From positions 87,625 through 151,624 of IMG/VR virus record IMGVR_UViG_3300037258_000301: a stretch of 64,000 nt of DNA. One strand, written 5' to 3'. The DNA comes from a virus. Positions 1-64,000 of this stretch are shown here, one piece after another. Both the position numbers and the translations under genes were made by a program. Each line of letters begins with the position of its first letter. Within the stretch, counting starts at the first letter, position 1. Below the pieces are notes generated by a model that saw nothing but the letters and a program-made list of their open reading frames with translations, was not told the DNA's origin and did no database searches.

Positions 1-21
1 ACTACCGCATCAACCGACCTC

Positions 22-1224
22 ATGACTCTCCAGCTGGAGAGCACTGCGGTCGAGGCGGCCAGTCCTACGCTCATCACCACCACCAATCCTCTGCTGCCGG
101 ATCGGCTCATCACTTCTCGCTTGTCCCACATGGACCCCGACATCTACGACCTGTCCCCGAGCAGCCACTTGATGAAGCTACTCAAGGTCTTGATGGGCAA
201 CGCGGGTGCCGGAGCGCTGCGCAGGCAGTTCACCCAGAGCCGCATGGCCAACTCCTTCAGCGGCATGCACTTCTTGGACCTGGATCACTTCTACGGCGCG
301 CTGTTCGGGATCCAACGCACCAATGTTGAGCTTCAGATCGATACCGGCTTCAACCCTTACGTTGATGCCACCGACGGCGCCACCTGGGACGACATCCACT
401 CTCGGGATGCCTCCTACCGTGACCGCATCCAGAAGTTCGCCAACGCGATCTACCTGGGTGGCTCATACGCGGGCTTGCGAGCAATGGTGTCGGCGCTCAC
501 CGAGGCTGACTGTGAGATCTACGAGAGCTGGGAGTGGATTGACGAACAGGACGCGGGAATCGGTGTCCTGCCTCTCCAGAACTACACCTACACCTTCCTC
601 CAGACCAACTTGACCTATGGAGCGATGCAGCCTCAAACCTGGGGTTTCTGGGGTGGTGGCAGCAGCAATATCTTCTCTGGTCGTACCGGACAGAAGAATC
701 GCTCCGAGATCATCATTCAGCCACATCGCATCCTGACCGCCGATGAGACCTACGAGATCGTTCGGGTCATCGACGTCTTCAAGCCGGCCGGCACCAACTT
801 CACGATCAACTCCAGCGGGATCGGAATCCAGACACCATTGGAGATCCGGGATGTCGCAGCAAGCAGTGAGTATTGGGACATCACCGTCAGCCTCATCCCC
901 AACCCCGATCTTGCGCTAAGCCCTTATCCGGCGCAAACCTCACCGTGTGTACGACCGGCATTCTCCCAGTACCAAGGGGGCAGCTGGAATTACAACGCTG
1001 ACCTGTCCACAGTGAGCAGTTACACGATGGAAAATGGCGTAGTGACGGGATCGCCTGACGACGAGACGATAGTTTTCACCGATGGCACCTCTCGGGTCTA
1101 CGGCTCCAGCAACGCGGTGATGACGGCCGCACAGGCAGCTTCGGCCGAACTCGTCTCCGACGGTGTCCTCTCAGCAAGCCCCTATGCCCCGGCCCGATCG
1201 GTTGCGGGAGTGAGCGCTTCATGA
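22..1224 (+). CDS. Baseplate wedge/tail-associated structural protein
   Basis: 400 aa; 'RDASYRDRIQKFANAIYLGGSYAGLRAMVSAL...IYESW' and 'VIDVFKPAGT' resemble phage baseplate-wedge (P2 gpI-like) proteins; ATGA-coupled to the large tail gene. Confidence 0.6.
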   Translation: MTLQLESTAVEAASPTLITTTNPLLPDRLITSRLSHMDPDIYDLSPSSHLMKLLKVLMGNAGAGALRRQFTQSRMANSFSGMHFLDLDHFYGALFGIQRTNVELQIDTGFNPYVDATDGATWDDIHSRDASYRDRIQKFANAIYLGGSYAGLRAMVSALTEADCEIYESWEWIDEQDAGIGVLPLQNYTYTFLQTNLTYGAMQPQTWGFWGGGSSNIFSGRTGQKNRSEIIIQPHRILTADETYEIVRVIDVFKPAGTNFTINSSGIGIQTPLEIRDVAASSEYWDITVSLIPNPDLALSPYPAQTSPCVRPAFSQYQGGSWNYNADLSTVSSYTMENGVVTGSPDDETIVFTDGTSRVYGSSNAVMTAAQAASAELVSDGVLSASPYAPARSVAGVSAS

Positions 1225-4200
1225 CAAGCCCGAGTACGCTGCCTACGCCCTGGACCGGCTCTGTGCCGCTGAGCAGCCTTCTCCAGGCCATCAGCGTTGA
1301 GCCCAGGCTTGCGCTATCCAATCAGCAGGCAGACGACCCTCAGCGCTTCTGGGCCACCAACAACCGGCCTGCCACCTCCCAGGTCACCGAAGTCCTCCAG
1401 ATCACTCTGGGGGTGCAGCGGCTCATCAACCATATCGTCTTCGACGTCAGTCACTTCCCCTGTGACGTCCAGGTTGAATACTGCGATCCAGAAACCAACA
1501 TCTGGTTGCCGTGTCTGGATGCCCAAGCCATCGGGCCCACCCCCATCACCGCCGGCCTACGCGACTCCATCCCCTCGGTGCTACCGCCCATCAGCTCCAT
1601 CGGCGGACACCTCCACCCGCAACACTCCTTCTCCGGTCACTGGCAGCATCTCGAACTGGCCATTCAGCCCGTCTTCACGGCCAACATCAGGCTCCTGCTG
1701 ATCCGGAACTCCACGGGACAACCCCCCACCGACAACTTCCAGAACCCCGTCGACTACTCGCTTGCGGTACGCCGCCTGAACCTGCAATACGTCGTGACGT
1801 CACTGTTGGACGTCCCCTCCACTCCCGGAGCGTTTGCCTCCACCACCGACCTATTCGGCTCGCCGGTCAGCTACAGCCTGCGCGTCAATGCGGCAGAAAA
1901 TGTTCTTCGCAACACCAGCGCGACCGGCGGGACGCAAAGCGGTCAGCAGCTGATCTGGAAGTGCGAACCACAGCCAGTGCCATGGGCCGTCATCAACTTC
2001 TACCTCGATGTACGAAACATCGAGGGCGATGCACAGGTGATTGATCGCGTCTACGTGGACCCGCTCTACACAGGTCCTGCCATGAATCTCTACTACTCCG
2101 TCGACGATCCGAACGGAGTCTTCGTTCCCGGATTCGACCCGCTGCCTGATGGCGTCATCCAGGTCAACGACACCGATGCCATCGGTGGCAACATTCTCTA
2201 CTCCGGACTCGCCGGTGTCGGTGACATCGCTTTCGTCGACATCAACAACGTCGCCGTTGGATACGACCCGACTCACTCTTGGTGGTTCGGCGGCCTCATC
2301 AATGCCAAGTATCGACACGACGGCACTGAAACGATCGACCATCCGATCATCGACACTGGCGATTGGCAATGCTGTCTGACCCCCTTCGGGTTCCTCTTCT
2401 CTACTTCGGGTGGCGACTACCTGTCGCTGCCGATCGCCAACTTCGATCCCGCTACGCCAGTGAACTTCCTGTTGTCTTATGACAGTTCCACGAACACCGT
2501 TACGGTGTGGATCCAGGTAGGTCCCACTTCCTACACCGGATCGGTGACGCTCACGACTATCCCGGTGGCGGTCACCAACATCCGGGTGGGCGGATTCCAG
2601 ACGGAATACCCGGGTACGTCCGACATAGACTTCACCGAACTGCTGCTCAAGGTGGACGACGTTCCCGACACGGCGACAGTCCTTGCCTTCCTCGCCAATC
2701 CAGACCCCTACGTCCTCAATGATACCTATCTGGGTAGCCAAGATCCTCGCGTGAACAACGCACTATTGCGTTATCACATCGAGTTCTTCGACGGGATCAA
2801 CAACCCGGCCGGCTTCATCGGTGGCCCACCCGACCGATACGCCGACCTGTCTTGGACGCCGATCACTCGGGACTACACCCTACAAAAAGGCTTCTGCAAC
2901 TTCCTGCCGACGGCGGCCAAGTACATCAAGATGGAGTTCTCCGGTCTCGTCCCGGAAGCCTACGAACTCTACGAACCGATCCAACGCACGGTGTTGACCT
3001 ACCCCACGGCGTTGGGGGGCACTGGCGGCAACTCTCCGGCTCCGGTCGACCAACAACGTCCTGGCACCACCGCGAGCTGGAAAGTCAACCTGATGCTGTC
3101 CGCCAATCAGTACACCGGCGGTGTCAATCCCATCATTGGTACGGGCGGACTGCCAGGCAAGAACTACACGGCGACGACCGCTCGGGCCATCACCAATCTC
3201 GAACAGCAGGCCCAGCTCGCCCTGAACAACTGGACCTGGCGCTTCTTGCCCAGTTCGTCTCCCACGGTGATGCCGTCCTTCTCCACGACCGGACCGCACA
3301 ACTACGAAGAGGTCGACATCACGCCGACCACCAAGGTCGGCTACTTCGTGGGCCTGAAGTCGGTGGGTGCTTACCGGCTGGATTATTCGACCACGGCCGA
3401 CACCGATCAGTACATCGACCTGTTTTATGACACCTCGAACTTGGCTCCAGCAACGAACTTCCTGCTTCCCCAACCCCATGCACTCACCTCCGGCGCCGCA
3501 GATTACGCCGAAGCTCAGTCGGTGGTGTTCAACTCTCAACGTGTGGTCTCGGCCATCCAGTTCGCCACCACTCAGTCCGATCCAACCCAGCTGCTACCCG
3601 ACGACGGCTTCGACGATCCGACTCACACCTCATGGAACGTGGTGGGGGACGCGTCTTTCGCGCCCGGAGTGGAAGTCAACCAGATCGTTGGTTCGACCCT
3701 CCAGATCAGTCGTAACGCAACTGGAGTCACCTGGTCACAATTGACGTCCACCTATCAGACCTATCAGGAGATCATTAACCTCTCCACCATCACGTACTCG
3801 TCCATCATGCAGGGATTCTCGGTTCCGATGGACTCCGGCGGGGTGTCGAGCGGAGTGATCACATCGCCCCCGGGTGGTCGTGTGTACGCGGCCGGTCGGG
3901 TCGTGGCCGGCACAAACCTTTCTTCTCCGCTCTACGTTCAGATCGTTGACAACGATACGGGTGCCCTCCTGTCCGAAGAGGCCGTTACGGTACCGGCCAA
4001 TTCGGTCGTTGAGTGGTACACCGGTTACCACATCGGAGATGGTGTCGATCCGCGTCCGATGCTGTGGAGTGACTTCTCGACACCCATCACCGCGCTTCCG
4101 ATGCAGGACAACTTCACTCGTCCCAATGCCACCGTGCTCGGGGCGATGAACACCACCCAGGTCTGGGCCTACGATCTGGACAACAACGGGCTGCCGCTGT

Positions 4201-6473
4201 CCCTTCATATCGTTTCCGACAACGCCGAAGTCACGCTCCAGGGGCAAAAGAACTACGTCAACACCGGAAGTTTGTGGGGGTCCGTCGAGTTCAGCGTCCC
4301 CAACGCGATCAGTAACACCGCCGTCACCGGACCGAACATTTTGGCCAACGGAACCTTCGAGAACGCGACTATCGCCCCCTGGTCCGTCTCCGGCGGCACT
4401 CTATCGGCGTCGGCCTCTGGTACCGCGCATACCGGCTCCTACTCGCTGAAGGTGACGCCTGGTGGGGGAGCGAACGTCAGCATCGCTGCCGAGCAGTACA
4501 TCAGCGTCACCGTGGGCGCGTCCTACTCCCTGGGTATGTGGAGCTGGTTTACCAACGCCGTCACGAGCAGCCACTTCGTCATCGGCATTTTCTGGTTCGA
4601 CGCCAACCACAACGCGTTGACCAATCCCACCACGTCACTGAATGCCTCCGCTACGACGTGGACCAACAGCACCCTGACGGCGGTTGCTCCGTCAGGAGCC
4701 GCTTACGCATCCGTCGGCGCCTCTCTTATCGGCACTCCGCCCACATCCGACATCTGGTACCTCGATGACGTCACGTTCACCACCAACGCCGAGGCGTACC
4801 TGATCAAGCTCGGTCCGACCGCGATGGACATGGCGGGCGAGCTGATGATGACTTCCGGTGCCGCTTTCGAGGCCCCCAACGCCTCGGTGCTCGTTCCCGG
4901 CGGCTCCGGTACCCAGTCGGTGGTCGGGGGCGATGACATCCGCATCGACTCGATGCCGACCATCCTGGTGCCGAGTGCTCAACGGGATGTCACTCAAGCC
5001 AGCGTTGATCCAGTAGCCACGCCGTACTCCCTGGTGATCTACCGCAACGGTAGTTGGGTTCGTACCGTCTCCCACGACCGAGGCGCCCAGCCACTCGTCG
5101 GCATCAAGGGCAACCAGGGCCAGGAGTGGGCCAGTTATGCCTACACCCCCCTGAAATACGGTTCACCCCCCACCGAGACCATCTCTGGCATCCCCAGCGG
5201 CACCAATGGCGGTTGGGCCGCCGGCCAGAGCGGCAACTCTCTCTGGGTCACCAAGAGCGACCAGGACTGGCTCGCCACCGGCACCTGGAACACCTCCGCA
5301 GCGCCTCGGCTTCCCGGTCGGGATGACTGCGGCTACCCCCTGATCGCCACCAGCAACGAATCAACCTTCGTCACCGACGTCGAGTCCTATTACGGGGCGA
5401 TGACCACCCACGTATCCACGCTGGCCGGTGCCGCCACCGGTACCAGCCCGCACGGCAATGTCCTGGTGCTCGACTACGACCACGACATGTACATCGACGT
5501 CAACGGCAACATTCTGGTCAACGGCACCAGCTACGGGAACCTGTTTCCCGGCGGTATCCCTACTGGCAAGTCCATCACGGTGCAGTGGGCCCAAACCTCC
5601 CGGCTGTCTTCGGCCACGCTGGGCGGTATCAGTCCGGCCCAGTTCCCTGACATGCTCATCGGCAAGGTGGCCGGCGTCATCGTCGGCCGCTTCGCCCACG
5701 GCAATCTCTCCATCTGGCGAGGCACTAAACGCGGAGTTGCTGGAGATGCCTACGCCGGCACGCCACCGAGTTGGTACGGCCCCATCCAATCCGGCACCTG
5801 TTTCCGGGCCTGGGTGTGGGCGCCGGACGCCTCCAACATCGCACTCGACCCGACCATGCCGACCTGGAATACCGTCACCCAAGACGGCTCGCTGACCTAT
5901 GACCAGGTGGAGGGAGAGCAGCAGCTCACCTTCCCCAACCTGCGGGCCCAGTTGGTGCAGTACGGACCCTCACAGGACGTGTGGGAGGTCGACGCGCTCT
6001 CGATGTTCGTCGATCCGATCGTCTGGAACTTCTCCACTGACGGCGGCTACACCTTCTACCCGGCCTATGAGATCCGCAACAACCCGCAGGGCGTCCTGGC
6101 CTTCCCGACCTCCATCGACGTCACGGAGCTGGGCCAGCTACCCGGCACGGGCCTGGTGTGGAGAGTTGTCAGTTACGCTCCTGATTCGGTGATTTCCTCA
6201 CTGGTGATTCGCCCGTGGTACGCGGGCCTGCTCTCCGGTAACAGTCAGCGGGTAGGGCTGGCCACCCAAGGTCCCAATGTGATGCCCTACGATCATTTTG
6301 GCGACATCAATGCCGACGCTTCATTCCAGTTGTGGGACAAGCCCATTCCTCGCGAATGGTTCTTCGCGTATCGACCTTTGGCGACCACGACGACTTTGGG
6401 CACAGCGACGGGAGGGACCTTCCCCAGCAGTACGACCTACCCCGGACCCAGCCTCTACCCCGGTAACAGCTAG
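1221..6473 (+). CDS. Large minor tail/baseplate protein with carbohydrate-binding-like modules
   Basis: 1750 aa, T/S/G/P-rich beta-type sequence; N-terminal discoidin-like segment; CBM4/9-like segment 'NILANGTFENATIAPWSVSGG...AHTGSYSLKVT' (~4336-4780). Confidence 0.7.
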   Translation: MTSPSTLPTPWTGSVPLSSLLQAISVEPRLALSNQQADDPQRFWATNNRPATSQVTEVLQITLGVQRLINHIVFDVSHFPCDVQVEYCDPETNIWLPCLDAQAIGPTPITAGLRDSIPSVLPPISSIGGHLHPQHSFSGHWQHLELAIQPVFTANIRLLLIRNSTGQPPTDNFQNPVDYSLAVRRLNLQYVVTSLLDVPSTPGAFASTTDLFGSPVSYSLRVNAAENVLRNTSATGGTQSGQQLIWKCEPQPVPWAVINFYLDVRNIEGDAQVIDRVYVDPLYTGPAMNLYYSVDDPNGVFVPGFDPLPDGVIQVNDTDAIGGNILYSGLAGVGDIAFVDINNVAVGYDPTHSWWFGGLINAKYRHDGTETIDHPIIDTGDWQCCLTPFGFLFSTSGGDYLSLPIANFDPATPVNFLLSYDSSTNTVTVWIQVGPTSYTGSVTLTTIPVAVTNIRVGGFQTEYPGTSDIDFTELLLKVDDVPDTATVLAFLANPDPYVLNDTYLGSQDPRVNNALLRYHIEFFDGINNPAGFIGGPPDRYADLSWTPITRDYTLQKGFCNFLPTAAKYIKMEFSGLVPEAYELYEPIQRTVLTYPTALGGTGGNSPAPVDQQRPGTTASWKVNLMLSANQYTGGVNPIIGTGGLPGKNYTATTARAITNLEQQAQLALNNWTWRFLPSSSPTVMPSFSTTGPHNYEEVDITPTTKVGYFVGLKSVGAYRLDYSTTADTDQYIDLFYDTSNLAPATNFLLPQPHALTSGAADYAEAQSVVFNSQRVVSAIQFATTQSDPTQLLPDDGFDDPTHTSWNVVGDASFAPGVEVNQIVGSTLQISRNATGVTWSQLTSTYQTYQEIINLSTITYSSIMQGFSVPMDSGGVSSGVITSPPGGRVYAAGRVVAGTNLSSPLYVQIVDNDTGALLSEEAVTVPANSVVEWYTGYHIGDGVDPRPMLWSDFSTPITALPMQDNFTRPNATVLGAMNTTQVWAYDLDNNGLPLSLHIVSDNAEVTLQGQKNYVNTGSLWGSVEFSVPNAISNTAVTGPNILANGTFENATIAPWSVSGGTLSASASGTAHTGSYSLKVTPGGGANVSIAAEQYISVTVGASYSLGMWSWFTNAVTSSHFVIGIFWFDANHNALTNPTTSLNASATTWTNSTLTAVAPSGAAYASVGASLIGTPPTSDIWYLDDVTFTTNAEAYLIKLGPTAMDMAGELMMTSGAAFEAPNASVLVPGGSGTQSVVGGDDIRIDSMPTILVPSAQRDVTQASVDPVATPYSLVIYRNGSWVRTVSHDRGAQPLVGIKGNQGQEWASYAYTPLKYGSPPTETISGIPSGTNGGWAAGQSGNSLWVTKSDQDWLATGTWNTSAAPRLPGRDDCGYPLIATSNESTFVTDVESYYGAMTTHVSTLAGAATGTSPHGNVLVLDYDHDMYIDVNGNILVNGTSYGNLFPGGIPTGKSITVQWAQTSRLSSATLGGISPAQFPDMLIGKVAGVIVGRFAHGNLSIWRGTKRGVAGDAYAGTPPSWYGPIQSGTCFRAWVWAPDASNIALDPTMPTWNTVTQDGSLTYDQVEGEQQLTFPNLRAQLVQYGPSQDVWEVDALSMFVDPIVWNFSTDGGYTFYPAYEIRNNPQGVLAFPTSIDVTELGQLPGTGLVWRVVSYAPDSVISSLVIRPWYAGLLSGNSQRVGLATQGPNVMPYDHFGDINADASFQLWDKPIPREWFFAYRPLATTTTLGTATGGTFPSSTTYPGPSLYPGNS

Positions 6474-6506
6474 CCATACCGGCGAGAAGGCTTTGCTCCT
6501 CCTCAG

Positions 6507-6540
6507 CGGCACATGCAATAATGCACATGTGCCGGATTTT
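6507..6540 (+). terminator. Hairpin after tail gene (terminator or operator)
   Basis: Inverted repeat cggcacatg (6507-6515)/catgtgccg (6526-6534) followed by gatttt. Confidence 0.45.
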
Positions 6541-6572
6541 GTGGTGTCTACCCATCGGGAGATCTCACCATC

Positions 6573-6896
6573 GTGAGGAAGGAGAGGCCCGTGTTGGAAC
6601 AGGCCGTCTCTTCCGCTTTGTATCGACTCACCCTCCTGGAAAAGGCCCTTCACTCCACCGAATCGTGGTCCCTGTCCGTCGGTGCCGAGCGGGTACCGGC
6701 CACCCGCATCGTCACCGATGACGGCGTGACCTTTCGGGCCACGCTCTCCTCGCTGTGCGCGGCCGACCTGCCGATCGTGTCGTTGTGGTGCGGTGACGAA
6801 CTCAGCGGCACTCGGGCACTCCCCTACGCGGATCACGGCGACGGCCTGGATGTCGAGTGGGGCATCAGCATGGGGAAAGGCGCGGTAGCGGCATGA
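6573..6896 (+). CDS. Hypothetical protein
   Basis: 107-aa ORF; stop overlaps helicase start (ATGA). Confidence 0.6.
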   Translation: MRKERPVLEQAVSSALYRLTLLEKALHSTESWSLSVGAERVPATRIVTDDGVTFRATLSSLCAADLPIVSLWCGDELSGTRALPYADHGDGLDVEWGISMGKGAVAA

Positions 6897-9274
6897 CAAC
6901 TCTGGAGCAAGCCCCGCCCACGACGGCGGGGCTTTTCCATACTCCCTGGTCGGGACTCCTCGACTTCCAGGCTGAAGGGGTCGCCCAGTGCTTCTACGGC
7001 ACCGACCCCGAGAGCGGCGCCGACGGTGGCATGTTCTTGCTATTCGACACCGGCTGCCTCTATGGTGACGCCGAGATCATGGTCAATCGAGGTGGGAAGG
7101 GGTTCCGGGTAGCGATCCGAGACGTTGTTCGCAAGTTCAACGGCGGCAAGACGCATGGCCCAAAGTGGGATCTGTCCATCCCCACCTTCGTCACACGAGA
7201 AGTTGATGGCGTTGTACGCCTGGGCCGTCTCACGGGCGCCTGGGAGAGCGGCGTCAAAATCACCTACACCGTCACTACTGACACGGGTCGGACTATCCGT
7301 GCTACCGACGAACACCCCTTCCTGACCGAGCGCGGGTGGCTCCGTCTGGACCAACTCGTCGTGGGTGATGAAGTGCATGTCCGAGGCTCTCAAGCAACCG
7401 GACACGCACGGAAGCCCAAGCCGCGTTATCGATCAACAGCTGGGCTTGTCCATCACCCTTACGCGACCCACCGCAGGGCGAAAAACAGTCCTTATCGCGT
7501 GGTAGAGCACCGCCTGGTGGCTGAGGCTGCGATGAATCACCTCGCCTATGAGAGGTACGTCGAGCGGCTCCGAATTGGACAAATTGACGGCCTGTGCTTC
7601 CTTGATCCTGACATTTACGCCGTACACCATATTGATCACAATCATCTCAACAACGAGCTGGTCAACCTCAAGATCATGACACACTCGGAGCATCAAGCGC
7701 TCCATGCTGACGAGGGCAAGACCAACAGCGTCCTATACAAGATCGTGACGGAAAAGATCACTTCTGTGGAGCTCTTCGGAGAAGAGTCCACTTACGACCT
7801 TGCTGTTGAGGATGATCCACACAACTTCCTGGCCAACGGCTTCGTCGTACACAACACCGGTAAGACCGTCTGCTCGATCGCGCTGGCCTGTCTCCTCATT
7901 GAGGACCAGAAGATCGACCGGGTCATTGTGGCCTGCGAGAAGAGCAAGCTCACCGACTGGGTGAGCGACTTTCAGAGCTTCTCCGAGTTGAGCGTCCGGA
8001 AGTACCACGGATCCAGTCGCAAGACGATGCTGACCAAGCACGACCCCCTGGTGGTGGTCAGCACCTACGAGACGTTGCGGGCCGACCTGATGGCCTTCCA
8101 GAAGAACCCCGGCAAGCGCGGTCGAGGTTCCCGCGTCGACGGGCCGCTGATGGACGATCTGGGGCTGCGATCCAGTCGCACCCTCTGGATCTTCGATGAG
8201 GTCACGAAGCTGAAGGGCCGTGGCAGCCAGATCCATCGGGCGTTCGACTACGCGCTGGGGCAGGCCCGCAAGCACACCCATCAGCGCGTGATCGGTCTGA
8301 CCGCGACGCCGGTCGAGCGGGACTTCGAGGACTTCTACAACCTCGGCCGCCTTGTCGTACCCAGCCGGATGCCTACCGTCGAGGAGTTTGAGAAGCGCTA
8401 CACGCGGGGCAAGGACATCCTCGGCCGCTACGTCTTCGTTCAGTACCGGGCCCGTGAGTTCGCCGCCCTGTTCTCTCCGGTGCTGATCCGTAAACGCAAG
8501 ACTGATCCGGATGTGATCGAGCAGTTCCCGAAGATGGTCGAGCAGACCATCGGGGTCGACCTGCATCCGCAGCATCGCCAGTTCTACGACGCGACGCTGA
8601 GCCTGTTCGACGACCCGGAGGATCTTCGCGCGTTCGGTATCGCCCGGATGACCGCCGGCCACCCGTGCTCACACCTGCACGCCGACAACCCGGTCTCGCG
8701 CTCCATCGTGGAGACCGTCGGTGAGGAGTTTCTCCGTTCGGTGCCCTCCTCGAAGTCGATCGAGCTGATCAATCGGCTGACCCCCCTGGTCAAGGGACAG
8801 GGGGCGCAGGTGATCGTGTTCACCTTCTACGGCCGCTCCGTGCTCGTCGAGCTGGCCAAGGATCTGCGGGCAGCCGGGTTCACCGTGTCGACCTTCGCCG
8901 GAGGTATGACCACCGCCGAGCAGGACAAGGCCAAGACGGAGTTCACTTCCGGCGCCACCGAGGTGTTCCTGGCTTCTGACGCGGGCGCCCGGGGCCTGAA
9001 CCTCGGCAACGCCTCCTACGTGATCGAGTTCGAGTCGGCGATGAACTACGCCATGCGCACCCAGCGGTTCAACCGGGCTAGCCGACTCTCTTCTACCGCG
9101 ACCTCGGTGACCTGCTGGACGATGATCTGCCAGGCCACCATCGAGGTGCCCCTGTTCGAGCTGTGCATGCGTCGCAACGCCGATCATGACATCGCGGTGG
9201 GGGACGAGGCTGACGACACCGCGTTCATCCCGGCCAGTGAGCGTCGCCGGATGCTGACGATTGGGCGCGGATGA
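6893..9274 (+). CDS. SNF2/SF2 helicase, intein-containing
   Basis: Motif I split as DTG|TGKT, 'IFDEVTK' (motif II), 'LTATP' (III), 'SDAGARGLNL' (V), 'QRFNRASR' (VI); start moved to ATG 6893 (ATGA overlap). Confidence 0.85.
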   Translation: MTTLEQAPPTTAGLFHTPWSGLLDFQAEGVAQCFYGTDPESGADGGMFLLFDTGCLYGDAEIMVNRGGKGFRVAIRDVVRKFNGGKTHGPKWDLSIPTFVTREVDGVVRLGRLTGAWESGVKITYTVTTDTGRTIRATDEHPFLTERGWLRLDQLVVGDEVHVRGSQATGHARKPKPRYRSTAGLVHHPYATHRRAKNSPYRVVEHRLVAEAAMNHLAYERYVERLRIGQIDGLCFLDPDIYAVHHIDHNHLNNELVNLKIMTHSEHQALHADEGKTNSVLYKIVTEKITSVELFGEESTYDLAVEDDPHNFLANGFVVHNTGKTVCSIALACLLIEDQKIDRVIVACEKSKLTDWVSDFQSFSELSVRKYHGSSRKTMLTKHDPLVVVSTYETLRADLMAFQKNPGKRGRGSRVDGPLMDDLGLRSSRTLWIFDEVTKLKGRGSQIHRAFDYALGQARKHTHQRVIGLTATPVERDFEDFYNLGRLVVPSRMPTVEEFEKRYTRGKDILGRYVFVQYRAREFAALFSPVLIRKRKTDPDVIEQFPKMVEQTIGVDLHPQHRQFYDATLSLFDDPEDLRAFGIARMTAGHPCSHLHADNPVSRSIVETVGEEFLRSVPSSKSIELINRLTPLVKGQGAQVIVFTFYGRSVLVELAKDLRAAGFTVSTFAGGMTTAEQDKAKTEFTSGATEVFLASDAGARGLNLGNASYVIEFESAMNYAMRTQRFNRASRLSSTATSVTCWTMICQATIEVPLFELCMRRNADHDIAVGDEADDTAFIPASERRRMLTIGRG
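6909..6936 (+). terminator. Intrinsic terminator-like hairpin inside the 5' end of the helicase CDS
   Basis: aagccccgcc-cacgac-ggcggggctt followed by ttcc. Confidence 0.5.
7055..7855 (+). mobile_element. Intein (267 aa) with HNH-type homing endonuclease
   Basis: Block A 'CLYGDA', block B 'IRATDEHPFLT', blocks F/G 'TYDLAVEDDPHNFLANGFVVHN' then Thr+1; internal 'VHHIDHNHLNNELVNL...EHQALH'. Confidence 0.92.
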
Positions 9275-9295
9275 ACGCCACCAGGTCGTCTTCGG

Positions 9296-9559
9296 TCACT
9301 TTGCCTCCAGCGCGGTCGTGATGGCCCGCGCGGTCGGGCATGGCCACGGCTCGTCGCAGGTCGGACAGAACTCGCCTTCCCGTTCCTCGCCGTCGGCGTC
9401 GCGACCTTCCACATGCTCAGGCGAGTGCAGGTCGAGCACGGCGCGGAGCGCGGCGAATGCCGCCGAGGCGCATTCCTCGCGCAGGTACGCCTGGCCTTCG
9501 TAGCCGTAGGCGCCCGCGCCGTAGGCGTAGTCGTCGAGCAACTTCAGTGGATCACTCAT
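9296..9559 (-). CDS. Small hypothetical protein (CxxC...WPCPT motif)
   Basis: 'CPTCDEPWPCPTARA', a motif type common in actinophage small proteins. Confidence 0.6.
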   Translation of the reverse strand: MSDPLKLLDDYAYGAGAYGYEGQAYLREECASAAFAALRAVLDLHSPEHVEGRDADGEEREGEFCPTCDEPWPCPTARAITTALEAK

Positions 9560-9658
9560 CGGCTGCACCGTCCTTGTTGGCGAGGTAGGCGACGCGCGCC
9601 TCTGGAGTGTCGTCGATCCAGCCGCCGTTCGGGAGTGGACGAACGTAGTCGGGGTCGG

Positions 9659-9898
9659 TCACGTGGTCTCCTCAGTGGCGGGGAAGGGTGGTACCTCGAT
9701 CTTCGTGACGCGGTACCCAAGGTTGACCAGGACGTTCAGGAAGGTACCCACACCATGCGCCTGCGTTGAGTGGCGCATGAACTCGCGGTGCTCCCCCAGG
9801 GCGGTGTGGACGGCTTCGTACAGCTCGTCGAACTCACCGAGTTCCTGCCAGGGGATGTCATCGATATCGGGATCTGGGGCCTCGACGGGATCGGTCAT
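9659..9898 (-). CDS. Hypothetical protein
   Basis: ATG 9898 overlaps the stop of the preceding minus-strand ORF. Confidence 0.55.
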   Translation of the reverse strand: MTDPVEAPDPDIDDIPWQELGEFDELYEAVHTALGEHREFMRHSTQAHGVGTFLNVLVNLGYRVTKIEVPPFPATEETT

Positions 9899-10326
9899 GA
9901 CGACACCTTCTCCGCAGAGACGCCGAAGCCACGATCCACCTTGACCACGTAGCCACGCTTCTTCGCGCAGCACCCGCACAGCCGGATCTCTTCCTCGTCA
10001 TCCTGCTCCCAGTTCACCCAGGCCAAGCCCTCGTTGTAGAACAGCACTCCGCAGTCGTCGCATCCTTGCTGGGAAACCAGGTCGGAGACTCCCCCGAAGC
10101 GCCCGAGCCAGAACCACTCCAACGACTCACAGTGCTCGTCGTGCTCGTCCCACTCCTTGCGGATGTGTGGGAACAGCGTGTCGTAGCACCACGGTTCGAC
10201 CTTCACGTAGTGCTTCGGCGCGATGCTCGGTCCAGGCCACCAGCCGAAGTAGTGGGCCCAGCGTTTGAACCACACCACCGAGAGGTCATGTGGATTGGGA
10301 CAGAAGTGGCAGTGACGTTCCTTCAC
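9895..10326 (-). CDS. Hypothetical Cys/Trp-rich (Zn-finger-like) protein
   Basis: CxxC pairs (CHFC, CDDC, CGCC); 4-bp overlaps with neighbours. Confidence 0.6.
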   Translation of the reverse strand: MKERHCHFCPNPHDLSVVWFKRWAHYFGWWPGPSIAPKHYVKVEPWCYDTLFPHIRKEWDEHDEHCESLEWFWLGRFGGVSDLVSQQGCDDCGVLFYNEGLAWVNWEQDDEEEIRLCGCCAKKRGYVVKVDRGFGVSAEKVSS

Positions 10327-10817
10327 GACCCCTCCACCAAGGCCCGTAGGGCGGTTACGTACTTCTCCAGGCCCTCAGCGATCTCAGCGAGGGTCAGGGC
10401 CTCCTCCGGGGGATGGGGTACTCCCACCCGCGTTCGGGTCTTGGAGGCCAACTGGTGCCGCAAGGGGACAGCCTTCTGAGGTCGATCTCCTTCCTTCGGT
10501 GCCAGGTCGGGCATTTCGTTGGAGTAGGAGTTGATGTAGAAGGTCTTGCGGAAGATGGCGCCAGCCTCCGTCCCGACGTAGATCGTGTCGTTCTGGCTCA
10601 ACCAGACGTGCATCGGCTCGTTCTGGCGACCCCACCGGACCATGACCAGTTCCTGGTCGGGCTTCATGATCTTCCGCGCCTTCGCGATGACCTCTCGATC
10701 ATGCGAGACGGACTTGATCATTTCTTCTCGGAAGGTCACCATCTTCTCGCTCGGTTGATAGATCATCATGATGATGTGCTGTAAGCCGGTGGACCCGGCG
10801 GGCGACCCGTCAGACAT
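10323..10817 (-). CDS. Hypothetical protein
   Basis: 164-aa ORF in coupled minus-strand operon. Confidence 0.6.
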   Translation of the reverse strand: MSDGSPAGSTGLQHIIMMIYQPSEKMVTFREEMIKSVSHDREVIAKARKIMKPDQELVMVRWGRQNEPMHVWLSQNDTIYVGTEAGAIFRKTFYINSYSNEMPDLAPKEGDRPQKAVPLRHQLASKTRTRVGVPHPPEEALTLAEIAEGLEKYVTALRALVEGS

Positions 10818-11064
10818 CGGTCTTCTTCATCGGCGTGTCGTTGGAAAATGCGGAGGAGAAGATCTGGAAGGTATCCGAGGAGGTCCTGGGCGCGATCGTG
10901 TCGAGGACCAGCACTACGGGTTCGCCGGGGGCGAAGCAGTCGGGCATGACGTCCCGAAGGATGCCGTCGCTGGTCTCGTCCCAATCCGGGGCAAGTAGCA
11001 CCACCTCGTAGTCCAACCAGTCCGGATGGGCTTGCAGTTGAGCGAGCAGTTCATGGCCGTTCAC
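10810..11064 (-). CDS. Hypothetical protein
   Basis: GTG 11064 overlaps upstream stop. Confidence 0.55.
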   Translation of the reverse strand: MNGHELLAQLQAHPDWLDYEVVLLAPDWDETSDGILRDVMPDCFAPGEPVVLVLDTIAPRTSSDTFQIFSSAFSNDTPMKKTDV

Positions 11065-11429
11065 GCGGAAGACTCCGTTCCGACCCCCTGAGGGGTCCAC
11101 TGGGCAGTGTTCGGAAGAGTGGGGGGATCACTTTCTCGGGTCGCGCGCAGATCGTTCAGGAGATCTCTGACGAGCTGTTCGACCTGCTCGCGAAGAGCGA
11201 ACGGCGGGAGAAGTCCCCGGGTAGAGACGACCGTGGGGTTGGTCTGCCCGTCCTTGCCGGTGAGCGGCTTACCGTCGATCATCAACTCGATGGCCATGAA
11301 CCCGACGAATTGCCCGTCACCGGCCGGTTCTGGCAAGACTCCCAGGGTGACATCCCATGAGGTGTCCTCAGGCTCGGCCATCAGGATCTCTTCGACCCAC
11401 TGGCTCCACTGTGCGGAGATACGTTGCAT
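11061..11429 (-). CDS. Hypothetical protein
   Basis: 122-aa ORF in coupled operon. Confidence 0.6.
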   Translation of the reverse strand: MQRISAQWSQWVEEILMAEPEDTSWDVTLGVLPEPAGDGQFVGFMAIELMIDGKPLTGKDGQTNPTVVSTRGLLPPFALREQVEQLVRDLLNDLRATRESDPPTLPNTAQWTPQGVGTESSA

Positions 11430-11434
11430 GGATG

Positions 11435-11617
11435 TCAGTCTGGCACGACGTCGTAGAACTCATCGGGCGTGTTGGCGGTATCGGCGATGGCCTGAGCCAT
11501 CACTCGGTTCATGACAGCACCGGGGAAGCCCGGTATGGGAATCAGCTCGTCAAGGACGACGGCGAGCTTCTTCTTCCGGTGCTGACGACGGACCTGTTTC
11601 GCCTGACGGTTACTCAT
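11435..11617 (-). CDS. Small hypothetical protein
   Basis: ATG 11617 with GGAG RBS, overlapping the upstream stop. Confidence 0.55.
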   Translation of the reverse strand: MSNRQAKQVRRQHRKKKLAVVLDELIPIPGFPGAVMNRVMAQAIADTANTPDEFYDVVPD

Positions 11618-12549
11618 TGTGTCTCCAGGGAGATGAGGGCACGACGGTAGGAGATCATGGGAGGATTCGGACGAAGTAGCATGCGGTTGAACCACCGAGC
11701 ATGCATCCTCTTGCGGAAGTAGATGTCAGCGCAATGGGTGACGTTCCCGTAGGTACGGATGAGCTGCCGAACAGCCTTGCGCAGGAGATACCAGCGTTGA
11801 GGCACTGGTGGTGGCGCTGTGTCCAGGATGGCTTTACGCAGGACGGCGTTAGGCGTGATCCGGACACCCAGTTCGCCCTGAGGCGTGGACGGTACCTGCA
11901 TGGCTAGGTGGAATAGCCGTAATGCCAGCTCCGAGGAGGGAATCAGGACCGCGTGTTCGGCAGCACTGCTTCGGGGGGACTGATAGGTCGTGACCAGGCT
12001 GGAAGGGGCATCGTCGGCAGTCCCGGTGGGGAATGCCACCGCTGTCTCACCGAGCTTGGCGTGGTAGTTGCTCTGATTACCCGCCTTGAGCTTGGTCGTC
12101 GAGATCAGATACACCGGTCGATCTGCCGCGATGAACCCGCGTAGCTGCTCCTCCGCGATCTTGGCAGCATGGAACGGCTTGCCGTGTTCACATGTTCCCC
12201 GGATGCAGGTGGCGTGACGGGTTTGCGCATGTCCAGTTCGTGACGTTAGTGAGGTCAAGGTGATGGGATTCTCGCACTTGGCTCCAGTTTTCCTGACCAA
12301 GGCACTAGCTGCGCTATGGATGATCCTTATGTCTCTTGCCCAGGAGTTCTGCTGTTCAGGAGTGAGAGAGTACTGGAATTCCGCATGCTCCCCCGAAGTC
12401 CTGCCAGCAAGATTGGAGGCTTCCCTCGCTCGGTCCACCCTCGCTGCGCTCGGGATTCCTCGCTCGGTCATCCTCCAATGACGACGAGCTGCGCTCGTGG
12501 GAGGGTTGGTCGACGAGCTGGATTTGCCATGAAGGCGCTGGTACGGCAC
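11614..12549 (-). CDS. Hypothetical basic protein with atypical codon usage
   Basis: 311-aa ORF; start uncertain; visibly more AT-rich than flanks. Confidence 0.5.
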   Translation of the reverse strand: MPYQRLHGKSSSSTNPPTSAARRHWRMTERGIPSAARVDRAREASNLAGRTSGEHAEFQYSLTPEQQNSWARDIRIIHSAASALVRKTGAKCENPITLTSLTSRTGHAQTRHATCIRGTCEHGKPFHAAKIAEEQLRGFIAADRPVYLISTTKLKAGNQSNYHAKLGETAVAFPTGTADDAPSSLVTTYQSPRSSAAEHAVLIPSSELALRLFHLAMQVPSTPQGELGVRITPNAVLRKAILDTAPPPVPQRWYLLRKAVRQLIRTYGNVTHCADIYFRKRMHARWFNRMLLRPNPPMISYRRALISLETQ

Positions 12550-12576
12550 AATCAGTCCTTAGTCCGATGTCGTTTT

Positions 12577-12626
12577 GGGAATTGATGACCTTCAGCTCTG
12601 ATCAGCTGGAGGTCATTCCCCTTTTT
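12577..12626 (+). terminator. Long hairpin with T-tract (possibly bidirectional terminator)
   Basis: gggaa..tgaccttcagct-ctgatc-agctggaggtcattccc followed by cttttt; lies just past the stop of the minus-strand glycosyltransferase. Confidence 0.55.
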
Positions 12627-12651
12627 GGGGACAAACCGGAACGGTAGCGGA

Positions 12652-13707
12652 TCAGGGTGTCCCTACGCCAGCCAGGGCTTGCTGGTAGGCCGCGACCCAG
12701 CGGTACGCGTTGGCCTCGGTGGTCCGACCCAGTACCCACTCCCGGGCTTCCTTGCCGAGCTTCTGCCGCGTCTCGGGTTCCTTGATCAGATGCGTGAGAC
12801 ACTCCGTCCACTCCCGGGGATTACCGGCCAACCAGTAGCCCCGGTGCCCCTCGTCGAAGGCCCGAAGATAGGGCCCCACCGGGGAGGCGATCACGGGGAT
12901 ACCCAGGGCGCCGAGTTCCAGCAGCCTGATGTCCGATTTGCTCTCGTTGAACGGGAACGGGTAGAGCGGGGCCAGCCCGATGTCGAAGTTGATCGCCCGG
13001 TAGTAGTTCTCCACCCCGTTCACCCAGGCCGTGTGGTGGGTCCGCCCTCGGATCGAGGCCACTCGCTCGGTGTAGTCGACCGGACAGATGCAGTGGAAGA
13101 TCGTCTGCGGGTGGGCCTGGATGACCCGCTTCACCGAACGAGCGCACTCACCGAAGTCCCGGTTGTGGGTGGAGCTACCCGCCCAGCCGATCACCAGGTC
13201 GTCCTCTCCGATGACCTGTCGGCCTTCGGCGTCGGCTACGGCGTGGGAAGGAACCAGCTCCGTCAGGAACTGCGGGACGGTGTTGGGTAGCACCACCACC
13301 GGGACCGAGGCGTGCTCGGTCACCACGTTGGCCAGGTGCTCGGTGGACACCGTGATCAGGTCGGCGACCGCTACGTTCTCCTTCAGTCGTCGGAGCCGCT
13401 CCGGGTCGAAGAAGGCGTGGGCGTCGTTGGACCGGTCGATGTTCCACAGATCGTCGTCGAGATCCATGACCAGGGCGAAGTCTCGCCGGCCATGGCGAGC
13501 CAGGGCTTGCCACAGGGCGGTCGGGGACGGTTCGACGAGTCGCTGCCCGACCAGGACATTCAGACCCTGCTCCTGGCAATTCTCCAGGGTGGGCATTGAG
13601 GTGCCGTGCGTGCAGGCGTGGCCGATCAGGGACATCCGGGACAGGGGAAGATAGCCCCGGTAGTACCCAGGACCGTGCATGTCGGCCAGACAGAAGTGAA
13701 CGCGCAT
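12652..13707 (-). CDS. Glycosyltransferase (GT-B/GT4-like)
   Basis: 'GPGYYRGYLP', 'MDLDDDLW', 'ADLITVSTEHLA', 'IGWAGSSTHNRD', 'DIGLAPL..FNESKSDIRLLELGALGIPVIAS'. Confidence 0.85.
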   Translation of the reverse strand: MRVHFCLADMHGPGYYRGYLPLSRMSLIGHACTHGTSMPTLENCQEQGLNVLVGQRLVEPSPTALWQALARHGRRDFALVMDLDDDLWNIDRSNDAHAFFDPERLRRLKENVAVADLITVSTEHLANVVTEHASVPVVVLPNTVPQFLTELVPSHAVADAEGRQVIGEDDLVIGWAGSSTHNRDFGECARSVKRVIQAHPQTIFHCICPVDYTERVASIRGRTHHTAWVNGVENYYRAINFDIGLAPLYPFPFNESKSDIRLLELGALGIPVIASPVGPYLRAFDEGHRGYWLAGNPREWTECLTHLIKEPETRQKLGKEAREWVLGRTTEANAYRWVAAYQQALAGVGTP

Positions 13708-13744
13708 GGTTCGCAGCGTCTCACGCGAACATGCCACTCACCAT

Positions 13745-13774
13745 CTTGGTCGACTCAGGGCAATGACGGACACT
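13745..13774 (+). promoter_or_regulatory. Phage promoter element copy (TTGGTC-17-GACACT)
   Basis: CTTGGTCGACTCAGGG...GACACT, 17-bp spacer; lacks the GTCACCA +1 motif. Confidence 0.6.
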
Positions 13775-13812
13775 GGTCAGCAGAGAGATCACTACCCATC
13801 CTGGAGCGCGTC

Positions 13813-14319
13813 ATGTACGACCTCGACCAATTCGACGACGGGGACAACCCCGAGTTCAGATACCCCCTGTTCACCCACGAGCAGCTCATGTCGGTGCCGA
13901 CCGAGCCGATCCCCACGCAGTCCCTTCCGACTGTGCGAATGTCACCACCTCTCGCCCCGGCGATGGAGGTTTACACCGGTCAGGACGCTCAGCTTTCCAC
14001 TCGTGAGCTGATGTGGGGCCTGATGGTGCTGGGGACGATTGCGCCACTCGTGGGGGTGCTCGCCGATGGCTTCCTGGGCTTCCTCGTCGGCACCCTCGTG
14101 GGCTTCGCGCTGGGGAGCGGTGCCACCATCGCCCGTTACCTGCGGATCAAAGCCATCCGGGCCGGCCGTACCGACCTGGAGTTCAGTCAGGCCGAGGTCA
14201 AGACGGAGACCGTCCTGGGGGTTCTCGTGCTCGTCTTCAGCATCCTGTCCGTGGCCAGTTATGTCGAACGCCGCCATGTCCGCCTGATCGCTCGTGAGAT
14301 CCAGCGTGGTGGCCGGTGA
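13813..14319 (+). CDS. Membrane protein
   Basis: About three hydrophobic helices; GGAG RBS before ATG 13813. Confidence 0.65.
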   Translation: MYDLDQFDDGDNPEFRYPLFTHEQLMSVPTEPIPTQSLPTVRMSPPLAPAMEVYTGQDAQLSTRELMWGLMVLGTIAPLVGVLADGFLGFLVGTLVGFALGSGATIARYLRIKAIRAGRTDLEFSQAEVKTETVLGVLVLVFSILSVASYVERRHVRLIAREIQRGGR

Positions 14320-14759
14320 CCGCGCGCATGAGGTTCGTGCTGTGTACCGGTGGAATATTCCTGCTGGTACTGGCGGCGGTCGTACTCGCTCTGTTGCTGC
14401 CGATCCCTGCTGCCACCCCGAGCACGCCCCCGCTGGCTCAGACCGCGACACCCACACCGACCCCGACCAGCACTTGGGGGCTCATCGAAGATCTCGACAC
14501 GGCGGGGCTTCCGCTGTTGAGTACGAAGGCCACCGTGACCGAGTATCAGCGGGAGACCTACACCGAGGCCGCCGTGGCCAAGGCGCCGTGCACGGTGGCC
14601 GCCGAGGGCGGTTCATGGTCGATCATTCTCAGTCTGGACGAAGAGCTGCCGGTGGGGCCTACTCAATACGGTCAGATGGTGGCGATCGGCATCCGGGACG
14701 AGTGTCCGCGCTATCTGGCCGTGGTCCCGCCGGACTGGCTACCGTCTCCGACGTCGTGA
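14316..14759 (+). CDS. Membrane-anchored/secreted protein
   Basis: N-terminal hydrophobic helix, PT-rich linker, Cys-containing C-domain. Confidence 0.6.
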   Translation: MTARMRFVLCTGGIFLLVLAAVVLALLLPIPAATPSTPPLAQTATPTPTPTSTWGLIEDLDTAGLPLLSTKATVTEYQRETYTEAAVAKAPCTVAAEGGSWSIILSLDEELPVGPTQYGQMVAIGIRDECPRYLAVVPPDWLPSPTS

Positions 14760-14762
14760 CCC

Positions 14763-14808
14763 CTTGGTGGTGTCAGGGTGGGTTGGTAGTCTCTGGTGTG
14801 TCACCAAC
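14763..14808 (+). promoter_or_regulatory. Phage promoter element copy (TTGGTG-17-TAGTCT, +1 GTCACCA)
   Basis: -35 at 14764, -10 at 14787, GTCACCA at 14800. Confidence 0.8.
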
Positions 14809-14838
14809 TCCTCATCCCCAAACCAAGGAGTGATCCCC

Positions 14839-16842
14839 GTGTCCTGGACCGACGCGCAAGAGGCATTCCGGACCAGCCTCCCGGGTTACGAAAACCGGGT
14901 CGAGCAGACGCGGCTCGCGCAAACCATCGAGAAGGCCCTGGCCAACGGCAAGCACCTGACCGCGCAGGCCGGCACTGGTGTCGGCAAGAGCTACGCCTGT
15001 CTCGTTCCGGCCATCGACCATGCTCAGGTCACTGGCTTGCCGGTCATGGTGGCCACCGAGACGAAGGCATTGCAGGCGCAATACGCCAAAAAGGATGTTC
15101 CGTGGCTCCAGGAGCACCTGGGTGTGCCGTTCACCGCCGCGCTACTCAAGGGCCGCAGTAACTACCTGTGCCGTGCTCGCCTGGCCGAGGCCACCCCTGC
15201 TGAGGTGTTCAACATCGAGGCGCTCCGGGAAGAGGTCGCCTCGGTGCCGGACATGAATGGCGACATGGAAGACCTGATCACCGAGGTTGACCTGGCCCAG
15301 CGCCGGGCGTTGACCATGAGTTCCGAAGAATGCCCCGGCAAGTCCGACTGCCCCTTCGGCGGTACGTGTTTCGCTGAGCAGGCCAAGGCGCGAGCCAAGA
15401 CCGCCGATGTCGTGATCATCAACCATCACCTGCTCGCCACCGAGGCCGCCCTGCGCGAGGCAACCCACACCGATGAGATGCCCGACGGCATCAGTTTCCT
15501 CCCCGATTTCAGTGGACTGATCATCGACGAGGCGCACGGGTTCCAGGACGTGGCCACCGACATGCTCGGCGGCGAGTTCGTCGAGCGTCAGCTCCTGCGC
15601 TTCGCCTCCGACGCCGGGTCGCTGCTGGGAGACCGGCAGCTCACCAAGGGTCTGGAAGCCTGCGCGCACAGCCTGTTCCTGAACCTGGGGAACTGGATGA
15701 CGCAGGAGAACCGTCGCAACCGCAGCCGGGACACCTCGATGGCATTGCCGCACTCGGTGATCGAGGAGTATGCCGACGAGTTCGTCATGGTCACCGATGA
15801 AGTGCGGTTGATCAGGCAGCACATCAAAAAGATGGACACCTTCGGTAACGACCAGGCTGCCGCCCGCAAGAAGCGCATGATCAAGCGGGCCGAGAACCTG
15901 TTCAATCGCATGGCCAGGTTCGTCACCGCGTCCTCCGATGACCTGGTTCGCTGGATCGAGCTGGCTTCTGATCGCCGTGGCGACACTCTGAAGTTGCACT
16001 TCGCGCCCCTGGACGTGTCTCCGGTCCTGGAGCAGTGGTTGTGGTCTCGGCACACCACCGTGCTGATGTCCGCCACCCTGGCCGTCGGCAGCGACTTCGG
16101 CTTCATCACCAAGCAGCTCGGCGTGCCCGACCCGATCACCTTCGACGCCGGTACCCCGTTCGACTACCCGAATCAGGCCGCGTTCTTCTGCCCGCAGACC
16201 AAGTGCGACCCCACTTCCGGTAGCGAATGGCAGGCTCGGGTGGCCATGGTCATTCGCAAGCTGGTCGCGGCGGCCGATGGCCGGGCACTGATCCTGTTCA
16301 CCTCGCGCCGGGAACTGGAGGCCGCCTGGGTGGCCTGTGCCGAGACGATCGAAGACCTGGGCATCACCGTGCACAAGCAGATCGAGGGTGGCAACAACCG
16401 GGCGTTGGGCGAGGAGTTCAAGACCGATGAGCGGTCCGTCCTGTTCGCGTTGAAGTCGTTCATGACCGGCTTCGACGTGCAGGGCAGCGCCCTGGAGCTG
16501 GTCATCCTGAACAAGCTGCCCTTCGCCAACCCCGGTGACATCATCCTCAAGGCCCGCTGTGACGCCCTGGACCGCGAGGTGGAGCGCACCCGCCAGAACA
16601 AGTGGGCGAACGGCTCTTTCTCGAAGATCACCGTCCCGTCGATGACCCTGGTCCTGCTCCAGGCGTTCGGGCGCCTGATCCGCACCAAGAACGATCGTGG
16701 CGTCGTGGTGCTCCTGGATGACCGGATCTACACCAAGAACTACGGCAAGAAGATTCGGGCCGCGATGCCTCCGGCGCAGGTACTGACCACCCTGGCCGAT
16801 ACCGAGGACTACCTGAGCGCCTTGCGCACTACGGTAGGGTGA
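14839..16842 (+). CDS. dinG: DinG/YoaA-family ATP-dependent helicase (Fe-S)
   Basis: Q-motif 'YENRVEQ', 'QAGTGVGKS', 'LKGRSNYLC', Cys cluster, 'IIDEAH', 'MSATL', 'KLPF', 'QAFGRLIR..DRGVVVLLDDR'. Confidence 0.9.
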   Translation: MSWTDAQEAFRTSLPGYENRVEQTRLAQTIEKALANGKHLTAQAGTGVGKSYACLVPAIDHAQVTGLPVMVATETKALQAQYAKKDVPWLQEHLGVPFTAALLKGRSNYLCRARLAEATPAEVFNIEALREEVASVPDMNGDMEDLITEVDLAQRRALTMSSEECPGKSDCPFGGTCFAEQAKARAKTADVVIINHHLLATEAALREATHTDEMPDGISFLPDFSGLIIDEAHGFQDVATDMLGGEFVERQLLRFASDAGSLLGDRQLTKGLEACAHSLFLNLGNWMTQENRRNRSRDTSMALPHSVIEEYADEFVMVTDEVRLIRQHIKKMDTFGNDQAAARKKRMIKRAENLFNRMARFVTASSDDLVRWIELASDRRGDTLKLHFAPLDVSPVLEQWLWSRHTTVLMSATLAVGSDFGFITKQLGVPDPITFDAGTPFDYPNQAAFFCPQTKCDPTSGSEWQARVAMVIRKLVAAADGRALILFTSRRELEAAWVACAETIEDLGITVHKQIEGGNNRALGEEFKTDERSVLFALKSFMTGFDVQGSALELVILNKLPFANPGDIILKARCDALDREVERTRQNKWANGSFSKITVPSMTLVLLQAFGRLIRTKNDRGVVVLLDDRIYTKNYGKKIRAAMPPAQVLTTLADTEDYLSALRTTVG

Positions 16843-16870
16843 AGCACGGTGAACACAGTTTGACCCCCTG

Positions 16871-16906
16871 ACGACGACCTCGCCTACCCGCGAGGTCGTC
16901 GTTTTT
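16871..16906 (+). terminator. Intrinsic terminator
   Basis: 13-bp stem acgacgacctcgc/gcgaggtcgtcgt, 6-nt loop, then tttt. Confidence 0.85.
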
Positions 16907-16966
16907 GCGCTGTGTCCGTACCGGCGTCGCCCCCGTAATCAGCGACATCACACTTTTCCTGGAGGA

Positions 16967-17332
16967 ATGATGACCGACCCCACCCCCGTCGAGGCCACCC
17001 CCATCGACTCTGACGAGGCCCGGAGTGCACTGCACACTGCCCTGGAGGATGTGGAGGCCGCGTTCCAGAACCTCTACGGCAAGGTCAGCAGCAAGGTAGC
17101 CGCGCTCCTTTCGCACCTGCACGGCCAGGCCGAAAGCCTGACCGATGAGGCCGAGACTGACGCCAAGGAAGATGCCTCGGAGGTCGCGGCCGACGTCAAG
17201 ACCATCACCGTGACCGGCCAGAGCGCCCTAGGTGGCGGTGTCAACCCCAACGCGGTGCACCCCACCTCGCCGCCGGCCAACGTCCCGGTGCAGACGGAGA
17301 CTCAGCAGGTCGTTCCGCCGGTGCAGGGATGA
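16967..17332 (+). CDS. Hypothetical acidic protein
   Basis: GGAGG RBS; ATGA overlap with holin. Confidence 0.6.
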   Translation: MMTDPTPVEATPIDSDEARSALHTALEDVEAAFQNLYGKVSSKVAALLSHLHGQAESLTDEAETDAKEDASEVAADVKTITVTGQSALGGGVNPNAVHPTSPPANVPVQTETQQVVPPVQG

Positions 17333-17658
17333 CCACCTCGGTGCCGGCCACACCGACTTCGTCTTTCGTGCAGCGCGAACCCGCCCTGACTTACGGAGGG
17401 GGCCTCACTGGCGCATCGCTGATCATTGATGCGATCGTGGGGGTGGGGATTCCCCTCACGGACACCACCAGAATCGTGATCATGCTGGTGGTGTCCGTGG
17501 TGGGGCCGCTCATCGGTACTCTGCTGACGCGACAGAAGGTCTTCAGCGCCGCCACCGTCGCCACGCTGAAGAAAGACGCCGAAACCATCCTGGGCGACGT
17601 AGCACATCCCGAGGTCACCCCCACCCCCGACGACACGGGGAAGCACTCCGCGCCCTGA
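17329..17658 (+). CDS. Putative holin
   Basis: 109 aa, two TM helices, N-terminal 'REPAL', 'TRQKV' after TM2 and C-terminal 'GKHSA', typical of actinophage holins. Confidence 0.6.
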   Translation: MTTSVPATPTSSFVQREPALTYGGGLTGASLIIDAIVGVGIPLTDTTRIVIMLVVSVVGPLIGTLLTRQKVFSAATVATLKKDAETILGDVAHPEVTPTPDDTGKHSAP

Positions 17659-17673
17659 CCGTGAAGGTGACCT

Positions 17674-17718
17674 CTTGGTGTTGTCAGAGTGACTCGCTAC
17701 ACTGAGCCAGTCACCAGC
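17674..17718 (+). promoter_or_regulatory. Phage promoter element copy (TTGGTG-17-TACACT, +1 GTCACCA)
   Basis: -35 at 17675, -10 at 17698, GTCACCA at 17710. Confidence 0.75.
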
Positions 17719-17742
17719 TCCACCCCCATCACGGAGGTCATC

Positions 17743-18465
17743 GTGCCCGGCACCTTCATCGAAAAATCCCAGGTCGCGTCCATCGCGGGCGGTCTGCTCC
17801 GCAAAACCGGCGCCACCGCGTCCCAGCTGGTCAAGGCCATTGCCGTGTTCAAGAGCGACCTGGCCACGCGGCCCGTCACCCCGTTGCCGGACCGCAAGAT
17901 CCTGGAGCTGCCCGCAGAGCAGGCCAAGGCCCTGGGGATGCTGGCCCGGATCAGCGCGTCTCTGCCGGTGCCGCTCAAGCGCCGGGCGCTGAACGAGACC
18001 GAGATGGCCCAGTACATCGAAGCTCGGGAGGCGTTCCTTCTGGCCAAGAAGGCTCTGGAGCGTTTCGACGAGAACACCAAGGCCGTCTTGCACAACCACT
18101 TCGACGCCAAGGTCGAGGCCAACGGCTCGATCGACGACTCCACGCCCTTCCACGCGAAGAACGGCTGGTTGTGTGTCGAGGACAAGAGCAGCGGCGCGGC
18201 CGGCGGCGAGAAGAACAAGATCACCCGCGAGCTGTCCGGGGGCGGCCCGTCCTTCGGTGAATCGCACCTCGCCGCCATGCGCGACGACGGTGTCATCACC
18301 GAGCGGGAGTACCAGTCGCTTACCCGCATCCCGCGCTACCGCGAGCTGAACGACGACGCGGTGATCGCCAAGGTCGCTGCCGACTCGGAGTTTGCCGCGC
18401 GGGTCCTGGAGTACTCCACCGAGATCGCGCCGACCCCCTCGATCCAGCTCCGGCCGGCGAAGTGA
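17743..18465 (+). CDS. Hypothetical protein
   Basis: Start reassigned to GTG 17743 after GGAGG, downstream of the promoter copy. Confidence 0.65.
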   Translation: MPGTFIEKSQVASIAGGLLRKTGATASQLVKAIAVFKSDLATRPVTPLPDRKILELPAEQAKALGMLARISASLPVPLKRRALNETEMAQYIEAREAFLLAKKALERFDENTKAVLHNHFDAKVEANGSIDDSTPFHAKNGWLCVEDKSSGAAGGEKNKITRELSGGGPSFGESHLAAMRDDGVITEREYQSLTRIPRYRELNDDAVIAKVAADSEFAARVLEYSTEIAPTPSIQLRPAK

Positions 18466-18830
18466 GCGAGTCCTACGGTCGCCGCACACTCTCGCGGGAG
18501 GCCCGCGTCATCCTGTTGGATGACGCGGCGCCCGTTGAGGGGCAGTACTGGACCGCGCCTGACGACGCACCCCCGTGGTACTCGATCGGTGAGGTCAGCT
18601 CGTTCTTCCTCGGCTACCACAAGCGCTGGCTGACCGACATCCTTGACGAGGACCCGTCCATGGCCCTGTACGGGTCGCTGATCAACGGTCAGCGCCGGTA
18701 CCGCCTCTACGACGTCGAACGCACCGTGCACGCGCTCACGGCCGCTCAGCGCCTCTCTCCGCACCGTGCTCGGCTGGCACTCCTGCATGTCCGCCTAGCT
18801 GCTGTGCAGTACGGCTACCTCGATCTCTGA
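18462..18830 (+). CDS. MerR-like helix-turn-helix DNA-binding protein
   Basis: 'YSIGEVSSFFLG...WL' and wing 'NGQRRYRLYDVE'. Confidence 0.65.
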   Translation: MSESYGRRTLSREARVILLDDAAPVEGQYWTAPDDAPPWYSIGEVSSFFLGYHKRWLTDILDEDPSMALYGSLINGQRRYRLYDVERTVHALTAAQRLSPHRARLALLHVRLAAVQYGYLDL

Positions 18831-18843
18831 CTAAGGACGCCCC

Positions 18844-19170
18844 ATGACCAGTCCCCCATCCGGTAGCGACGGAGTGCCCGTCAATGGTGGTCCGTTCATC
18901 GAAGGGTCTTCCATGCCGATGCCCAGCAACTCTATGTGGAACGATCTCTCTCGCTTCGTCGACAAGAACGCCGTCGAGACGGAATCCCGGCTCGGTGAGA
19001 TCAGCGATGTTCTCCTCGATGCTCGCGAAAAGATCTCTGAGGCTCAGAAGTACATCGCTGAGGCGCAACAGAATCTGGCGCAGCTCAGGAAGTTCGTCAT
19101 TGGACAGGTGTTGGTGATACTCGTCCTCCTAGGACTGTTGATGATCATTTTTCTTGCGTTTCGACTCTGA
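18844..19170 (+). CDS. Coiled-coil protein with C-terminal TM helix
   Basis: Heptad segment followed by hydrophobic C-terminus. Confidence 0.55.
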   Translation: MTSPPSGSDGVPVNGGPFIEGSSMPMPSNSMWNDLSRFVDKNAVETESRLGEISDVLLDAREKISEAQKYIAEAQQNLAQLRKFVIGQVLVILVLLGLLMIIFLAFRL

Positions 19171-19182
19171 GAGGACCTCTTC

Positions 19183-19422
19183 ATGGCACTGAACCCGGAG
19201 CAGATCCGCTCTCTGGCACGAGAGGACTTCGTCGAGGCTGTCTACCTGTCGTTGGGCGCCGCACAGGAGCAGGGGCTCCTCAGCTTCCCCACTTCGATCG
19301 AACGGCGTGCGGCGGCGACTCTGGTGTTCGACCAACTGACCATGCATGTCATGATCAAAATGTTGGTCGGCATGGCCCCCTCCATGAATCGGTCAGCGGA
19401 AAGCCAGGAGCGTTTCGGATGA
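19183..19422 (+). CDS. Hypothetical protein
   Basis: GAGGA RBS; ATGA overlap with next gene. Confidence 0.55.
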   Translation: MALNPEQIRSLAREDFVEAVYLSLGAAQEQGLLSFPTSIERRAAATLVFDQLTMHVMIKMLVGMAPSMNRSAESQERFG

Positions 19423-20300
19423 GCAAGGTCCTCTACATCGACGGGCCAAACTTGACCATGCGTGCTCTGCATGCCGGCTTGCACGGTCCGATGTTTTCCA
19501 ACGGCGCCGACACCGCAGCTCTCACGATCTTCATCAACTCGCTGGGCAAGCTCGTTCGTGAAGAAGGTCCGAGTTACCTGGGTATTGCGTGGGATTCCCC
19601 CCATAAGGGTTTCCGTCATACCCTCTACGAGGGCTACAAGGCCAATCGGGCTGAGGCTCCAGTATTGGACGCCAAGGCATCCACCTTCGCGCTGGTGCGC
19701 GAGTTCTGCGACCTCGCTGGCATCCGTAGCCTGTCGTGCCCCACCATGGAGGCCGACGACATCATTGCGCGGCTGTGGTATGTCGCGGTGCAGGGACCGA
19801 TCGTTATCGCCAGCTCCGACCACGATTTTCTCCAACTGGCCGGGCCCAATCCCAGCGGTGTCTCCACCGAGGTCCTGCGTTTCGGCAAGGAGAATGACCG
19901 ATGGGATGCGGCCAAGGTCAGTGAGTACCACGACTCACCTGAGCACTATCCCCTGATCGCCGCCCTGGCCGGTGATCCCAGCGACAATATTCCCGGCATC
20001 AAGGGGATCGGCCCGAAGAAGGCCGTCAAGCTCCTGGAGAAACACGATTGGGACCTGGAGTCCGCTCTGGATGAGTACCCCGAGGAGCGGGAGCGGGTAC
20101 GGACCTTCTTCCAGATGATCGATCTTCGGAACTCGAACTTCTTTCCGCTTCTGGCCGATGCCGCGCCGGTACCAGTTGGTGAACAGGCGCGTACTGCGTC
20201 ACCTGAGCTGATGACATTCCTGGAGGACTACGAGCTGAAGGGAGCTTTGGCCAAGTTCCGCGCGGGCACTTTCTGGCGCGCAATCCCTTACAGACGCTGA
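19419..20300 (+). CDS. 5'-3' exonuclease / flap endonuclease (PolI N-terminal-like)
   Basis: 'IDGPNL', 'YKANR', 'EADDII', 'SSDHDFLQL', 'LAGDPSDNIPGIKGIGPKKA'. Confidence 0.92.
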   Translation: MSKVLYIDGPNLTMRALHAGLHGPMFSNGADTAALTIFINSLGKLVREEGPSYLGIAWDSPHKGFRHTLYEGYKANRAEAPVLDAKASTFALVREFCDLAGIRSLSCPTMEADDIIARLWYVAVQGPIVIASSDHDFLQLAGPNPSGVSTEVLRFGKENDRWDAAKVSEYHDSPEHYPLIAALAGDPSDNIPGIKGIGPKKAVKLLEKHDWDLESALDEYPEERERVRTFFQMIDLRNSNFFPLLADAAPVPVGEQARTASPELMTFLEDYELKGALAKFRAGTFWRAIPYRR

Positions 20301-20406
20301 TATTTCGATAGGTGACCCGTCTTGTAGTGGATCATCCGAGGGGTTTAGAGTCTCCCCTCGACGGTCCGTCCGTCATCGGTTCGCTCCTCCGCTCGCCTAG
20401 GCCCTC

Positions 20407-21024
20407 ATGGCCCACGGGAAGGTCGGGCGGAGGGCGTACCTCATCCCCGTCTCGGAGGTTTCTTCCGTGTCCCAGCAAGAACTGTCTCGCCCCTCCGCTC
20501 CGTCGTCCGGAAGCCGACGTCAGCCCTATCGACCCCCGACCCCGGAAGAGGAGGTCAGGCGAGATCTGGCCTTTTCGATCTCTCTCCAGCGCCTCGGCGA
20601 GTCCATCGAGCACGGTTGGAAGATCAGTTTCAAAGAGTTCGACGGCGAGATCACCACGGGCTATCTCGCTGGCATGGACAGTGAGTACTTCTTGGTCTAC
20701 GTCCCCGACCCGGACTACACCGTGGTGACCGATGACCCCCATGACGGGTTCTTCGAGAAGGGCATCGCGCGAGGTCTGAACCCCACCTTCGAGCTGCACC
20801 ATCACAACACCTTCGAGGACGAGCTGTCGCATCCGAAGATGGTCGGTCAGGTCGAGGACTGGCGTCAGTGGTACGCCCAAGCCCGATCGGAAGAGGCCGC
20901 CGTCCCCGCTCAGGTTGAACGGGGGCGTACCGACATCGCGTCCGTCGGCGATATGCCCCGCAACGGGAAGTCGCAGCCCAGCATCACCGCGAAGCCACCC
21001 CACCCTCAGTTCAAGGGAGCTTGA
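20407..21024 (+). CDS. Hypothetical protein
   Basis: 205-aa ORF; start uncertain. Confidence 0.55.
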   Translation: MAHGKVGRRAYLIPVSEVSSVSQQELSRPSAPSSGSRRQPYRPPTPEEEVRRDLAFSISLQRLGESIEHGWKISFKEFDGEITTGYLAGMDSEYFLVYVPDPDYTVVTDDPHDGFFEKGIARGLNPTFELHHHNTFEDELSHPKMVGQVEDWRQWYAQARSEEAAVPAQVERGRTDIASVGDMPRNGKSQPSITAKPPHPQFKGA

Positions 21025-21026
21025 TC

Positions 21027-21425
21027 ATGTTCACCATGTTGCCAGACTCCGATGTGGCTCTGATCGAAGATGTCATCCCTCGGGTCACCGAAACGGTCAC
21101 CGTACGTCCGACCTCACGTGTCACGAAGGTCGAGAAGGGGCGCACCTTCGTCGGCACCGCGTCGAGCACCTGGAGTGCCGAGCAACTGCTGAGCTACGTC
21201 GCCACCCAGATCCAGCAGCTGCATGGCCCCTTCCCGCGTGACCCGAAGAAGGAGGTCGCGATCATGCGATCTTTCGCTGGCCGTTGGGCCGAACAGGCAG
21301 GCCCGATCGCTCAGTACGCCTTTGAGGTGGCCGGCGGGATGTGGCGCAAGGCTCCCATCAGCATCACCCGCTTCTGTCTCAAATCCGATCCCTACTTCGC
21401 CGAGATCATCGCGAAGGAACTCTGA
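21027..21425 (+). CDS. Hypothetical protein (possible replication initiator partner)
   Basis: Immediately upstream of the DnaC-like gene; positional inference only. Confidence 0.5.
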   Translation: MFTMLPDSDVALIEDVIPRVTETVTVRPTSRVTKVEKGRTFVGTASSTWSAEQLLSYVATQIQQLHGPFPRDPKKEVAIMRSFAGRWAEQAGPIAQYAFEVAGGMWRKAPISITRFCLKSDPYFAEIIAKEL

Positions 21426-21444
21426 ACCCTCTTTGGACGGTGCC

Positions 21445-22272
21445 ATGTTGTCCCTCGCGGACCACTACCCCGTCCCACACTTCATCCCCACGCTGACCAA
21501 TGACGAATTTCGACGATTCACCCCCACCGCCGTATGTCCGACGTGTCGTGGGGAGGGGAGCTTCCTGTGGGACTACGACGAGAATGGGCCAGTCGCCGCG
21601 CCAATACGGTGGCAATGCGACTGCCTGAGCCAAATCATCCTGAACAACTATCTGATGCGCTGCGGCTTGAACCCTCATCTATATTGGCGCACCGCCAAAG
21701 ATCTGCTCGCCTTCGAGCGGGGTGAGGCCGAGCTGGGTGAGTACGTATCCAGTCCCAACGAGTATGCCCAGGCCGGCATCGGGTTGAGCCTTACCGGCGA
21801 TCCGGTCAACGGGAAGTCGACCTGGGCGACGTTCCTGATGAAGGTCTTCATCGCCGAACAGTGGGACGTGCAGTGCATGAGTCTGGATACCCTGGCTGAC
21901 TCCTACACTGCCACTTGGGCCCGCAAGGGCAAGACCGAACAGCATCAACAGACCAGTACGGATTGGTTCACCGACCGCATCCTCAAGGTGCCCGTTCTGC
22001 TGATCGACAATATTGGCCGCAATGACAAACGCAATGATTTCAGTACGGTGCAGCAAGCGTTTCTTCGTATCACCAGCGAACGCCTGGAAACTGGTCGCGT
22101 CACTCTCATGACTTTCTCGGGCAAATCCGAGACCTCTCCGGTCCCGCTCGATCACCTCACGGCCACCACGTTGACCGTGAACCTGCGCGGACCTGATCTT
22201 TCCACCGCTTCCCGGCAACGCGTCATTGCCGACATCCAAGCTGGCATCCATCGCCCATTGAGACTGATCTGA
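21445..22272 (+). CDS. DnaC/IstB-like helicase loader
   Basis: N-terminal CPTC...CDC, Walker A 'GDPVNGKST', Walker B 'LLIDNIG'; precedes DnaB. Confidence 0.75.
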   Translation: MLSLADHYPVPHFIPTLTNDEFRRFTPTAVCPTCRGEGSFLWDYDENGPVAAPIRWQCDCLSQIILNNYLMRCGLNPHLYWRTAKDLLAFERGEAELGEYVSSPNEYAQAGIGLSLTGDPVNGKSTWATFLMKVFIAEQWDVQCMSLDTLADSYTATWARKGKTEQHQQTSTDWFTDRILKVPVLLIDNIGRNDKRNDFSTVQQAFLRITSERLETGRVTLMTFSGKSETSPVPLDHLTATTLTVNLRGPDLSTASRQRVIADIQAGIHRPLRLI

Positions 22273-22284
22273 GAGGGAGGGGCC

Positions 22285-23613
22285 ATGCGAGAATCCGAAC
22301 GCGTCCTACTCTCCCACCTCACCGAGACGGCGTCGTTGGAGCTGCTCTCCGCCGAGGGCTTCGCGACCGAGCAGGGCTGCGAGGTGCTCTCCTCGGAGAT
22401 CGTTCGGTCGATCGTGCGTTGGGCGATCGCGTTGTACTTCGAGTCCGGCCGCGACGTGCCGATCACTCGACGCATGATCGAGGAGACCTGGGAGCACGAG
22501 CTGGAGCAGCTCGACGTCCAGATCGACGACGAGCATGAGTTGGAGCCGGTCGAGTGGGTGATCGATGACCTACGGGCCGCCTACGCCGGCAAGATCGCTC
22601 ATGACTTCGCCACGAAGCTCGCCGTGGCCGTCGGCGAGGAAGCCCATGCCCCCGATCGCGTGAAGGTGCTGTTGGAATACAGCCACGAGTTGTTCGCTAT
22701 CACCCGCACGCTGGTGTCTCGTCGGCAGGAGGCAGACCTGGGGCAGGGCGTGGACATGGCCCTCACGAGCTACTTCCAGCGGGTTGAGGCCAACACCCAT
22801 CTGGAGGGACTGACCTTCGGCCTGCCCTCCATCGACAACCACACCAAAGGTATCCACCCTGGCGAGGTGGCCGTGTTCGCGGCCCCCTCGGGTGAGGGCA
22901 AATCCTGGGTGGGACTCAAGGCCACCTTCGAGGAATGGCGCCGGCACCGTAAGTCAATCCTGTTCACCCTGGAGAACTCTCTGCCCATGACGTTCGACCG
23001 GCTCGTCTGCGTGGGTGCGGGAGTGCGGTATGAGGCATGGCAGGAAGGGTCTTGTACCGAGCCGGAGATCTTGCGGGTTAAGCAACTCCTGGAAGAAATG
23101 CGCGACACTGACTGGTGCCCGCTGGTCATCATGCCCGGCCGGAACGAGCGCACCATGACCGCGATGGTGCGCAAGACGTTCACCGAAAACGCTGTCTCGC
23201 TGATCATCGACCAGCTCTCCTTCGTTGAAGAGACCATCAAGGGTGCCAAGCAGCGCAACAGGTGGGGCGCTTTTGGCGACATGATGCACGAGTTGCATGA
23301 CGAGGTGGCCGAGGGCAAGGAAAAGCTCTCGGCTTTCGTTTTGCATCAGATCAACCGCAAGGGCATCGAGGAGGCAGCCAAGACCGGCCGCTTCCACATG
23401 GAGCATTTGGCCGAGGCCAGTGAGATCGAACGCACTGCCGACTTCATTTATGCGGCCTACCGCTCCGATTTCGACAAGCAGAACAATCTCGCCACCTGGC
23501 AGCAACTCAAAGGTCGTCGGGTACGACCACATGATGACTGGCCGATGGTGTGGGACCTTGCGCGCGGTCACATCGCCGTACGTGGCGACGAACCTTCTCG
23601 GAGGGCGGCATGA
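22285..23613 (+). CDS. dnaB: DnaB-like replicative helicase
   Basis: 'GIHPGE..VFAAPSGEGKS', 'FTLE', 'LIIDQL', 'HQINR', 'SEIERTAD'. Confidence 0.85.
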   Translation: MRESERVLLSHLTETASLELLSAEGFATEQGCEVLSSEIVRSIVRWAIALYFESGRDVPITRRMIEETWEHELEQLDVQIDDEHELEPVEWVIDDLRAAYAGKIAHDFATKLAVAVGEEAHAPDRVKVLLEYSHELFAITRTLVSRRQEADLGQGVDMALTSYFQRVEANTHLEGLTFGLPSIDNHTKGIHPGEVAVFAAPSGEGKSWVGLKATFEEWRRHRKSILFTLENSLPMTFDRLVCVGAGVRYEAWQEGSCTEPEILRVKQLLEEMRDTDWCPLVIMPGRNERTMTAMVRKTFTENAVSLIIDQLSFVEETIKGAKQRNRWGAFGDMMHELHDEVAEGKEKLSAFVLHQINRKGIEEAAKTGRFHMEHLAEASEIERTADFIYAAYRSDFDKQNNLATWQQLKGRRVRPHDDWPMVWDLARGHIAVRGDEPSRRAA

Positions 23614-24638
23614 GCACCTTCATTCAGGGGCGCCTGCCGACCACGCAGAAGAAGATGCTTTGTCGCGATCTGCTCGCCGAGTTCGGGGCCCGCAACATCA
23701 CCGAGCACTCCAACGGCGAACTGATCCACTCTTGCTGTCTGCCGTTCGGTCAGCATCGCAACGGCGACAGCAACCCCTCGGCTTCGTTGAACTATCAGAA
23801 GCTCACCTACTCATGTCTCGGATGTGGAAACTCGGGCGGCCTGTTGTGGTTCCTGGCCGTATGCCGGGGCGAGGAACCCCTGGAGGTGCGCAAGTGGCTG
23901 GAGAACGCCACCGGCACCGAGGGTGGGGTGCTCGACCTCCAGAATCTGCTTCGACTTATCGACGAAATCTTCGAGCCCAAAACTTCGGTCTACCAACCGA
24001 TGCCAAAGTACGACCCGTCGATATTGGACGCATGGCGGCAACCCAACTTCCATCCTCTCCTCACTGAGGGCGCGCCCGATCTCGATATCGAAGGATGGCA
24101 CATGCCCGAAGAGACATTGCGTCACTTTGATATTGGTTACGATCTCACCACCGACCGCATCACCATCCCAGTGTGGTGGAAGGGGAAACTGGTCGGTTGG
24201 CAGGCCCGTGCGGTCTGTGACGATGAGGAGAACAAGTACAAGTCCTCTCCTGAGCTACCGCGTCGGTCCATTATGTACAACTACAGCCAACGTGACCACT
24301 ACATCGTCGTGGAGAGCCCAAAGTCCGTGCTGCGCCATTATCATCACCAGCCGACCATCGCGGCTACCTTCGGCGCCAAGGTGGAGCAGGCACAGCAGGC
24401 TCTCCTGCACAGTGCCGGCCGGGTCGTGTTGTGGTTCGACAACGACCCGGCGGGCTGGTCGGCCACCCGCAAGGTTGGTAATCGGCTGACCGCCTACACC
24501 TCGGTCTACGCCGTGCTCAGCCCCTGGAAAGGAGGACCGGAGAATCTTCCCGATGGCGTCATGGATCAGCTCGTCGAGCAGGCAGTGCCCTACGCTGTGT
24601 GGCACTTACCAGATCAACTGCGACGTTGGAGACCCTGA
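23610..24638 (+). CDS. DNA primase (Zn-binding + TOPRIM)
   Basis: CCLP..H..CLGC zinc domain, 'VVESPKS', 'WFDNDPAG'. Confidence 0.85.
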   Translation: MSTFIQGRLPTTQKKMLCRDLLAEFGARNITEHSNGELIHSCCLPFGQHRNGDSNPSASLNYQKLTYSCLGCGNSGGLLWFLAVCRGEEPLEVRKWLENATGTEGGVLDLQNLLRLIDEIFEPKTSVYQPMPKYDPSILDAWRQPNFHPLLTEGAPDLDIEGWHMPEETLRHFDIGYDLTTDRITIPVWWKGKLVGWQARAVCDDEENKYKSSPELPRRSIMYNYSQRDHYIVVESPKSVLRHYHHQPTIAATFGAKVEQAQQALLHSAGRVVLWFDNDPAGWSATRKVGNRLTAYTSVYAVLSPWKGGPENLPDGVMDQLVEQAVPYAVWHLPDQLRRWRP

Positions 24639-24802
24639 TGGCTATCCGCAAGTTCGGCATCCAGGAAGCGATCCTCACCACCGAGGACGCCGACGACGAC
24701 CTCATTCGGAAGGAGGCAGCCCGCGCATGGACCCCCGAGGACGCGGCCCAGTTGGCTCAGGAGAACTCGGACTCGTCATTCGGGGACTCGGACCGCTCCT
24801 AG
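24638..24802 (+). CDS. Small hypothetical protein (54 aa)
   Basis: TGATG overlap with primase stop; acidic. Confidence 0.5.
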   Translation: MAIRKFGIQEAILTTEDADDDLIRKEAARAWTPEDAAQLAQENSDSSFGDSDRS

Positions 24803-26544
24803 CTTCCACGTGCCGTCAGTTGGCCACCTGGACCGTTTGGGATGTCAACGGCTACTACGGGAGCTTGGGTTTTCGCTTCGGTGATCGGCCGAGTAAGCGT
24901 CAACTGCGGCATGCCTTCGAGCGTCTACGCGGGCACGACAATGCACGCCTGACCGAGATCCTGCACGTCCTGTTGCGCCAACGGGCTGAGTACGACCGCT
25001 GCGCGTTCGGAGAGCCTTTCTACGACCGAATGTTCACCGAGTTCATCAAACGGGTCGCCGAGCGTCTGGCTGGGGCAGCAGGCCGTGCCCAGCGTGACGT
25101 CCTGGACGACTGGGGTTTCCGCGACCTGCCAGAGGACTTCGACGAACTGGAACGAGAGTTCCTGGCTGACCCCTCTTCCCCTCGCCGATCCTCATGGGCT
25201 ACCGTGGTCTGGCCGTGGTCCTGGTACGCGGACCGAACCGAGAGTGTCGACTTGGTTCGGCTATCTGTTTGGCAACAAGCCCTGGTCCGTCATCTTCGCG
25301 TCGCTCGTTTTTCTGTCGGCCTCTCCGGCTACGGTGATCCCGTCAGTGCCCGCGTGATCGGTGGGGACTGGGTGGTCTTCCTCCGGGACGACCAAATACC
25401 TGACGAAGGTCGGGCACGACAAGCCGCACGACAAGTACATACGAGCGCCACTTATGCGCTCCAGGACAATAACCGTACAAGGAGAACCATGAAGTACATT
25501 GGTGGGTCTGCCGCAGTCAAGATTGTTGAGGCGGAGACCAATTCCGGTTTTGGCGGTGGCCGTAAGCACCCCTACATCTCGTCAGTCCTGAAGAACAAGG
25601 ACGACTCGGTGATCCTGCGCTTCCTCGACAACCCGGAGATGGGCGTCGACGAAGAGAACTTCTGGATTACGTTGGCAACGCACGACTACGTGCCCGTCAA
25701 GCCGGCACCCGCCTCCATGGACGCAGACAAGAAGAAGAAGTGGCCGGAGACCATGACGGCCATCTGCCGGACGCAGCAGCAGCTCCAGGGTGAGTACGAC
25801 AACTGCTACATCTGCGAGAACCTCACCAAGGACGATAAGAACGGCAAGCCGCGTCCCTGGAGCAAGTCGGGTACCACCTTCGCGCGAGCGATTCACCGCG
25901 AACGAGTCAAGATCACCCAGGCCGATGTGGATGCCGGCAACGCTCCCGCCGAGGCGTTGGGCAAGTGGGCCATGCGTGACGTGATGGTCGAGATGGATGA
26001 GCTTGATGACAAGGGCGACCCTACTGGCCGGAAGGTATCGGTACCGGAGATCTTCCTGGTGCAGCAGAAGTGGTCGAACTTCTTCCAGCAGATCTCGATC
26101 ATGTCCGAAGAGTACGACGGGACGATTCTGGATCGGGACATCAAGATGACCCGGACTGGCGTGAAGCTGGAGACTGCCTACACGCCGACGCCGCTGAACC
26201 AAACTCCGAACTTCGACCTGAGCGACCCGGAAACTCGCGCTCCGTTCGACAAGGTGTTCCCGTGGAGTGATCTGATCGAGTTCATCGACAACCTGCACTC
26301 CGACCGGTACTTCGGCCGCTTCTTCGACCCGAGCTACATCGACCCCGACGAGGAGAAGAAGTCGAGTCGTCCCGCGAGTTCCACCAGCGTCGTCTACGAG
26401 GATGTCGACGAGGCGGCTCCGGCCCGGCCGACGAGCAACGGCATCTCCCAGGAGAAGATGGACGCGCTGAAGGCGCGCATGGGTGGCGCGAAGAAGTCTG
26501 AACCGTCGGTCGAGACTGACGACGGGGCTCTCGCGAACGCGTAA
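24727..26544 (+). CDS. DnaJ-like (J-domain-like) protein, in frame with the downstream SSB
   Basis: AGGAGG before ATG 24727; 'DVNGYYGSLG...SKRQLRHAF...RAEYD' J-domain-like helices; no stop before the SSB. Confidence 0.5.
   Translation: MDPRGRGPVGSGELGLVIRGLGPLLASTCRQLATWTVWDVNGYYGSLGFRFGDRPSKRQLRHAFERLRGHDNARLTEILHVLLRQRAEYDRCAFGEPFYDRMFTEFIKRVAERLAGAAGRAQRDVLDDWGFRDLPEDFDELEREFLADPSSPRRSSWATVVWPWSWYADRTESVDLVRLSVWQQALVRHLRVARFSVGLSGYGDPVSARVIGGDWVVFLRDDQIPDEGRARQAARQVHTSATYALQDNNRTRRTMKYIGGSAAVKIVEAETNSGFGGGRKHPYISSVLKNKDDSVILRFLDNPEMGVDEENFWITLATHDYVPVKPAPASMDADKKKKWPETMTAICRTQQQLQGEYDNCYICENLTKDDKNGKPRPWSKSGTTFARAIHRERVKITQADVDAGNAPAEALGKWAMRDVMVEMDELDDKGDPTGRKVSVPEIFLVQQKWSNFFQQISIMSEEYDGTILDRDIKMTRTGVKLETAYTPTPLNQTPNFDLSDPETRAPFDKVFPWSDLIEFIDNLHSDRYFGRFFDPSYIDPDEEKKSSRPASSTSVVYEDVDEAAPARPTSNGISQEKMDALKARMGGAKKSEPSVETDDGALANA
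25489..26544 (+). CDS. Single-stranded DNA-binding protein (gp32-like, Zn-binding)
   Basis: AAGGAG RBS; 'VILRFLD', 'C..CYIC', 'DRDIKMTRTG..TAY', acidic tail; between primase and DnaE. Confidence 0.7.
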   Translation: MKYIGGSAAVKIVEAETNSGFGGGRKHPYISSVLKNKDDSVILRFLDNPEMGVDEENFWITLATHDYVPVKPAPASMDADKKKKWPETMTAICRTQQQLQGEYDNCYICENLTKDDKNGKPRPWSKSGTTFARAIHRERVKITQADVDAGNAPAEALGKWAMRDVMVEMDELDDKGDPTGRKVSVPEIFLVQQKWSNFFQQISIMSEEYDGTILDRDIKMTRTGVKLETAYTPTPLNQTPNFDLSDPETRAPFDKVFPWSDLIEFIDNLHSDRYFGRFFDPSYIDPDEEKKSSRPASSTSVVYEDVDEAAPARPTSNGISQEKMDALKARMGGAKKSEPSVETDDGALANA

Positions 26545-26555
26545 GCTCCCCTCCA

Positions 26556-26616
26556 CCACCGGGTCGACGAATCCCCGGCGGAGGCACCCTCAGCGCCTCC
26601 ATCGTCGGCCCGGTGG
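26556..26616 (+). other. Long bulged stem-loop between ssb and dnaE
   Basis: 15-bp outer stem 26556-26570/26602-26616 plus inner ggaggc/gcctcc stem. Confidence 0.65.
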
Positions 26617-26643
26617 CCACGCATCTCACCCCCTGGATACCGC

Positions 26644-29600
26644 GTGCATACTCTCATCGAGTCCTACAGCCCCTCCGCGACCGTCACCATCGCGGATCAA
26701 ACCTTCCCCGAGCGGTGTCTGCTCGAAGACGAGGACGGCCAACGGCTGATGCTCGTCCGCGACACCATCAAGGTCGCCGACTACACTCACGCCGTTTCTC
26801 ATGGCGCCGGCATGATCGTGCGCACCGAGCCCCGCCTTGCGTTCGTACTCAATGAGACGTTCAGCGAGAGCGTCCATCCCGATACGGGCGATGACACCTA
26901 CTTCCTCGACTCCCGATACTGGACGGCGCACGAGAACTTGCCGACCTTCTTTGAGGCATTCCAGGCCCGCTATGCCCCAAAATCCGAAAACTCGAACTTC
27001 GTTCACCTCCATGCACACTCGGAGTACAGCCCACTGGATGGCCTCAGTACTCCCGAGGAGATGGTCAACGCGGCCGTCCGCATGGGGCAGAAGGCCATGG
27101 CCATTACTGATCATGGAACTTGTGCAGGCCAGCCCGCGTTCCAGATCGCCTGTGACAAGGGTGGCATCAAGCCCATCCTGGGTATCGAGGCGTACTTCGT
27201 CGACGACCGGTCCGTACGCGAGAATCGCTACGACTACTGGCACCTGATCTTGTTGGCCCAGGATCAGGAAGGACTGCGCAACCTGTGGGCGATGTCCACC
27301 GAGAGCTTCCGGGACGGCTACTACGACCGCAAGCCTCGCTTGGACTGGGAGACCCTGGAACGCTACGCCGAGGGCGTCCTGTGTTCCACGGCGTGCCTGC
27401 GAGGCCCGGTGGTTGACCCATACCTCAAGGGCGACACTGAGCGCGCGGTGAGCAACCTGGGGCGTCTGAAGGCCATCTTCGGTGACCGGCTCTACGCCGA
27501 GATCCACGCCAACCAGATCCCCGATCAGATCAAGGCCAACCGCTGGCTCACCGAGACCGCCCGCACCTACGACGTACCTCTGGTCGCCGTGTGCGATTCG
27601 CACTACCCCACGTCAGCTGACGCTGACGCCCATCGTGTCTGGCTGTCGATCACCACGAACAAGGACGTCACTGACGATTCCAGTCTGTTTCAGGGGCAGC
27701 AGGACTACTCCCTGCGGGATGAGGTTGATGTCCGGGTGGCCCTGAGCTACCTCGCCCCTGACGAGGTCGACGAAGCGGTAGCCAACACCTCGGTTATCGC
27801 TGAGCGGTGCACCGCCCGTATCGAGAAGCGCCTGCACATGCCGGTCTACTCGCGTCGCAGTGCCGAGTACCCCGATCCGGTAGCTCGTGACAAGGAGCGC
27901 CTGTTCGAGCTGTGTATGCAACGGTGGGAGGAGCGCACCACCGGCAAGACCAAGAGTCAGGACGTCTACCTGGCTCGGTTCGAGCGCGAGTTCAACCTCA
28001 TCGTGGAGAAGGGGTTCCCGGGCTACTTCTTGATCGTGTGGGACATCATCTCCCACGCGAAGCGCAATCGAGTCATGGTCAGTCCCGGCCGTGGCTCAGG
28101 TGGTGGATGCCTCTTGGCCTACCTATTGGGCATCACTGAACTGGATTCCGTCGAAGACGATATTCTGTTCGAACGCTTCATGACCAAAGGCCGTACCGAG
28201 CTGCCCGACTTCGACCTGGACTTCCCCTCCAGCAAGAAGCAGTTCATGTTCGACTACATCGCTGGTCGGTGGGGCCGAGACAATATGGCCATTGTCGGGA
28301 CTCACATGCGATTGAAGAACAAGAGCGTCTTCAAGGACGTCTCGCGCGCGCTGAAGTCGCAGCTGCCTGAGGGCTACTACCTCGATATCGAGAACATCTG
28401 CAAGATCGTCGACAACGCCGAGGCAGACACCGCCGGCCTGGGCCTGTCCTACGAGCAACTCTTCGCCAAGGTGGGCGAGGAGCTGGAACCCTATCGTGAG
28501 AAGTACCCCGAGGTCTTCCGCTGGGCCGACTTGCTCAACCACCGGCTGAAGACTTACGGCACCCATCCGGCCGGCATCGTCATCGACACTGAAGCGCCGC
28601 TGACCGAGAACCTGCCGTTGCGGGCCGGCGACAACGGGATGGTCACCCAGTTCGCCCTGGAGGCTCTGGAGTCCCTGGGTTACGTCAAGTTCGACCTGCT
28701 CAACCTGCGCAACCTCGACACCCTCCAGATCTGTTGTGATCTGATCAAGGAACACACCGGGCGCGACATCGACCCCTACTCCTTCACCAGGGAAGAGCTG
28801 TCCGACCCGATGGTGTTCGAGCGCATCGGGGCGGGCTGGACGCTGGGCATGTTCCAGATCAACACCCACCAGGGCACGCGCCTATGTACGCGGTACAAGC
28901 CGCAAACGCTCGTCGAGCTGGCACACGTACTCACCCTCGTTCGGCCGGGTCCTTCCCGCTCAGGACTGACTGACCTCTACCTGCGGCGCCGAGAGACCGG
29001 TGAGGAGATCACCTATCCCGACGAGCGGCTGCGCTCCATCCTGGGCCACACCGAGGGCATCATGCTGTTCCAGGAACAGCTCATGCAGATCTGCCTGGTG
29101 ATCGCCAACTACACCGACGTGGAAGCGGACAAGGTCCGCAAGATCCTCGGCAAGAAGAAGGTCGAGCTGGCCAAAGAGGAAGGTCGGAAGTTCATTGCGG
29201 CAGCTGTCGACAATGACACCGACGAGAAGGTAGCCATCCAGCTATGGGAGCAGATGGAGGAGTTCGCCAAGTACTCCTTTGGCTACGCCCACGCAATGGG
29301 CTATGGCACCTTCACCTATTGGACCGGCTGGCTGATGTGCCATTACCCGCTGTACATGTTGTGTGCCGCGCTCTCCTCAGTCAAGGCGGAAGAGATTCCC
29401 ACTTTCGTGGAAGAGGCGCGACGCATGGGGTATGCCGTCCTGCCTCCGGACATCAATCTGTCCCGGCGAGGCTTCACCGTGGATCCGGCCAACATGGCCG
29501 TCCGATATGGCCTGGAGTCCGTAGATGGTGTCGGCCCGGTTGCGGTGGATGCGCTTCTGGCGGCGCAGCCCTTCGCTGACTGGGAGGACTTCGTCGAGCG

Positions 29601-30309
29601 GAAGACCTCCAAGTGCAACTCCGGGCACGTCGCCGTCCTCAACAAGATCGGTGCGTTCGAGTCCATCACCGGGCACCGGCGCTGGCTGGAGCTGAAGCTG
29701 GAGTTGGAGGCCGTCCCCTCTTCGGGTGCCTGCGTGAACCACTCCGAGGACCTCGACGAGCACGAACTGCCCTGCTCGTTCGACTGGAGTTCACTGCCCC
29801 CGGCGCTGGGCAAGACCGGCAAGTTGCTCGCGAAGCAGCCTGGCCCTCCGAAGAAGTGTTCGCGCGCCTGCAAGCAGTTCCAAGCCCGACAGCCCGAACC
29901 CATCGACCTGGTGGCGCCTTACACCGCCGAGGACATTCGCCGGATCGAGGACGACGTGCTCGGTGTGTTCCTCTCCTCGACCCCGTTCGACCGATTGGAC
30001 CCTGCTGACCGCGAAGAGTGTCTCACCGCCGAGGAGGTACTCACCGCCGAGCCAGGCCGCTACCTGGTGGCCGCGATCATCAAGAAGATCAAGAACCACT
30101 GGGACAGCTCCGGTTCGGCGATGTGCTTCCTGGAGGTGGCCACCGAGCGAGGCCAACTGCCGGTGACGGTGTTCGGCTCCGCCTACGCGGAGATCCGCGA
30201 TCAACTCGTCCGGGGCTCTCTGTGCCTGCTGCTGGTCAAGCACGACAGCCGAGGTCAGATCCTGGACGAGATCATCAACCTGGACATGATGGAGAGCACT
30301 GATGCCTAA
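26644..30309 (+). CDS. dnaE: DNA polymerase III alpha subunit
   Basis: PHP 'FVHLHAHSEYSPLDG', 'AITDHG', 'GRGSGGG', 'PDFDLDF', 'HPAG', 'KFDLL', 'FAKYSFGYAHA', C-terminal OB fold. Confidence 0.95.
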   Translation: MHTLIESYSPSATVTIADQTFPERCLLEDEDGQRLMLVRDTIKVADYTHAVSHGAGMIVRTEPRLAFVLNETFSESVHPDTGDDTYFLDSRYWTAHENLPTFFEAFQARYAPKSENSNFVHLHAHSEYSPLDGLSTPEEMVNAAVRMGQKAMAITDHGTCAGQPAFQIACDKGGIKPILGIEAYFVDDRSVRENRYDYWHLILLAQDQEGLRNLWAMSTESFRDGYYDRKPRLDWETLERYAEGVLCSTACLRGPVVDPYLKGDTERAVSNLGRLKAIFGDRLYAEIHANQIPDQIKANRWLTETARTYDVPLVAVCDSHYPTSADADAHRVWLSITTNKDVTDDSSLFQGQQDYSLRDEVDVRVALSYLAPDEVDEAVANTSVIAERCTARIEKRLHMPVYSRRSAEYPDPVARDKERLFELCMQRWEERTTGKTKSQDVYLARFEREFNLIVEKGFPGYFLIVWDIISHAKRNRVMVSPGRGSGGGCLLAYLLGITELDSVEDDILFERFMTKGRTELPDFDLDFPSSKKQFMFDYIAGRWGRDNMAIVGTHMRLKNKSVFKDVSRALKSQLPEGYYLDIENICKIVDNAEADTAGLGLSYEQLFAKVGEELEPYREKYPEVFRWADLLNHRLKTYGTHPAGIVIDTEAPLTENLPLRAGDNGMVTQFALEALESLGYVKFDLLNLRNLDTLQICCDLIKEHTGRDIDPYSFTREELSDPMVFERIGAGWTLGMFQINTHQGTRLCTRYKPQTLVELAHVLTLVRPGPSRSGLTDLYLRRRETGEEITYPDERLRSILGHTEGIMLFQEQLMQICLVIANYTDVEADKVRKILGKKKVELAKEEGRKFIAAAVDNDTDEKVAIQLWEQMEEFAKYSFGYAHAMGYGTFTYWTGWLMCHYPLYMLCAALSSVKAEEIPTFVEEARRMGYAVLPPDINLSRRGFTVDPANMAVRYGLESVDGVGPVAVDALLAAQPFADWEDFVERKTSKCNSGHVAVLNKIGAFESITGHRRWLELKLELEAVPSSGACVNHSEDLDEHELPCSFDWSSLPPALGKTGKLLAKQPGPPKKCSRACKQFQARQPEPIDLVAPYTAEDIRRIEDDVLGVFLSSTPFDRLDPADREECLTAEEVLTAEPGRYLVAAIIKKIKNHWDSSGSAMCFLEVATERGQLPVTVFGSAYAEIRDQLVRGSLCLLLVKHDSRGQILDEIINLDMMESTDA

Positions 30310-31360
30310 GAACGCGGTCGAGAGCGCCCTGGAGAAGTTTCAGGCCCAGTTCGACAAGAGCTTCGGCGAGGGGGTCATGCGTCGAGCCACGCAGATGCCC
30401 GGCTACGACGTGATCCCCACCGGCTCGCCCTCTCTGGACTATGCCATGGGCAGCGGTGGTTACATCCGGGGGCGTTTGACGGAATTGTGGGGGATGCCCG
30501 GTTCTGGCAAGACCACCATGTCGTTGATCGGGATGGCTGAGGCGCAGAAGGCGGTGCCGGATCGCATGGTGGCCCTGGTGGACGTCGAAAAGACCTATGA
30601 CCAGGACTGGGCGGTCGCGCATGGCATTGACACCACTCGTCTCATGGTCATCACCCCCACTACGGCCGAGGACGCCGCCGACCAGATGAAGAGCCTCATT
30701 GAGTCCAACTTGTTCTCGGCGATCACTCTCGACTCCATCGGTGCCATGCTGCCGGCCAAGGAGGCTGAGAAGGATGCTGGAGACGCGGTGGTGGGAATGG
30801 GGGCCAAAGTGGTGACGCGCATGGTCAAGACTGCCACCAACAAGGCCACCGAAAACCATGTCGCGATCATCCTGATCAATCAGGTCCGCGCCGCCATCGG
30901 GTCGTTCGTCGGTCCCGACACCACTACGCCCGGAGGTTTCGCTCTTCGACACTGCACCACGCATGTCCTGAAGCACCGACGTACGCGGGAGACCCCGAAG
31001 TTCATCGGAACGAAGGAGTACCAGGTACAGGTCGGCCATCAGATCGCGATCAACGTAGAGAAGAACAAGGTCGCCCCGCCCAAGCGCACGGCCTACCTAT
31101 GGATGTTCAACCAGGCCACCCCCGAATACGGGCCCGTCGGCATCGACAAGGTCACCGACGTGTTCAACCTGGCCAAGCAGCTGGACCTCATGCACCGATC
31201 CGGCGCTATGTACACGCTGCCTGACGCATCCAAGCACAACGGGGAACCAGCCGTCATACCGTACCTGCGGGCCCACCCCGAGGTCTGCGACATGCTCCGC
31301 ACCAAGGCTCTGTCGTTGGCTGCTGACACCCTCGCCGACGAGCCTCTCCAGGAGGGATGA
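30302..31360 (+). CDS. recA: RecA recombinase
   Basis: 'IPTGSPSLD', 'GMPGSGKTT', 'DSIGAM', 'INQVR', 'TPGGFAL', 'KNKVAPP'. Confidence 0.95.
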   Translation: MPKNAVESALEKFQAQFDKSFGEGVMRRATQMPGYDVIPTGSPSLDYAMGSGGYIRGRLTELWGMPGSGKTTMSLIGMAEAQKAVPDRMVALVDVEKTYDQDWAVAHGIDTTRLMVITPTTAEDAADQMKSLIESNLFSAITLDSIGAMLPAKEAEKDAGDAVVGMGAKVVTRMVKTATNKATENHVAIILINQVRAAIGSFVGPDTTTPGGFALRHCTTHVLKHRRTRETPKFIGTKEYQVQVGHQIAINVEKNKVAPPKRTAYLWMFNQATPEYGPVGIDKVTDVFNLAKQLDLMHRSGAMYTLPDASKHNGEPAVIPYLRAHPEVCDMLRTKALSLAADTLADEPLQEG

Positions 31361-31713
31361 TGCTCGGCATTGGCATCGTGATCGGGGCAGTCTTCCTGAT
31401 CCTGATCGGCATCGTCTTCTTCGCTACCCGTCGAGACCACCCCCCGACCCCTCAACGGGTCCCTGAGCCGCCGAGCCCGGCAGAGCTGACCGATGTCATC
31501 GCTCCGCTCCCGTGGCTCTACGGGCGCCCGATCAGGCACCGTTATGACCCCGAGGAGTTCACGGAGTCGCTGAGCTGTCTCACCTGCGCACAGCCGATCC
31601 TGCCGCAGGCCGAGTTCTGGGAGGTTCCTCTCCTCAATCAAGGCCCCGACGTGCTGATCGCGATCTGTCTTCAGTGCGACAGCCGCAGTCCTTACGACAA
31701 GCTGGAGATTTGA
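31357..31713 (+). CDS. Membrane-anchored Zn-finger protein
   Basis: N-terminal TM helix, CLTC and CLQC. Confidence 0.55.
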   Translation: MMLGIGIVIGAVFLILIGIVFFATRRDHPPTPQRVPEPPSPAELTDVIAPLPWLYGRPIRHRYDPEEFTESLSCLTCAQPILPQAEFWEVPLLNQGPDVLIAICLQCDSRSPYDKLEI

Positions 31714-32072
31714 TGGTCAAGCCACTGACGACTCGGGCTATGAGCGACAAGCATGAAATCTTCCTGGCGGACCTGTTCGATGGCCGGCGTTCAGTCGGTA
31801 GTGGGAACCAGTTCAACGATGCTGCCGACGGTCGCAACGACGTGTTCACTCCTCACGCAGCAGCCTGGGACGGCAAGGCCACCCTTGGCAAATCCCACTC
31901 CGTCTCGTTGGACACTTGGGACAAGCTCGTCGAGCAGTCCCACGGCTTGATCCCGGTGCTCGCCCTGCGCTGGTACGCCAACGAGCGACTGCATATCACT
32001 CGTGACCTCGTGGTGCTGGACGTGCACGACTTCGTCACGATCCTGGAAGCCGCCCGCAATGTCCACCAGTAG
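31713..32072 (+). CDS. PD-(D/E)XK Holliday-junction-resolvase-like endonuclease
   Basis: 'HE..LA.LF.GRRS.GSG...D..D...DGKAT' pattern. Confidence 0.65.
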   Translation: MVKPLTTRAMSDKHEIFLADLFDGRRSVGSGNQFNDAADGRNDVFTPHAAAWDGKATLGKSHSVSLDTWDKLVEQSHGLIPVLALRWYANERLHITRDLVVLDVHDFVTILEAARNVHQ

Positions 32073-32796
32073 CGCGGTGCTTCGCGGCATCCTACGAGAG
32101 CATCGCGACAAGAAGGTGCTCTCGCCGATCATCCGGGCCGCACTGCACGACCCGAACTTCAAGGGCTTCCCGCTACAGGTGGAGGGCTGGACGGCGCGTC
32201 CATACGACGGCTGGTTTCATCCGTCCACTCACGCCACCAAGACGGTTGACGAGTTGATCGACTACCTCACGCACCCCGAGAACCACCAGCCTGAGGAACA
32301 CCCGCCGCTCGTCTTCGTACTCGCGGTGACCCAGGGCAAGTTCTGGCATACGTTCATCCAGCGTCTCCTTCTGGACCATGGCATCCTGCTCCAGGATGAG
32401 GTTCCCCTGATCGATCCCACCCGACGACGCAGAGGGCACACCGACGGTCTTCTGGCCAATGGTGAACTGCTGGAAATCAAAACTTCCTCCTCTCGCTCCT
32501 TCCGGAAGTTCACCAACTGCGCCGATCTCATCGCCAATGAGCCCGGCTACTACGCTCAAACTCAGGACTACCTCGACATGGCCGAGGCCGAATACATGCG
32601 TTACCTCGTGATGTGCATGGAGAGCCCTTACGAGTTCTCCGAGTTCCTCGTGCCGGCTGATGGGCTCTTCCAGACCGCTCAGCGCCGCAAGTACCGGGAG
32701 GCCGTCGAGACCGCCGCTCAAGGACAGATCTATCACATTCCCATCCCCACGCCCGAGCAGTCTTCCGCGCTGCTCTACGGCACTCCACTGCATTGA
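32059..32796 (+). CDS. Cas4/RecB-like PD-(D/E)XK exonuclease
   Basis: 'FHPS', 'GKFWH', 'GHTDG', 'LLEIKT', 'YYAQTQDYL'. Confidence 0.75.
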   Translation: MSTSSAVLRGILREHRDKKVLSPIIRAALHDPNFKGFPLQVEGWTARPYDGWFHPSTHATKTVDELIDYLTHPENHQPEEHPPLVFVLAVTQGKFWHTFIQRLLLDHGILLQDEVPLIDPTRRRRGHTDGLLANGELLEIKTSSSRSFRKFTNCADLIANEPGYYAQTQDYLDMAEAEYMRYLVMCMESPYEFSEFLVPADGLFQTAQRRKYREAVETAAQGQIYHIPIPTPEQSSALLYGTPLH

Positions 32797-32802
32797 GGAA
32801 CC

Positions 32803-33426
32803 ATGAACACTGACGCTCTCACCGCGCTGCGCATCAACGCACGGACGAAAGCTGCCGCGCTTCCCGTCTGGCGCGCGCCTCTTCTGATCGACCTGCATCC
32901 TGGTCGTGTGTTGGCCTTCGACCAGTCCCTGGCCGCCTGTGGAGTGGCCGTGTTGACCTTCGACGGTCAGACGCTATTTCTGCGTGATGCTCATGTCATG
33001 CAGGTCCCCGCAACTGATGCCAAACGCAGCCGTGAACACGGCCTACGACGAGCTGAGCTATTGGTTGATGCGATCATCAACTGGTATCAACGTAGTGTGC
33101 CAGACGATCAATGGTCGGTCGTCTACGAAGCGGTACCTGAGGGTGGATCTATCCATGCACCCGAGTCATCACTGCTGGGGGCTATGGCGGTTCGCATGGC
33201 CACTCGGACCTTCCGGGGTGCACCGCCCCTACTAGATCCAGTTCCTGCCCAAAGCCACAAGAAGTTCGTTTGTGGCAATCGTAATGCCACCAAGAAAGAA
33301 CACCACGCCGCGCTGATGGAGTTGACGCGCGCCTTGGGTGTCCGTGGCGCCGAACTCTTGACCAATGAAGGCAAGCGTGACGCTTTCTCAGTTGGGCTCT
33401 ACGCATTGGCCCAAAGTCATGGCTGA
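32803..33426 (+). CDS. RuvC-like resolvase
   Basis: 'VLAFDQSLAACGVAVL', 'VYE', 'KKFVCGNRNATK', 'RDAFSVG'. Confidence 0.75.
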   Translation: MNTDALTALRINARTKAAALPVWRAPLLIDLHPGRVLAFDQSLAACGVAVLTFDGQTLFLRDAHVMQVPATDAKRSREHGLRRAELLVDAIINWYQRSVPDDQWSVVYEAVPEGGSIHAPESSLLGAMAVRMATRTFRGAPPLLDPVPAQSHKKFVCGNRNATKKEHHAALMELTRALGVRGAELLTNEGKRDAFSVGLYALAQSHG

Positions 33427-34099
33427 CCCGCAGAACATCCGCAAGTCAGGGAAGACCACCGCCGAAGAGGTGACCAAAGAGGAGTGCACCGAGGAGAAGC
33501 TCACCGAGCCTTTGGGCACTGTCGGTATGGAGGTCGAACCTCATCGAGATCGTCTTGTTCGGCCGTACTTCCAACGGATGCGCACCGAGTGGAACTCCGA
33601 TCAGAAGATGGTTCTCCAACGTGTCCATCATCGTGTCGAGAAGCAGATCCAGGAGGTTTTCGCTGAAGCCTTCGACATCATGATCGAGCTTTACGACGTG
33701 GTTCGCACTCGGGTGGTTGACGTTGACGCTGACGACGTCTGGGAGAAGACCTCTTCGGGTGCCTACCGCGAGGACTGGGGCAAGCTCACCCACAAGCAGC
33801 GGGAGCGGTTCCTGTTCCTGATCACGACGCGCCTGTTCACCTGGGAGCAGCAGGCGGCCGGCCTGAACTTCGAGGCGGTGTTCGCCAAGGCCGAGTGGGA
33901 ACAGAGCTTCGCCACCGGTTACGAATCACTTCCCGGTACCCGACCGACCATCGAGGACCGCACCTCCCGGGCCCGGCTCACGTCGCAGGACGACTACTAC
34001 TTTGCCTTGATGCGAACGTATTTCTCTCGCCGAGCTGACGCGGTGGTCCGCAGCATGAGTGGTTTAGCTCAGCGGTTAAAAGACGTACACACCGTCTAG
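33419..34099 (+). CDS. Hypothetical helical protein
   Basis: 226-aa ORF from ATG 33419 with phage-like codon usage. Confidence 0.65.
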   Translation: MADPQNIRKSGKTTAEEVTKEECTEEKLTEPLGTVGMEVEPHRDRLVRPYFQRMRTEWNSDQKMVLQRVHHRVEKQIQEVFAEAFDIMIELYDVVRTRVVDVDADDVWEKTSSGAYREDWGKLTHKQRERFLFLITTRLFTWEQQAAGLNFEAVFAKAEWEQSFATGYESLPGTRPTIEDRTSRARLTSQDDYYFALMRTYFSRRADAVVRSMSGLAQRLKDVHTV

Positions 34100-34188
34100 C
34101 TGCTCAAATGACGTCTAGGTCGTGACTTGCCAACATCGACAAGTTCGACGCATCATGTGCACATCAGCCTCAACGCTCACTCCGGGGT

Positions 34189-34920
34189 GTGGGATCGGAG
34201 GTGAGTTCCTGGTGTGCACATGATGGGACGCTGCCTGTGAGAAGAACCGCATCTCGTGCTGGCGTGGCGGAATTGAGAAGCCTCTTCCGTCATCTTGAAG
34301 AGTTGCGGTCGCTCTATGAGGCCAAAGGTACTGACGAGATCATCACTCCAGATGGAAATCATTGGTCTCTCTGGGATCTCGAATACCTTTATCGGGAATC
34401 GCAGAAGCTGGATAATCTCACTCTTCGCCAATCTCAAGCCATTCAACTGTGCTTAGTCGACGGTCTGTCCGAACGAGAAGCATCTCATGTCATCGGTACT
34501 CGTCCGACCAATCCCGTAGCGATCTATGCAAACCAGGGCTTGGCTCGACTGTTGGAGTTGATCGACAATGGTCGTCTTGCTCGTTTCCGCCCGCTGCCCA
34601 ATGAAGATGAGTTGCTCCGTCAGCGTCGTCAGGTCACTTTGGAGCGTCTAGCTGGCCAGATCAAGTCCAGCGTCACCATCGAGACGAACGGCTGTTGGAT
34701 CTACCCACTCTTTCATCCCCGGATCAATCCGGTTATTGCATTGCGTGCATCTCACTCTCCGAATGGTGTCGTTTACGTTCATCCTCTCTGGGTCATGTAT
34801 GAGGCCCTCGTCGCCCCGGTTCCTATTGGGCAGCGAGTTACCCATCATGACCTTTTTCAGTTCTACTATCGAGGCTGTGCCAATCCGGAGCACGCCATTC
34901 TTGTTGAGGAGTCGCAATGA
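34189..34920 (+). CDS. Sigma-70 region-4-like HTH protein with C-terminal His-Me finger (HNH-like) remnant
   Basis: 'LTLRQSQAIQLCLVDGLSEREASHVIG...YANQGLARL'; C-terminal 'NGCWIY...YEALVAPVPIG...H...CANPEH'; start uncertain. Confidence 0.6.
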   Translation: MGSEVSSWCAHDGTLPVRRTASRAGVAELRSLFRHLEELRSLYEAKGTDEIITPDGNHWSLWDLEYLYRESQKLDNLTLRQSQAIQLCLVDGLSEREASHVIGTRPTNPVAIYANQGLARLLELIDNGRLARFRPLPNEDELLRQRRQVTLERLAGQIKSSVTIETNGCWIYPLFHPRINPVIALRASHSPNGVVYVHPLWVMYEALVAPVPIGQRVTHHDLFQFYYRGCANPEHAILVEESQ

Positions 34921-35225
34921 GGGTGAGGTATGGAGTTCACGGTCCATTGGAAGAAGCAGCCAACGAATTCATACGTCAGTCCCTACTCACGGTGAAGAGT
35001 CGTGAGGAGAAGTCAGACATCCTCACGCCGTGGAAAGAGCATCATCGTCGATCCGTCGAGGTCTATTCCTCGATGGGGGTCCCCGACTCGGCTTTCCGGC
35101 AAGGCATCTTCAGGCGGGCCCGCAACAGGACCAAAAGCTATCTGAACTCCTGTGATGGAGTCATACAAGGTCGACGTGGTGAACATGAGGGCTTCGCTGA
35201 CTTCGCCGCCGACGAGGAGTACTGA
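34917..35225 (+). CDS. Hypothetical protein
   Basis: Coupled overlaps on both sides. Confidence 0.6.
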   Translation: MRVRYGVHGPLEEAANEFIRQSLLTVKSREEKSDILTPWKEHHRRSVEVYSSMGVPDSAFRQGIFRRARNRTKSYLNSCDGVIQGRRGEHEGFADFAADEEY

Positions 35226-35929
35226 TGGGTGGACGTGGCCTGATCGCTCCGATACGCAATTCGTTGGTACAGATCCGGATCGGCAATCAGATCTACGATG
35301 CCGTTCGCGAGCCCCGCTGCAAGACCTGCATGCATCCGGCTCGCATGGACATCGAGACCATGATCGTTGAGAACACAGCCTTCACGACCATCGCCGAGCG
35401 GTGGTCGGACGTGGAGTACACATCCTCCTCGGGCGGCCTCGTCGTACTGCCTACGATCAGCGCCTCGTCCATTCGCAACCACTACAAGGCGCATCACATC
35501 CCCCTCCAGGCCGCCGTGCAACGCCAACTCGCCGAGAAGCGCATGCAGGAGATCGGCTACCAGCTGGAGGAGGTCGGCGGTACGTTCGTCGATCACGTCA
35601 CGTTCAACCAGGTGGTTCTTCAGCAGGCTCAGCAGCGGCTGGTGCGGGGTGAGATCCGGGTCGAGGTCAAGGATGGTATCGCCGCCGCGAAGTTCCTTGC
35701 CGACGCCGAGGCGGCCACCGGTAGCGACATCAACGCCGAGGCGTGGTCGCAGGCCATGGAGGTCTACTTCGCGGCAGCTCAGAGCATCATGAATCCGGCT
35801 CAATGGACCCAGTTCGTGCGCTCTCTGCGCAACAACCCCATCCTCAAGGCGCTGGAGGCTCGAATCAGTGGCCAACAGCCCCCACCCGAGGCCATTCCTG
35901 CTGGCCGCGACCCCTATACGGAGGGATGA
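35225..35929 (+). CDS. Possible terminase small subunit / HTH protein
   Basis: 'RCKTC.HP...IE...FTTIA...SIRNH..HH' motif; close upstream of TerL; function inferred from position. Confidence 0.4.
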   Translation: MGGRGLIAPIRNSLVQIRIGNQIYDAVREPRCKTCMHPARMDIETMIVENTAFTTIAERWSDVEYTSSSGGLVVLPTISASSIRNHYKAHHIPLQAAVQRQLAEKRMQEIGYQLEEVGGTFVDHVTFNQVVLQQAQQRLVRGEIRVEVKDGIAAAKFLADAEAATGSDINAEAWSQAMEVYFAAAQSIMNPAQWTQFVRSLRNNPILKALEARISGQQPPPEAIPAGRDPYTEG

Positions 35930-36132
35930 GCATGCTGGTGTGGGTGGTGGGTGTGAACGTCGTGGAGGATTGGGCCATCTGTGGCGCCTTCTCCACCAGG
36001 GAGAAGGCGGTGGCATGTTGCACCACGGAATATCACTACGTGTTCCCCTTGATGCTTGACGACTGGCTGGGTGATAAGCACACCCCCGCACCGGCCGAGT
36101 ATCCGCTACTGGAGAGGAACTCCGAGACATGA
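35926..36132 (+). CDS. Small hypothetical protein
   Basis: ATGA overlaps on both sides. Confidence 0.5.
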   Translation: MSMLVWVVGVNVVEDWAICGAFSTREKAVACCTTEYHYVFPLMLDDWLGDKHTPAPAEYPLLERNSET

Positions 36133-36503
36133 TCGACGTCAACGATGAGGAAATCCTACGCATCGAGAGAGGACCTTTTGCCTGGATGCGCGCGAAGCAG
36201 GCCACCTCGATGTCTCTGGAGGACTTCCGGCGCACAGCTGAGAACAAGTTCGCTGATGTCGGGTTCCGAGCCAAGGTGACCGCCTACACGACCACTCAGG
36301 AGGGCGTCTACGCCTTCGACGTCGAGATCCAGGGGCGCATGGCCGGCGCCGGCCAGTTCGACCCTGACCAGCTCGCTCACGAGGTCCAACACAACCTCCT
36401 GGAGCTGCCCGGCAAGCACGAGGGCGCGATCAAGACCGACAAGGGGGCGGTCCGCGCTCTGCTCTCTGGTGATCGCCCGGGTCCAGGTGGTCATCACCAC
36501 TGA
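36129..36503 (+). CDS. Hypothetical protein
   Basis: 124-aa ORF directly before terminase. Confidence 0.6.
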   Translation: MIDVNDEEILRIERGPFAWMRAKQATSMSLEDFRRTAENKFADVGFRAKVTAYTTTQEGVYAFDVEIQGRMAGAGQFDPDQLAHEVQHNLLELPGKHEGAIKTDKGAVRALLSGDRPGPGGHHH

Positions 36504-36505
36504 CC

Positions 36506-38476
36506 ATGAGCCTGCTACTTCCTACTGACTTCACGGCATTCACCGGCGTCGACATCCCCGACCCGGTGACTTTCGTCGTGGGAGAACACTGGCTGAACCG
36601 GCCGATGCTCTATCCCCGCCAGGCCACCGTGGTCAAGCTGGTGTTTCTGCGTACGGACTTACTCACCGACTATGACCACCAGGTCATCGACGAGTGGGAG
36701 GAGTCCTTCCGGCGTACGGGCAACCGAGGCATCGTTCCGGACATCCGACAGCGGGCCGACCAGCTCCGGGAGATGGGCTACCAGCACTTCCGTGAGGTGC
36801 TGCTCGTTCTCGGACGTCGAGCCGGTAAAGGCTATCTCTGCGCCCTGCTCATGGCCTACGTCATCTGGCAGTACATGGCCCTGGGTGATCCGCAGGGCTA
36901 CTACGGCATCGACCGGGACAAGCAACTCGCCGCGTTCCTCTACGCCGGCAAGAAGCAGCAGGCACGCGTCAACCTCTGGCAAGACCTCGTTCACATCATC
37001 CAGGGCAGCGAGTGTTTCCAGCCCTATATCTCGCGCTCCCAGGGCGAGTCTCTGACTATCTACGCACCCTACGACCTGGTGCGAATGAACAAGCTGGCCC
37101 ATCGAGGATTCCAGACCACGATGGATCAGGCGACGTTCCTCATCGAGCCCAAAGAAGCCACGATGATGTCCGGTCGTGGACCGGCTTCCTGCATCCAGGG
37201 CTACGACGAGATGGCGCACATGGTCACCGCCGGGGGTGCGTCCCGGTCAGCCGAGGAAGTATGGAACGCGGCTACTCCGTCATTGGACCAGTTCCGCAAG
37301 GATGCCTTCATCGTGGAGCCGTCTTCACCCTGGCAGATGATTGGTCAGTTCTATCAGAACTGGCTCAACTCGTTGCTCCTCGATGAGGACGGCGTGCCCG
37401 CGTATCCGAACATCTTCATGCTTCAGCTGGAGTCGTGGGACATCTATCAGGACTGGGAGTTGGCCCATGTACTACCACTGTTTCCGCACGACTTCGAAGG
37501 AGACCTGAAGGAGTACCAGGGGAATCCTCATCCGAAGCTGGAGAAGCTCAAGGGCGCCGTGCAGACGTACGACTCCGAGATGCAGAAGCTGGAGATGGCC
37601 AACCCCGAAACCTTCGCTGTAGAGCGTCGCTCTCATTGGCAGTCGGTTGTTGATGCCTACCTCGACCCGAAGAAGATCGAGGCGATGTTCAACCCCGCAT
37701 TGGAGATGAAGACCGAAGGTACCCTCAGCATGTTCTACAAAGGACATGCTGACCCGTCGACCGTCAACGCCAACTACGGCGTAGTCATTGGGCACCCAGA
37801 GACGCGGGACGGCATCATCCACGCCGTCATCGATCATGTGCACTTCTGGCGCCCCAGCGACTTTCCCGACAACATTATCGATTACATCATGGTCGATGAG
37901 TCACTCTGGAAACTCATCTATGGATTCAAGTGTGATGAGTTCACGTTCGACCAATACAACTCGGCCGGTTCGATTCAGCGTCTCCAACAACATGTGCGCG
38001 AGTCGCAAGTCCCCAAGCGCATGCAGATCTACGAACTGACGGCCACCGCCGCCCATAACTGGGAGCGGGCCGAGAACTTCAAGGTGGCGCTCAACCAGGG
38101 GTGGATCGAGTGTCCGCCGCATGAGCAACTTCAGCTTGAGCTGAAGTTTCTCCAGCGCAAGGACACCGCAACCACCCATAGAGTGGACAAGCAGGACACG
38201 GGACCCGTAACAACCAAAGATATTGCTGACTGCATCATGGAGGTGGTCTGGACGCTGCTCGGTGACCAGGTGCATTCCTACACCCACGGCGCCCTGAGCA
38301 ATTTCCAGCTGCAAGTGGGCCTTCAGGGTGGCATCAATCCGCATGCCCGGGAGATGAGTGCCGCCGACAGCCACACCTTTGACCAGCTCGGAGGACTGTC
38401 CGGCCGGCAACGCAACGCGGTCATGCGGGGTGGGGGCCTTAACGCCGCTCGCAACGCCTATCGTCGCCGGTCATGA
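36506..38476 (+). CDS. Terminase large subunit
   Basis: 'LYPRQ', Walker A 'GRRAGKG', Walker B 'YDEMAH', 'SSP', nuclease 'HADPS', 'FDQYNS', 'TKDIADC'. Confidence 0.88.
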   Translation: MSLLLPTDFTAFTGVDIPDPVTFVVGEHWLNRPMLYPRQATVVKLVFLRTDLLTDYDHQVIDEWEESFRRTGNRGIVPDIRQRADQLREMGYQHFREVLLVLGRRAGKGYLCALLMAYVIWQYMALGDPQGYYGIDRDKQLAAFLYAGKKQQARVNLWQDLVHIIQGSECFQPYISRSQGESLTIYAPYDLVRMNKLAHRGFQTTMDQATFLIEPKEATMMSGRGPASCIQGYDEMAHMVTAGGASRSAEEVWNAATPSLDQFRKDAFIVEPSSPWQMIGQFYQNWLNSLLLDEDGVPAYPNIFMLQLESWDIYQDWELAHVLPLFPHDFEGDLKEYQGNPHPKLEKLKGAVQTYDSEMQKLEMANPETFAVERRSHWQSVVDAYLDPKKIEAMFNPALEMKTEGTLSMFYKGHADPSTVNANYGVVIGHPETRDGIIHAVIDHVHFWRPSDFPDNIIDYIMVDESLWKLIYGFKCDEFTFDQYNSAGSIQRLQQHVRESQVPKRMQIYELTATAAHNWERAENFKVALNQGWIECPPHEQLQLELKFLQRKDTATTHRVDKQDTGPVTTKDIADCIMEVVWTLLGDQVHSYTHGALSNFQLQVGLQGGINPHAREMSAADSHTFDQLGGLSGRQRNAVMRGGGLNAARNAYRRRS

Positions 38477-38506
38477 CTTCGTCGACTCAGGGATTTCTTC
38501 TACCCT
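38477..38506 (+). promoter_or_regulatory. Phage promoter element copy, probably giving a leaderless mRNA
   Basis: TTCGTC(38478)-17-TACCCT(38501) with GACTCAGGG spacer; ATG lies 7 nt after the -10. Confidence 0.6.
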
Positions 38507-38513
38507 GATCGCC

Positions 38514-38999
38514 ATGACTACCCACAGTCCACCCACCCCGCTGGCTGACTACGCCTACGTGCCGGTCGCCCACTATCTGTCCCAGCCACTGCGCATCCAT
38601 GTGCTGGGCTCTCACGGCCCTGATCACTCCGACGTCCTGGTATATCACCCGGACGCACCTCCGGAGACAAAGATGCTGGCCAACGTCCTCATCACTGACG
38701 AGTGGTTCGCCCGTCCCGGGCACGCCATGTGGCCCGGATATCAGGGGGAGCGCAGCTGGGCCCAGATCGCTGAGCAGACCTACCAGCAGGTGCAAGAGGA
38801 ACGCGATCTGGCTCGACGCCTGACTGACCTCGGCATCTCTCGTCGGCTTCGTCATTATGCTGGCGTGGGTGGCACCTCCCACGAGGCCGGCGAGGCCGAT
38901 ACCCAGCTGACCTTCAGCCATGACGAACTGGACTACCTCCTGACCCTGGCCGAACGCGGTAAGGAGGGAGGCACCTCGGCGACTCAGGAGAGCACATGA
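38514..38999 (+). CDS. Hypothetical protein
   Basis: ATG 38514 at the predicted +1. Confidence 0.55.
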   Translation: MTTHSPPTPLADYAYVPVAHYLSQPLRIHVLGSHGPDHSDVLVYHPDAPPETKMLANVLITDEWFARPGHAMWPGYQGERSWAQIAEQTYQQVQEERDLARRLTDLGISRRLRHYAGVGGTSHEAGEADTQLTFSHDELDYLLTLAERGKEGGTSATQEST

Positions 39000-39973
39000 A
39001 CCACCTTCGGCAAGCATGGGCAGCCAAGACTGCCGCACACCGCTTTCAGCACGTATGGCTCCCCGAGAACCCCGATGAGGCGCATGATCTCCTCCAGGGC
39101 CTCGCTGGGGGCCATCTCGCCCATCTGCGGGTGGTCGGTGAGCAGGCCGCTCCATACGACAAGGAGCGCCTGCACGATCTGATCAACAACGGTGGCTTCT
39201 CTCACCACCCAGGTCACGGCGCGGCCCCCTCGACTGGCTACATGGCCAGCTACGAACTCTCCTCGCCGAGCCAGGCCGCCGTGCACGACATGTCCACGCT
39301 GACGCCCGAGCACATCGCGGAGCATCGTTCGGCCATCGGTGAGCACCTGGCCAAGCCAGACAGCTACCAGGGCGGCTGGCTCGACCGAGGCGAGAACAAG
39401 GTATACCTGGATGCCTCCCGCCACTTCCACGACGAGGGGAAGGTCCGGGACTTCTCCCTGAAGAACAAGCAGCTCGCCTACTACGACCTCGGCAAGGGCA
39501 ACGAGTACTACCTCGATCCGCATCGCGACGAGCTGGCCCACACCGACCCCTCGGCGCACCACGAGAAGTACTCCGGCATCACCAAGAAGTTCGGTCCCGG
39601 CACCCCGCTGGAGTACGAGAGCTACCGACACCTCTACGAGGGTGGTGGCGAGAAGACCGCGTCCCTTCAGTACGCGGTGACCGAGCAGCCGCCGGCCAGT
39701 GGGTTGCCCTACCTGATCCGCGTGGCCAGGGGCAACCAGGTCATCGCGCACATCGGGGTGCGTCCGGATGGCACCTGGCGCTACCTTCGGGCCGAGGCCG
39801 GCCGGACCGCCACCCAGTCCTCGGTCGACGAGATCCGGGACGGAATCAACGCCATCGTGGGCGCCTTGTTCGAGGGCACCCAGGCTCGCCCCGAGTGGCT
39901 CGACGGCCGGCCGATCGGCCCGTGGCTCAACGACCACGTGGACGAGATCGAGCGCCGGAAGCGGCAGCCGTGA
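38996..39973 (+). CDS. Hypothetical two-module protein
   Basis: AGGAG RBS; domain 'GGFS..PSTGYMAS...YQGGWLD..KVYLDAS...NKQLAYYDL'; second module after 'KTA'. Confidence 0.65.
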   Translation: MNHLRQAWAAKTAAHRFQHVWLPENPDEAHDLLQGLAGGHLAHLRVVGEQAAPYDKERLHDLINNGGFSHHPGHGAAPSTGYMASYELSSPSQAAVHDMSTLTPEHIAEHRSAIGEHLAKPDSYQGGWLDRGENKVYLDASRHFHDEGKVRDFSLKNKQLAYYDLGKGNEYYLDPHRDELAHTDPSAHHEKYSGITKKFGPGTPLEYESYRHLYEGGGEKTASLQYAVTEQPPASGLPYLIRVARGNQVIAHIGVRPDGTWRYLRAEAGRTATQSSVDEIRDGINAIVGALFEGTQARPEWLDGRPIGPWLNDHVDEIERRKRQP

Positions 39974-41631
39974 CGTGGCCCCCGAGTGCTACTCATGAGG
40001 AGCTGAAGGATCTGATTCCTGGCTTCGATCAGGATCGTCATGTGGGGCACGAGCATGAGGTGTACGACTACCACCCCGCCTATCCCATCAAGGGCGGCAT
40101 AGTCGGGCTACACAAGGGCAAGTCGCCCTGGGGTTTCTACTCCGAAGACAGTCGTGCTCGTGATGACGACCTCGATCGTTGGAGTGATCTCCAGGACCGC
40201 ATCAAGAGAACTCCCGGTGACGTACACCCTCTCGTTATTTCCGGTGGGCACCTCCTCGACGGATTCCATCGCGCAAGCTTGGCTCTCAATGCCCGGAAAA
40301 ATACCTTCCATGCCTACGTTGCTCGCTCGGAGAGCGCACAGAAGGAAGGTCGATCTCAAGGGTCACGCGACTCTGCCACGAAGAACTTTGGTGAACTGGC
40401 CCCGTACGAGCAGGCTGCCGCTGCCAAGTATCACGAGCAGATGATTGAGGAGGGTAACGCCGAGCCCAATACGATGCCGCGCGATTACCGCTATGAGATG
40501 CACCAGGAACCCATGAAGCAATTCATCAAGCGGTACATGGATGCCGACGACGAGTTCAGGGCCGAGTACCCCCATGGTTCGGCTGACTTCCAAGCGCACC
40601 ACGACGAGATGCTGCGGAATCATCCGATTCCGAGCCATTCGGCCAAGAATCGCTGGCCCCTCATCGTGCGCGACACCAACCCGAACTACGTCGATGACGG
40701 CTACCACCGGATGCACTCCTACATCCGCGATGGTGCCACCTCTCTGCCAACCATGCGCATGTGGCCGAAGGACGAAGCGCTCGTCAAGCAGGCAGCCACG
40801 GTGCTGCCTCATGAGCGCCTCTTCGGACCCACCTACGGGCTCGACCACCGGCTGTTCGAGGGGGATGTGCTGCGGCCGGAGATCCGGCGGGACATCGTCG
40901 AGAAGTTCAGCGGCTTCTGTTCGGCACACGACTACCCGAACTGGCACGACTGGGCCAAGATCGTCTTCTTCGGCAGTGAAGCGTCAACATGGACGTCACC
41001 CACCCTGGTAGGAAATAACGACTTCGATCTGAGTATCGGAGTCGAGTATGAGCGCTTCCGGGCGGCCGTACCGACCATGCGGGGGCTTGCCGCCGATCTC
41101 ATCGCCAGCGGTCTCACCGAGCAGATGCACGCCGAGCTGAACGATCCCGCCACCTACTTCGAGCTGGCCGACGGCAGCCGGGTGGGTCCGATGGATCAAA
41201 CCTGGTTCGCCAACCTGCTGGGGTGGGACATCCGCCAGATCCGCCCCTACGCCGCTTACGACGTGGTGGCCAATCACTGGATCGTCAAGCCTCCTGATTT
41301 GCCCGACTGGGACATCAACCAGTTCCCGCAGGGCCACGGCCTGGTCCGGGAGATCCAGGGCATCATCGAGATGGCGCGAGGGATCCTGGCTATGCCCGAG
41401 CCCTACCGTACCCAGCAGGGTGCTCAACTCTGGGAGTACGTGCATGCCAATCGCTCGGGAGCGTTCGGGCCTCAGGGCGAGGGCTGGTGGGATGTCCGTA
41501 ATGTGGTAGAAAAGGCACTAGATCAAAAAGGTCTGATTCAGCCCCTCTTCGAGTGCCACCAGCGGGCCGTCGAGACCCCACACAGTCTCGATGCGCCGGC
41601 AGGCTGGTCCAACGACCCCAGCACCGTCTGA
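39970..41631 (+). CDS. ParB-like x2 + Pol-beta-type nucleotidyltransferase fusion
   Basis: 'LLDGFHR' (40252-40272), 'VDDGYHR' (40690-40710), 'FFGSEAS...NDFDL' (40966-41031); GTG start overlaps upstream stop. Confidence 0.7.
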   Translation: MTWPPSATHEELKDLIPGFDQDRHVGHEHEVYDYHPAYPIKGGIVGLHKGKSPWGFYSEDSRARDDDLDRWSDLQDRIKRTPGDVHPLVISGGHLLDGFHRASLALNARKNTFHAYVARSESAQKEGRSQGSRDSATKNFGELAPYEQAAAAKYHEQMIEEGNAEPNTMPRDYRYEMHQEPMKQFIKRYMDADDEFRAEYPHGSADFQAHHDEMLRNHPIPSHSAKNRWPLIVRDTNPNYVDDGYHRMHSYIRDGATSLPTMRMWPKDEALVKQAATVLPHERLFGPTYGLDHRLFEGDVLRPEIRRDIVEKFSGFCSAHDYPNWHDWAKIVFFGSEASTWTSPTLVGNNDFDLSIGVEYERFRAAVPTMRGLAADLIASGLTEQMHAELNDPATYFELADGSRVGPMDQTWFANLLGWDIRQIRPYAAYDVVANHWIVKPPDLPDWDINQFPQGHGLVREIQGIIEMARGILAMPEPYRTQQGAQLWEYVHANRSGAFGPQGEGWWDVRNVVEKALDQKGLIQPLFECHQRAVETPHSLDAPAGWSNDPSTV

Positions 41632-41685
41632 TCTCCCCTGCGCCCTCCCTAATAGCTGACGCACCGCGCTCAGTGGGAGGGCACC

Positions 41686-43044
41686 GTGACATACGCAACC
41701 CAGACGTGGATCGACGGCCCAGCCGGGGGCACGCCGATCAACGCCGCGCGGCTGACACACATCGAAAACGGCATCAAGACCGCCACCGATCTCGCCACCT
41801 CCATCATCGGCCCGTCCGGCACCATCCTGGGCACTCAGGCGTCACTGACCACTCCCGCTCTGCAAACCGGCAACTATGCCGCGTCGGCCAACCAGGTCAT
41901 CCCCTGTGACGCGACTGCCGGCAGCTTCACCGTCACGCTGCCTGCCGCTGCGGTCATGGGCACCATCATCACCGTCAAGCTGATCAACACCGTCGTGACG
42001 CACACCGTTACCGTGCAGTCCTCCGGTGGCGACTCGATCAACTCCGCCGGCACCACCCAGGCCGTCCTTCAACTCGTTGGTGAGTCCTTCGAGTTCGTCG
42101 CCACCGGTTCGGGCCTGTGGTACCTCTATGGCGGCCAGAAGAGCCTCTCTTCGCTGGACACGCGCTACATGGCGGCGTCCGGCTCCCCGAACTTCGTCAC
42201 CCAGTTCGTGAAGGTCGGGCCGACCCCCTACTCCTTCACGCCGGTAGGTTCGGGATCGGCCTACTACATCATCGACAAGACCGGTTCGGGCAACGACGCG
42301 TCCCTGCTGATCCGGGACACCGGGGTCGCCATCTTCGAAGTCGGCGCCGCCGCCGATGATCAGTTCCACATCAAGGCCGTCACCAGTTCCGGAACCGTGT
42401 TCACCGATGCGATCATCGTCGAGAACGCGACGGCCTATGTCTACATCCCCAAGCAGCTCGGCGTGGGCACGATCCCCGTCTATCCGTTCCACCTGGCCTC
42501 GGCCGCCGGCAGTGGTGCCCGCACCGTTGCCCGGTTCGAGAACACCAGTGGGGCCGGCGCGGGTCTGGAGTTCAAGGGCGATGCCGGCTCAGGTACGCCT
42601 GACTGGTTCATGGGCACTGATATCGGCCTGACCGGTGCCAACAACTTCGGGATCTCCGACCTGGTGGCGGGCTATCCGCCCAGGCTCGCGATCGATACCT
42701 CCGGCAATGTAGCGATCGGCAGCGACGCCCCCGGCGCGAAGCTCGACATCAACGGCGCGCTCACCATCCGGGGCGACAACAGCCTCAGCCCGTTCAAACT
42801 GCGCGGGCTGAAAACCACCACCGGCGCCCCGACCACCGGCACCTGGGCCTTGGATGACCTTGTCATCGACTCTTCCGGCGCCTCCTGGCTGTGCACCACG
42901 GCCGGCACTCCCGGTACCTGGTCGGCCGGCGGGGGCGGGGCGCTGTGGTGGTTCGGCACCGGCGCTCCGGTTACCGTGGCCGGATCCAAGGTAGGCGACG
43001 TCTACATGGACACCAACACCGGGAATACCTATCAATTGAGTTGA
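41686..43044 (+). CDS. Fibre / minor virion protein
   Basis: 'TWIDG..GTPINAARLTHIENGI' N-terminus; Gly/Thr-rich; 'LAIDTSGNVAIG..P.AKLDING' fibre repeat. Confidence 0.7.
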   Translation: MTYATQTWIDGPAGGTPINAARLTHIENGIKTATDLATSIIGPSGTILGTQASLTTPALQTGNYAASANQVIPCDATAGSFTVTLPAAAVMGTIITVKLINTVVTHTVTVQSSGGDSINSAGTTQAVLQLVGESFEFVATGSGLWYLYGGQKSLSSLDTRYMAASGSPNFVTQFVKVGPTPYSFTPVGSGSAYYIIDKTGSGNDASLLIRDTGVAIFEVGAAADDQFHIKAVTSSGTVFTDAIIVENATAYVYIPKQLGVGTIPVYPFHLASAAGSGARTVARFENTSGAGAGLEFKGDAGSGTPDWFMGTDIGLTGANNFGISDLVAGYPPRLAIDTSGNVAIGSDAPGAKLDINGALTIRGDNSLSPFKLRGLKTTTGAPTTGTWALDDLVIDSSGASWLCTTAGTPGTWSAGGGGALWWFGTGAPVTVAGSKVGDVYMDTNTGNTYQLS

Positions 43045-43068
43045 TCTCCGAAGAGAAACGGGAACCTC

Positions 43069-43620
43069 ATGGGCTGGAACCAAGTGGCCTCGTTGGCTCG
43101 GAAGAGCTTGACGAACGCCGCCTCCCAATCGCTGGTCGCCTGGACCGGCGACCCCACGATGATGAACACCAGCTACACCTCGCCAGGCACCGGCAAGTGC
43201 CTGGCGGTGCGCGCCTACGTCGACAATCCGGTCACTATCGCCACCTTCTACTGCTACACGCTGGTGAGTGGTTCGGGGCTGTCCAACTGCTACATCGGCC
43301 TCTACAACGCCACCGGTACCTTGCTCGGCCACACCAACGACATCTCTGCCTCACTGGACGGGACTGCCGGCCAGATCACCGCCTCGGCCGCGTCCCCCAT
43401 CACCGGCTTGACCTTCAACCAAGAGGTCAGGCTGGTCATCCTGTTCGGCGCCGGCACCACTCCCACCTTGCTGTCCAGTCGCGCCTATGGGGCGAACATG
43501 GGCCTTTCCAGCGATCTGCGATGGGAGTCCGGAGGTAGTGGGCTCACCTCGCTGCCCTCCAGCCTGCCGACTATGAGTTCGGCAGGCGCCGAACCGCCCT
43601 TCCTCGCGGTAGGTCCCTGA
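43069..43620 (+). CDS. Putative minor virion protein (paralog A)
   Basis: Beta-type 183 aa; clearly paralogous to the next gene. Confidence 0.6.
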   Translation: MGWNQVASLARKSLTNAASQSLVAWTGDPTMMNTSYTSPGTGKCLAVRAYVDNPVTIATFYCYTLVSGSGLSNCYIGLYNATGTLLGHTNDISASLDGTAGQITASAASPITGLTFNQEVRLVILFGAGTTPTLLSSRAYGANMGLSSDLRWESGGSGLTSLPSSLPTMSSAGAEPPFLAVGP

Positions 43621-44186
43621 TGACGTGGACCCTGACCGGCAACGCCCAGTACCAGCCGCTGTCGTTGCGTACTTCACTCAACAACAACCTGGTCGCCTGG
43701 AACGGTGACCCCGCCTTCGTGCCCGGATCGCCCGGCCTCTCGGCGGGATTCATCTACATGACCCGCGCCTACGTGGATCAGAGCCTCGCCGCGAACACCG
43801 CCTACATGGGCATCCTGACGGCCGGCACCGGCTGCACCAACTGCTTCATCGGGATCTATGACCCCGCCACCGGTAACCGGCTGGCCCAGACCGCCGACGT
43901 GTCCACCCAGATGATGACGGTGGCACTCCTCCAGGTCGCCCTGACGTCCACGCTGGCTGCCCAGGCTCTCAACCAGGAATTGTGGCTCGCGGTGCTCATG
44001 GGGGCCACCACCGGCACACCGACGATCGTGGGGCGCTCTCCCTACGGCAACAACATCGGCCAGTCCTCCGACTATCGCTTCCAGCTCTCCAGTACCGGCA
44101 GCCATACCTCACTGCCCTCCACGGTCCCCACCTTGGTTCCGGCCACGGCCAGCCAGGCCATGCCGTTCATTGGCATCGGGCCCTGA
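43620..44186 (+). CDS. Putative minor virion protein (paralog B)
   Basis: Shares 'LVAWxGDP', 'RAYVD', 'NCxIGxY', 'NQE', 'PFxxxGP' with the previous gene. Confidence 0.6.
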   Translation: MTWTLTGNAQYQPLSLRTSLNNNLVAWNGDPAFVPGSPGLSAGFIYMTRAYVDQSLAANTAYMGILTAGTGCTNCFIGIYDPATGNRLAQTADVSTQMMTVALLQVALTSTLAAQALNQELWLAVLMGATTGTPTIVGRSPYGNNIGQSSDYRFQLSSTGSHTSLPSTVPTLVPATASQAMPFIGIGP

Positions 44187-44187
44187 C

Positions 44188-44520
44188 ATGCATCACCTGA
44201 TCAGCACCGTCGGGCTGTGGTTCGAGTGGTGGACCGGCATCATTAACATCTTTTGGTATAATCTTTGGTCGGGATTTGTTGGTGACTTGACCGAATGGGT
44301 TACCGTCGGCGCCGGGTTCGGGCTCCTTTACCGACACTTCAACTGCCACACGGACGGGTGCAAGCACCTTGCGTTCCGCCACATCGTGGATCCGGACTCC
44401 GGCGAACACCTGCGGCTCTGTCGCCAACACCACCCACGTAAGAGCATCACTCCCGAGCACATCGCGGATGTTGCCCACCGGATCCACTTGCGTAGTCAAC
44501 CGCCTCCGGAAACTCCCTGA
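44188..44520 (+). CDS. Small membrane protein with C/H cluster
   Basis: Trp-rich hydrophobic N-half; 'HFNCH..GC...LC.QHH'. Confidence 0.6.
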   Translation: MHHLISTVGLWFEWWTGIINIFWYNLWSGFVGDLTEWVTVGAGFGLLYRHFNCHTDGCKHLAFRHIVDPDSGEHLRLCRQHHPRKSITPEHIADVAHRIHLRSQPPPETP

Positions 44521-44527
44521 ACGACCT

Positions 44528-44569
44528 CTTGGTGGAGTCAGGGCCTCACGCTAGTGTTCTGCCGTCACA
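44528..44569 (+). promoter_or_regulatory. Phage promoter element copy (TTGGTG-17-TAGTGT, +1 GTCAC)
   Basis: -35 at 44529, -10 at 44552, GTCAC at 44564. Confidence 0.75.
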
Positions 44570-44629
44570 CGCTCTCTGGATGTCAGGAAGCTCCTGACAC
44601 ATTCCCATCCCCCGTGGAGAGGTCCATTC

Positions 44630-45661
44630 ATGAAGAAGTACGTCGTCGCCGTCATGGCGATCGTCGCCATGCTGCTGGCGGGTGGTTACGTCGCCGCCAA
44701 TGCCGGCCCCAGTGACGTGCCCAGTTCGCCTGCCGGCAACTACCACAGTCTCGCCACCCCGCAGCGGCTCCTGGACACCCGCACTCCGGCTGCCCAGACG
44801 CTCAGCAGTGGTGCCTCCCTGAACGTCACGGTCGCGGGCAAGGTGGGAGTCCCCGTCGATGCCACTGCGGTGGTCCTGAACGTCACCGTCGCCGACTCCA
44901 CCATCGGCGGCTATCTGTCCGTGGTGCCCTCCGGTGTGGATCCGACCGGCACCTCCACGGTGAACTGGCCCAGCGCCGGAGCCTTGCTCTCCAACCAGGC
45001 CACCGTGGACCTGCCGGCCAACGGCAACGTCACGGTGTACAACCGGGCCGGCGACACCGATGTCGTTCTGGACGTGGTTGGCTACTTCACCCCTGCCGAA
45101 GCTGCCGGTACGGGTCCTGCGGGTCCTGCGGGGCCACAAGGAGCCAAGGGTGATACCGGCCCGGCCGGACCCCAGGGGGCGCCAGCCGTCAACACGTTCG
45201 GCGTAGGCCAGCTCTGGATCAACACGAAGTTCGGATTGACCCAGTGGGCCCAGTACGAAACCACCGAGGCCGGTGCGCCGGGTGGCGATCAGGCCAGTGG
45301 TGAGTTCCGGTTCACCTGCACCCTGACGGATGGCTGTGACCTGTCGCTGAAGGCGTACTCCACCGGCGACGGCTACACCGTGTACCCGCGCATCGTGCTG
45401 GAGAAGGAAGACAACACCACCGGTGCGAAGCTGACCTGCGAATATGCGGACGGCACCAACAACGAGGGTGGCACGCAGGATCTGACCGATACGGCCGCCA
45501 CGGTGCTGATGGGCATCGGATCCACCGCTGACTGTGGGAGCACCGTGCAGACCGGCACCCCCGCCGACGGCGTGGATCACATCAACGTCCCCGGTTCGAC
45601 GGGACAGGGCATCCACTACGACGCGAACATCACGCTGACCTTCGCGAAAGCTGCTGCCTGA
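44630..45661 (+). CDS. Secreted protein with actinobacterial 'PxRLLDTR' domain and collagen-like linker
   Basis: Sec signal 'MKKYVVAV...ANA', 'TPQRLLDTR...ATAVVLNVTV...DVVLDVVGYF', (G-x-y)8 repeat. Confidence 0.8.
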   Translation: MKKYVVAVMAIVAMLLAGGYVAANAGPSDVPSSPAGNYHSLATPQRLLDTRTPAAQTLSSGASLNVTVAGKVGVPVDATAVVLNVTVADSTIGGYLSVVPSGVDPTGTSTVNWPSAGALLSNQATVDLPANGNVTVYNRAGDTDVVLDVVGYFTPAEAAGTGPAGPAGPQGAKGDTGPAGPQGAPAVNTFGVGQLWINTKFGLTQWAQYETTEAGAPGGDQASGEFRFTCTLTDGCDLSLKAYSTGDGYTVYPRIVLEKEDNTTGAKLTCEYADGTNNEGGTQDLTDTAATVLMGIGSTADCGSTVQTGTPADGVDHINVPGSTGQGIHYDANITLTFAKAAA

Positions 45662-45666
45662 TAGTT

Positions 45667-45705
45667 CCCGAGGGGGAGCATTCGATGAGGGTGCTCCCCC
45701 TCGGG
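45667..45705 (+). terminator. GC-rich hairpin terminator
   Basis: cccgagggggagca/tgctccccctcggg, 14-bp stem just after the stop. Confidence 0.7.
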
Positions 45706-45847
45706 GTCACTTCCGAGGAGCCCTAAGATGATCATAATGACGACTCGCCAGTTTCTACTCCGGGCGGCCTTGGTCGCCCTGTCCTTGTCCACGCTGCTGG
45801 GGGTCGGGGCCATGTGGGCCCAGGCCAACCACCTGATTCCTTGACCT

Positions 45848-45893
45848 CTTGGTGGACTCGGGGCATCGAGCTATCCTGGTTTTTGTCACCAGC
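45848..45893 (+). promoter_or_regulatory. Phage promoter element copy (TTGGTG-17-TATCCT, +1 GTCACCA)
   Basis: -35 at 45849, -10 at 45872, GTCACCA at 45885. Confidence 0.8.
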
Positions 45894-45914
45894 TCCACTG
45901 CCCCGGAGGCACCC

Positions 45915-46601
45915 ATGTCGAATCTCACTCTCGACCTGATCCGCAACTCCATGGTCGGCACTCCCGGCTACATCCCCTCCACCGAGGCTCTCCCCACCAC
46001 GTCGCGTCCCGCCCCGGCCCGCCGGCAGCTTGACCACGGCGCTTATTCCCCGAGGATCGCCATGAGCCGCCCCTCCGAACCTCAGATGGACCTGCTGAAG
46101 GGGCTGCTCGCCCAGATCGCTGAATTGGATCAGGAGGTGGCTGATGTCGAGCGTGACCTCCTCAACGCCCTGTACTTCGACAACAAGCTCACCCCCGGCT
46201 GGGGCAATGGCGCTTCCCAGCGCATCGATCATCTGAAGAGCATCAAGACGACCCTGACCAACTCTCGCAAGACTCACTCCGCCCAGCTCGATCGTCCCAT
46301 CGTTCCTGTGGGTAGATATGCCGTCACCGCCATCGAAGGCCACACCGCGTTCTACTCGGTCGAGGTCAACGACGGCGGCTTCTACACCGTCTACCTTCAG
46401 GTCTCCGACGACTTCCAGAAGCTGTCCTGGGCCACCTCGCTGACCGTACTTCGCCAGGTCGAGAGCGACGGCCCTCTGGATGCCGCTAAACGTTACGGCC
46501 GTGAGTTGGGCGAGTGCCCGAGGTGTCACCACACTTTGACCAACCCAGCGTCGATCGCCGCCGGGATTGGCCCAAAGTGCGCTACCAAATACGGCGCGTA
46601 G
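45915..46601 (+). CDS. DUF6011-like Zn-finger protein
   Basis: C-terminal 'YGRELGECPRCHHTLTNPASIAAGIGPKCA'. Confidence 0.75.
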   Translation: MSNLTLDLIRNSMVGTPGYIPSTEALPTTSRPAPARRQLDHGAYSPRIAMSRPSEPQMDLLKGLLAQIAELDQEVADVERDLLNALYFDNKLTPGWGNGASQRIDHLKSIKTTLTNSRKTHSAQLDRPIVPVGRYAVTAIEGHTAFYSVEVNDGGFYTVYLQVSDDFQKLSWATSLTVLRQVESDGPLDAAKRYGRELGECPRCHHTLTNPASIAAGIGPKCATKYGA

Positions 46602-46634
46602 TTATCCACAGGTGGGGATGAGGGTGTGGATAAC
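46601..46634. promoter_or_regulatory. DnaA-box cluster (two perfect, one degenerate)
   Basis: TTATCCACA at 46602-46610 (+); TGTGGATAA at 46625-46633 (perfect box on -); TGGGGATGA at 46613-46621 (2 mismatches, -). Confidence 0.7.
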
Positions 46635-46642
46635 ACTCTACT

Positions 46643-46678
46643 CAGAGTGGGTGCCGAACTATTTTGGTACCCACTCTG
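46643..46678 (+). terminator. 16-bp hairpin
   Basis: cagagtgggtgccgaa-ctat-tttggtacccactctg with two G-T pairs. Confidence 0.55.
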
Positions 46679-46827
46679 CCGCCGATCTCTTTGGATGGTA
46701 AGAAGGCGCATGTTCATCATGGTGGATCACGCCCCGGACCCCGGCGTGTCACTTGGTCGCATTGGCCTGATCATCACATCATGAAGCATTCATTTCATAT
46801 CGTCCCCCGTACCTGAAAGGACACTCC

Positions 46828-47232
46828 GTGGTTGACCAAATCACAACGCGCCGCTTGGACGACTTGCACGCGCTCAACAACGAGAATGTCGAGGCCGACC
46901 AGCGGTATAGCTTCACTTTCGACGGCGCACCGCTCCAACTCGACCTGACGTCAGAGAACGCGACCGAGTTCGAGCGTGTGCTACGGCCTTACCTGGATGC
47001 GGCCACTCCCGTGCAGAAGGCCGCCACCGCGACGATCACGCCCAAGTCCAAGATCTCCTCCACGCGGCCCGCCGGCACGGGCGCCCGGAAGATCTCCAAG
47101 GCCACGGCGGCACAGATCCGTCAGTGGGCACTGGACAACGGCATGGTCTTGAAGCAGCAAGGTCCGCTGCCTCGGGACGTCAAGGAGAAGTACGCGGCAG
47201 CTCAGGGCATCAGCGTCGACGAGCTGCACTGA
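46828..47232 (+). CDS. lsr2: Lsr2 nucleoid-associated protein homolog
   Basis: 'LDDL...FTFDG..LQLDLTSENA..F...L.PY' dimerisation domain; 'IRQWALDNG...GPLP..V.EKY' DNA-binding domain. Confidence 0.85.
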   Translation: MVDQITTRRLDDLHALNNENVEADQRYSFTFDGAPLQLDLTSENATEFERVLRPYLDAATPVQKAATATITPKSKISSTRPAGTGARKISKATAAQIRQWALDNGMVLKQQGPLPRDVKEKYAAAQGISVDELH

Positions 47233-47238
47233 TGGAGA

Positions 47239-47278
47239 GGCCCCGGAGCGCGTCATCCCCATGCGCGGCTCCGGGGCC
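47239..47278 (+). terminator. Hairpin after lsr2
   Basis: ggccccggagc/gctccggggcc 11-bp stem. Confidence 0.55.
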
Positions 47279-47432
47279 CTGCATCTCATTCCCACACGCT
47301 TTCCCGACAGACGCTCCCGTCGGTACTCGCCTCGCGAGACACCCCTCACGAGGAAAGGATCACGCAGCGCGGACTGTACCCGAGGACAAGATCTGCTCGC
47401 AAACGACCCACCCTCATCCCCCAAGGACACCC

Positions 47433-47666
47433 ATGGCCACGATTGTTTCCGTCCCCCGCAGCTCCACCTTGACGGTCGACGACGAATGTCCACATGGCAT
47501 GTCCGATCCCAGCTGGTGCCACCAGTGTCGGAATGCTCGCTCTGGTGGTGTACGAGTCCAAGTGCAGACCGATGGGGGCCGTTGCTGGAATTGCGGTGGC
47601 TACCTCCACAAAGGTGACATCATCACCCATGTGGAAGGCCATATCGAATGCAGTGACTGCCGTTAG
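47433..47666 (+). CDS. Small Zn-finger protein
   Basis: CPH, CHQC, CWNC, CSDC; AAGGA RBS. Confidence 0.6.
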   Translation: MATIVSVPRSSTLTVDDECPHGMSDPSWCHQCRNARSGGVRVQVQTDGGRCWNCGGYLHKGDIITHVEGHIECSDCR

Positions 47667-47736
47667 GAAGATCAACTCATACTTGCACCGGGGCAATTCC
47701 TACGGAATACCCCACTGGCAATTGGAGGGCGAACCC

Positions 47737-48072
47737 ATGCGACGTTGCTCTGTGTGTGGCGGTCTTCACGCGCGAGGGCTCAAGCAGCCTTACTGCATGA
47801 AGTGTCACGCCGCTTACATGCGCGAATGGCGCAAGACCCACCCTCCGTCAGCGGCTGAGCGATTCAGGTCGAATTGTCGGAGCTACACCCGGGTACTGAT
47901 CAAGCGGGGGCACCTCAAGGTCGAGCCATGTGAGGAGTGTGGTGGGCCCTTGGTTCAGGCGCATCATTCGGATTACACCAACCCGAGGCTCGTTACCTGG
48001 CTGTGCACGAGACACCACATCGCTCTTCACCAGCGCCTACGCGCTCAACAACAGCTCATCGAGGAGATGTAG
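47737..48072 (+). CDS. HNH-type endonuclease-like protein
   Basis: 'PCEECG...QAHHSDYTNPRLVTWLCTRHH..LH'. Confidence 0.7.
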   Translation: MRRCSVCGGLHARGLKQPYCMKCHAAYMREWRKTHPPSAAERFRSNCRSYTRVLIKRGHLKVEPCEECGGPLVQAHHSDYTNPRLVTWLCTRHHIALHQRLRAQQQLIEEM

Positions 48073-48299
48073 TGGATCCAAATTCGATCAATGCCTATCC
48101 TGGGACGTCAGGGCAGATCGACACCAATGCCCTGGACACGCCTGAGGTGCCGCTGCCAGTGCTGCCCTGCGCCCGTACCGGCTGTACGGAGGACGGCACA
48201 CTCATGGCCAAGGTCTCCGGTGCCCCGGAGTACACCTTCTGGTGTGTCGCTCACGTGCCGGCACCGCCTATCCTCACCCCTCCGGCCAGCCAGTCATGA
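48072..48299 (+). CDS. Hypothetical protein
   Basis: GAGGAG RBS; TAGTG overlap. Confidence 0.5.
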   Translation: MDPNSINAYPGTSGQIDTNALDTPEVPLPVLPCARTGCTEDGTLMAKVSGAPEYTFWCVAHVPAPPILTPPASQS

Positions 48300-48526
48300 G
48301 CGGCAACGTCTATGTCTGCCTCGGCCACAGCGACTTCGTCCTGAGCGCCCGGCAGCGCACCATCGAGGCCCTCAACGCGACCGTGGTGCTCGACTTCGGC
48401 CCGGATGACGAGCTGATCGGCGTTGAGGTGCTCGACGCGGTACGGGTCGCCTGGAACGGCAAGACGATGCCACTGCCGGGAGGTGAGGAATGCTCGACGA
48501 CCGAGACCGACTCATCGCCATCCTGA
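48296..48526 (+). CDS. DUF2283-like protein
   Basis: 'VYVCL...VVLDFGPDDELIGVEVLDA'. Confidence 0.6.
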   Translation: MSGNVYVCLGHSDFVLSARQRTIEALNATVVLDFGPDDELIGVEVLDAVRVAWNGKTMPLPGGEECSTTETDSSPS

Positions 48527-50989
48527 TCCGCAAGCTCGGTGGCCGGGTCGAAGTCGGCGACAAAGAGCTGCTCGACGTTGACCACTACACCATGGTTACC
48601 CGGGAAGATATCTTCACCAACGTCACCGTCTACACCGTCCAGTACCCCGACGACGACCAGCAGCCGACCTCGCCCGTGCATGTCGAGCCTAAGCAGCTGA
48701 TCGCCGCACTCATGGACTATGCCCGCGAGGTCGACCTCACCTTCTCGCGCGACTATCTCGAAACGCAGATGGAGCGCTATGCGGTCGAGGTCACCGATAA
48801 CCATGTTGCCACTGGTATCCCACATCGCCCTGGGCGGATGGCCCCGGCCGTCCGGATCCGCATGTGGGAAAAGCGTGGCAAACAGCCACCCAGCAAGTTC
48901 AACACTCCGCCACCACCTATCTCCCCTGTCCAGGCCCAGGCCACCCGTCTGTCCCCTCTTGAACTCGAAGGATCGACCGATGACTGAGCGCCGCGCCTTC
49001 CGTGAGAAGTACCAAAACCAGGTCGCTGAGCTGGGAGAAGGTGAAGATCCCCCCGCTGACGAAGGGGAGATCGAGCAGGCCCGGCGCCTGATCCAGGACG
49101 ATGCCCAAGGCTTCACCGTCAACGAGCACGACCTCATGAAGGCTCGGGTCCTCGTGGAGCGTTACGAGACCCAACTTGCTCTCATTCGCCGGGTGCAGTT
49201 GCGGGTCTGTGAGTACTCCACCTCAGTGGTCGACGCGGTGGAGGTGATGGAATGCCTCGGCATCGCCCCGAAGCAGGCAGTACTGCCCACCAAGGTCTTC
49301 TTCTCGCCGGCCACGATGCTCGACTCGTCCGTGGCGAAGCATCATGTCTGAACGAAGAACCGTGGTCCTCACCGGAGGACCCATCCTCGTCTTGGTGCCG
49401 CACCTCGTGCTGGCCGAGCAGATCGCCCGCCATGACGAACTCGGCGACTGCTCGATCTGTCGGGGCACCGGCACCGTCGTGATCCTCATGTGCCTCGCCG
49501 GAGAGCCCCACACTCCGGTCAAGGCATGCCCGCCCTGCGCCGGCACCGGCTGGCTCGATCAGGTCGAACGCACACCCCACGTCCCACCCGTTCAGCATCA
49601 CCTCCCCACCCTGATAGAAGGTGCATCCCCATGCTTCTCTCGCTCGCCCTGACCCTGACCATCCTGGCTCTCGTCGTGCTGCTCCTCGGTAGCTGCGGGT
49701 ATTGGACCCCCGATACCCTGCGTCACATGAAGATCTCCCTTGCCCACCTGGGCACCCGCGTCACCGCCCTGTTTCGGCGTCTCTCGGCGACCACTGACGA
49801 AGCCCCCTGTGCCTGCCTGGCCTGCCACCACTTCGTAGGTGTCGACCTGTCAGTGCGCTCCAAGCACAAACTGCTCCCGCGCCTGGCTGGTGAGGCCGCT
49901 GAAGGGCTGGCCGCTGAGATCGAAGAGTTCCTGGGGGCTGCCACGTGAGCAAGCGCAAAAACAACGAGATCATGAAGTTGTATGGAGTCGACATTCCGGC
50001 GTGGAGAGATCCCGTGGATGAAGAAGAGCACCCGCTGCCTGACGTGCTCACCACGCTCCTGCGCCTGCATGCTGCCCTGACCAATCAGGTGTGCGCCCTG
50101 CCGGCGCTCAACCGGGCTGTGGAGGCCGTCAGTGACTAACGAGCCGCCTGCACTTCGTCCCATCGATTCCGCTGACCTCGTTGACCTCATTGACGTCCTT
50201 GCCGCCATGAAGGTGGACATGGACCAAGCAGAGCACGAGGCGCAACGCAGCTTCCTGCTCGATGTGCTCGCCGCTGACCCTGACTGTCCGGTCTGCGGGC
50301 GTAAGGGCATCCCTGTCGCCGATGACCGAGGTATCTCCTACCACCACGACGGACGCGCCTTCCACTGTCGTGTCACCCCGAAGCTTCTGGAGCGCCCATG
50401 AGTATTTTGTACCGCCCCTACACGATCACCATGCATCTTTCAGGGATGGATAGCGTCACCACCCAGACCGCCGACGACAGCGCTCAGGCCGCCAAGGCCG
50501 TTGCCCTGATCCAGCAGGCCATGTCTCGGTCAGGCAATGCGATGTTGGCGAACTACATGAAGAACATGAACGTCATCATCCGAGCCGAGAACATCATCAT
50601 GGTGATATGCGAGCCCGCGCTCACCCTCGCCGATGTCGAGGCCGCTGAGAGGGAGTTGGCGCATGAGCTACGTGACTGATCTGACCATGATCTTCCCGAA
50701 CAGGGAGGACGCCAAGCGGTTTGAAGCCCTCTACCGCGACGAGACCAGTTATGGTCTCGTACCGTTGGCGTCTGAAGGCAGCAACACGCCCGGCAATTAC
50801 GTCTATACCTTCGGATTGAACTACATCACTCGTTTCCCGGAGCTGATGGAAGCCCTGGAGCGTGGGCCCTGGGCACGCGGCACCGTCCTTTACATCTGTC
50901 ACGCGGGAAGCGATCCGGAGATCACCGTCTTCGGCCCGGTCGTCGGTATGCCTGAACCGAACGGCGGTGAGAATGACCTATCCGTCTGA
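48490..50989 (+). other. Run of small coupled hypothetical ORFs (48490-48987, 48980-49351, 49344-49652 with CxxCxGxG x2, 49631-49948, 49945-50139, 50132-50401, 50398-50679, 50663-50989)
   Basis: Contiguous + strand ORFs with start/stop overlaps. Confidence 0.6.
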
Positions 50990-51003
50990 GTAAGCTGACA
51001 TGC

Positions 51004-51237
51004 GTGTCCCCCCTCCCCGACGTGTCAGCCGCGCACTGCCTTGACGAGGTCGAAGCTAGCCACGACGAGCTGCTGCTGGCCCGCAGGAGCGTCGAGAGCG
51101 CCGAGTATGCCCTTGTCAAGGCAATCACCCTTGCGGTCAACCATCACTCCTCCTGGGCAGCGATAGCGACCGCCATGGGCATCCGCCGGCAGACCGCCTG
51201 GGATTGGTATCAGCGTCACCACAACCCCACATCTTGA
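51004..51237 (+). CDS. Small HTH DNA-binding protein
   Basis: 'SWAAIATAMGIRRQTAWDWY' actinobacterial HTH pattern. Confidence 0.6.
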   Translation: MSPLPDVSAAHCLDEVEASHDELLLARRSVESAEYALVKAITLAVNHHSSWAAIATAMGIRRQTAWDWYQRHHNPTS

Positions 51238-51251
51238 GGAGCGTCACCACC

Positions 51252-51709
51252 ATGAAGATCTTCGACGAGGACGACTTCGTCCAGCAGATCAGCAATGCCG
51301 GCGAAGCGTTCGCCAACGACCTCAACGACGAGATAGAGGGCAAGTTCGGCTTCTCCGTCGGCGACTACGACGAGGACGTGGACGCCTACTCGGTCACCGC
51401 GTCCTGGGAGCCGTGTCTGGACGAGGACGAAGAGGTCGAAGGTCGGGATGGCGACTACGGGCCTGTGCAGAAGCAGCGCTTCTGGCTGGTACCGATGTCC
51501 CCCGACCAGGTCAACAAGCCGTCGGTCGACGTCTCTGAGGGTGCTCAGGTATGAAGATCACCCTGACCATCCAGGACGACGTGGACAACAAGAACCGGGC
51601 CGCCTGGTTTGTCGAAGAGACGCGCGCGAGTGCCACGTTCTCGTTCATGTCCGAGGACGGCGACGATGTCGAGGTACAGATCGACGACGTGAGCATCCAG
51701 TGGTGGTAG
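51252..51709 (+). other. Two acidic hypothetical ORFs (51252-51554; 51551-51709)
   Basis: GAGGAG RBS and ATGA overlap; the second ORF (52 aa) is not in the ORF track. Confidence 0.55.
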
Positions 51710-51716
51710 GAGATGC

Positions 51717-51762
51717 CTTGGTCGGCTCGGGGTTCACCGGTAGTCTCCGGGGTGTCACCAAC
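51717..51762 (+). promoter_or_regulatory. Phage promoter element copy (TTGGTC-17-TAGTCT, +1 GTCACCA)
   Basis: -35 at 51718, -10 at 51741, GTCACCA at 51754. Confidence 0.8.
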
Positions 51763-51785
51763 CACCGCACACCCCGGAGGCCACC

Positions 51786-52839
51786 GTGCCGATGCTCACC
51801 CTCTCGCGCTATGCCCACCACGACGACGACGAGCATGATGCTCGCCTGAACGGCTTCGAGGCTGGCTGGTCTCACGCCAACTACGTCGAGGCGTATGGCT
51901 GGAGTGCGGACTCCCAGATGCCTGACCGCTACCGCAGGGTGTCCGGTGTGTGGCGCGACGCCTACCAGGAGGGCAAGGACGAGTTCGAGGCTCAGACCGA
52001 GAACGAGGAGATCTACGGGCACGACTGGCGTGGCTGAGTGTGTCCCCTCGCAAGAAGCTCGCCGGCCGCCCACGGTGCACTCCGTGTGGCGGCCTTGCGA
52101 TATTCCCTGACCGGATCGCCGCCGAGTTCCAGGGTGTCTTCTGGGGCCTCCGGGCCTACCCGTGCCCGCACCGTCGCAATCGCTGGCACCTGACCAGCGT
52201 CCCCGAGGAGGACCAGCAGTGACGATCCGACAGAGCCTTCAGAACAGCCCGATGCGAGCGAGTCTGCGTGAGCGAGACGCCATCCTGCGCATGATCGTGG
52301 GCGCGATCGAACCCATCACCGATCGACGAGTGTTCGACCCGATCATCGACCTGATCCAGAACCACCCTGGCCACCCGTTCCTCGAAGACGACGGGGTGGC
52401 GCTCATCCTGCGCTGCCAGAACCCCGACTGCTACCCCACCACGTGGCCCTGTCGTCCCCTGCGGGACTTGGCCGGCCGTTTGCGCGTGAGGTTGCCGTGA
52501 CAAGCAGTGACACCCTCGAACGAAAGGGTTGATCCCGTGACCGCAGCGCTGACCCATTCACCGTTCTGGCGTCGTCCCGAGCGCGATGCACACCGCGAAG
52601 CACATCCACGCACCCTCATGCCGCGCGAGGAGGCCCTGGAGCGACTGGAGGGCCTCCGGCAGGCCGTCCGGTTCTTCGTACCCTGCCAGTACCGGGCCGG
52701 GTATACAGACGTGATCGGCGCTCCCTGTTCGCACTGCGGTCACACCGACTTTGCGCATGGAGGAGTTCACCAGCCCGACGTGCCGGCCTTCTGCATGGCC
52801 TGCGCCCTGCTGATCACCTGGCTGGAGATGAACTCATGA
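51786..52839 (+). other. Small hypothetical ORFs (51786-52037, ~52030-52222, ~52219-52500, 52507-52839)
   Basis: Coupled ORFs downstream of a promoter copy; several Cys/His clusters. Confidence 0.55.
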
Positions 52840-52930
52840 TCAGTACTGATAAGCAGGACGCACAGTACGCTCGGGGCTCTGACCAGCGTCAGGCCACCGA
52901 GACGGGTCTGACCTCACCCGAGGAGCGACC

Positions 52931-53722
52931 ATGACGGATGTCGAGGGCCGGACTCTGACCTTGCATCTTCCCACCGGCCCCACGCTGGTGTTCGACACCG
53001 ACGAGCGCACGCTGACCGTGACCTCCCGCACCCCCGTTTCCTCGCAGGAGATCCGCGTCAACCTCACCGACAGCGCGCTGCGGTCGCTGACCAGTGCACT
53101 GACCGAGGGTGTGCGTTTGGCGGATGAGCATCGTGACCAGCTGCGGTGGGCCATGCAGGAGAAGCGAGCCGATGAGCACGCAACCAGGTACGAGAGGGAG
53201 GCCTTCATGGTCTTCACCCACGCTCGGCCGCTCGGCGACGACATCCCCCAGCGGATGGAGACGATCATTCACCGGCGCACCTGTCTGGCCGCTCCTGCCA
53301 TCTCTGAAGCCGTCACCGCGCAGGACGTGAGTGACTTGGTCCGTCGGCATGCTGGCACGGTCACGCATCTGGTCGAGTTCCATATCGGCTGCTTCATGAA
53401 CCCTGATGAAGGCACCACCGTCACCGTGTTCGACGCCGGTATGACGTCGTCGGCCCTGCTCCATGAACACCTGGCGCGCATAGAGCAAGAGCACATTGCC
53501 CAAGTACGTGCCGCCAGGGGACGCAAGATCACCAGCGTGCCCAACGTCAACGGCCTGGATGACTCTCTCGACGAGACCGTGGTCGGGCACGACGGTAAGT
53601 ACCTGCCCACTACCCCCGACGGCAAGAGGTCGAAGGTGCAAGCCTCGGCGTTCGACACTCTCGGCGACGATGTGCCTGAAGCGATGGACGCCCGGCTCGA
53701 CGACTCCGTCACGCTGTCGTAA
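52931..53722 (+). CDS. Hypothetical protein
   Basis: GAGGAG RBS; 263 aa. Confidence 0.65.
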   Translation: MTDVEGRTLTLHLPTGPTLVFDTDERTLTVTSRTPVSSQEIRVNLTDSALRSLTSALTEGVRLADEHRDQLRWAMQEKRADEHATRYEREAFMVFTHARPLGDDIPQRMETIIHRRTCLAAPAISEAVTAQDVSDLVRRHAGTVTHLVEFHIGCFMNPDEGTTVTVFDAGMTSSALLHEHLARIEQEHIAQVRAARGRKITSVPNVNGLDDSLDETVVGHDGKYLPTTPDGKRSKVQASAFDTLGDDVPEAMDARLDDSVTLS

Positions 53723-53739
53723 CCCCCGCCTTCCTACCC

Positions 53740-53785
53740 CTTGGTGGTGTCAGGGCTTCGCGATAGTCTCTGAGGTGTCACCAGC
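53740..53785 (+). promoter_or_regulatory. Phage promoter element copy (TTGGTG-17-TAGTCT, +1 GTCACCA)
   Basis: -35 at 53741, -10 at 53764, GTCACCA at 53777. Confidence 0.85.
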
Positions 53786-53806
53786 TCTACTTCCTCGGGA
53801 GTCATC

Positions 53807-56800
53807 ATGACCATTGCTCAACGTCGCGGCATCGCCCACTACGCCGGCAGGGACATCCCCGCTCCCCGCGCGAACACCGTGGCCTTCCTCGCCCGGCTCG
53901 ATTACATCCGCAAGAACCGCACCACCGGCGCATACGCACTGACGACCCTGGGCCGTGAGCTGTCCCTGCTCGCCGGCTTCTTCGAGGAAATCTGATCATG
54001 GCGACCATTCCTCGTGCTCGGCTGGTGCAGATCACTACCGCTGAACTGATCGAACAGTACAACTTCGCGATCAGTAGCCATGCGGGTCGGAACACCAATT
54101 TTTCTCCTCGACAGCAGCGGATCAACTACATCGTTGACTTGCTCTCGGCTCGTGCCGACAACGATGACGCAGCGGCCGTCCAGTGGTTTGAGGAGACGTG
54201 ATCATGAAAGACAATGAGTCCGTGCGTGGAGGAGACCGGTTTCACTCTTGGATTCGTACCGAAAGAACTGTTCTATTCCGCCAGCAATGCGATGAAGGAC
54301 TGATCATGAATTTCTTCGAGCACCGGTATGTCAACATCGACGTAGCGGCCAACCAGATCACCCTCGCCCCGAAGCCGGGCACGATCCGCAAGCGTGTGCT
54401 GCCGCTGGTGGTGGCCGATCCTCTCCAGTACGCCACCGCCACCCTGGACGACCCAGGCGCCGTCAAGCGCGGTTTCACCCTCACCACGGGCATGATCGGT
54501 CGCAACAAGGACAAGGGCAGCGTGTTCCTCACCGTCATGATCGGGCAACGCGCCGAGGTGGTGGAGATCCCCCGCAAGTACGGTGCGCAAGCCCGCGAGG
54601 CCGTGGCCACCATCAACGCAGTGGGAAGGTAGATCATGAGCAACGAGCCGCATCTGTACGTCTCGCCTGAGGTGCGCACAAGTCAGCGTGTCTGTGCTGA
54701 GTGCGGGCTTCCTGAGGACACTCCCCTCCATCACGTCGTGTCTGCGGGTTGGTGCCAGTGGGACGACGAGGATCACGACTGGACCCCGGGCGATATGGAG
54801 TGCCGGCGCTGCGGTGCTGACCTGTCCGAGTGGAACGAGGAGTCCTGATGGGTGGTCGGATCGTTTATCACGCACCCCGGTGGATTCCTGCTGAGCTACG
54901 AGTGGATGCCGAGGGCAACACCAAGCCTGGCTTCATCTGCATGCATGAGTTGGAGAATGGCAGTGGTCCATGCGGTAGCAATGTTTTCGCCCCCGAAGAT
55001 GGGATTGACGATCATTCCTGCTTTTGTGAGACGTTCTGGCCGTATCTCGCCGAGGACCACCGATACCTTCCCCACGATGATCTGCTGAGGTTCAACAGTC
55101 TTCGGGGGCATCTGACCATCCCCTATGCCGAGCTGCTCGCCGTCCTCGGCCAACCTCACCACGTTCTGGAGGGCGACAAGGTTCGGGTCAGGTGGGCGTT
55201 CGACACTCCGTTCGGGCCCGTCACGATCTACGACTGGAAGAGCAACCTGCCCGTCGAGAGGGTTGTTGACTGGAGCTTCGGTGGCCGTGACTACGACGCG
55301 GTTCAGACGTTTGGTGCGTACTACGGCTGGAAAGTGTATGACTCTGACTCTTCTCTCAGCTGGTGAAAGGTATTTCGATGAGCAAGCCAAGCAAGCCACG
55401 CAAGCTGTGGGCAACCAAGTACGTCATCCCGGGCGCCCCCTATCTCCGACACCCTTCCGAGGCGGCCGTGTGGCGCTCCGTGAATGACGAGCGCGCCCGC
55501 TGGAAGAGCGGCATCCTGCGCACTCGGCACCTGACCGTGTACGTGGACGAGCGGGACGGCCAAGGCTGGCAGATCTACGCCATGGTCGACCTGAATGAGG
55601 AGATCGGATGAGCGACGTGGCAGATGACAAGGAGTTCCAACAGCGGGTAGTGCGCTACCTGCTGCCAGGTGACGTGCAGGCCCTCCTGCGCTTCGCCGAG
55701 TTGATGGAATCGATCAATGGCGCGGCAACCCGTTCCAAGGAGGGCCGCTTCCTCTCTCGGTTGGTCGCCGGCACCGGTACGGGGATAGCTGGACGGCTCG
55801 CCACCGACGCGGCCAGGATCCTGAACAGCTCGGCGCAGCGGCCATGACCCCCGAAGATCGCGCACGAGCAGACATCGTCGACTACTGCTTGACCAAACGT
55901 GACCGCTGGCACGGGTATGACGCGATACCCGGACAGATCGATCACGATCTCGCGAACGCGTACGCATCTGTCGCGGAGGCCCTGACCGAGCAGCAGCCCG
56001 AACCGGTGAGCGAAGACCACGTGCGCATGTTCATTCAGGACTGCGCAGAGGACGCAGACCTCAACACGGATGGCGACGACGCGGAAGCGCTCGCGGTCGC
56101 TTTCACGAACCGCTACATCATCACCCGCAAGCCGCAGGGAGACGCCTGATGTCTGAACCGACCGACGACTGGGACACCCCCGAATGCGGTGGTGAACCCG
56201 TCGAGCAGCAGCTCGAATCGGTGAGCGAAGACGATCTCACTGCCCAGATCACTTACGAGATTGCCGGATGGATCGACATCGACACGGCGCAGCGGCTCGC
56301 GCGTGGGCTTCAGCGGTGCTTCCACATCACTGCTCGCCCTGTGGCTTCCCCGACCGAGGAGACGAAGTGAAGGAGCACCGGTCAATGGGCGCAGCAGTCG
56401 GTTCCGCAATGGAGGCCAACGCGCGACGCGCCGCCGAAGTTCCCGTCCCGTCTGTCCCTGTGGAGTCCGGAGACACCACCAGCTACCGGGCGCGGCTCAC
56501 GTCGAAGCTGTCCGTCGAGTTCTTGCTGCGGCACATCGATGATGTCACCCAGCTCGTAGACGCCGTGCTCGCTGTCCGAGACACCGAGCTGGAATACCAC
56601 CTGAGCGGTGAGTTCGATGAGTGATTACCGGGAGCAGGTCGCGCGAGCGCTGGCCGAGAAGTTCACCCCCGACTACCAGAGCAACCCGAAGTTCGACCGC
56701 AAGCGAGAGCGCGCGTGGTTCGACGCAGGCAATGCAGACGAGGAGCCCGCGAACTCCGAGTACATGCCGATGCCTATGTCCGAGCGGGTTCGGCTCGATC

Positions 56801-59144
56801 TGATGGTGACATTCACCGCCGCAGATGGTCACCTTTCCATCCGTCCGGCCAGGATTCGCGAAGCCGTTGAGGTGATCGCAGCCGTCCGGGACGCCGAGCT
56901 GGAACGGCTACGGGCGATCATGAGTCTGTCGTCGACCGACCAGCAGTACTACCCCGGAACACCGGCACACGCCGTAATGACTGAGCTGGAACAGCTACGG
57001 GCCGAGTACGCCGTGGCACATGAGGCAGTTTGCACTATCCCCGGCTATCAGCGGGACATTGAGCGGTTGCGTGCTGAGCTGACCGGCCTGCGGGCTGAGC
57101 ATGCGCAGATGCTTGCCGACGCCCAGGGCAACGACGAGGCCCACCTCGCCGACGCGACGGCTGTGGCCGAGGAGAACGGGCGCCTGCGTGCCGAGTTGGC
57201 CACGATCGATCGAGGCAAGGTGGATGCGATCACTGATGCCGTAGCCAGCTGGCAGCAGCGTGTGGTGTCACTGAAGGCCGAGTTGGCTGGGCTGCGGGAG
57301 CGAGCCGTGTTGCTGCCCGAGGACTGGTCCGGCTGTATCCGGGACTGCGTGAACCAGCCGACCGCGAACCGGTTGGTGGCGCTGATCGAGTCGTGGCGTC
57401 CTTCCGAGTCTGCACCCTCCGGCTGGCCGTGCAAGTGCGGCACCGACGAAGAGGGCCGGATCGTTGGCGGACGCAACGGCTACGACGAGCTGGCTGACCG
57501 TATCGAGCAGGGAGACGGCAAATGAGCGACACCGTGATGCTCCACTGGTCGGCCAACAGCATCAGTCAGGCCGACGAGGAAGAGGACTCCGGCATCCCGG
57601 TCGCCGAGTGGAAACAGATGACCGACGACGAGAAGGAAGCGGTCCTGATGGATTGGGTACACGAGCGCGTCAGCATGTGGACGGAACCGGAATGAGCGAC
57701 GAGGAGACGTCCCCCGCGACCTGGGAGGGCGGCCACGCTCTCGTCATCGAGTACGGCGACTGCGATTTTTTCGCCCGCTGCCAGTGCAACGTCGACTTCG
57801 GTTCGGCTCGACCAGACCAGGGCTGGGACGCGTTCGGTACGGCCTGGGAGAAGCACGTCATGACGGAGGTACAACCATGAGCGACCGAGACGAACTGGAC
57901 GAGTTGCGCGGCCTGCTCTGGATAGAGTTGCAGGATATCGCAGCCAAGCAGGAAGACATCCCTGACGACGTGTACTGGCTGAACCTCGCGGCCGCTGCTG
58001 CGAACGCGGTCCGCAAAGCTGGTTGGCGTCGGTCCGCCGTGACCCCAGAACAGCTACTAGCAGTGGTGCAGATCCTCGACGACGTGCCCGCCGTGCGCTT
58101 TCCTGAGACGTGGATGCGAAAGGCACGGGACATCGCTCGCGCGTTCAGGTTGGAGGTTCCCAGTGAGTGATCGAGACGACCTTGAGCGATCGCTATCACG
58201 CATGGTCAAGGCAGCCCGCGAGGAGGAGTGGACCGACAACCGCATCATGCTTGCCTCAGCGGCGTTCATGACGCGCGTCGACGTGTTGCGGCCCACCGTG
58301 ACCCCAGAACAGGTCGAGGCGGCAGCGCAGGCATTGGCCAATCTCGACGGCGACCACTTCGAAGACTGCGGCGACATGTGGCAGCAGGCATACCGACGGA
58401 ACGCCCGCGCCGTGTTCACTGCCGCTGGCCTGTCCGAGAACAAGAAGGAGAACTGATGGGTGTCATCCGTAAGACCGCATCCCTGTTCACCCTGGGCATC
58501 ATCCGGCCCTCCAGCAAGAAGCAGCGGGTGGCCAAGAAGACCCTCCAGGCGCAACGCCGCACGGCAAACGCCACGGAGCGTCTGGCCAGCCATTACGAGC
58601 ACGACTCGAATCTACGAGGCCGTCCCCATGAATGATCGAGCAGACCTGGAAAGGCTGATCTGGGAGGCGAGCAACCGCAATCCGTTCCCCGAGGCCGCAG
58701 ACATCGCCGAGGTGCTGTGGGAGGACGGCTGGCGTCGACGTGAGGAAGGGAGAAGCGATGTGTCGGAGATCGAACGCCTGAGGGGGCAAGAGGCGCCCAC
58801 TCAGCGGAAACCAACACCCTCTCAGGTGTGTTCATGTGGGGACTCACGTTGGGCGGCCATCGGTACCTGCCCACCTCGTGGCCATTCGGAGTACGCGCTG
58901 TGTCCTCAGCGGCGAACAATCGCAAGCTGATCAAGTCATGGGAGATGTCATGAACCACGTAGAGATCGAAACGCTCGTCGACGACCTGCGCGAAGCCAAT
59001 GGTCAGGAGGTCGTGCTTGACATCCAGATCGGCGAACTGACCTACGAGCTGGGCCGCATAGTCAGGGTGAACCCACCCGAGGTCGAGCTGGTCGAGCTGC
59101 TGCGCTACCTCGCCGACGGCATTGAGGAGGTCGGAGCGGGATGA
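53807..59144 (+). other. Long run of small ORFs (53807-53995, 53998-54201, 54306-54632, 54636-54848, 54848-55366, 55378-55611, 55608-55847, 55844-56149, 56149-56370, 56367-56624, 56617-57525 coiled coil, 57522-57695, 57692-57880, 57877-58170, 58163-58456, 58456-58635, 58628-58930, 58950-59144)
   Basis: Tightly packed + strand ORFs with RBSs and overlaps; no function assignable. Confidence 0.6.
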
Positions 59145-59145
59145 G

Positions 59146-59191
59146 CTTGGCGGTGTCAGGGCCTATCGCTACGATGGGTCCTGTCACCAGC
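59146..59191 (+). promoter_or_regulatory. Phage promoter element copy (TTGGCG-17-TACGAT, +1 GTCACCA)
   Basis: -35 at 59147, -10 at 59170, GTCACCA at 59183. Confidence 0.8.
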
Positions 59192-59215
59192 TCCTGCTTC
59201 TCCCGGAGGTTCCCC

Positions 59216-59779
59216 ATGTCGGACATCACCACTCGCCTCGTCCAGTCGGTCTATGACCACGCATTGGCCCACTACGAAGAGGGCTGGGACATGGTCGTGG
59301 AGACCATGGGCGAGGTGTGGATCGCCGAGATCGTCAAGGGGTGCCGCTCGGTCGACGGCGCGATCAAGCGCGTGTCGTATCACACCAACCTGTGGGTTGA
59401 GCGTCAGGCCAACGCCGGGGTTCCCGAGGCCATGCGCGAGCTGGAGCTGGGTCGCCAGGACATGCTGCGCGACCTGTCCGACGAGAGCGAATTCTCCCTG
59501 AACCTGCCGGCCGAGACTGATGACGGCGTCGTGTGTGGCGCTTGCACCTCGGACTCTCGTCGGTCCGGTAGCCGCTCCCAGGCCCGTCACGCCACTGTTG
59601 CGGCCGTTCGGCTCTGTGCCCAGCGCCGCGAAGAGTGTGCCGCCCAGGAGCAGGACGTCAACGCCGAGTACCAGATCGAGCTTGCCCACGAGCGTTACCT
59701 GGAGAACGGTGGCCGGCACGCCGAAGCCATCTCCGCCGACCTGGAGGACGAGCGTCGCCGCGAACAGGGCGCCTGGTAG
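59216..59779 (+). CDS. Hypothetical protein
   Basis: Start reassigned to ATG 59216 after GGAGG; 'HALAHYEEGWDMVVE' domain plus C..C..H..C motif. Confidence 0.65.
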   Translation: MSDITTRLVQSVYDHALAHYEEGWDMVVETMGEVWIAEIVKGCRSVDGAIKRVSYHTNLWVERQANAGVPEAMRELELGRQDMLRDLSDESEFSLNLPAETDDGVVCGACTSDSRRSGSRSQARHATVAAVRLCAQRREECAAQEQDVNAEYQIELAHERYLENGGRHAEAISADLEDERRREQGAW

Positions 59780-59792
59780 TTCTCTCGTCAAC

Positions 59793-59849
59793 AGCCCGAA
59801 CCCCTTGGTCGACCAAGGGGTTCGGGCTAGTCTTCTTCTTGTCACCAGC
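59793..59849 (+). promoter_or_regulatory. Promoter element copy embedded in a perfect 36-bp palindrome
   Basis: agcccgaaccccttggtc|gaccaaggggttcgggct (59793-59828); -35 at 59805, -10 TAGTCT at 59828, GTCACCA at 59841. Confidence 0.85.
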
Positions 59850-59876
59850 TCTTCCCTCCCCCCTCAGGAGATCACC

Positions 59877-60278
59877 ATGATCGGCACCTCCCTCGCGGCG
59901 ATCAGCGGAGTCACCTACGACCACGGTCAGCCCCGGCCCGTCGCCGGCTTCCCGATTCGTCGCGGTGCCACCACCAGCACGGTCGTGTTCGTCGACCTCC
60001 TGGCCACCGACGGCACTATCGTCTACGGCGCGCAGGTTGACCCGTCCGAACTGAACGGCATCCAGGTCGTCCCGCTTCGCAGCAGCGCCACCGACGCACT
60101 TCTCTGGAAGGTTGCGATCGAGAACATCGGTGGCTGGGGGAACCGCAGCCTGGCCGAGCTGGCATACCGCGAGGCCGGCAAGTTGGTCCAACGGGAGATC
60201 GCCGAGCAGGTGGTCCGTTCCCGCCGTGCCCCGTCTACCAGCCTGATCGCCGAGGCAGCCCTGCGGAGCGATTCCTGA
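59877..60278 (+). CDS. Hypothetical protein
   Basis: AGGAG RBS downstream of promoter copy. Confidence 0.6.
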   Translation: MIGTSLAAISGVTYDHGQPRPVAGFPIRRGATTSTVVFVDLLATDGTIVYGAQVDPSELNGIQVVPLRSSATDALLWKVAIENIGGWGNRSLAELAYREAGKLVQREIAEQVVRSRRAPSTSLIAEAALRSDS

Positions 60279-60292
60279 GCTGCTCTCTGATT

Positions 60293-60835
60293 GTGGGGAC
60301 GGGGTCGAGCCAAGTGCTCGACCCCGTCCCGCTGTCTGTTCCGGCTGACAAGTGGGATGCTGCCCCCATGACTGATCCCGATCCAGATTCCGCCGCTCTG
60401 GCCGAGTCGGACATCGTCCTGACCGAAGACGGCGAAGAGGCACTGTCCGCTCGTGCCGCGCTCGACCTGGTCAAGTCCTTGGTTGAGCTGCTCCCGCTGG
60501 AGCGACAGGTCATCACCCTGACCCCGGTGCCGCCCATCCCCGACCCGGGCACCGGCTCGAACTATCGGGCCAGCCGACGACTGCTCATCCACCCCGATGA
60601 GAAGCCTCACGTGTTCAAGAGCCCCAAGGGCAAGTGGACCGTCGACTATCAAGCCAGGACCGACGCGCCTGTACCGCTCGCGGAGGGCGTCACGCTCACC
60701 TACATCAACAGCAAGCGGCACGGTCGGTCTCTCGTGCCTTACGACACCTGGGACTTGGCCTTGGGCGCCGCGAACAAGGATGTGGAAAGCCGCTTATGTG
60801 ACTGGGTGGCCGTCAACGACGGGTTGATGGACTGA
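60293..60835 (+). CDS. Hypothetical protein
   Basis: ORF; start uncertain. Confidence 0.5.
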   Translation: MGTGSSQVLDPVPLSVPADKWDAAPMTDPDPDSAALAESDIVLTEDGEEALSARAALDLVKSLVELLPLERQVITLTPVPPIPDPGTGSNYRASRRLLIHPDEKPHVFKSPKGKWTVDYQARTDAPVPLAEGVTLTYINSKRHGRSLVPYDTWDLALGAANKDVESRLCDWVAVNDGLMD

Positions 60836-60847
60836 CTGCTCCGGGGG

Positions 60848-60892
60848 CTTGGTGAAGACGGGGTTCTGGGGGACACTGAGTGCGTCACCAAC
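60848..60892 (+). promoter_or_regulatory. Phage promoter element copy (TTGGTG-17-GACACT, +1 GTCACCA)
   Basis: -35 at 60849, -10 at 60872, GTCACCA at 60884. Confidence 0.7.
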
Positions 60893-60917
60893 ACCGCATC
60901 GAGCACCTGGAGCACCG

Positions 60918-61271
60918 ATGTATTCCGACCAGTTCGAGGGTGTGCACGAGCACACCAGCATCGCCTATGACGTGACATTCCCCGCTACCCCCGGACCCGG
61001 TGGCGAGTGGGTCGCACACTGGAAGACCTACCGCGCGCAGGCTGAGGATGCTCCCGAGACCTCGGTGGTCTACGACACCGCGATGTACAACACCTACACC
61101 TTCGTCACCCCGCAGGAGCGGCAGCGCTGGTGGCAGGTGGTGCGCAAGAACATCATCTGGTCTCGCGTGCCCCAGCCCGTGTCGGCCCGACACGGCTATC
61201 ACGTCAAGGTGGCCAAGAGTTGGCTCGACTTGGCCGAGGTGACCACCTTCCCGGAAGGTAGTGCGGCATGA
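60918..61271 (+). CDS. Hypothetical protein
   Basis: GGAG RBS downstream of promoter copy. Confidence 0.6.
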   Translation: MYSDQFEGVHEHTSIAYDVTFPATPGPGGEWVAHWKTYRAQAEDAPETSVVYDTAMYNTYTFVTPQERQRWWQVVRKNIIWSRVPQPVSARHGYHVKVAKSWLDLAEVTTFPEGSAA

Positions 61272-61840
61272 TCGCAGGATTGAACACCCCCCTTGACTGG
61301 CTGGGGGCTTACAACATCACCGTCGTGTTGGCGCTTCCCGTGATGGTGTTCGTCATGCCTTCGAACCCCAAAGCATTGGCGTGGTTTCTCACCGCCTACT
61401 TCTGGCCGATGGTCCTGTTGTGGAGTGCGCTTCGTGTGCCGATCAGGGCCATTCGGCTGCGGAGGAAGTTCGTCCCCCGCCGGCAGGGAGTCAGTCATCT
61501 CGCTCGGCAACACCACGAGGACGACAGAGAAGGGATCGAGCGGCAGGAGTCGATCCGGTTCTGGCGGCTGTTGGTCATGACGGGCACGATCGTCGAGCAG
61601 AACCTGGCCAAGGACATGCTCACCCAGTTCTTCGAAGTGCCGATCGAGACGACGGCGTCACATGCCAGACCCCTCGATCGTGTAGACGCGGGTCGGTACC
61701 TACGCCTTTGTCCAGCTTGTAACGGTAGTGGCTCGTACGGAAGACGTCTCGGTCCACTTCTGTGCCCGGCCTGCAACGGTAGTGGTTCGTACGGGCTCGT
61801 ACTGGAGTCCACCGTGCGGGAGGCCCGGGCCCCTTGGTGA
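61268..61840 (+). CDS. Membrane protein with DnaJ-type CxxCxGxG zinc finger
   Basis: Two TM helices; 'LCPACNGSGSYG' twice. Confidence 0.65.
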   Translation: MIAGLNTPLDWLGAYNITVVLALPVMVFVMPSNPKALAWFLTAYFWPMVLLWSALRVPIRAIRLRRKFVPRRQGVSHLARQHHEDDREGIERQESIRFWRLLVMTGTIVEQNLAKDMLTQFFEVPIETTASHARPLDRVDAGRYLRLCPACNGSGSYGRRLGPLLCPACNGSGSYGLVLESTVREARAPW

Positions 61841-61877
61841 TGTCAGGGGCCCGCGATAGTCTCGTGGAGTCACCAAC
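61833..61877 (+). promoter_or_regulatory. Phage promoter element copy (TTGGTG-17-TAGTCT, +1 GTCACCA)
   Basis: -35 at 61834, -10 at 61857, GTCACCA at 61869; -35 lies inside the IR cgggcccct/aggggcccg. Confidence 0.85.
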
Positions 61878-61899
61878 GTCCCACCTTCTCAAGGAGATC

Positions 61900-63425
61900 A
61901 TGATGAGCGCTCCCGATCATCCGATGAGCAGCAGCTACGTCACCACCGGTGCCGGCCCCGAGGACATCGCCTGGGAAGAGACCGAAGAGGCGGCTGAATG
62001 TCGCACCGCCATGGCCGTAGGGAATGACCTCATGGCGCGCATGGCCCGGCAGGCACGCTCTCCGGGTGTCGCTCGGATGCTGGCCGACGGCATTTTCGTG
62101 GGTGAGCACCGGGCTTACCTCATCGCGGCCGACCCGTCCCTGCCTGACTCGGATGCCCTGCCCTCCGCAGCCATGCTCAACGGCGCCGTCGCCGACACCA
62201 GCCAGCCCTATCCCTGGGATGCGATCAAGGCCGAGAACGAGGCCCGGGCGGCTTTCCTGGTCGATCGCATCACCGACCTGATCGGAGAATGACGGTGACC
62301 CACTGGCACGTCCAGCGCCATGCCGAGGACGACGACGTCTTCGTGACTGAGGACTTCGTGGAGATCTTCCAGTACGCGGCCGAAGCGCTGGCCCTGCGGG
62401 CCGAGCATGAGTATGAGGGGGTCTCTGCTCACGGTGAGGCGGGCGCCTTCGAGCAGGCGTACCACGACTACCAGGCAGGTGAGCGTTACGCCCTCCTGTC
62501 CGACAATGCGGGGAATATTTACCGGCAGGGCGCCTCGCCGATCTTTGGACGTGCTCCGCTTTACCGAAATGAGAAACAGCAGGGGCCGCTCTGGCGTCAG
62601 GCCGCCGACGACTGCCTCAACGAGATCATCGAGCAGGGCCCGAAGGGCTTCGACATCTGGGACTGCGACGACCGTGATTGTGGAGGTGCGACGTCATGAG
62701 CGGACAGATTCAGATCGGAAACCTGCCCCCGGTGGGCATCATGGTGTCTATCGCGAACGGAAAGGTCGTCGCACAGGTCGGCCTGCACGATCTGGCCCTG
62801 TCCCTGCGGGACCTCGCGGCCGACTGTGACCGGCAGGAGGACGGCGGTGGTTTTACGGCCGAAGCGCTGGCCCTGCGGTCCGTGGCCGACGTCCTGGAGG
62901 ATTGGCGACGGGTTGCCATCGGCGAGTGGATGGACAGGAACAAATCGTGATGCTTCCACTCGACTTTCCGAGCAATTGCCCAGGAGGCACTGCATGACCA
63001 AGCGCAAGCAGTCCGTCATGATCGCCGAATGCGATGGGTGCGGCAAGCGCTCCTACTTCGAGACGGCCGAGGACGAGCCGAGCGGCTACTACGGCAGCGC
63101 GCGGGCGGTCTATGAGAATGGCGGAAGTGGCACGCACACGTTCTATGCCTGCGCGTCGGCCTGTATCGAAGCGGCGATCGAGCACGTCACCAAGGTCATC
63201 GCCAGTGACTGAGAAGGGTAGTGAAGGATGACCACGGAGGCTGACCGAGCGTGTCCGCACGGCTTCGTCGAACGAACCAAATCGGGCCCCAGGGGCACAT
63301 GGCAATACAAGTGCCCGTGCTGCCACAACCGTGTGGATCGCCTGACCAGAAAGTCATTGGCGCCGAAATGTCCGAACGGATGCGGAAGAACAGAACTGGT
63401 GCCGCCGCCAGAGATGCGCTGGTGA
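61900..63425 (+). other. Small hypothetical ORFs (61900-62292, 62289-62699, 62696-62950, 62994-63212, 63228-63425)
   Basis: Coupled ORFs with RBSs; the last two are Cys-rich. Confidence 0.6.
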
Positions 63426-63432
63426 CCGCCAG

Positions 63433-64000
63433 ATGACCCTCGACCTTCACGCCTACTCGAACCTGCACTACGTCGGGCGGCACACCACCACGTTCTGTCG
63501 TGACGAGGACGCGGGTGGTGACCTCGTGCACCTCTTCGCGTTCACCAGTACGTCATCCCCGGACTCCGCCGACGGGCTGCCCGTGGAGAAGGGGGAACTG
63601 GACACGATCAACGGCCCTCACCCCTACCTGATCGCGGGCTGTTACGAGCGCACCAAGCCGCAATTCAGTACGGAATTCACCTACAGCGGCTACAGCTTGT
63701 GGCGCCACGACTTGGCTGATGTGTTCAACCCCTACCCGCCAGTGGAGGGCGAGAACATGATCGGGCGCGGTGACCCGGACAAGCCCTTCTTCGAGCTGCT
63801 CTGGTTCGCCGACAACGAGGGCTGTATCGGGCCTGTGGCGGCCGGAAGACTCGCCGAGGACTTCCGGGCCCACCGAGAGGAATACGTCGCCACCCAGGCG
63901 GCTAGGCCAGCGTCTGAGTGGCGAGCCGCGTGCGTGTCCTACTACGACGATTACACCCGACTCTGTGAGATCGCCACCGACGGTGGACTGATCGACTTCT
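63433..64000 (+). CDS. Phage hypothetical protein, truncated by the window end
   Basis: Open frame from ATG 63433 read manually; contains 'PFFELLWFADNEGCIGP..AGRLAEDF'; absent from the ORF track because there is no stop in the window. Confidence 0.6.
   Translation, partial: MTLDLHAYSNLHYVGRHTTTFCRDEDAGGDLVHLFAFTSTSSPDSADGLPVEKGELDTINGPHPYLIAGCYERTKPQFSTEFTYSGYSLWRHDLADVFNPYPPVEGENMIGRGDPDKPFFELLWFADNEGCIGPVAAGRLAEDFRAHREEYVATQAARPASEWRAACVSYYDDYTRLCEIATDGGLIDF

Follow-up and report, generated by a model that had tools for sequence, protein, structure and literature searches.

In T4, a large lytic phage, the early promoters form a family that is read by the host sigma factor and in which positions beyond the hexamers are conserved across dozens of copies, and repeated early promoter families of this kind are familiar in large phages. 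In actinobacteria, the -10 element TAnnnT is often accompanied by a G at -14. C4 of phages P1 and P7 is a tRNA-framed antisense RNA with an exposed segment that is complementary to the leader of phage messages. PeSL (promoter-early stem-loop) cassettes are known from T4-type phages (Arbiol et al. 2010, PMC2839356; Comeau et al. 2014, PMC4122927), and in Cluster K mycobacteriophages the SAS/ESAS elements consist of a 13-bp word, GGGATAGGAGCCC, that includes the ribosome site and lies 3-7 bp upstream of the start codon (Pope et al. 2011, PMC3203893). A keyword search of the literature, which was not exhaustive, returned no paper on the motif described here or on a regulon-wide phage small RNA that acts on early leaders.

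The promoter set described here lies in a soil phage genome of 151,624 bp (about 151 kb), of which a stretch of 64,000 nt, called the window below, was analysed copy by copy. From the sequence we consider it likely that this phage has a promoter-leader regulon in which early or middle non-structural genes are transcribed by the housekeeping sigma factor of the host and carry a shared tag at the 5' end of their messages.

Number, anatomy and placement of the cassettes

A first-pass annotation of the window had listed 12 copies of a composite promoter element, and on direct check all of them were present on the + strand with the features ascribed to them (Table 1). When the window was scanned with the pattern CTTGG-N8-GGG-N8-TAnnnT allowing at most 1 mismatch, the 12 matches were exactly these 12 copies; the expectation for this skeleton pattern in the window is 0.47, and 12 or more matches were found in 0 of 100 shuffles. 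The whole-genome motif scan that the annotation had suggested was done with a 30-bp weight matrix and gave 17 sites of 28-43 bits, all on the + strand, with the next-best site in the 151,624 bp at 14.7 bits. A relaxed pattern, which found 0 copies in shuffled genomes, added genome 36717 and genome 37537 (19-bp spacer variant) and brought the set to 19 copies, again all on the + strand. The list of 12 was thus incomplete because the window covers only part of the genome. The whole-genome scans placed no cassette in the structural module (genome 37.6-101.3 kb), and the first genes behind the 19 cassettes are mutually unrelated (0 pairs at E<=0.01). As read from the sequence, there are about 19 blocks of unrelated non-structural genes, and each is headed by one common type of predicted promoter.

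Table 1. Cassette copies in the window, with window coordinates, distinguishing letters, predicted transcription start sites (TSS) and start codons.
Feature	Position	Strand	Distinguishing features	Tag	Predicted TSS	Start codon
Cassette	13745..13812	+	-35 TTGGTC, TCAGGG, -10 GACACT	no GTCACC tag		ATG 13813
Cassette of DinG-like helicase gene	14763..14838	+			G 14800	GTG 14839
Cassette	17674..17742	+	TCAGAG variant		17710	GTG 17743
Compact copy	38477..38513	+	-35 TTCGTC, -10 TACCCT; starts directly after upstream stop codon	no tag
Cassette	44528..44629	+		variant GTCACACGCTCT	44564	ATG 44630
Cassette	45848..45914	+	TCGGGG variant	GTCACCAGCTCC	45885	ATG 45915 (DUF6011 protein)
Cassette	51717..51785	+		GTCACCAACCAC	51754	GTG 51786 or ATG 51792
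Cassette	53740..53806	+	top score, 43.4 bits	GTCACCAGCTCT	53777	ATG 53807
Cassette	59146..59215	+	-35 TTGGCG	GTCACCAGCTCC	59183	ATG 59216
Cassette	59804..59876	+			59841	ATG 59877
Cassette	60848..60917	+	spacer word GACGGGG, -10 GACACT	GTCACCAACACC	60884	ATG 60918
Cassette	61833..61899	+		GTCACCAACGTC	61869	ATG 61900

Of the 19 copies, 18 have a -35 element that starts with TTG and one has TTC, and 18 have a spacer of 17 bp and one a spacer of 19 bp. The -10 element is TAnnnT in 17 copies and GACACT in two; its extended form is GnTAnnnT, and G at -14 is present in 17 of 19. The housekeeping-sigma geometry that had been proposed (TTGnnn, 17 bp, -10) is supported by these letters, and the skeleton TTGnnn-17 bp-GnTAnnnT would presumably be read by a SigA/HrdB-type sigma factor of the host. 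By the E. coli consensus the hexamers are weak, TTGGTG and TAGTCT having 3 of 6 consensus letters each, and a strict sigma-70 scan of 44001-64000 gave 0 promoter-like sites. Conservation goes beyond the hexamers. The C at -36 is invariant and TCRGGG at -26 to -21 is conserved, and the block from -36 to -21 (block I, positions 0-15) consists of 16 nearly invariant bp; the TA and the T of the -10 element are also conserved, and there is no information at spacer positions 16-21 or between the -10 element and the tag. Upstream of the cassettes there is no information content apart from a weak GACCC, and the AT content of the 25 nt on their 5' side is 0.40 compared to 0.376 in the genome. As for the word CGTAATC, it was rejected as a second promoter class, CCCCGTAATCAG having only 2 intergenic copies.

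The tag itself is a 12-nt sequence, GTCACCARCUCY (GUCACCARCUCY in RNA), that follows the -10 element in 17 of the 19 copies. Between the -10 element and GTCAC there are 6 nt in 7 of these copies and 7 nt in the other 10, which puts the G 7-8 nt past the -10 element. Within the window, GTCAC follows the -10 element in 10 of 12 copies and GTCACCARC in 9 of 12, as had been claimed, and the copies that lack GTCAC are 13745 and 38477. Transcription would most likely begin at the G of GTCAC, and 17 of the 19 messages would then share their first 12 nt. The leaders are 28-66 nt long and C-rich and lead to a strong Shine-Dalgarno site; in every tagged copy the tag lies 16-27 nt 5' of a strong extended one, for example GGAGGTCATC or GGAGTGATC. 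When 15 leaders were folded and compared with shuffles, no hairpins beyond chance were found and the z-scores ranged from -0.76 to +1.66, from which the leaders appear to be unstructured. The leader of copy 44528, which at 66 nt is a long one, contains a hairpin.

Some copies have features of their own. Cassette 13745 sits in a divergent gap beside a glycosyltransferase gene on the minus strand. In the compact copy at 38477 the ATG is 7 nt past the -10 element, so that a leaderless message is predicted. In copy 59804 the -35 element and the spacer block lie within a perfect hairpin of 15-16 bp (59793-59828) that is followed by a T-rich run, so a terminator and the promoter appear to overlap there, and in copy 61833 a 7-bp inverted repeat, GGCCCCT/AGGGGCC, lies on both sides of the -35 element. 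Upstream terminators as a general feature of the cassettes were ruled out because strong hairpins are found at only 3 of 19 copies, namely at genome 12828, 147428 (window 59804) and 149457.

The annotation had also used the element to correct gene starts. For 45915, 59216, 59877 and 60918 independent ORF scoring made the same choice. The corrected starts 17743 and 61900 are preferred too, though ORF scoring chose longer ORFs that start inside the promoter; they are the better calls because they come directly after GGAG and because a relative, described below, keeps GGAGGTCATCGTG with a 4-nt indel upstream of it.

Conservation in relatives and candidate regulators

The relative in question is a 4,554-bp contig (L129) with a helicase that is 72% identical, and it is syntenic across two cassettes, the orthologues of 14763 and 17674. 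It keeps block I at 12 of 16 positions in both cassettes, along with the invariant letters of the -10 element, and tag identity is 11 of 12 positions in one and 9 of 12 in the other. In the helicase cassette of L129 the spacer (2 of 8 positions kept) and the stretch from the -10 element to the tag have diverged, and in its orthologue of 17674 there are 10 nt and not 6 between the -10 element and GTCACC, which means that the tag need not be the exact 5' end. That the variable positions vary freely, that the genes behind the cassettes are unrelated and that a relative keeps the same positions together argue for selection on specific positions and against the copies being recent duplicates. Since the C at -36, TCRGGG and the tag have no role in ordinary sigma recognition, they probably serve control that is specific to the phage.

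More distant relatives have the same TTGnnn-17-TAnnnT skeleton with different, lineage-specific words. G001 and G008 have cassettes of their own, with palindromes over the -35 element or in the spacer, but neither has, on its + strand, a complement to its own shared leader words that is 12 nt or longer. The word GCCAGAGAGAC, which is conserved before the helicase gene in several distant relatives, was rejected as a multi-copy tag because it occurs 2-7 times per record, near the control counts.

The wider searches returned little. Megablast of 10 kb against phage records gave no match, and tblastn with the tail protein, DnaE and the helicase gave only relatives of 25-33% identity. Motif scans of IMG/VR returned 6 loci and 117 stretches, all of which were single chance matches on re-scoring with the matrix, the best at 18.1 bits and without the tag, and a strict 22-letter pattern had 0 matches in metagenome contigs and 0 in genome contigs. 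The helicase alone as an IMG/VR query found no relative; a helicase alignment against IMG/VR gave 27 loci with identity of at most 47%, none of them with the motif, and the best motif score among these was 16.3 bits, in a coding-like context. Against metagenomes the helicase alignment gave at least 80 loci, and L129 was the only close one among the matches listed, which leave out known relatives at 50-60% identity. Other helicases that are 72-74% identical, P0002 (on a contig of 32,336 bp), P0003 (on one of 148,641 bp) and P0005, are also on record.

The earlier proposal of a phage regulon with a dedicated regulator site holds in part. The multi-copy set before unrelated genes and the shared 12-nt predicted 5' end that is kept in a relative speak for the regulon; family searches gave no backing to any of the three candidates that had been named (18462-18830, 34189-34920 and 51004-51237). 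There was no family match for 18462-18830, and 51004-51237 (77 aa) had only sub-threshold helix-turn-helix (HTH) matches. The ORF 34264-34920 was dropped as a regulator or sigma factor, its Sigma70_r4_2 match being weak (E 0.02) and its PHROG and Atlas matches being HNH/NUMOD; from these matches it looks like an HNH/NUMOD homing endonuclease. A Pfam search of the 223 called phage proteins found no sigma factor and no RNA polymerase.

A tRNA-shaped RNA and the rival readings of the conserved letters

Outside the window the phage encodes a tRNA-shaped RNA of 144 nt with a segment, GGAGUUGGUGAC, that is perfectly complementary to the tag. This site, genome 37270, is the only one on the + strand within 1 mismatch of the anti-tag, and by an analytic estimate 0.038 perfect anti-tag 12-mers would be expected on that strand. 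The complementarity spans exactly the 12 conserved letters, and opposite tag positions 8 (A/G) and 12 (C/U) the RNA has U and G, with which both variants can pair. The tag of copy 14763, GTCACCAACTCC, is an exact 12/12 complement; among the 17 tags, full 12-nt pairing (Watson-Crick or G-U) is found in 9, a contiguous 9 nt in 6 and internal mismatches in 2. The folding z-score of the RNA is -3.1, and in its predicted fold the GUGACG part of the anti-tag is in a hexaloop with an unpaired probability of 0.75-0.93, the predicted cost of opening being 5.4 kcal/mol compared to -21 kcal/mol for the duplex. With 24-nt leaders the mean duplex energy is -26.2 versus -20.6 (sd 4.1) for random 24-mers, which is about 1.4 sd better, and as all leaders have one seed in common these energies amount to one event; the link to the small RNA is one 12-nt match in one genome. 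No homologues of the small RNA were found by BLAST in 5 related virus records or by pattern scans of IMG/VR, Rfam has no family for its region and none in the whole window, and a search of the region against the one DNA run on record, which may be the origin of this sequence, recovered nothing beyond the source contig and three short, unrelated fragments.

Because the GGAGUUGGUGAC segment complements the tag perfectly and is partly exposed in the predicted fold, pairing with the 5' ends of all messages of the regulon is conceivable, which may result in joint switch-off or in stabilisation. That this RNA pairs with the tag in vivo is possible, though we would not call it probable. Our tentative suggestion is that the tag may be an address for the tRNA-shaped RNA, which by pairing with 9-12 nt at the very start of as many as 17 early units would switch the regulon together. 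The RNA would be a single stable species from a unit that a cassette drives; shut-off could go through RNases that act on double strands or depend on the 5' end, or the pairing could instead protect the messages, and the untagged cassette 13745 and the leaderless 38477 would escape.

The conserved letters can be read in other ways. Block I, the +1 to +12 block or both may be an operator for a phage repressor or activator that switches the promoter set, and this is compatible with the promoter-leader regulon. The 16 nearly invariant bp exceed what a -35 hexamer needs, the conserved words are specific to lineages, the palindromes in G001 and G008 look like operators and the 77-aa protein has its weak HTH matches, and an operator role for the -36 to -21 block is possible on these grounds. 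Block I, however, is asymmetric and has no convincing dyad; the possible ones, TGAC-N11-GTCA and CCCCT-N10-AGGGG, need upstream letters that are poorly conserved, A, C and C at -4, -3 and -2 being present in only 9-11 of 17 copies, and no candidate regulator is above a family threshold; we hold this reading to be possible but not probable. The reach of the conserved letters from -36 to -21 past that of sigma region 4, and the presence of replication genes (the helicase and its neighbours) and small ORFs behind the cassettes, would also fit middle promoters at which block I is an activator box and not a -35 element, and which need a phage factor that redirects the host RNA polymerase, as MotA/AsiA do in T4. 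This is unlikely considering that 18 of the 19 copies have TTG at the canonical distance of 17 bp and that relatives share the skeleton with other words; no MotA, AsiA, sigma or anti-sigma was detected by Pfam or PHROGs, and no separate, simpler class of early promoter was seen when the other intergenic gaps were read by eye.

The tag could also act in cis on translation or stability as an enhancer or an anti-Shine-Dalgarno mimic, and the small RNA would then have no part in it. It resembles the 3' end of 16S rRNA, GAUCACCUCC, it always has the strong extended Shine-Dalgarno site 16-27 nt downstream, and in the predicted fold of copy 14763 ACUCCU pairs with AGGAGU. Such pairing between tag and Shine-Dalgarno is present in few predicted folds, however, and in none of the 15 leaders is folding better than in shuffles, which makes an action in cis improbable. 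We give still less weight to the idea that the shared sequence serves chiefly for recombination or is left over from cassette mobility, with the extra letters kept by gene conversion and no regulatory role. Multi-copy promoter cassettes before unrelated small genes do resemble PeSLs (PMC2839356), but gene conversion would have homogenised the spacer and the stretch from the -10 element to the tag as well, and these carry no information; in a diverged relative the orthologous cassettes retain the same conserved positions, and only 3 of 19 copies have a stem-loop, which is a constituent of PeSLs.

Meaning and comparison with known systems

For uncultivated actinophages, promoters of this kind are the most direct route from sequence to the transcription programme. 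On the reading that we prefer, a promoter-leader regulon under the host housekeeping sigma factor, the cassettes would mark off about 19 early units in the genome, mend gene starts and predict one leaderless gene. What is less ordinary is that selection appears to retain letters that sigma does not read, namely those of the spacer word and of the 12 nt with which the message starts. If the pairing is true, an orphan tRNA-like RNA gains a function and a single phage small RNA would exert post-transcriptional control over a whole regulon.

Compared with the T4 early promoters, the extra conserved positions are different ones (TCRGGG and C at -36); this phage also has a high-GC actinobacterium as its host and a -10 element of the TAnnnT type. 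The likeness to C4 is in a tRNA-like phage small RNA with an exposed complement of a leader, which in this phage is predicted from sequence; C4 targets one operon whereas here the complement fits the tag of up to 17 transcription units. PeSLs share with the cassettes the many copies of an early promoter for the host sigma factor with a Shine-Dalgarno site, directly after the upstream stop codon, and the position before unrelated, mostly uncharacterised small genes, with a few copies in the replication module. Unlike in PeSLs, there is no AT-rich upstream element here, 16 of the 19 copies are without the constituent stem-loop, and the conserved spacer word and the 12-nt transcript start are outside the PeSL definition. 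Like SAS, the tag is a short asymmetric word in one orientation, before unrelated genes and confined to the non-structural part of an actinophage genome, and it has been proposed that SAS too has a partner from the phage, either an RNA or a protein (PMC3203893). SAS is close to the start codon, whereas the tag coincides with the predicted start of the transcript, which leaves 28-66 nt to the start codon, and belongs to a full promoter; the two sequences are unrelated.

Genome setting and number of cassettes

The phage DNA comes from a soil metagenome and is a single contig of 151,624 bp with a GC content of 62%, of which the window is the last 64 kb (87,625-151,624). The contig ends (genome 1-177 and 151448-151624, the latter being window 63824-64000) share a 177-bp overlap with 99.4% identity and therefore the map is circular and the small-gene region continues through the junction. 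When ORFs were scored over the whole genome 228 genes were called, 212 of them on the + strand. Protein comparisons showed that known phages are only distantly related; for the tail protein, identity is 25% to its counterparts in Gordonia phage Pupper and in large mycobacteriophage myoviruses, and identities to known phages are about 30-32% for DnaE and about 25-33% for the helicase. In the SNF2-family helicase gene (window 6893-9274) the coding sequence is split by an intein that carries an HNH endonuclease domain (Pfam matches Intein_splicing and HNH_3), and inteins are also present in the DinG-like helicases of some relatives (Pfam). The phage also encodes an Lsr2-like nucleoid protein (window 46828-47232) in which the dimerisation and DNA-binding domains are both present, and its gene is preceded by a gap of 226 bp without a cassette. 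The early small-gene region also has two tRNA genes at genome 10690-10926 (L124:10690-10926 in our naming of genome stretches), one for Ile-GAT (93-nt call) and one for Cys-GCA.

Coordinates of gene modules, cassettes outside the window and the tRNA-like RNA gene
Feature	Coordinates	Strand	Found by
Tail genes and intein-bearing SNF2 helicase	window 1-9.3 kb		Pfam
Minus-strand block	window 9.3-13.7 kb	-	Pfam
Replication module (DinG-like helicase, 5'-3' exonuclease, DnaB, primase, DnaE, RecA)	window 13.8-46 kb		Pfam
About 45 small genes of unknown function	window 46 kb to end, on through the circular junction to genome 0-16 kb		Pfam
Cassettes outside the window (5 of 17 matrix sites)	genome 1927, 6198, 8954, 12828, 26393	+	30-bp weight matrix
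Further cassette copy	genome 36717		relaxed pattern
Variant cassette, 19-bp spacer	genome 37537		relaxed pattern
Partial cassette (-10 TATGGT, 6 nt, GTCACCACTTCC, ribosome site; without the -36 to -21 block)	genome 13265-13341, before gene at 13342		
144-nt tRNA-like RNA gene holding the anti-tag segment GGAGUUGGUGAC (genome 37270-37281)	genome 37182-37325 (stretch L125:17182-17325), outside the window		

All twelve copies of the promoter-leader cassette that the first-pass annotation had listed in the window were found at their coordinates and with the sequence it had described. The skeleton CTTGG-N8-GGG-N8-TAnnnT, allowing at most one mismatch, matches exactly these 12 window sites, all on the + strand, against 0.47 expected, and none of 100 shuffles reached 12. 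A scan of the whole genome had been proposed as a check; run with a 30-bp weight matrix, it gave 17 sites, all on the + strand, with scores of 28.2-43.4 bits, and the next best score, 14.7, is the palindromic mirror of copy 59804. The relaxed pattern had zero matches in shuffled genomes. In most copies the upstream stop codon is 0-29 nt before the start of the cassette, and in whole-genome scans there was no copy at genome 37.6-101.3 kb, where the genes for head, tail and baseplate are located. A separate word, CCCCGTAATCAG, occurs twice (window 16934 and genome 49216), each time intergenic and shortly before a gene start, and it could represent a second, minor class of promoter or be due to chance.

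Cassette anatomy and candidate readers

With the C of CTTGG numbered 0, positions 0-15 (block I) read CTTGGTSGWSTCRGGG with nearly all letters fixed; C0, T1, T2, G4, G13 and G15 are present in every one of the first 17 copies. There is no information content at positions 16-21, position 22 (-14) is G in 17/19 copies, and the -10 is TAnnnT in 17/19 and GACACT in two. An unconserved stretch follows, 6 nt long in 7 copies and 7 nt long in 10, and then the tag, the 12-nt word at the predicted transcript start, in which GTCAC lies within GTCACCARCTCY in 17/19 copies and position 8 is G in ten and A in seven; the tag is missing from copies 13745 and 38477. Upstream of position 0 there is a weak GACCC alone (9-11 of 17 copies), and an AT-rich upstream element is absent (AT 0.40 vs 0.376). 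Leaders, taken to begin at the G of GTCAC and run up to the start codon, measure 28-40 nt in 16 copies; a single copy has one of 66 nt. The leaders are C-rich and end in GGAG, which is often lengthened to GGAGGTCATC or GGAGTGATC. Copy 38477 (window 38477-38516) begins right after the upstream stop codon and its ATG is 7 nt past the -10, and thus the 161-aa gene 38514-38999 is predicted to have a leaderless mRNA. When 15 leaders were folded, none was better than its own shuffles (z -0.76 to +1.66), and strong hairpins were found in three copies only. In the 66-nt leader (window 44564-44629) the tag and the ribosome site are separated by an 8-9-bp hairpin (TGTCAGGA...TCCTGACA). In copy 59804 block I is turned into a 15-16-bp terminator-like palindrome. 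Two strong terminator-like + strand hairpins are at window 59793-59828 and 60296-60330; the former is made of the -35 and spacer block of this copy, so that promoter and terminator overlap.

Pfam searches of 223 called proteins gave no sigma factor, RNA polymerase, anti-sigma or WhiB-like protein. Block I is asymmetric, and the two dyads that can be drawn, TGAC-N11-GTCA and CCCCT-N10-AGGGG, rest on weakly conserved upstream letters. The three regulators put forward in the first-pass annotation were not upheld by family and profile matches: 34264-34920 resembles HNH/NUMOD homing endonucleases and its Sigma70_r4_2 match (E 0.02) is below threshold, 18462-18830 matched nothing, and 51004-51237 had sub-threshold HTH matches only.

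The sequences indicate that the cassettes are selected and not recently copied. Among the first genes of the 19 copies there are 0 similar pairs at E<=0.01, and the likeness between copies ends where the conserved positions end. The close relative L129, a 4,554-bp metagenome contig whose helicase is 72% identical to that of the window, has cassettes at both orthologous sites, before and after the helicase gene. In the one before, block I is 12/16 and the tag 11/12 identical, the -10 retains just its three defining letters, and the spacer (2/8) and the -10-to-tag stretch have diverged. In the one after, block I is 12/16 and the tag 9/12 identical, and the distance from the -10 to GTCACC is four bases longer, so that in some cases the tag may not coincide exactly with the 5' end. 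The motif was absent from IMG/VR relatives with 33-47% identical helicases (best score 16.3 bits). The design nevertheless recurs with other words in two complete distant relatives, G001 and G008, where each genome has a multi-copy cassette of its own built on the same TTGnnn-17-TAnnnT frame as here. In G001, which has 40 tRNA genes, TTGCTA is set within a palindrome and the copies have the leader word GACCGCACYGGAGGTCA in common. G008 has about 20 copies of TTGTAC-17-TAGAGT (e.g. G008:31018, 43044 and 62442), the spacer of which contains the palindrome CTCCTGC-AAT-GCAGGAG in some cases and the word ATCCTTGTAG in others, and its leaders share CAGCA and a terminal GACTCCCCGGAGG. The frame that is constant across relatives points to the host housekeeping sigma, and the extra words that are lineage-specific point to phage-specific partners.

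A tRNA-like RNA complementary to the tag

When the whole genome was searched for the reverse complement of the tag, one + strand site was found within one mismatch of GGAGCTGGTGAC, namely GGAGTTGGTGAC at genome 37270-37281, to which the A-variant tag in the helicase cassette (GTCACCAACTCC) is exactly complementary. The tRNA-like RNA that holds it has acceptor halves CCCCCAG and CTGGGGG, a T-arm TGAGG-TTCAAAT-CCTCA and a terminator hairpin just downstream, and its fold z-score is -3.1. All 12 conserved letters, and none of the flanking ones, are part of the match. Since a U faces the A/G position of the tag and a G its C/U position, both common variants can pair; of 17 tags, nine are predicted to pair over all 12 nt, six over the first 9 nt and two with internal mismatches. 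The segment facing the invariant GUCAC lies in a predicted hexaloop (unpaired probability 0.75-0.93), and opening the site is predicted to cost 5.4 kcal/mol against a duplex of -21 kcal/mol. Cassette 36717 lies about 430 nt before the RNA gene and cassette 37537 follows shortly after it, and the gene is therefore probably transcribed from a cassette-class unit.

The number of exact anti-tag 12-mers expected by chance on the + strand is 0.038 (first-order model), or about 0.003 in the non-coding 7.4% of the genome, for what is a single match in a single genome found after the fact. Over whole 24-nt leaders the duplex energies are just about 1.4 sd better than those of random 24-mers, and because all leaders have one seed in common their duplexes count as one event. 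No homologue of the RNA for covariation was found in related virus records or IMG/VR pattern scans, and for the leader words of G001 and G008 no such complement was found in their own genomes. We consider a functional pairing of the RNA with the tags possible and rather doubtful.

Comparison with known systems

Taken together, the sequence features argue that the about 19 promoter-leader cassettes are a real regulon serving non-structural phage genes, most likely read by the host housekeeping sigma. The part worth follow-up is the exact tag complement in the orphan tRNA-like RNA of the phage. A promoter-leader regulon is a known kind of feature, and T4-type early promoters, PeSLs and the Cluster K SAS words are comparable. 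As defined in PMC2839356, a PeSL is a promoter with a constituent stem-loop and an AT-rich upstream region, and by that wording the cassettes here are not PeSLs, although the overall logic is the same. The present cassettes differ in three respects, namely a conserved spacer word, a conserved 12-nt message start and the lack of a constituent hairpin.
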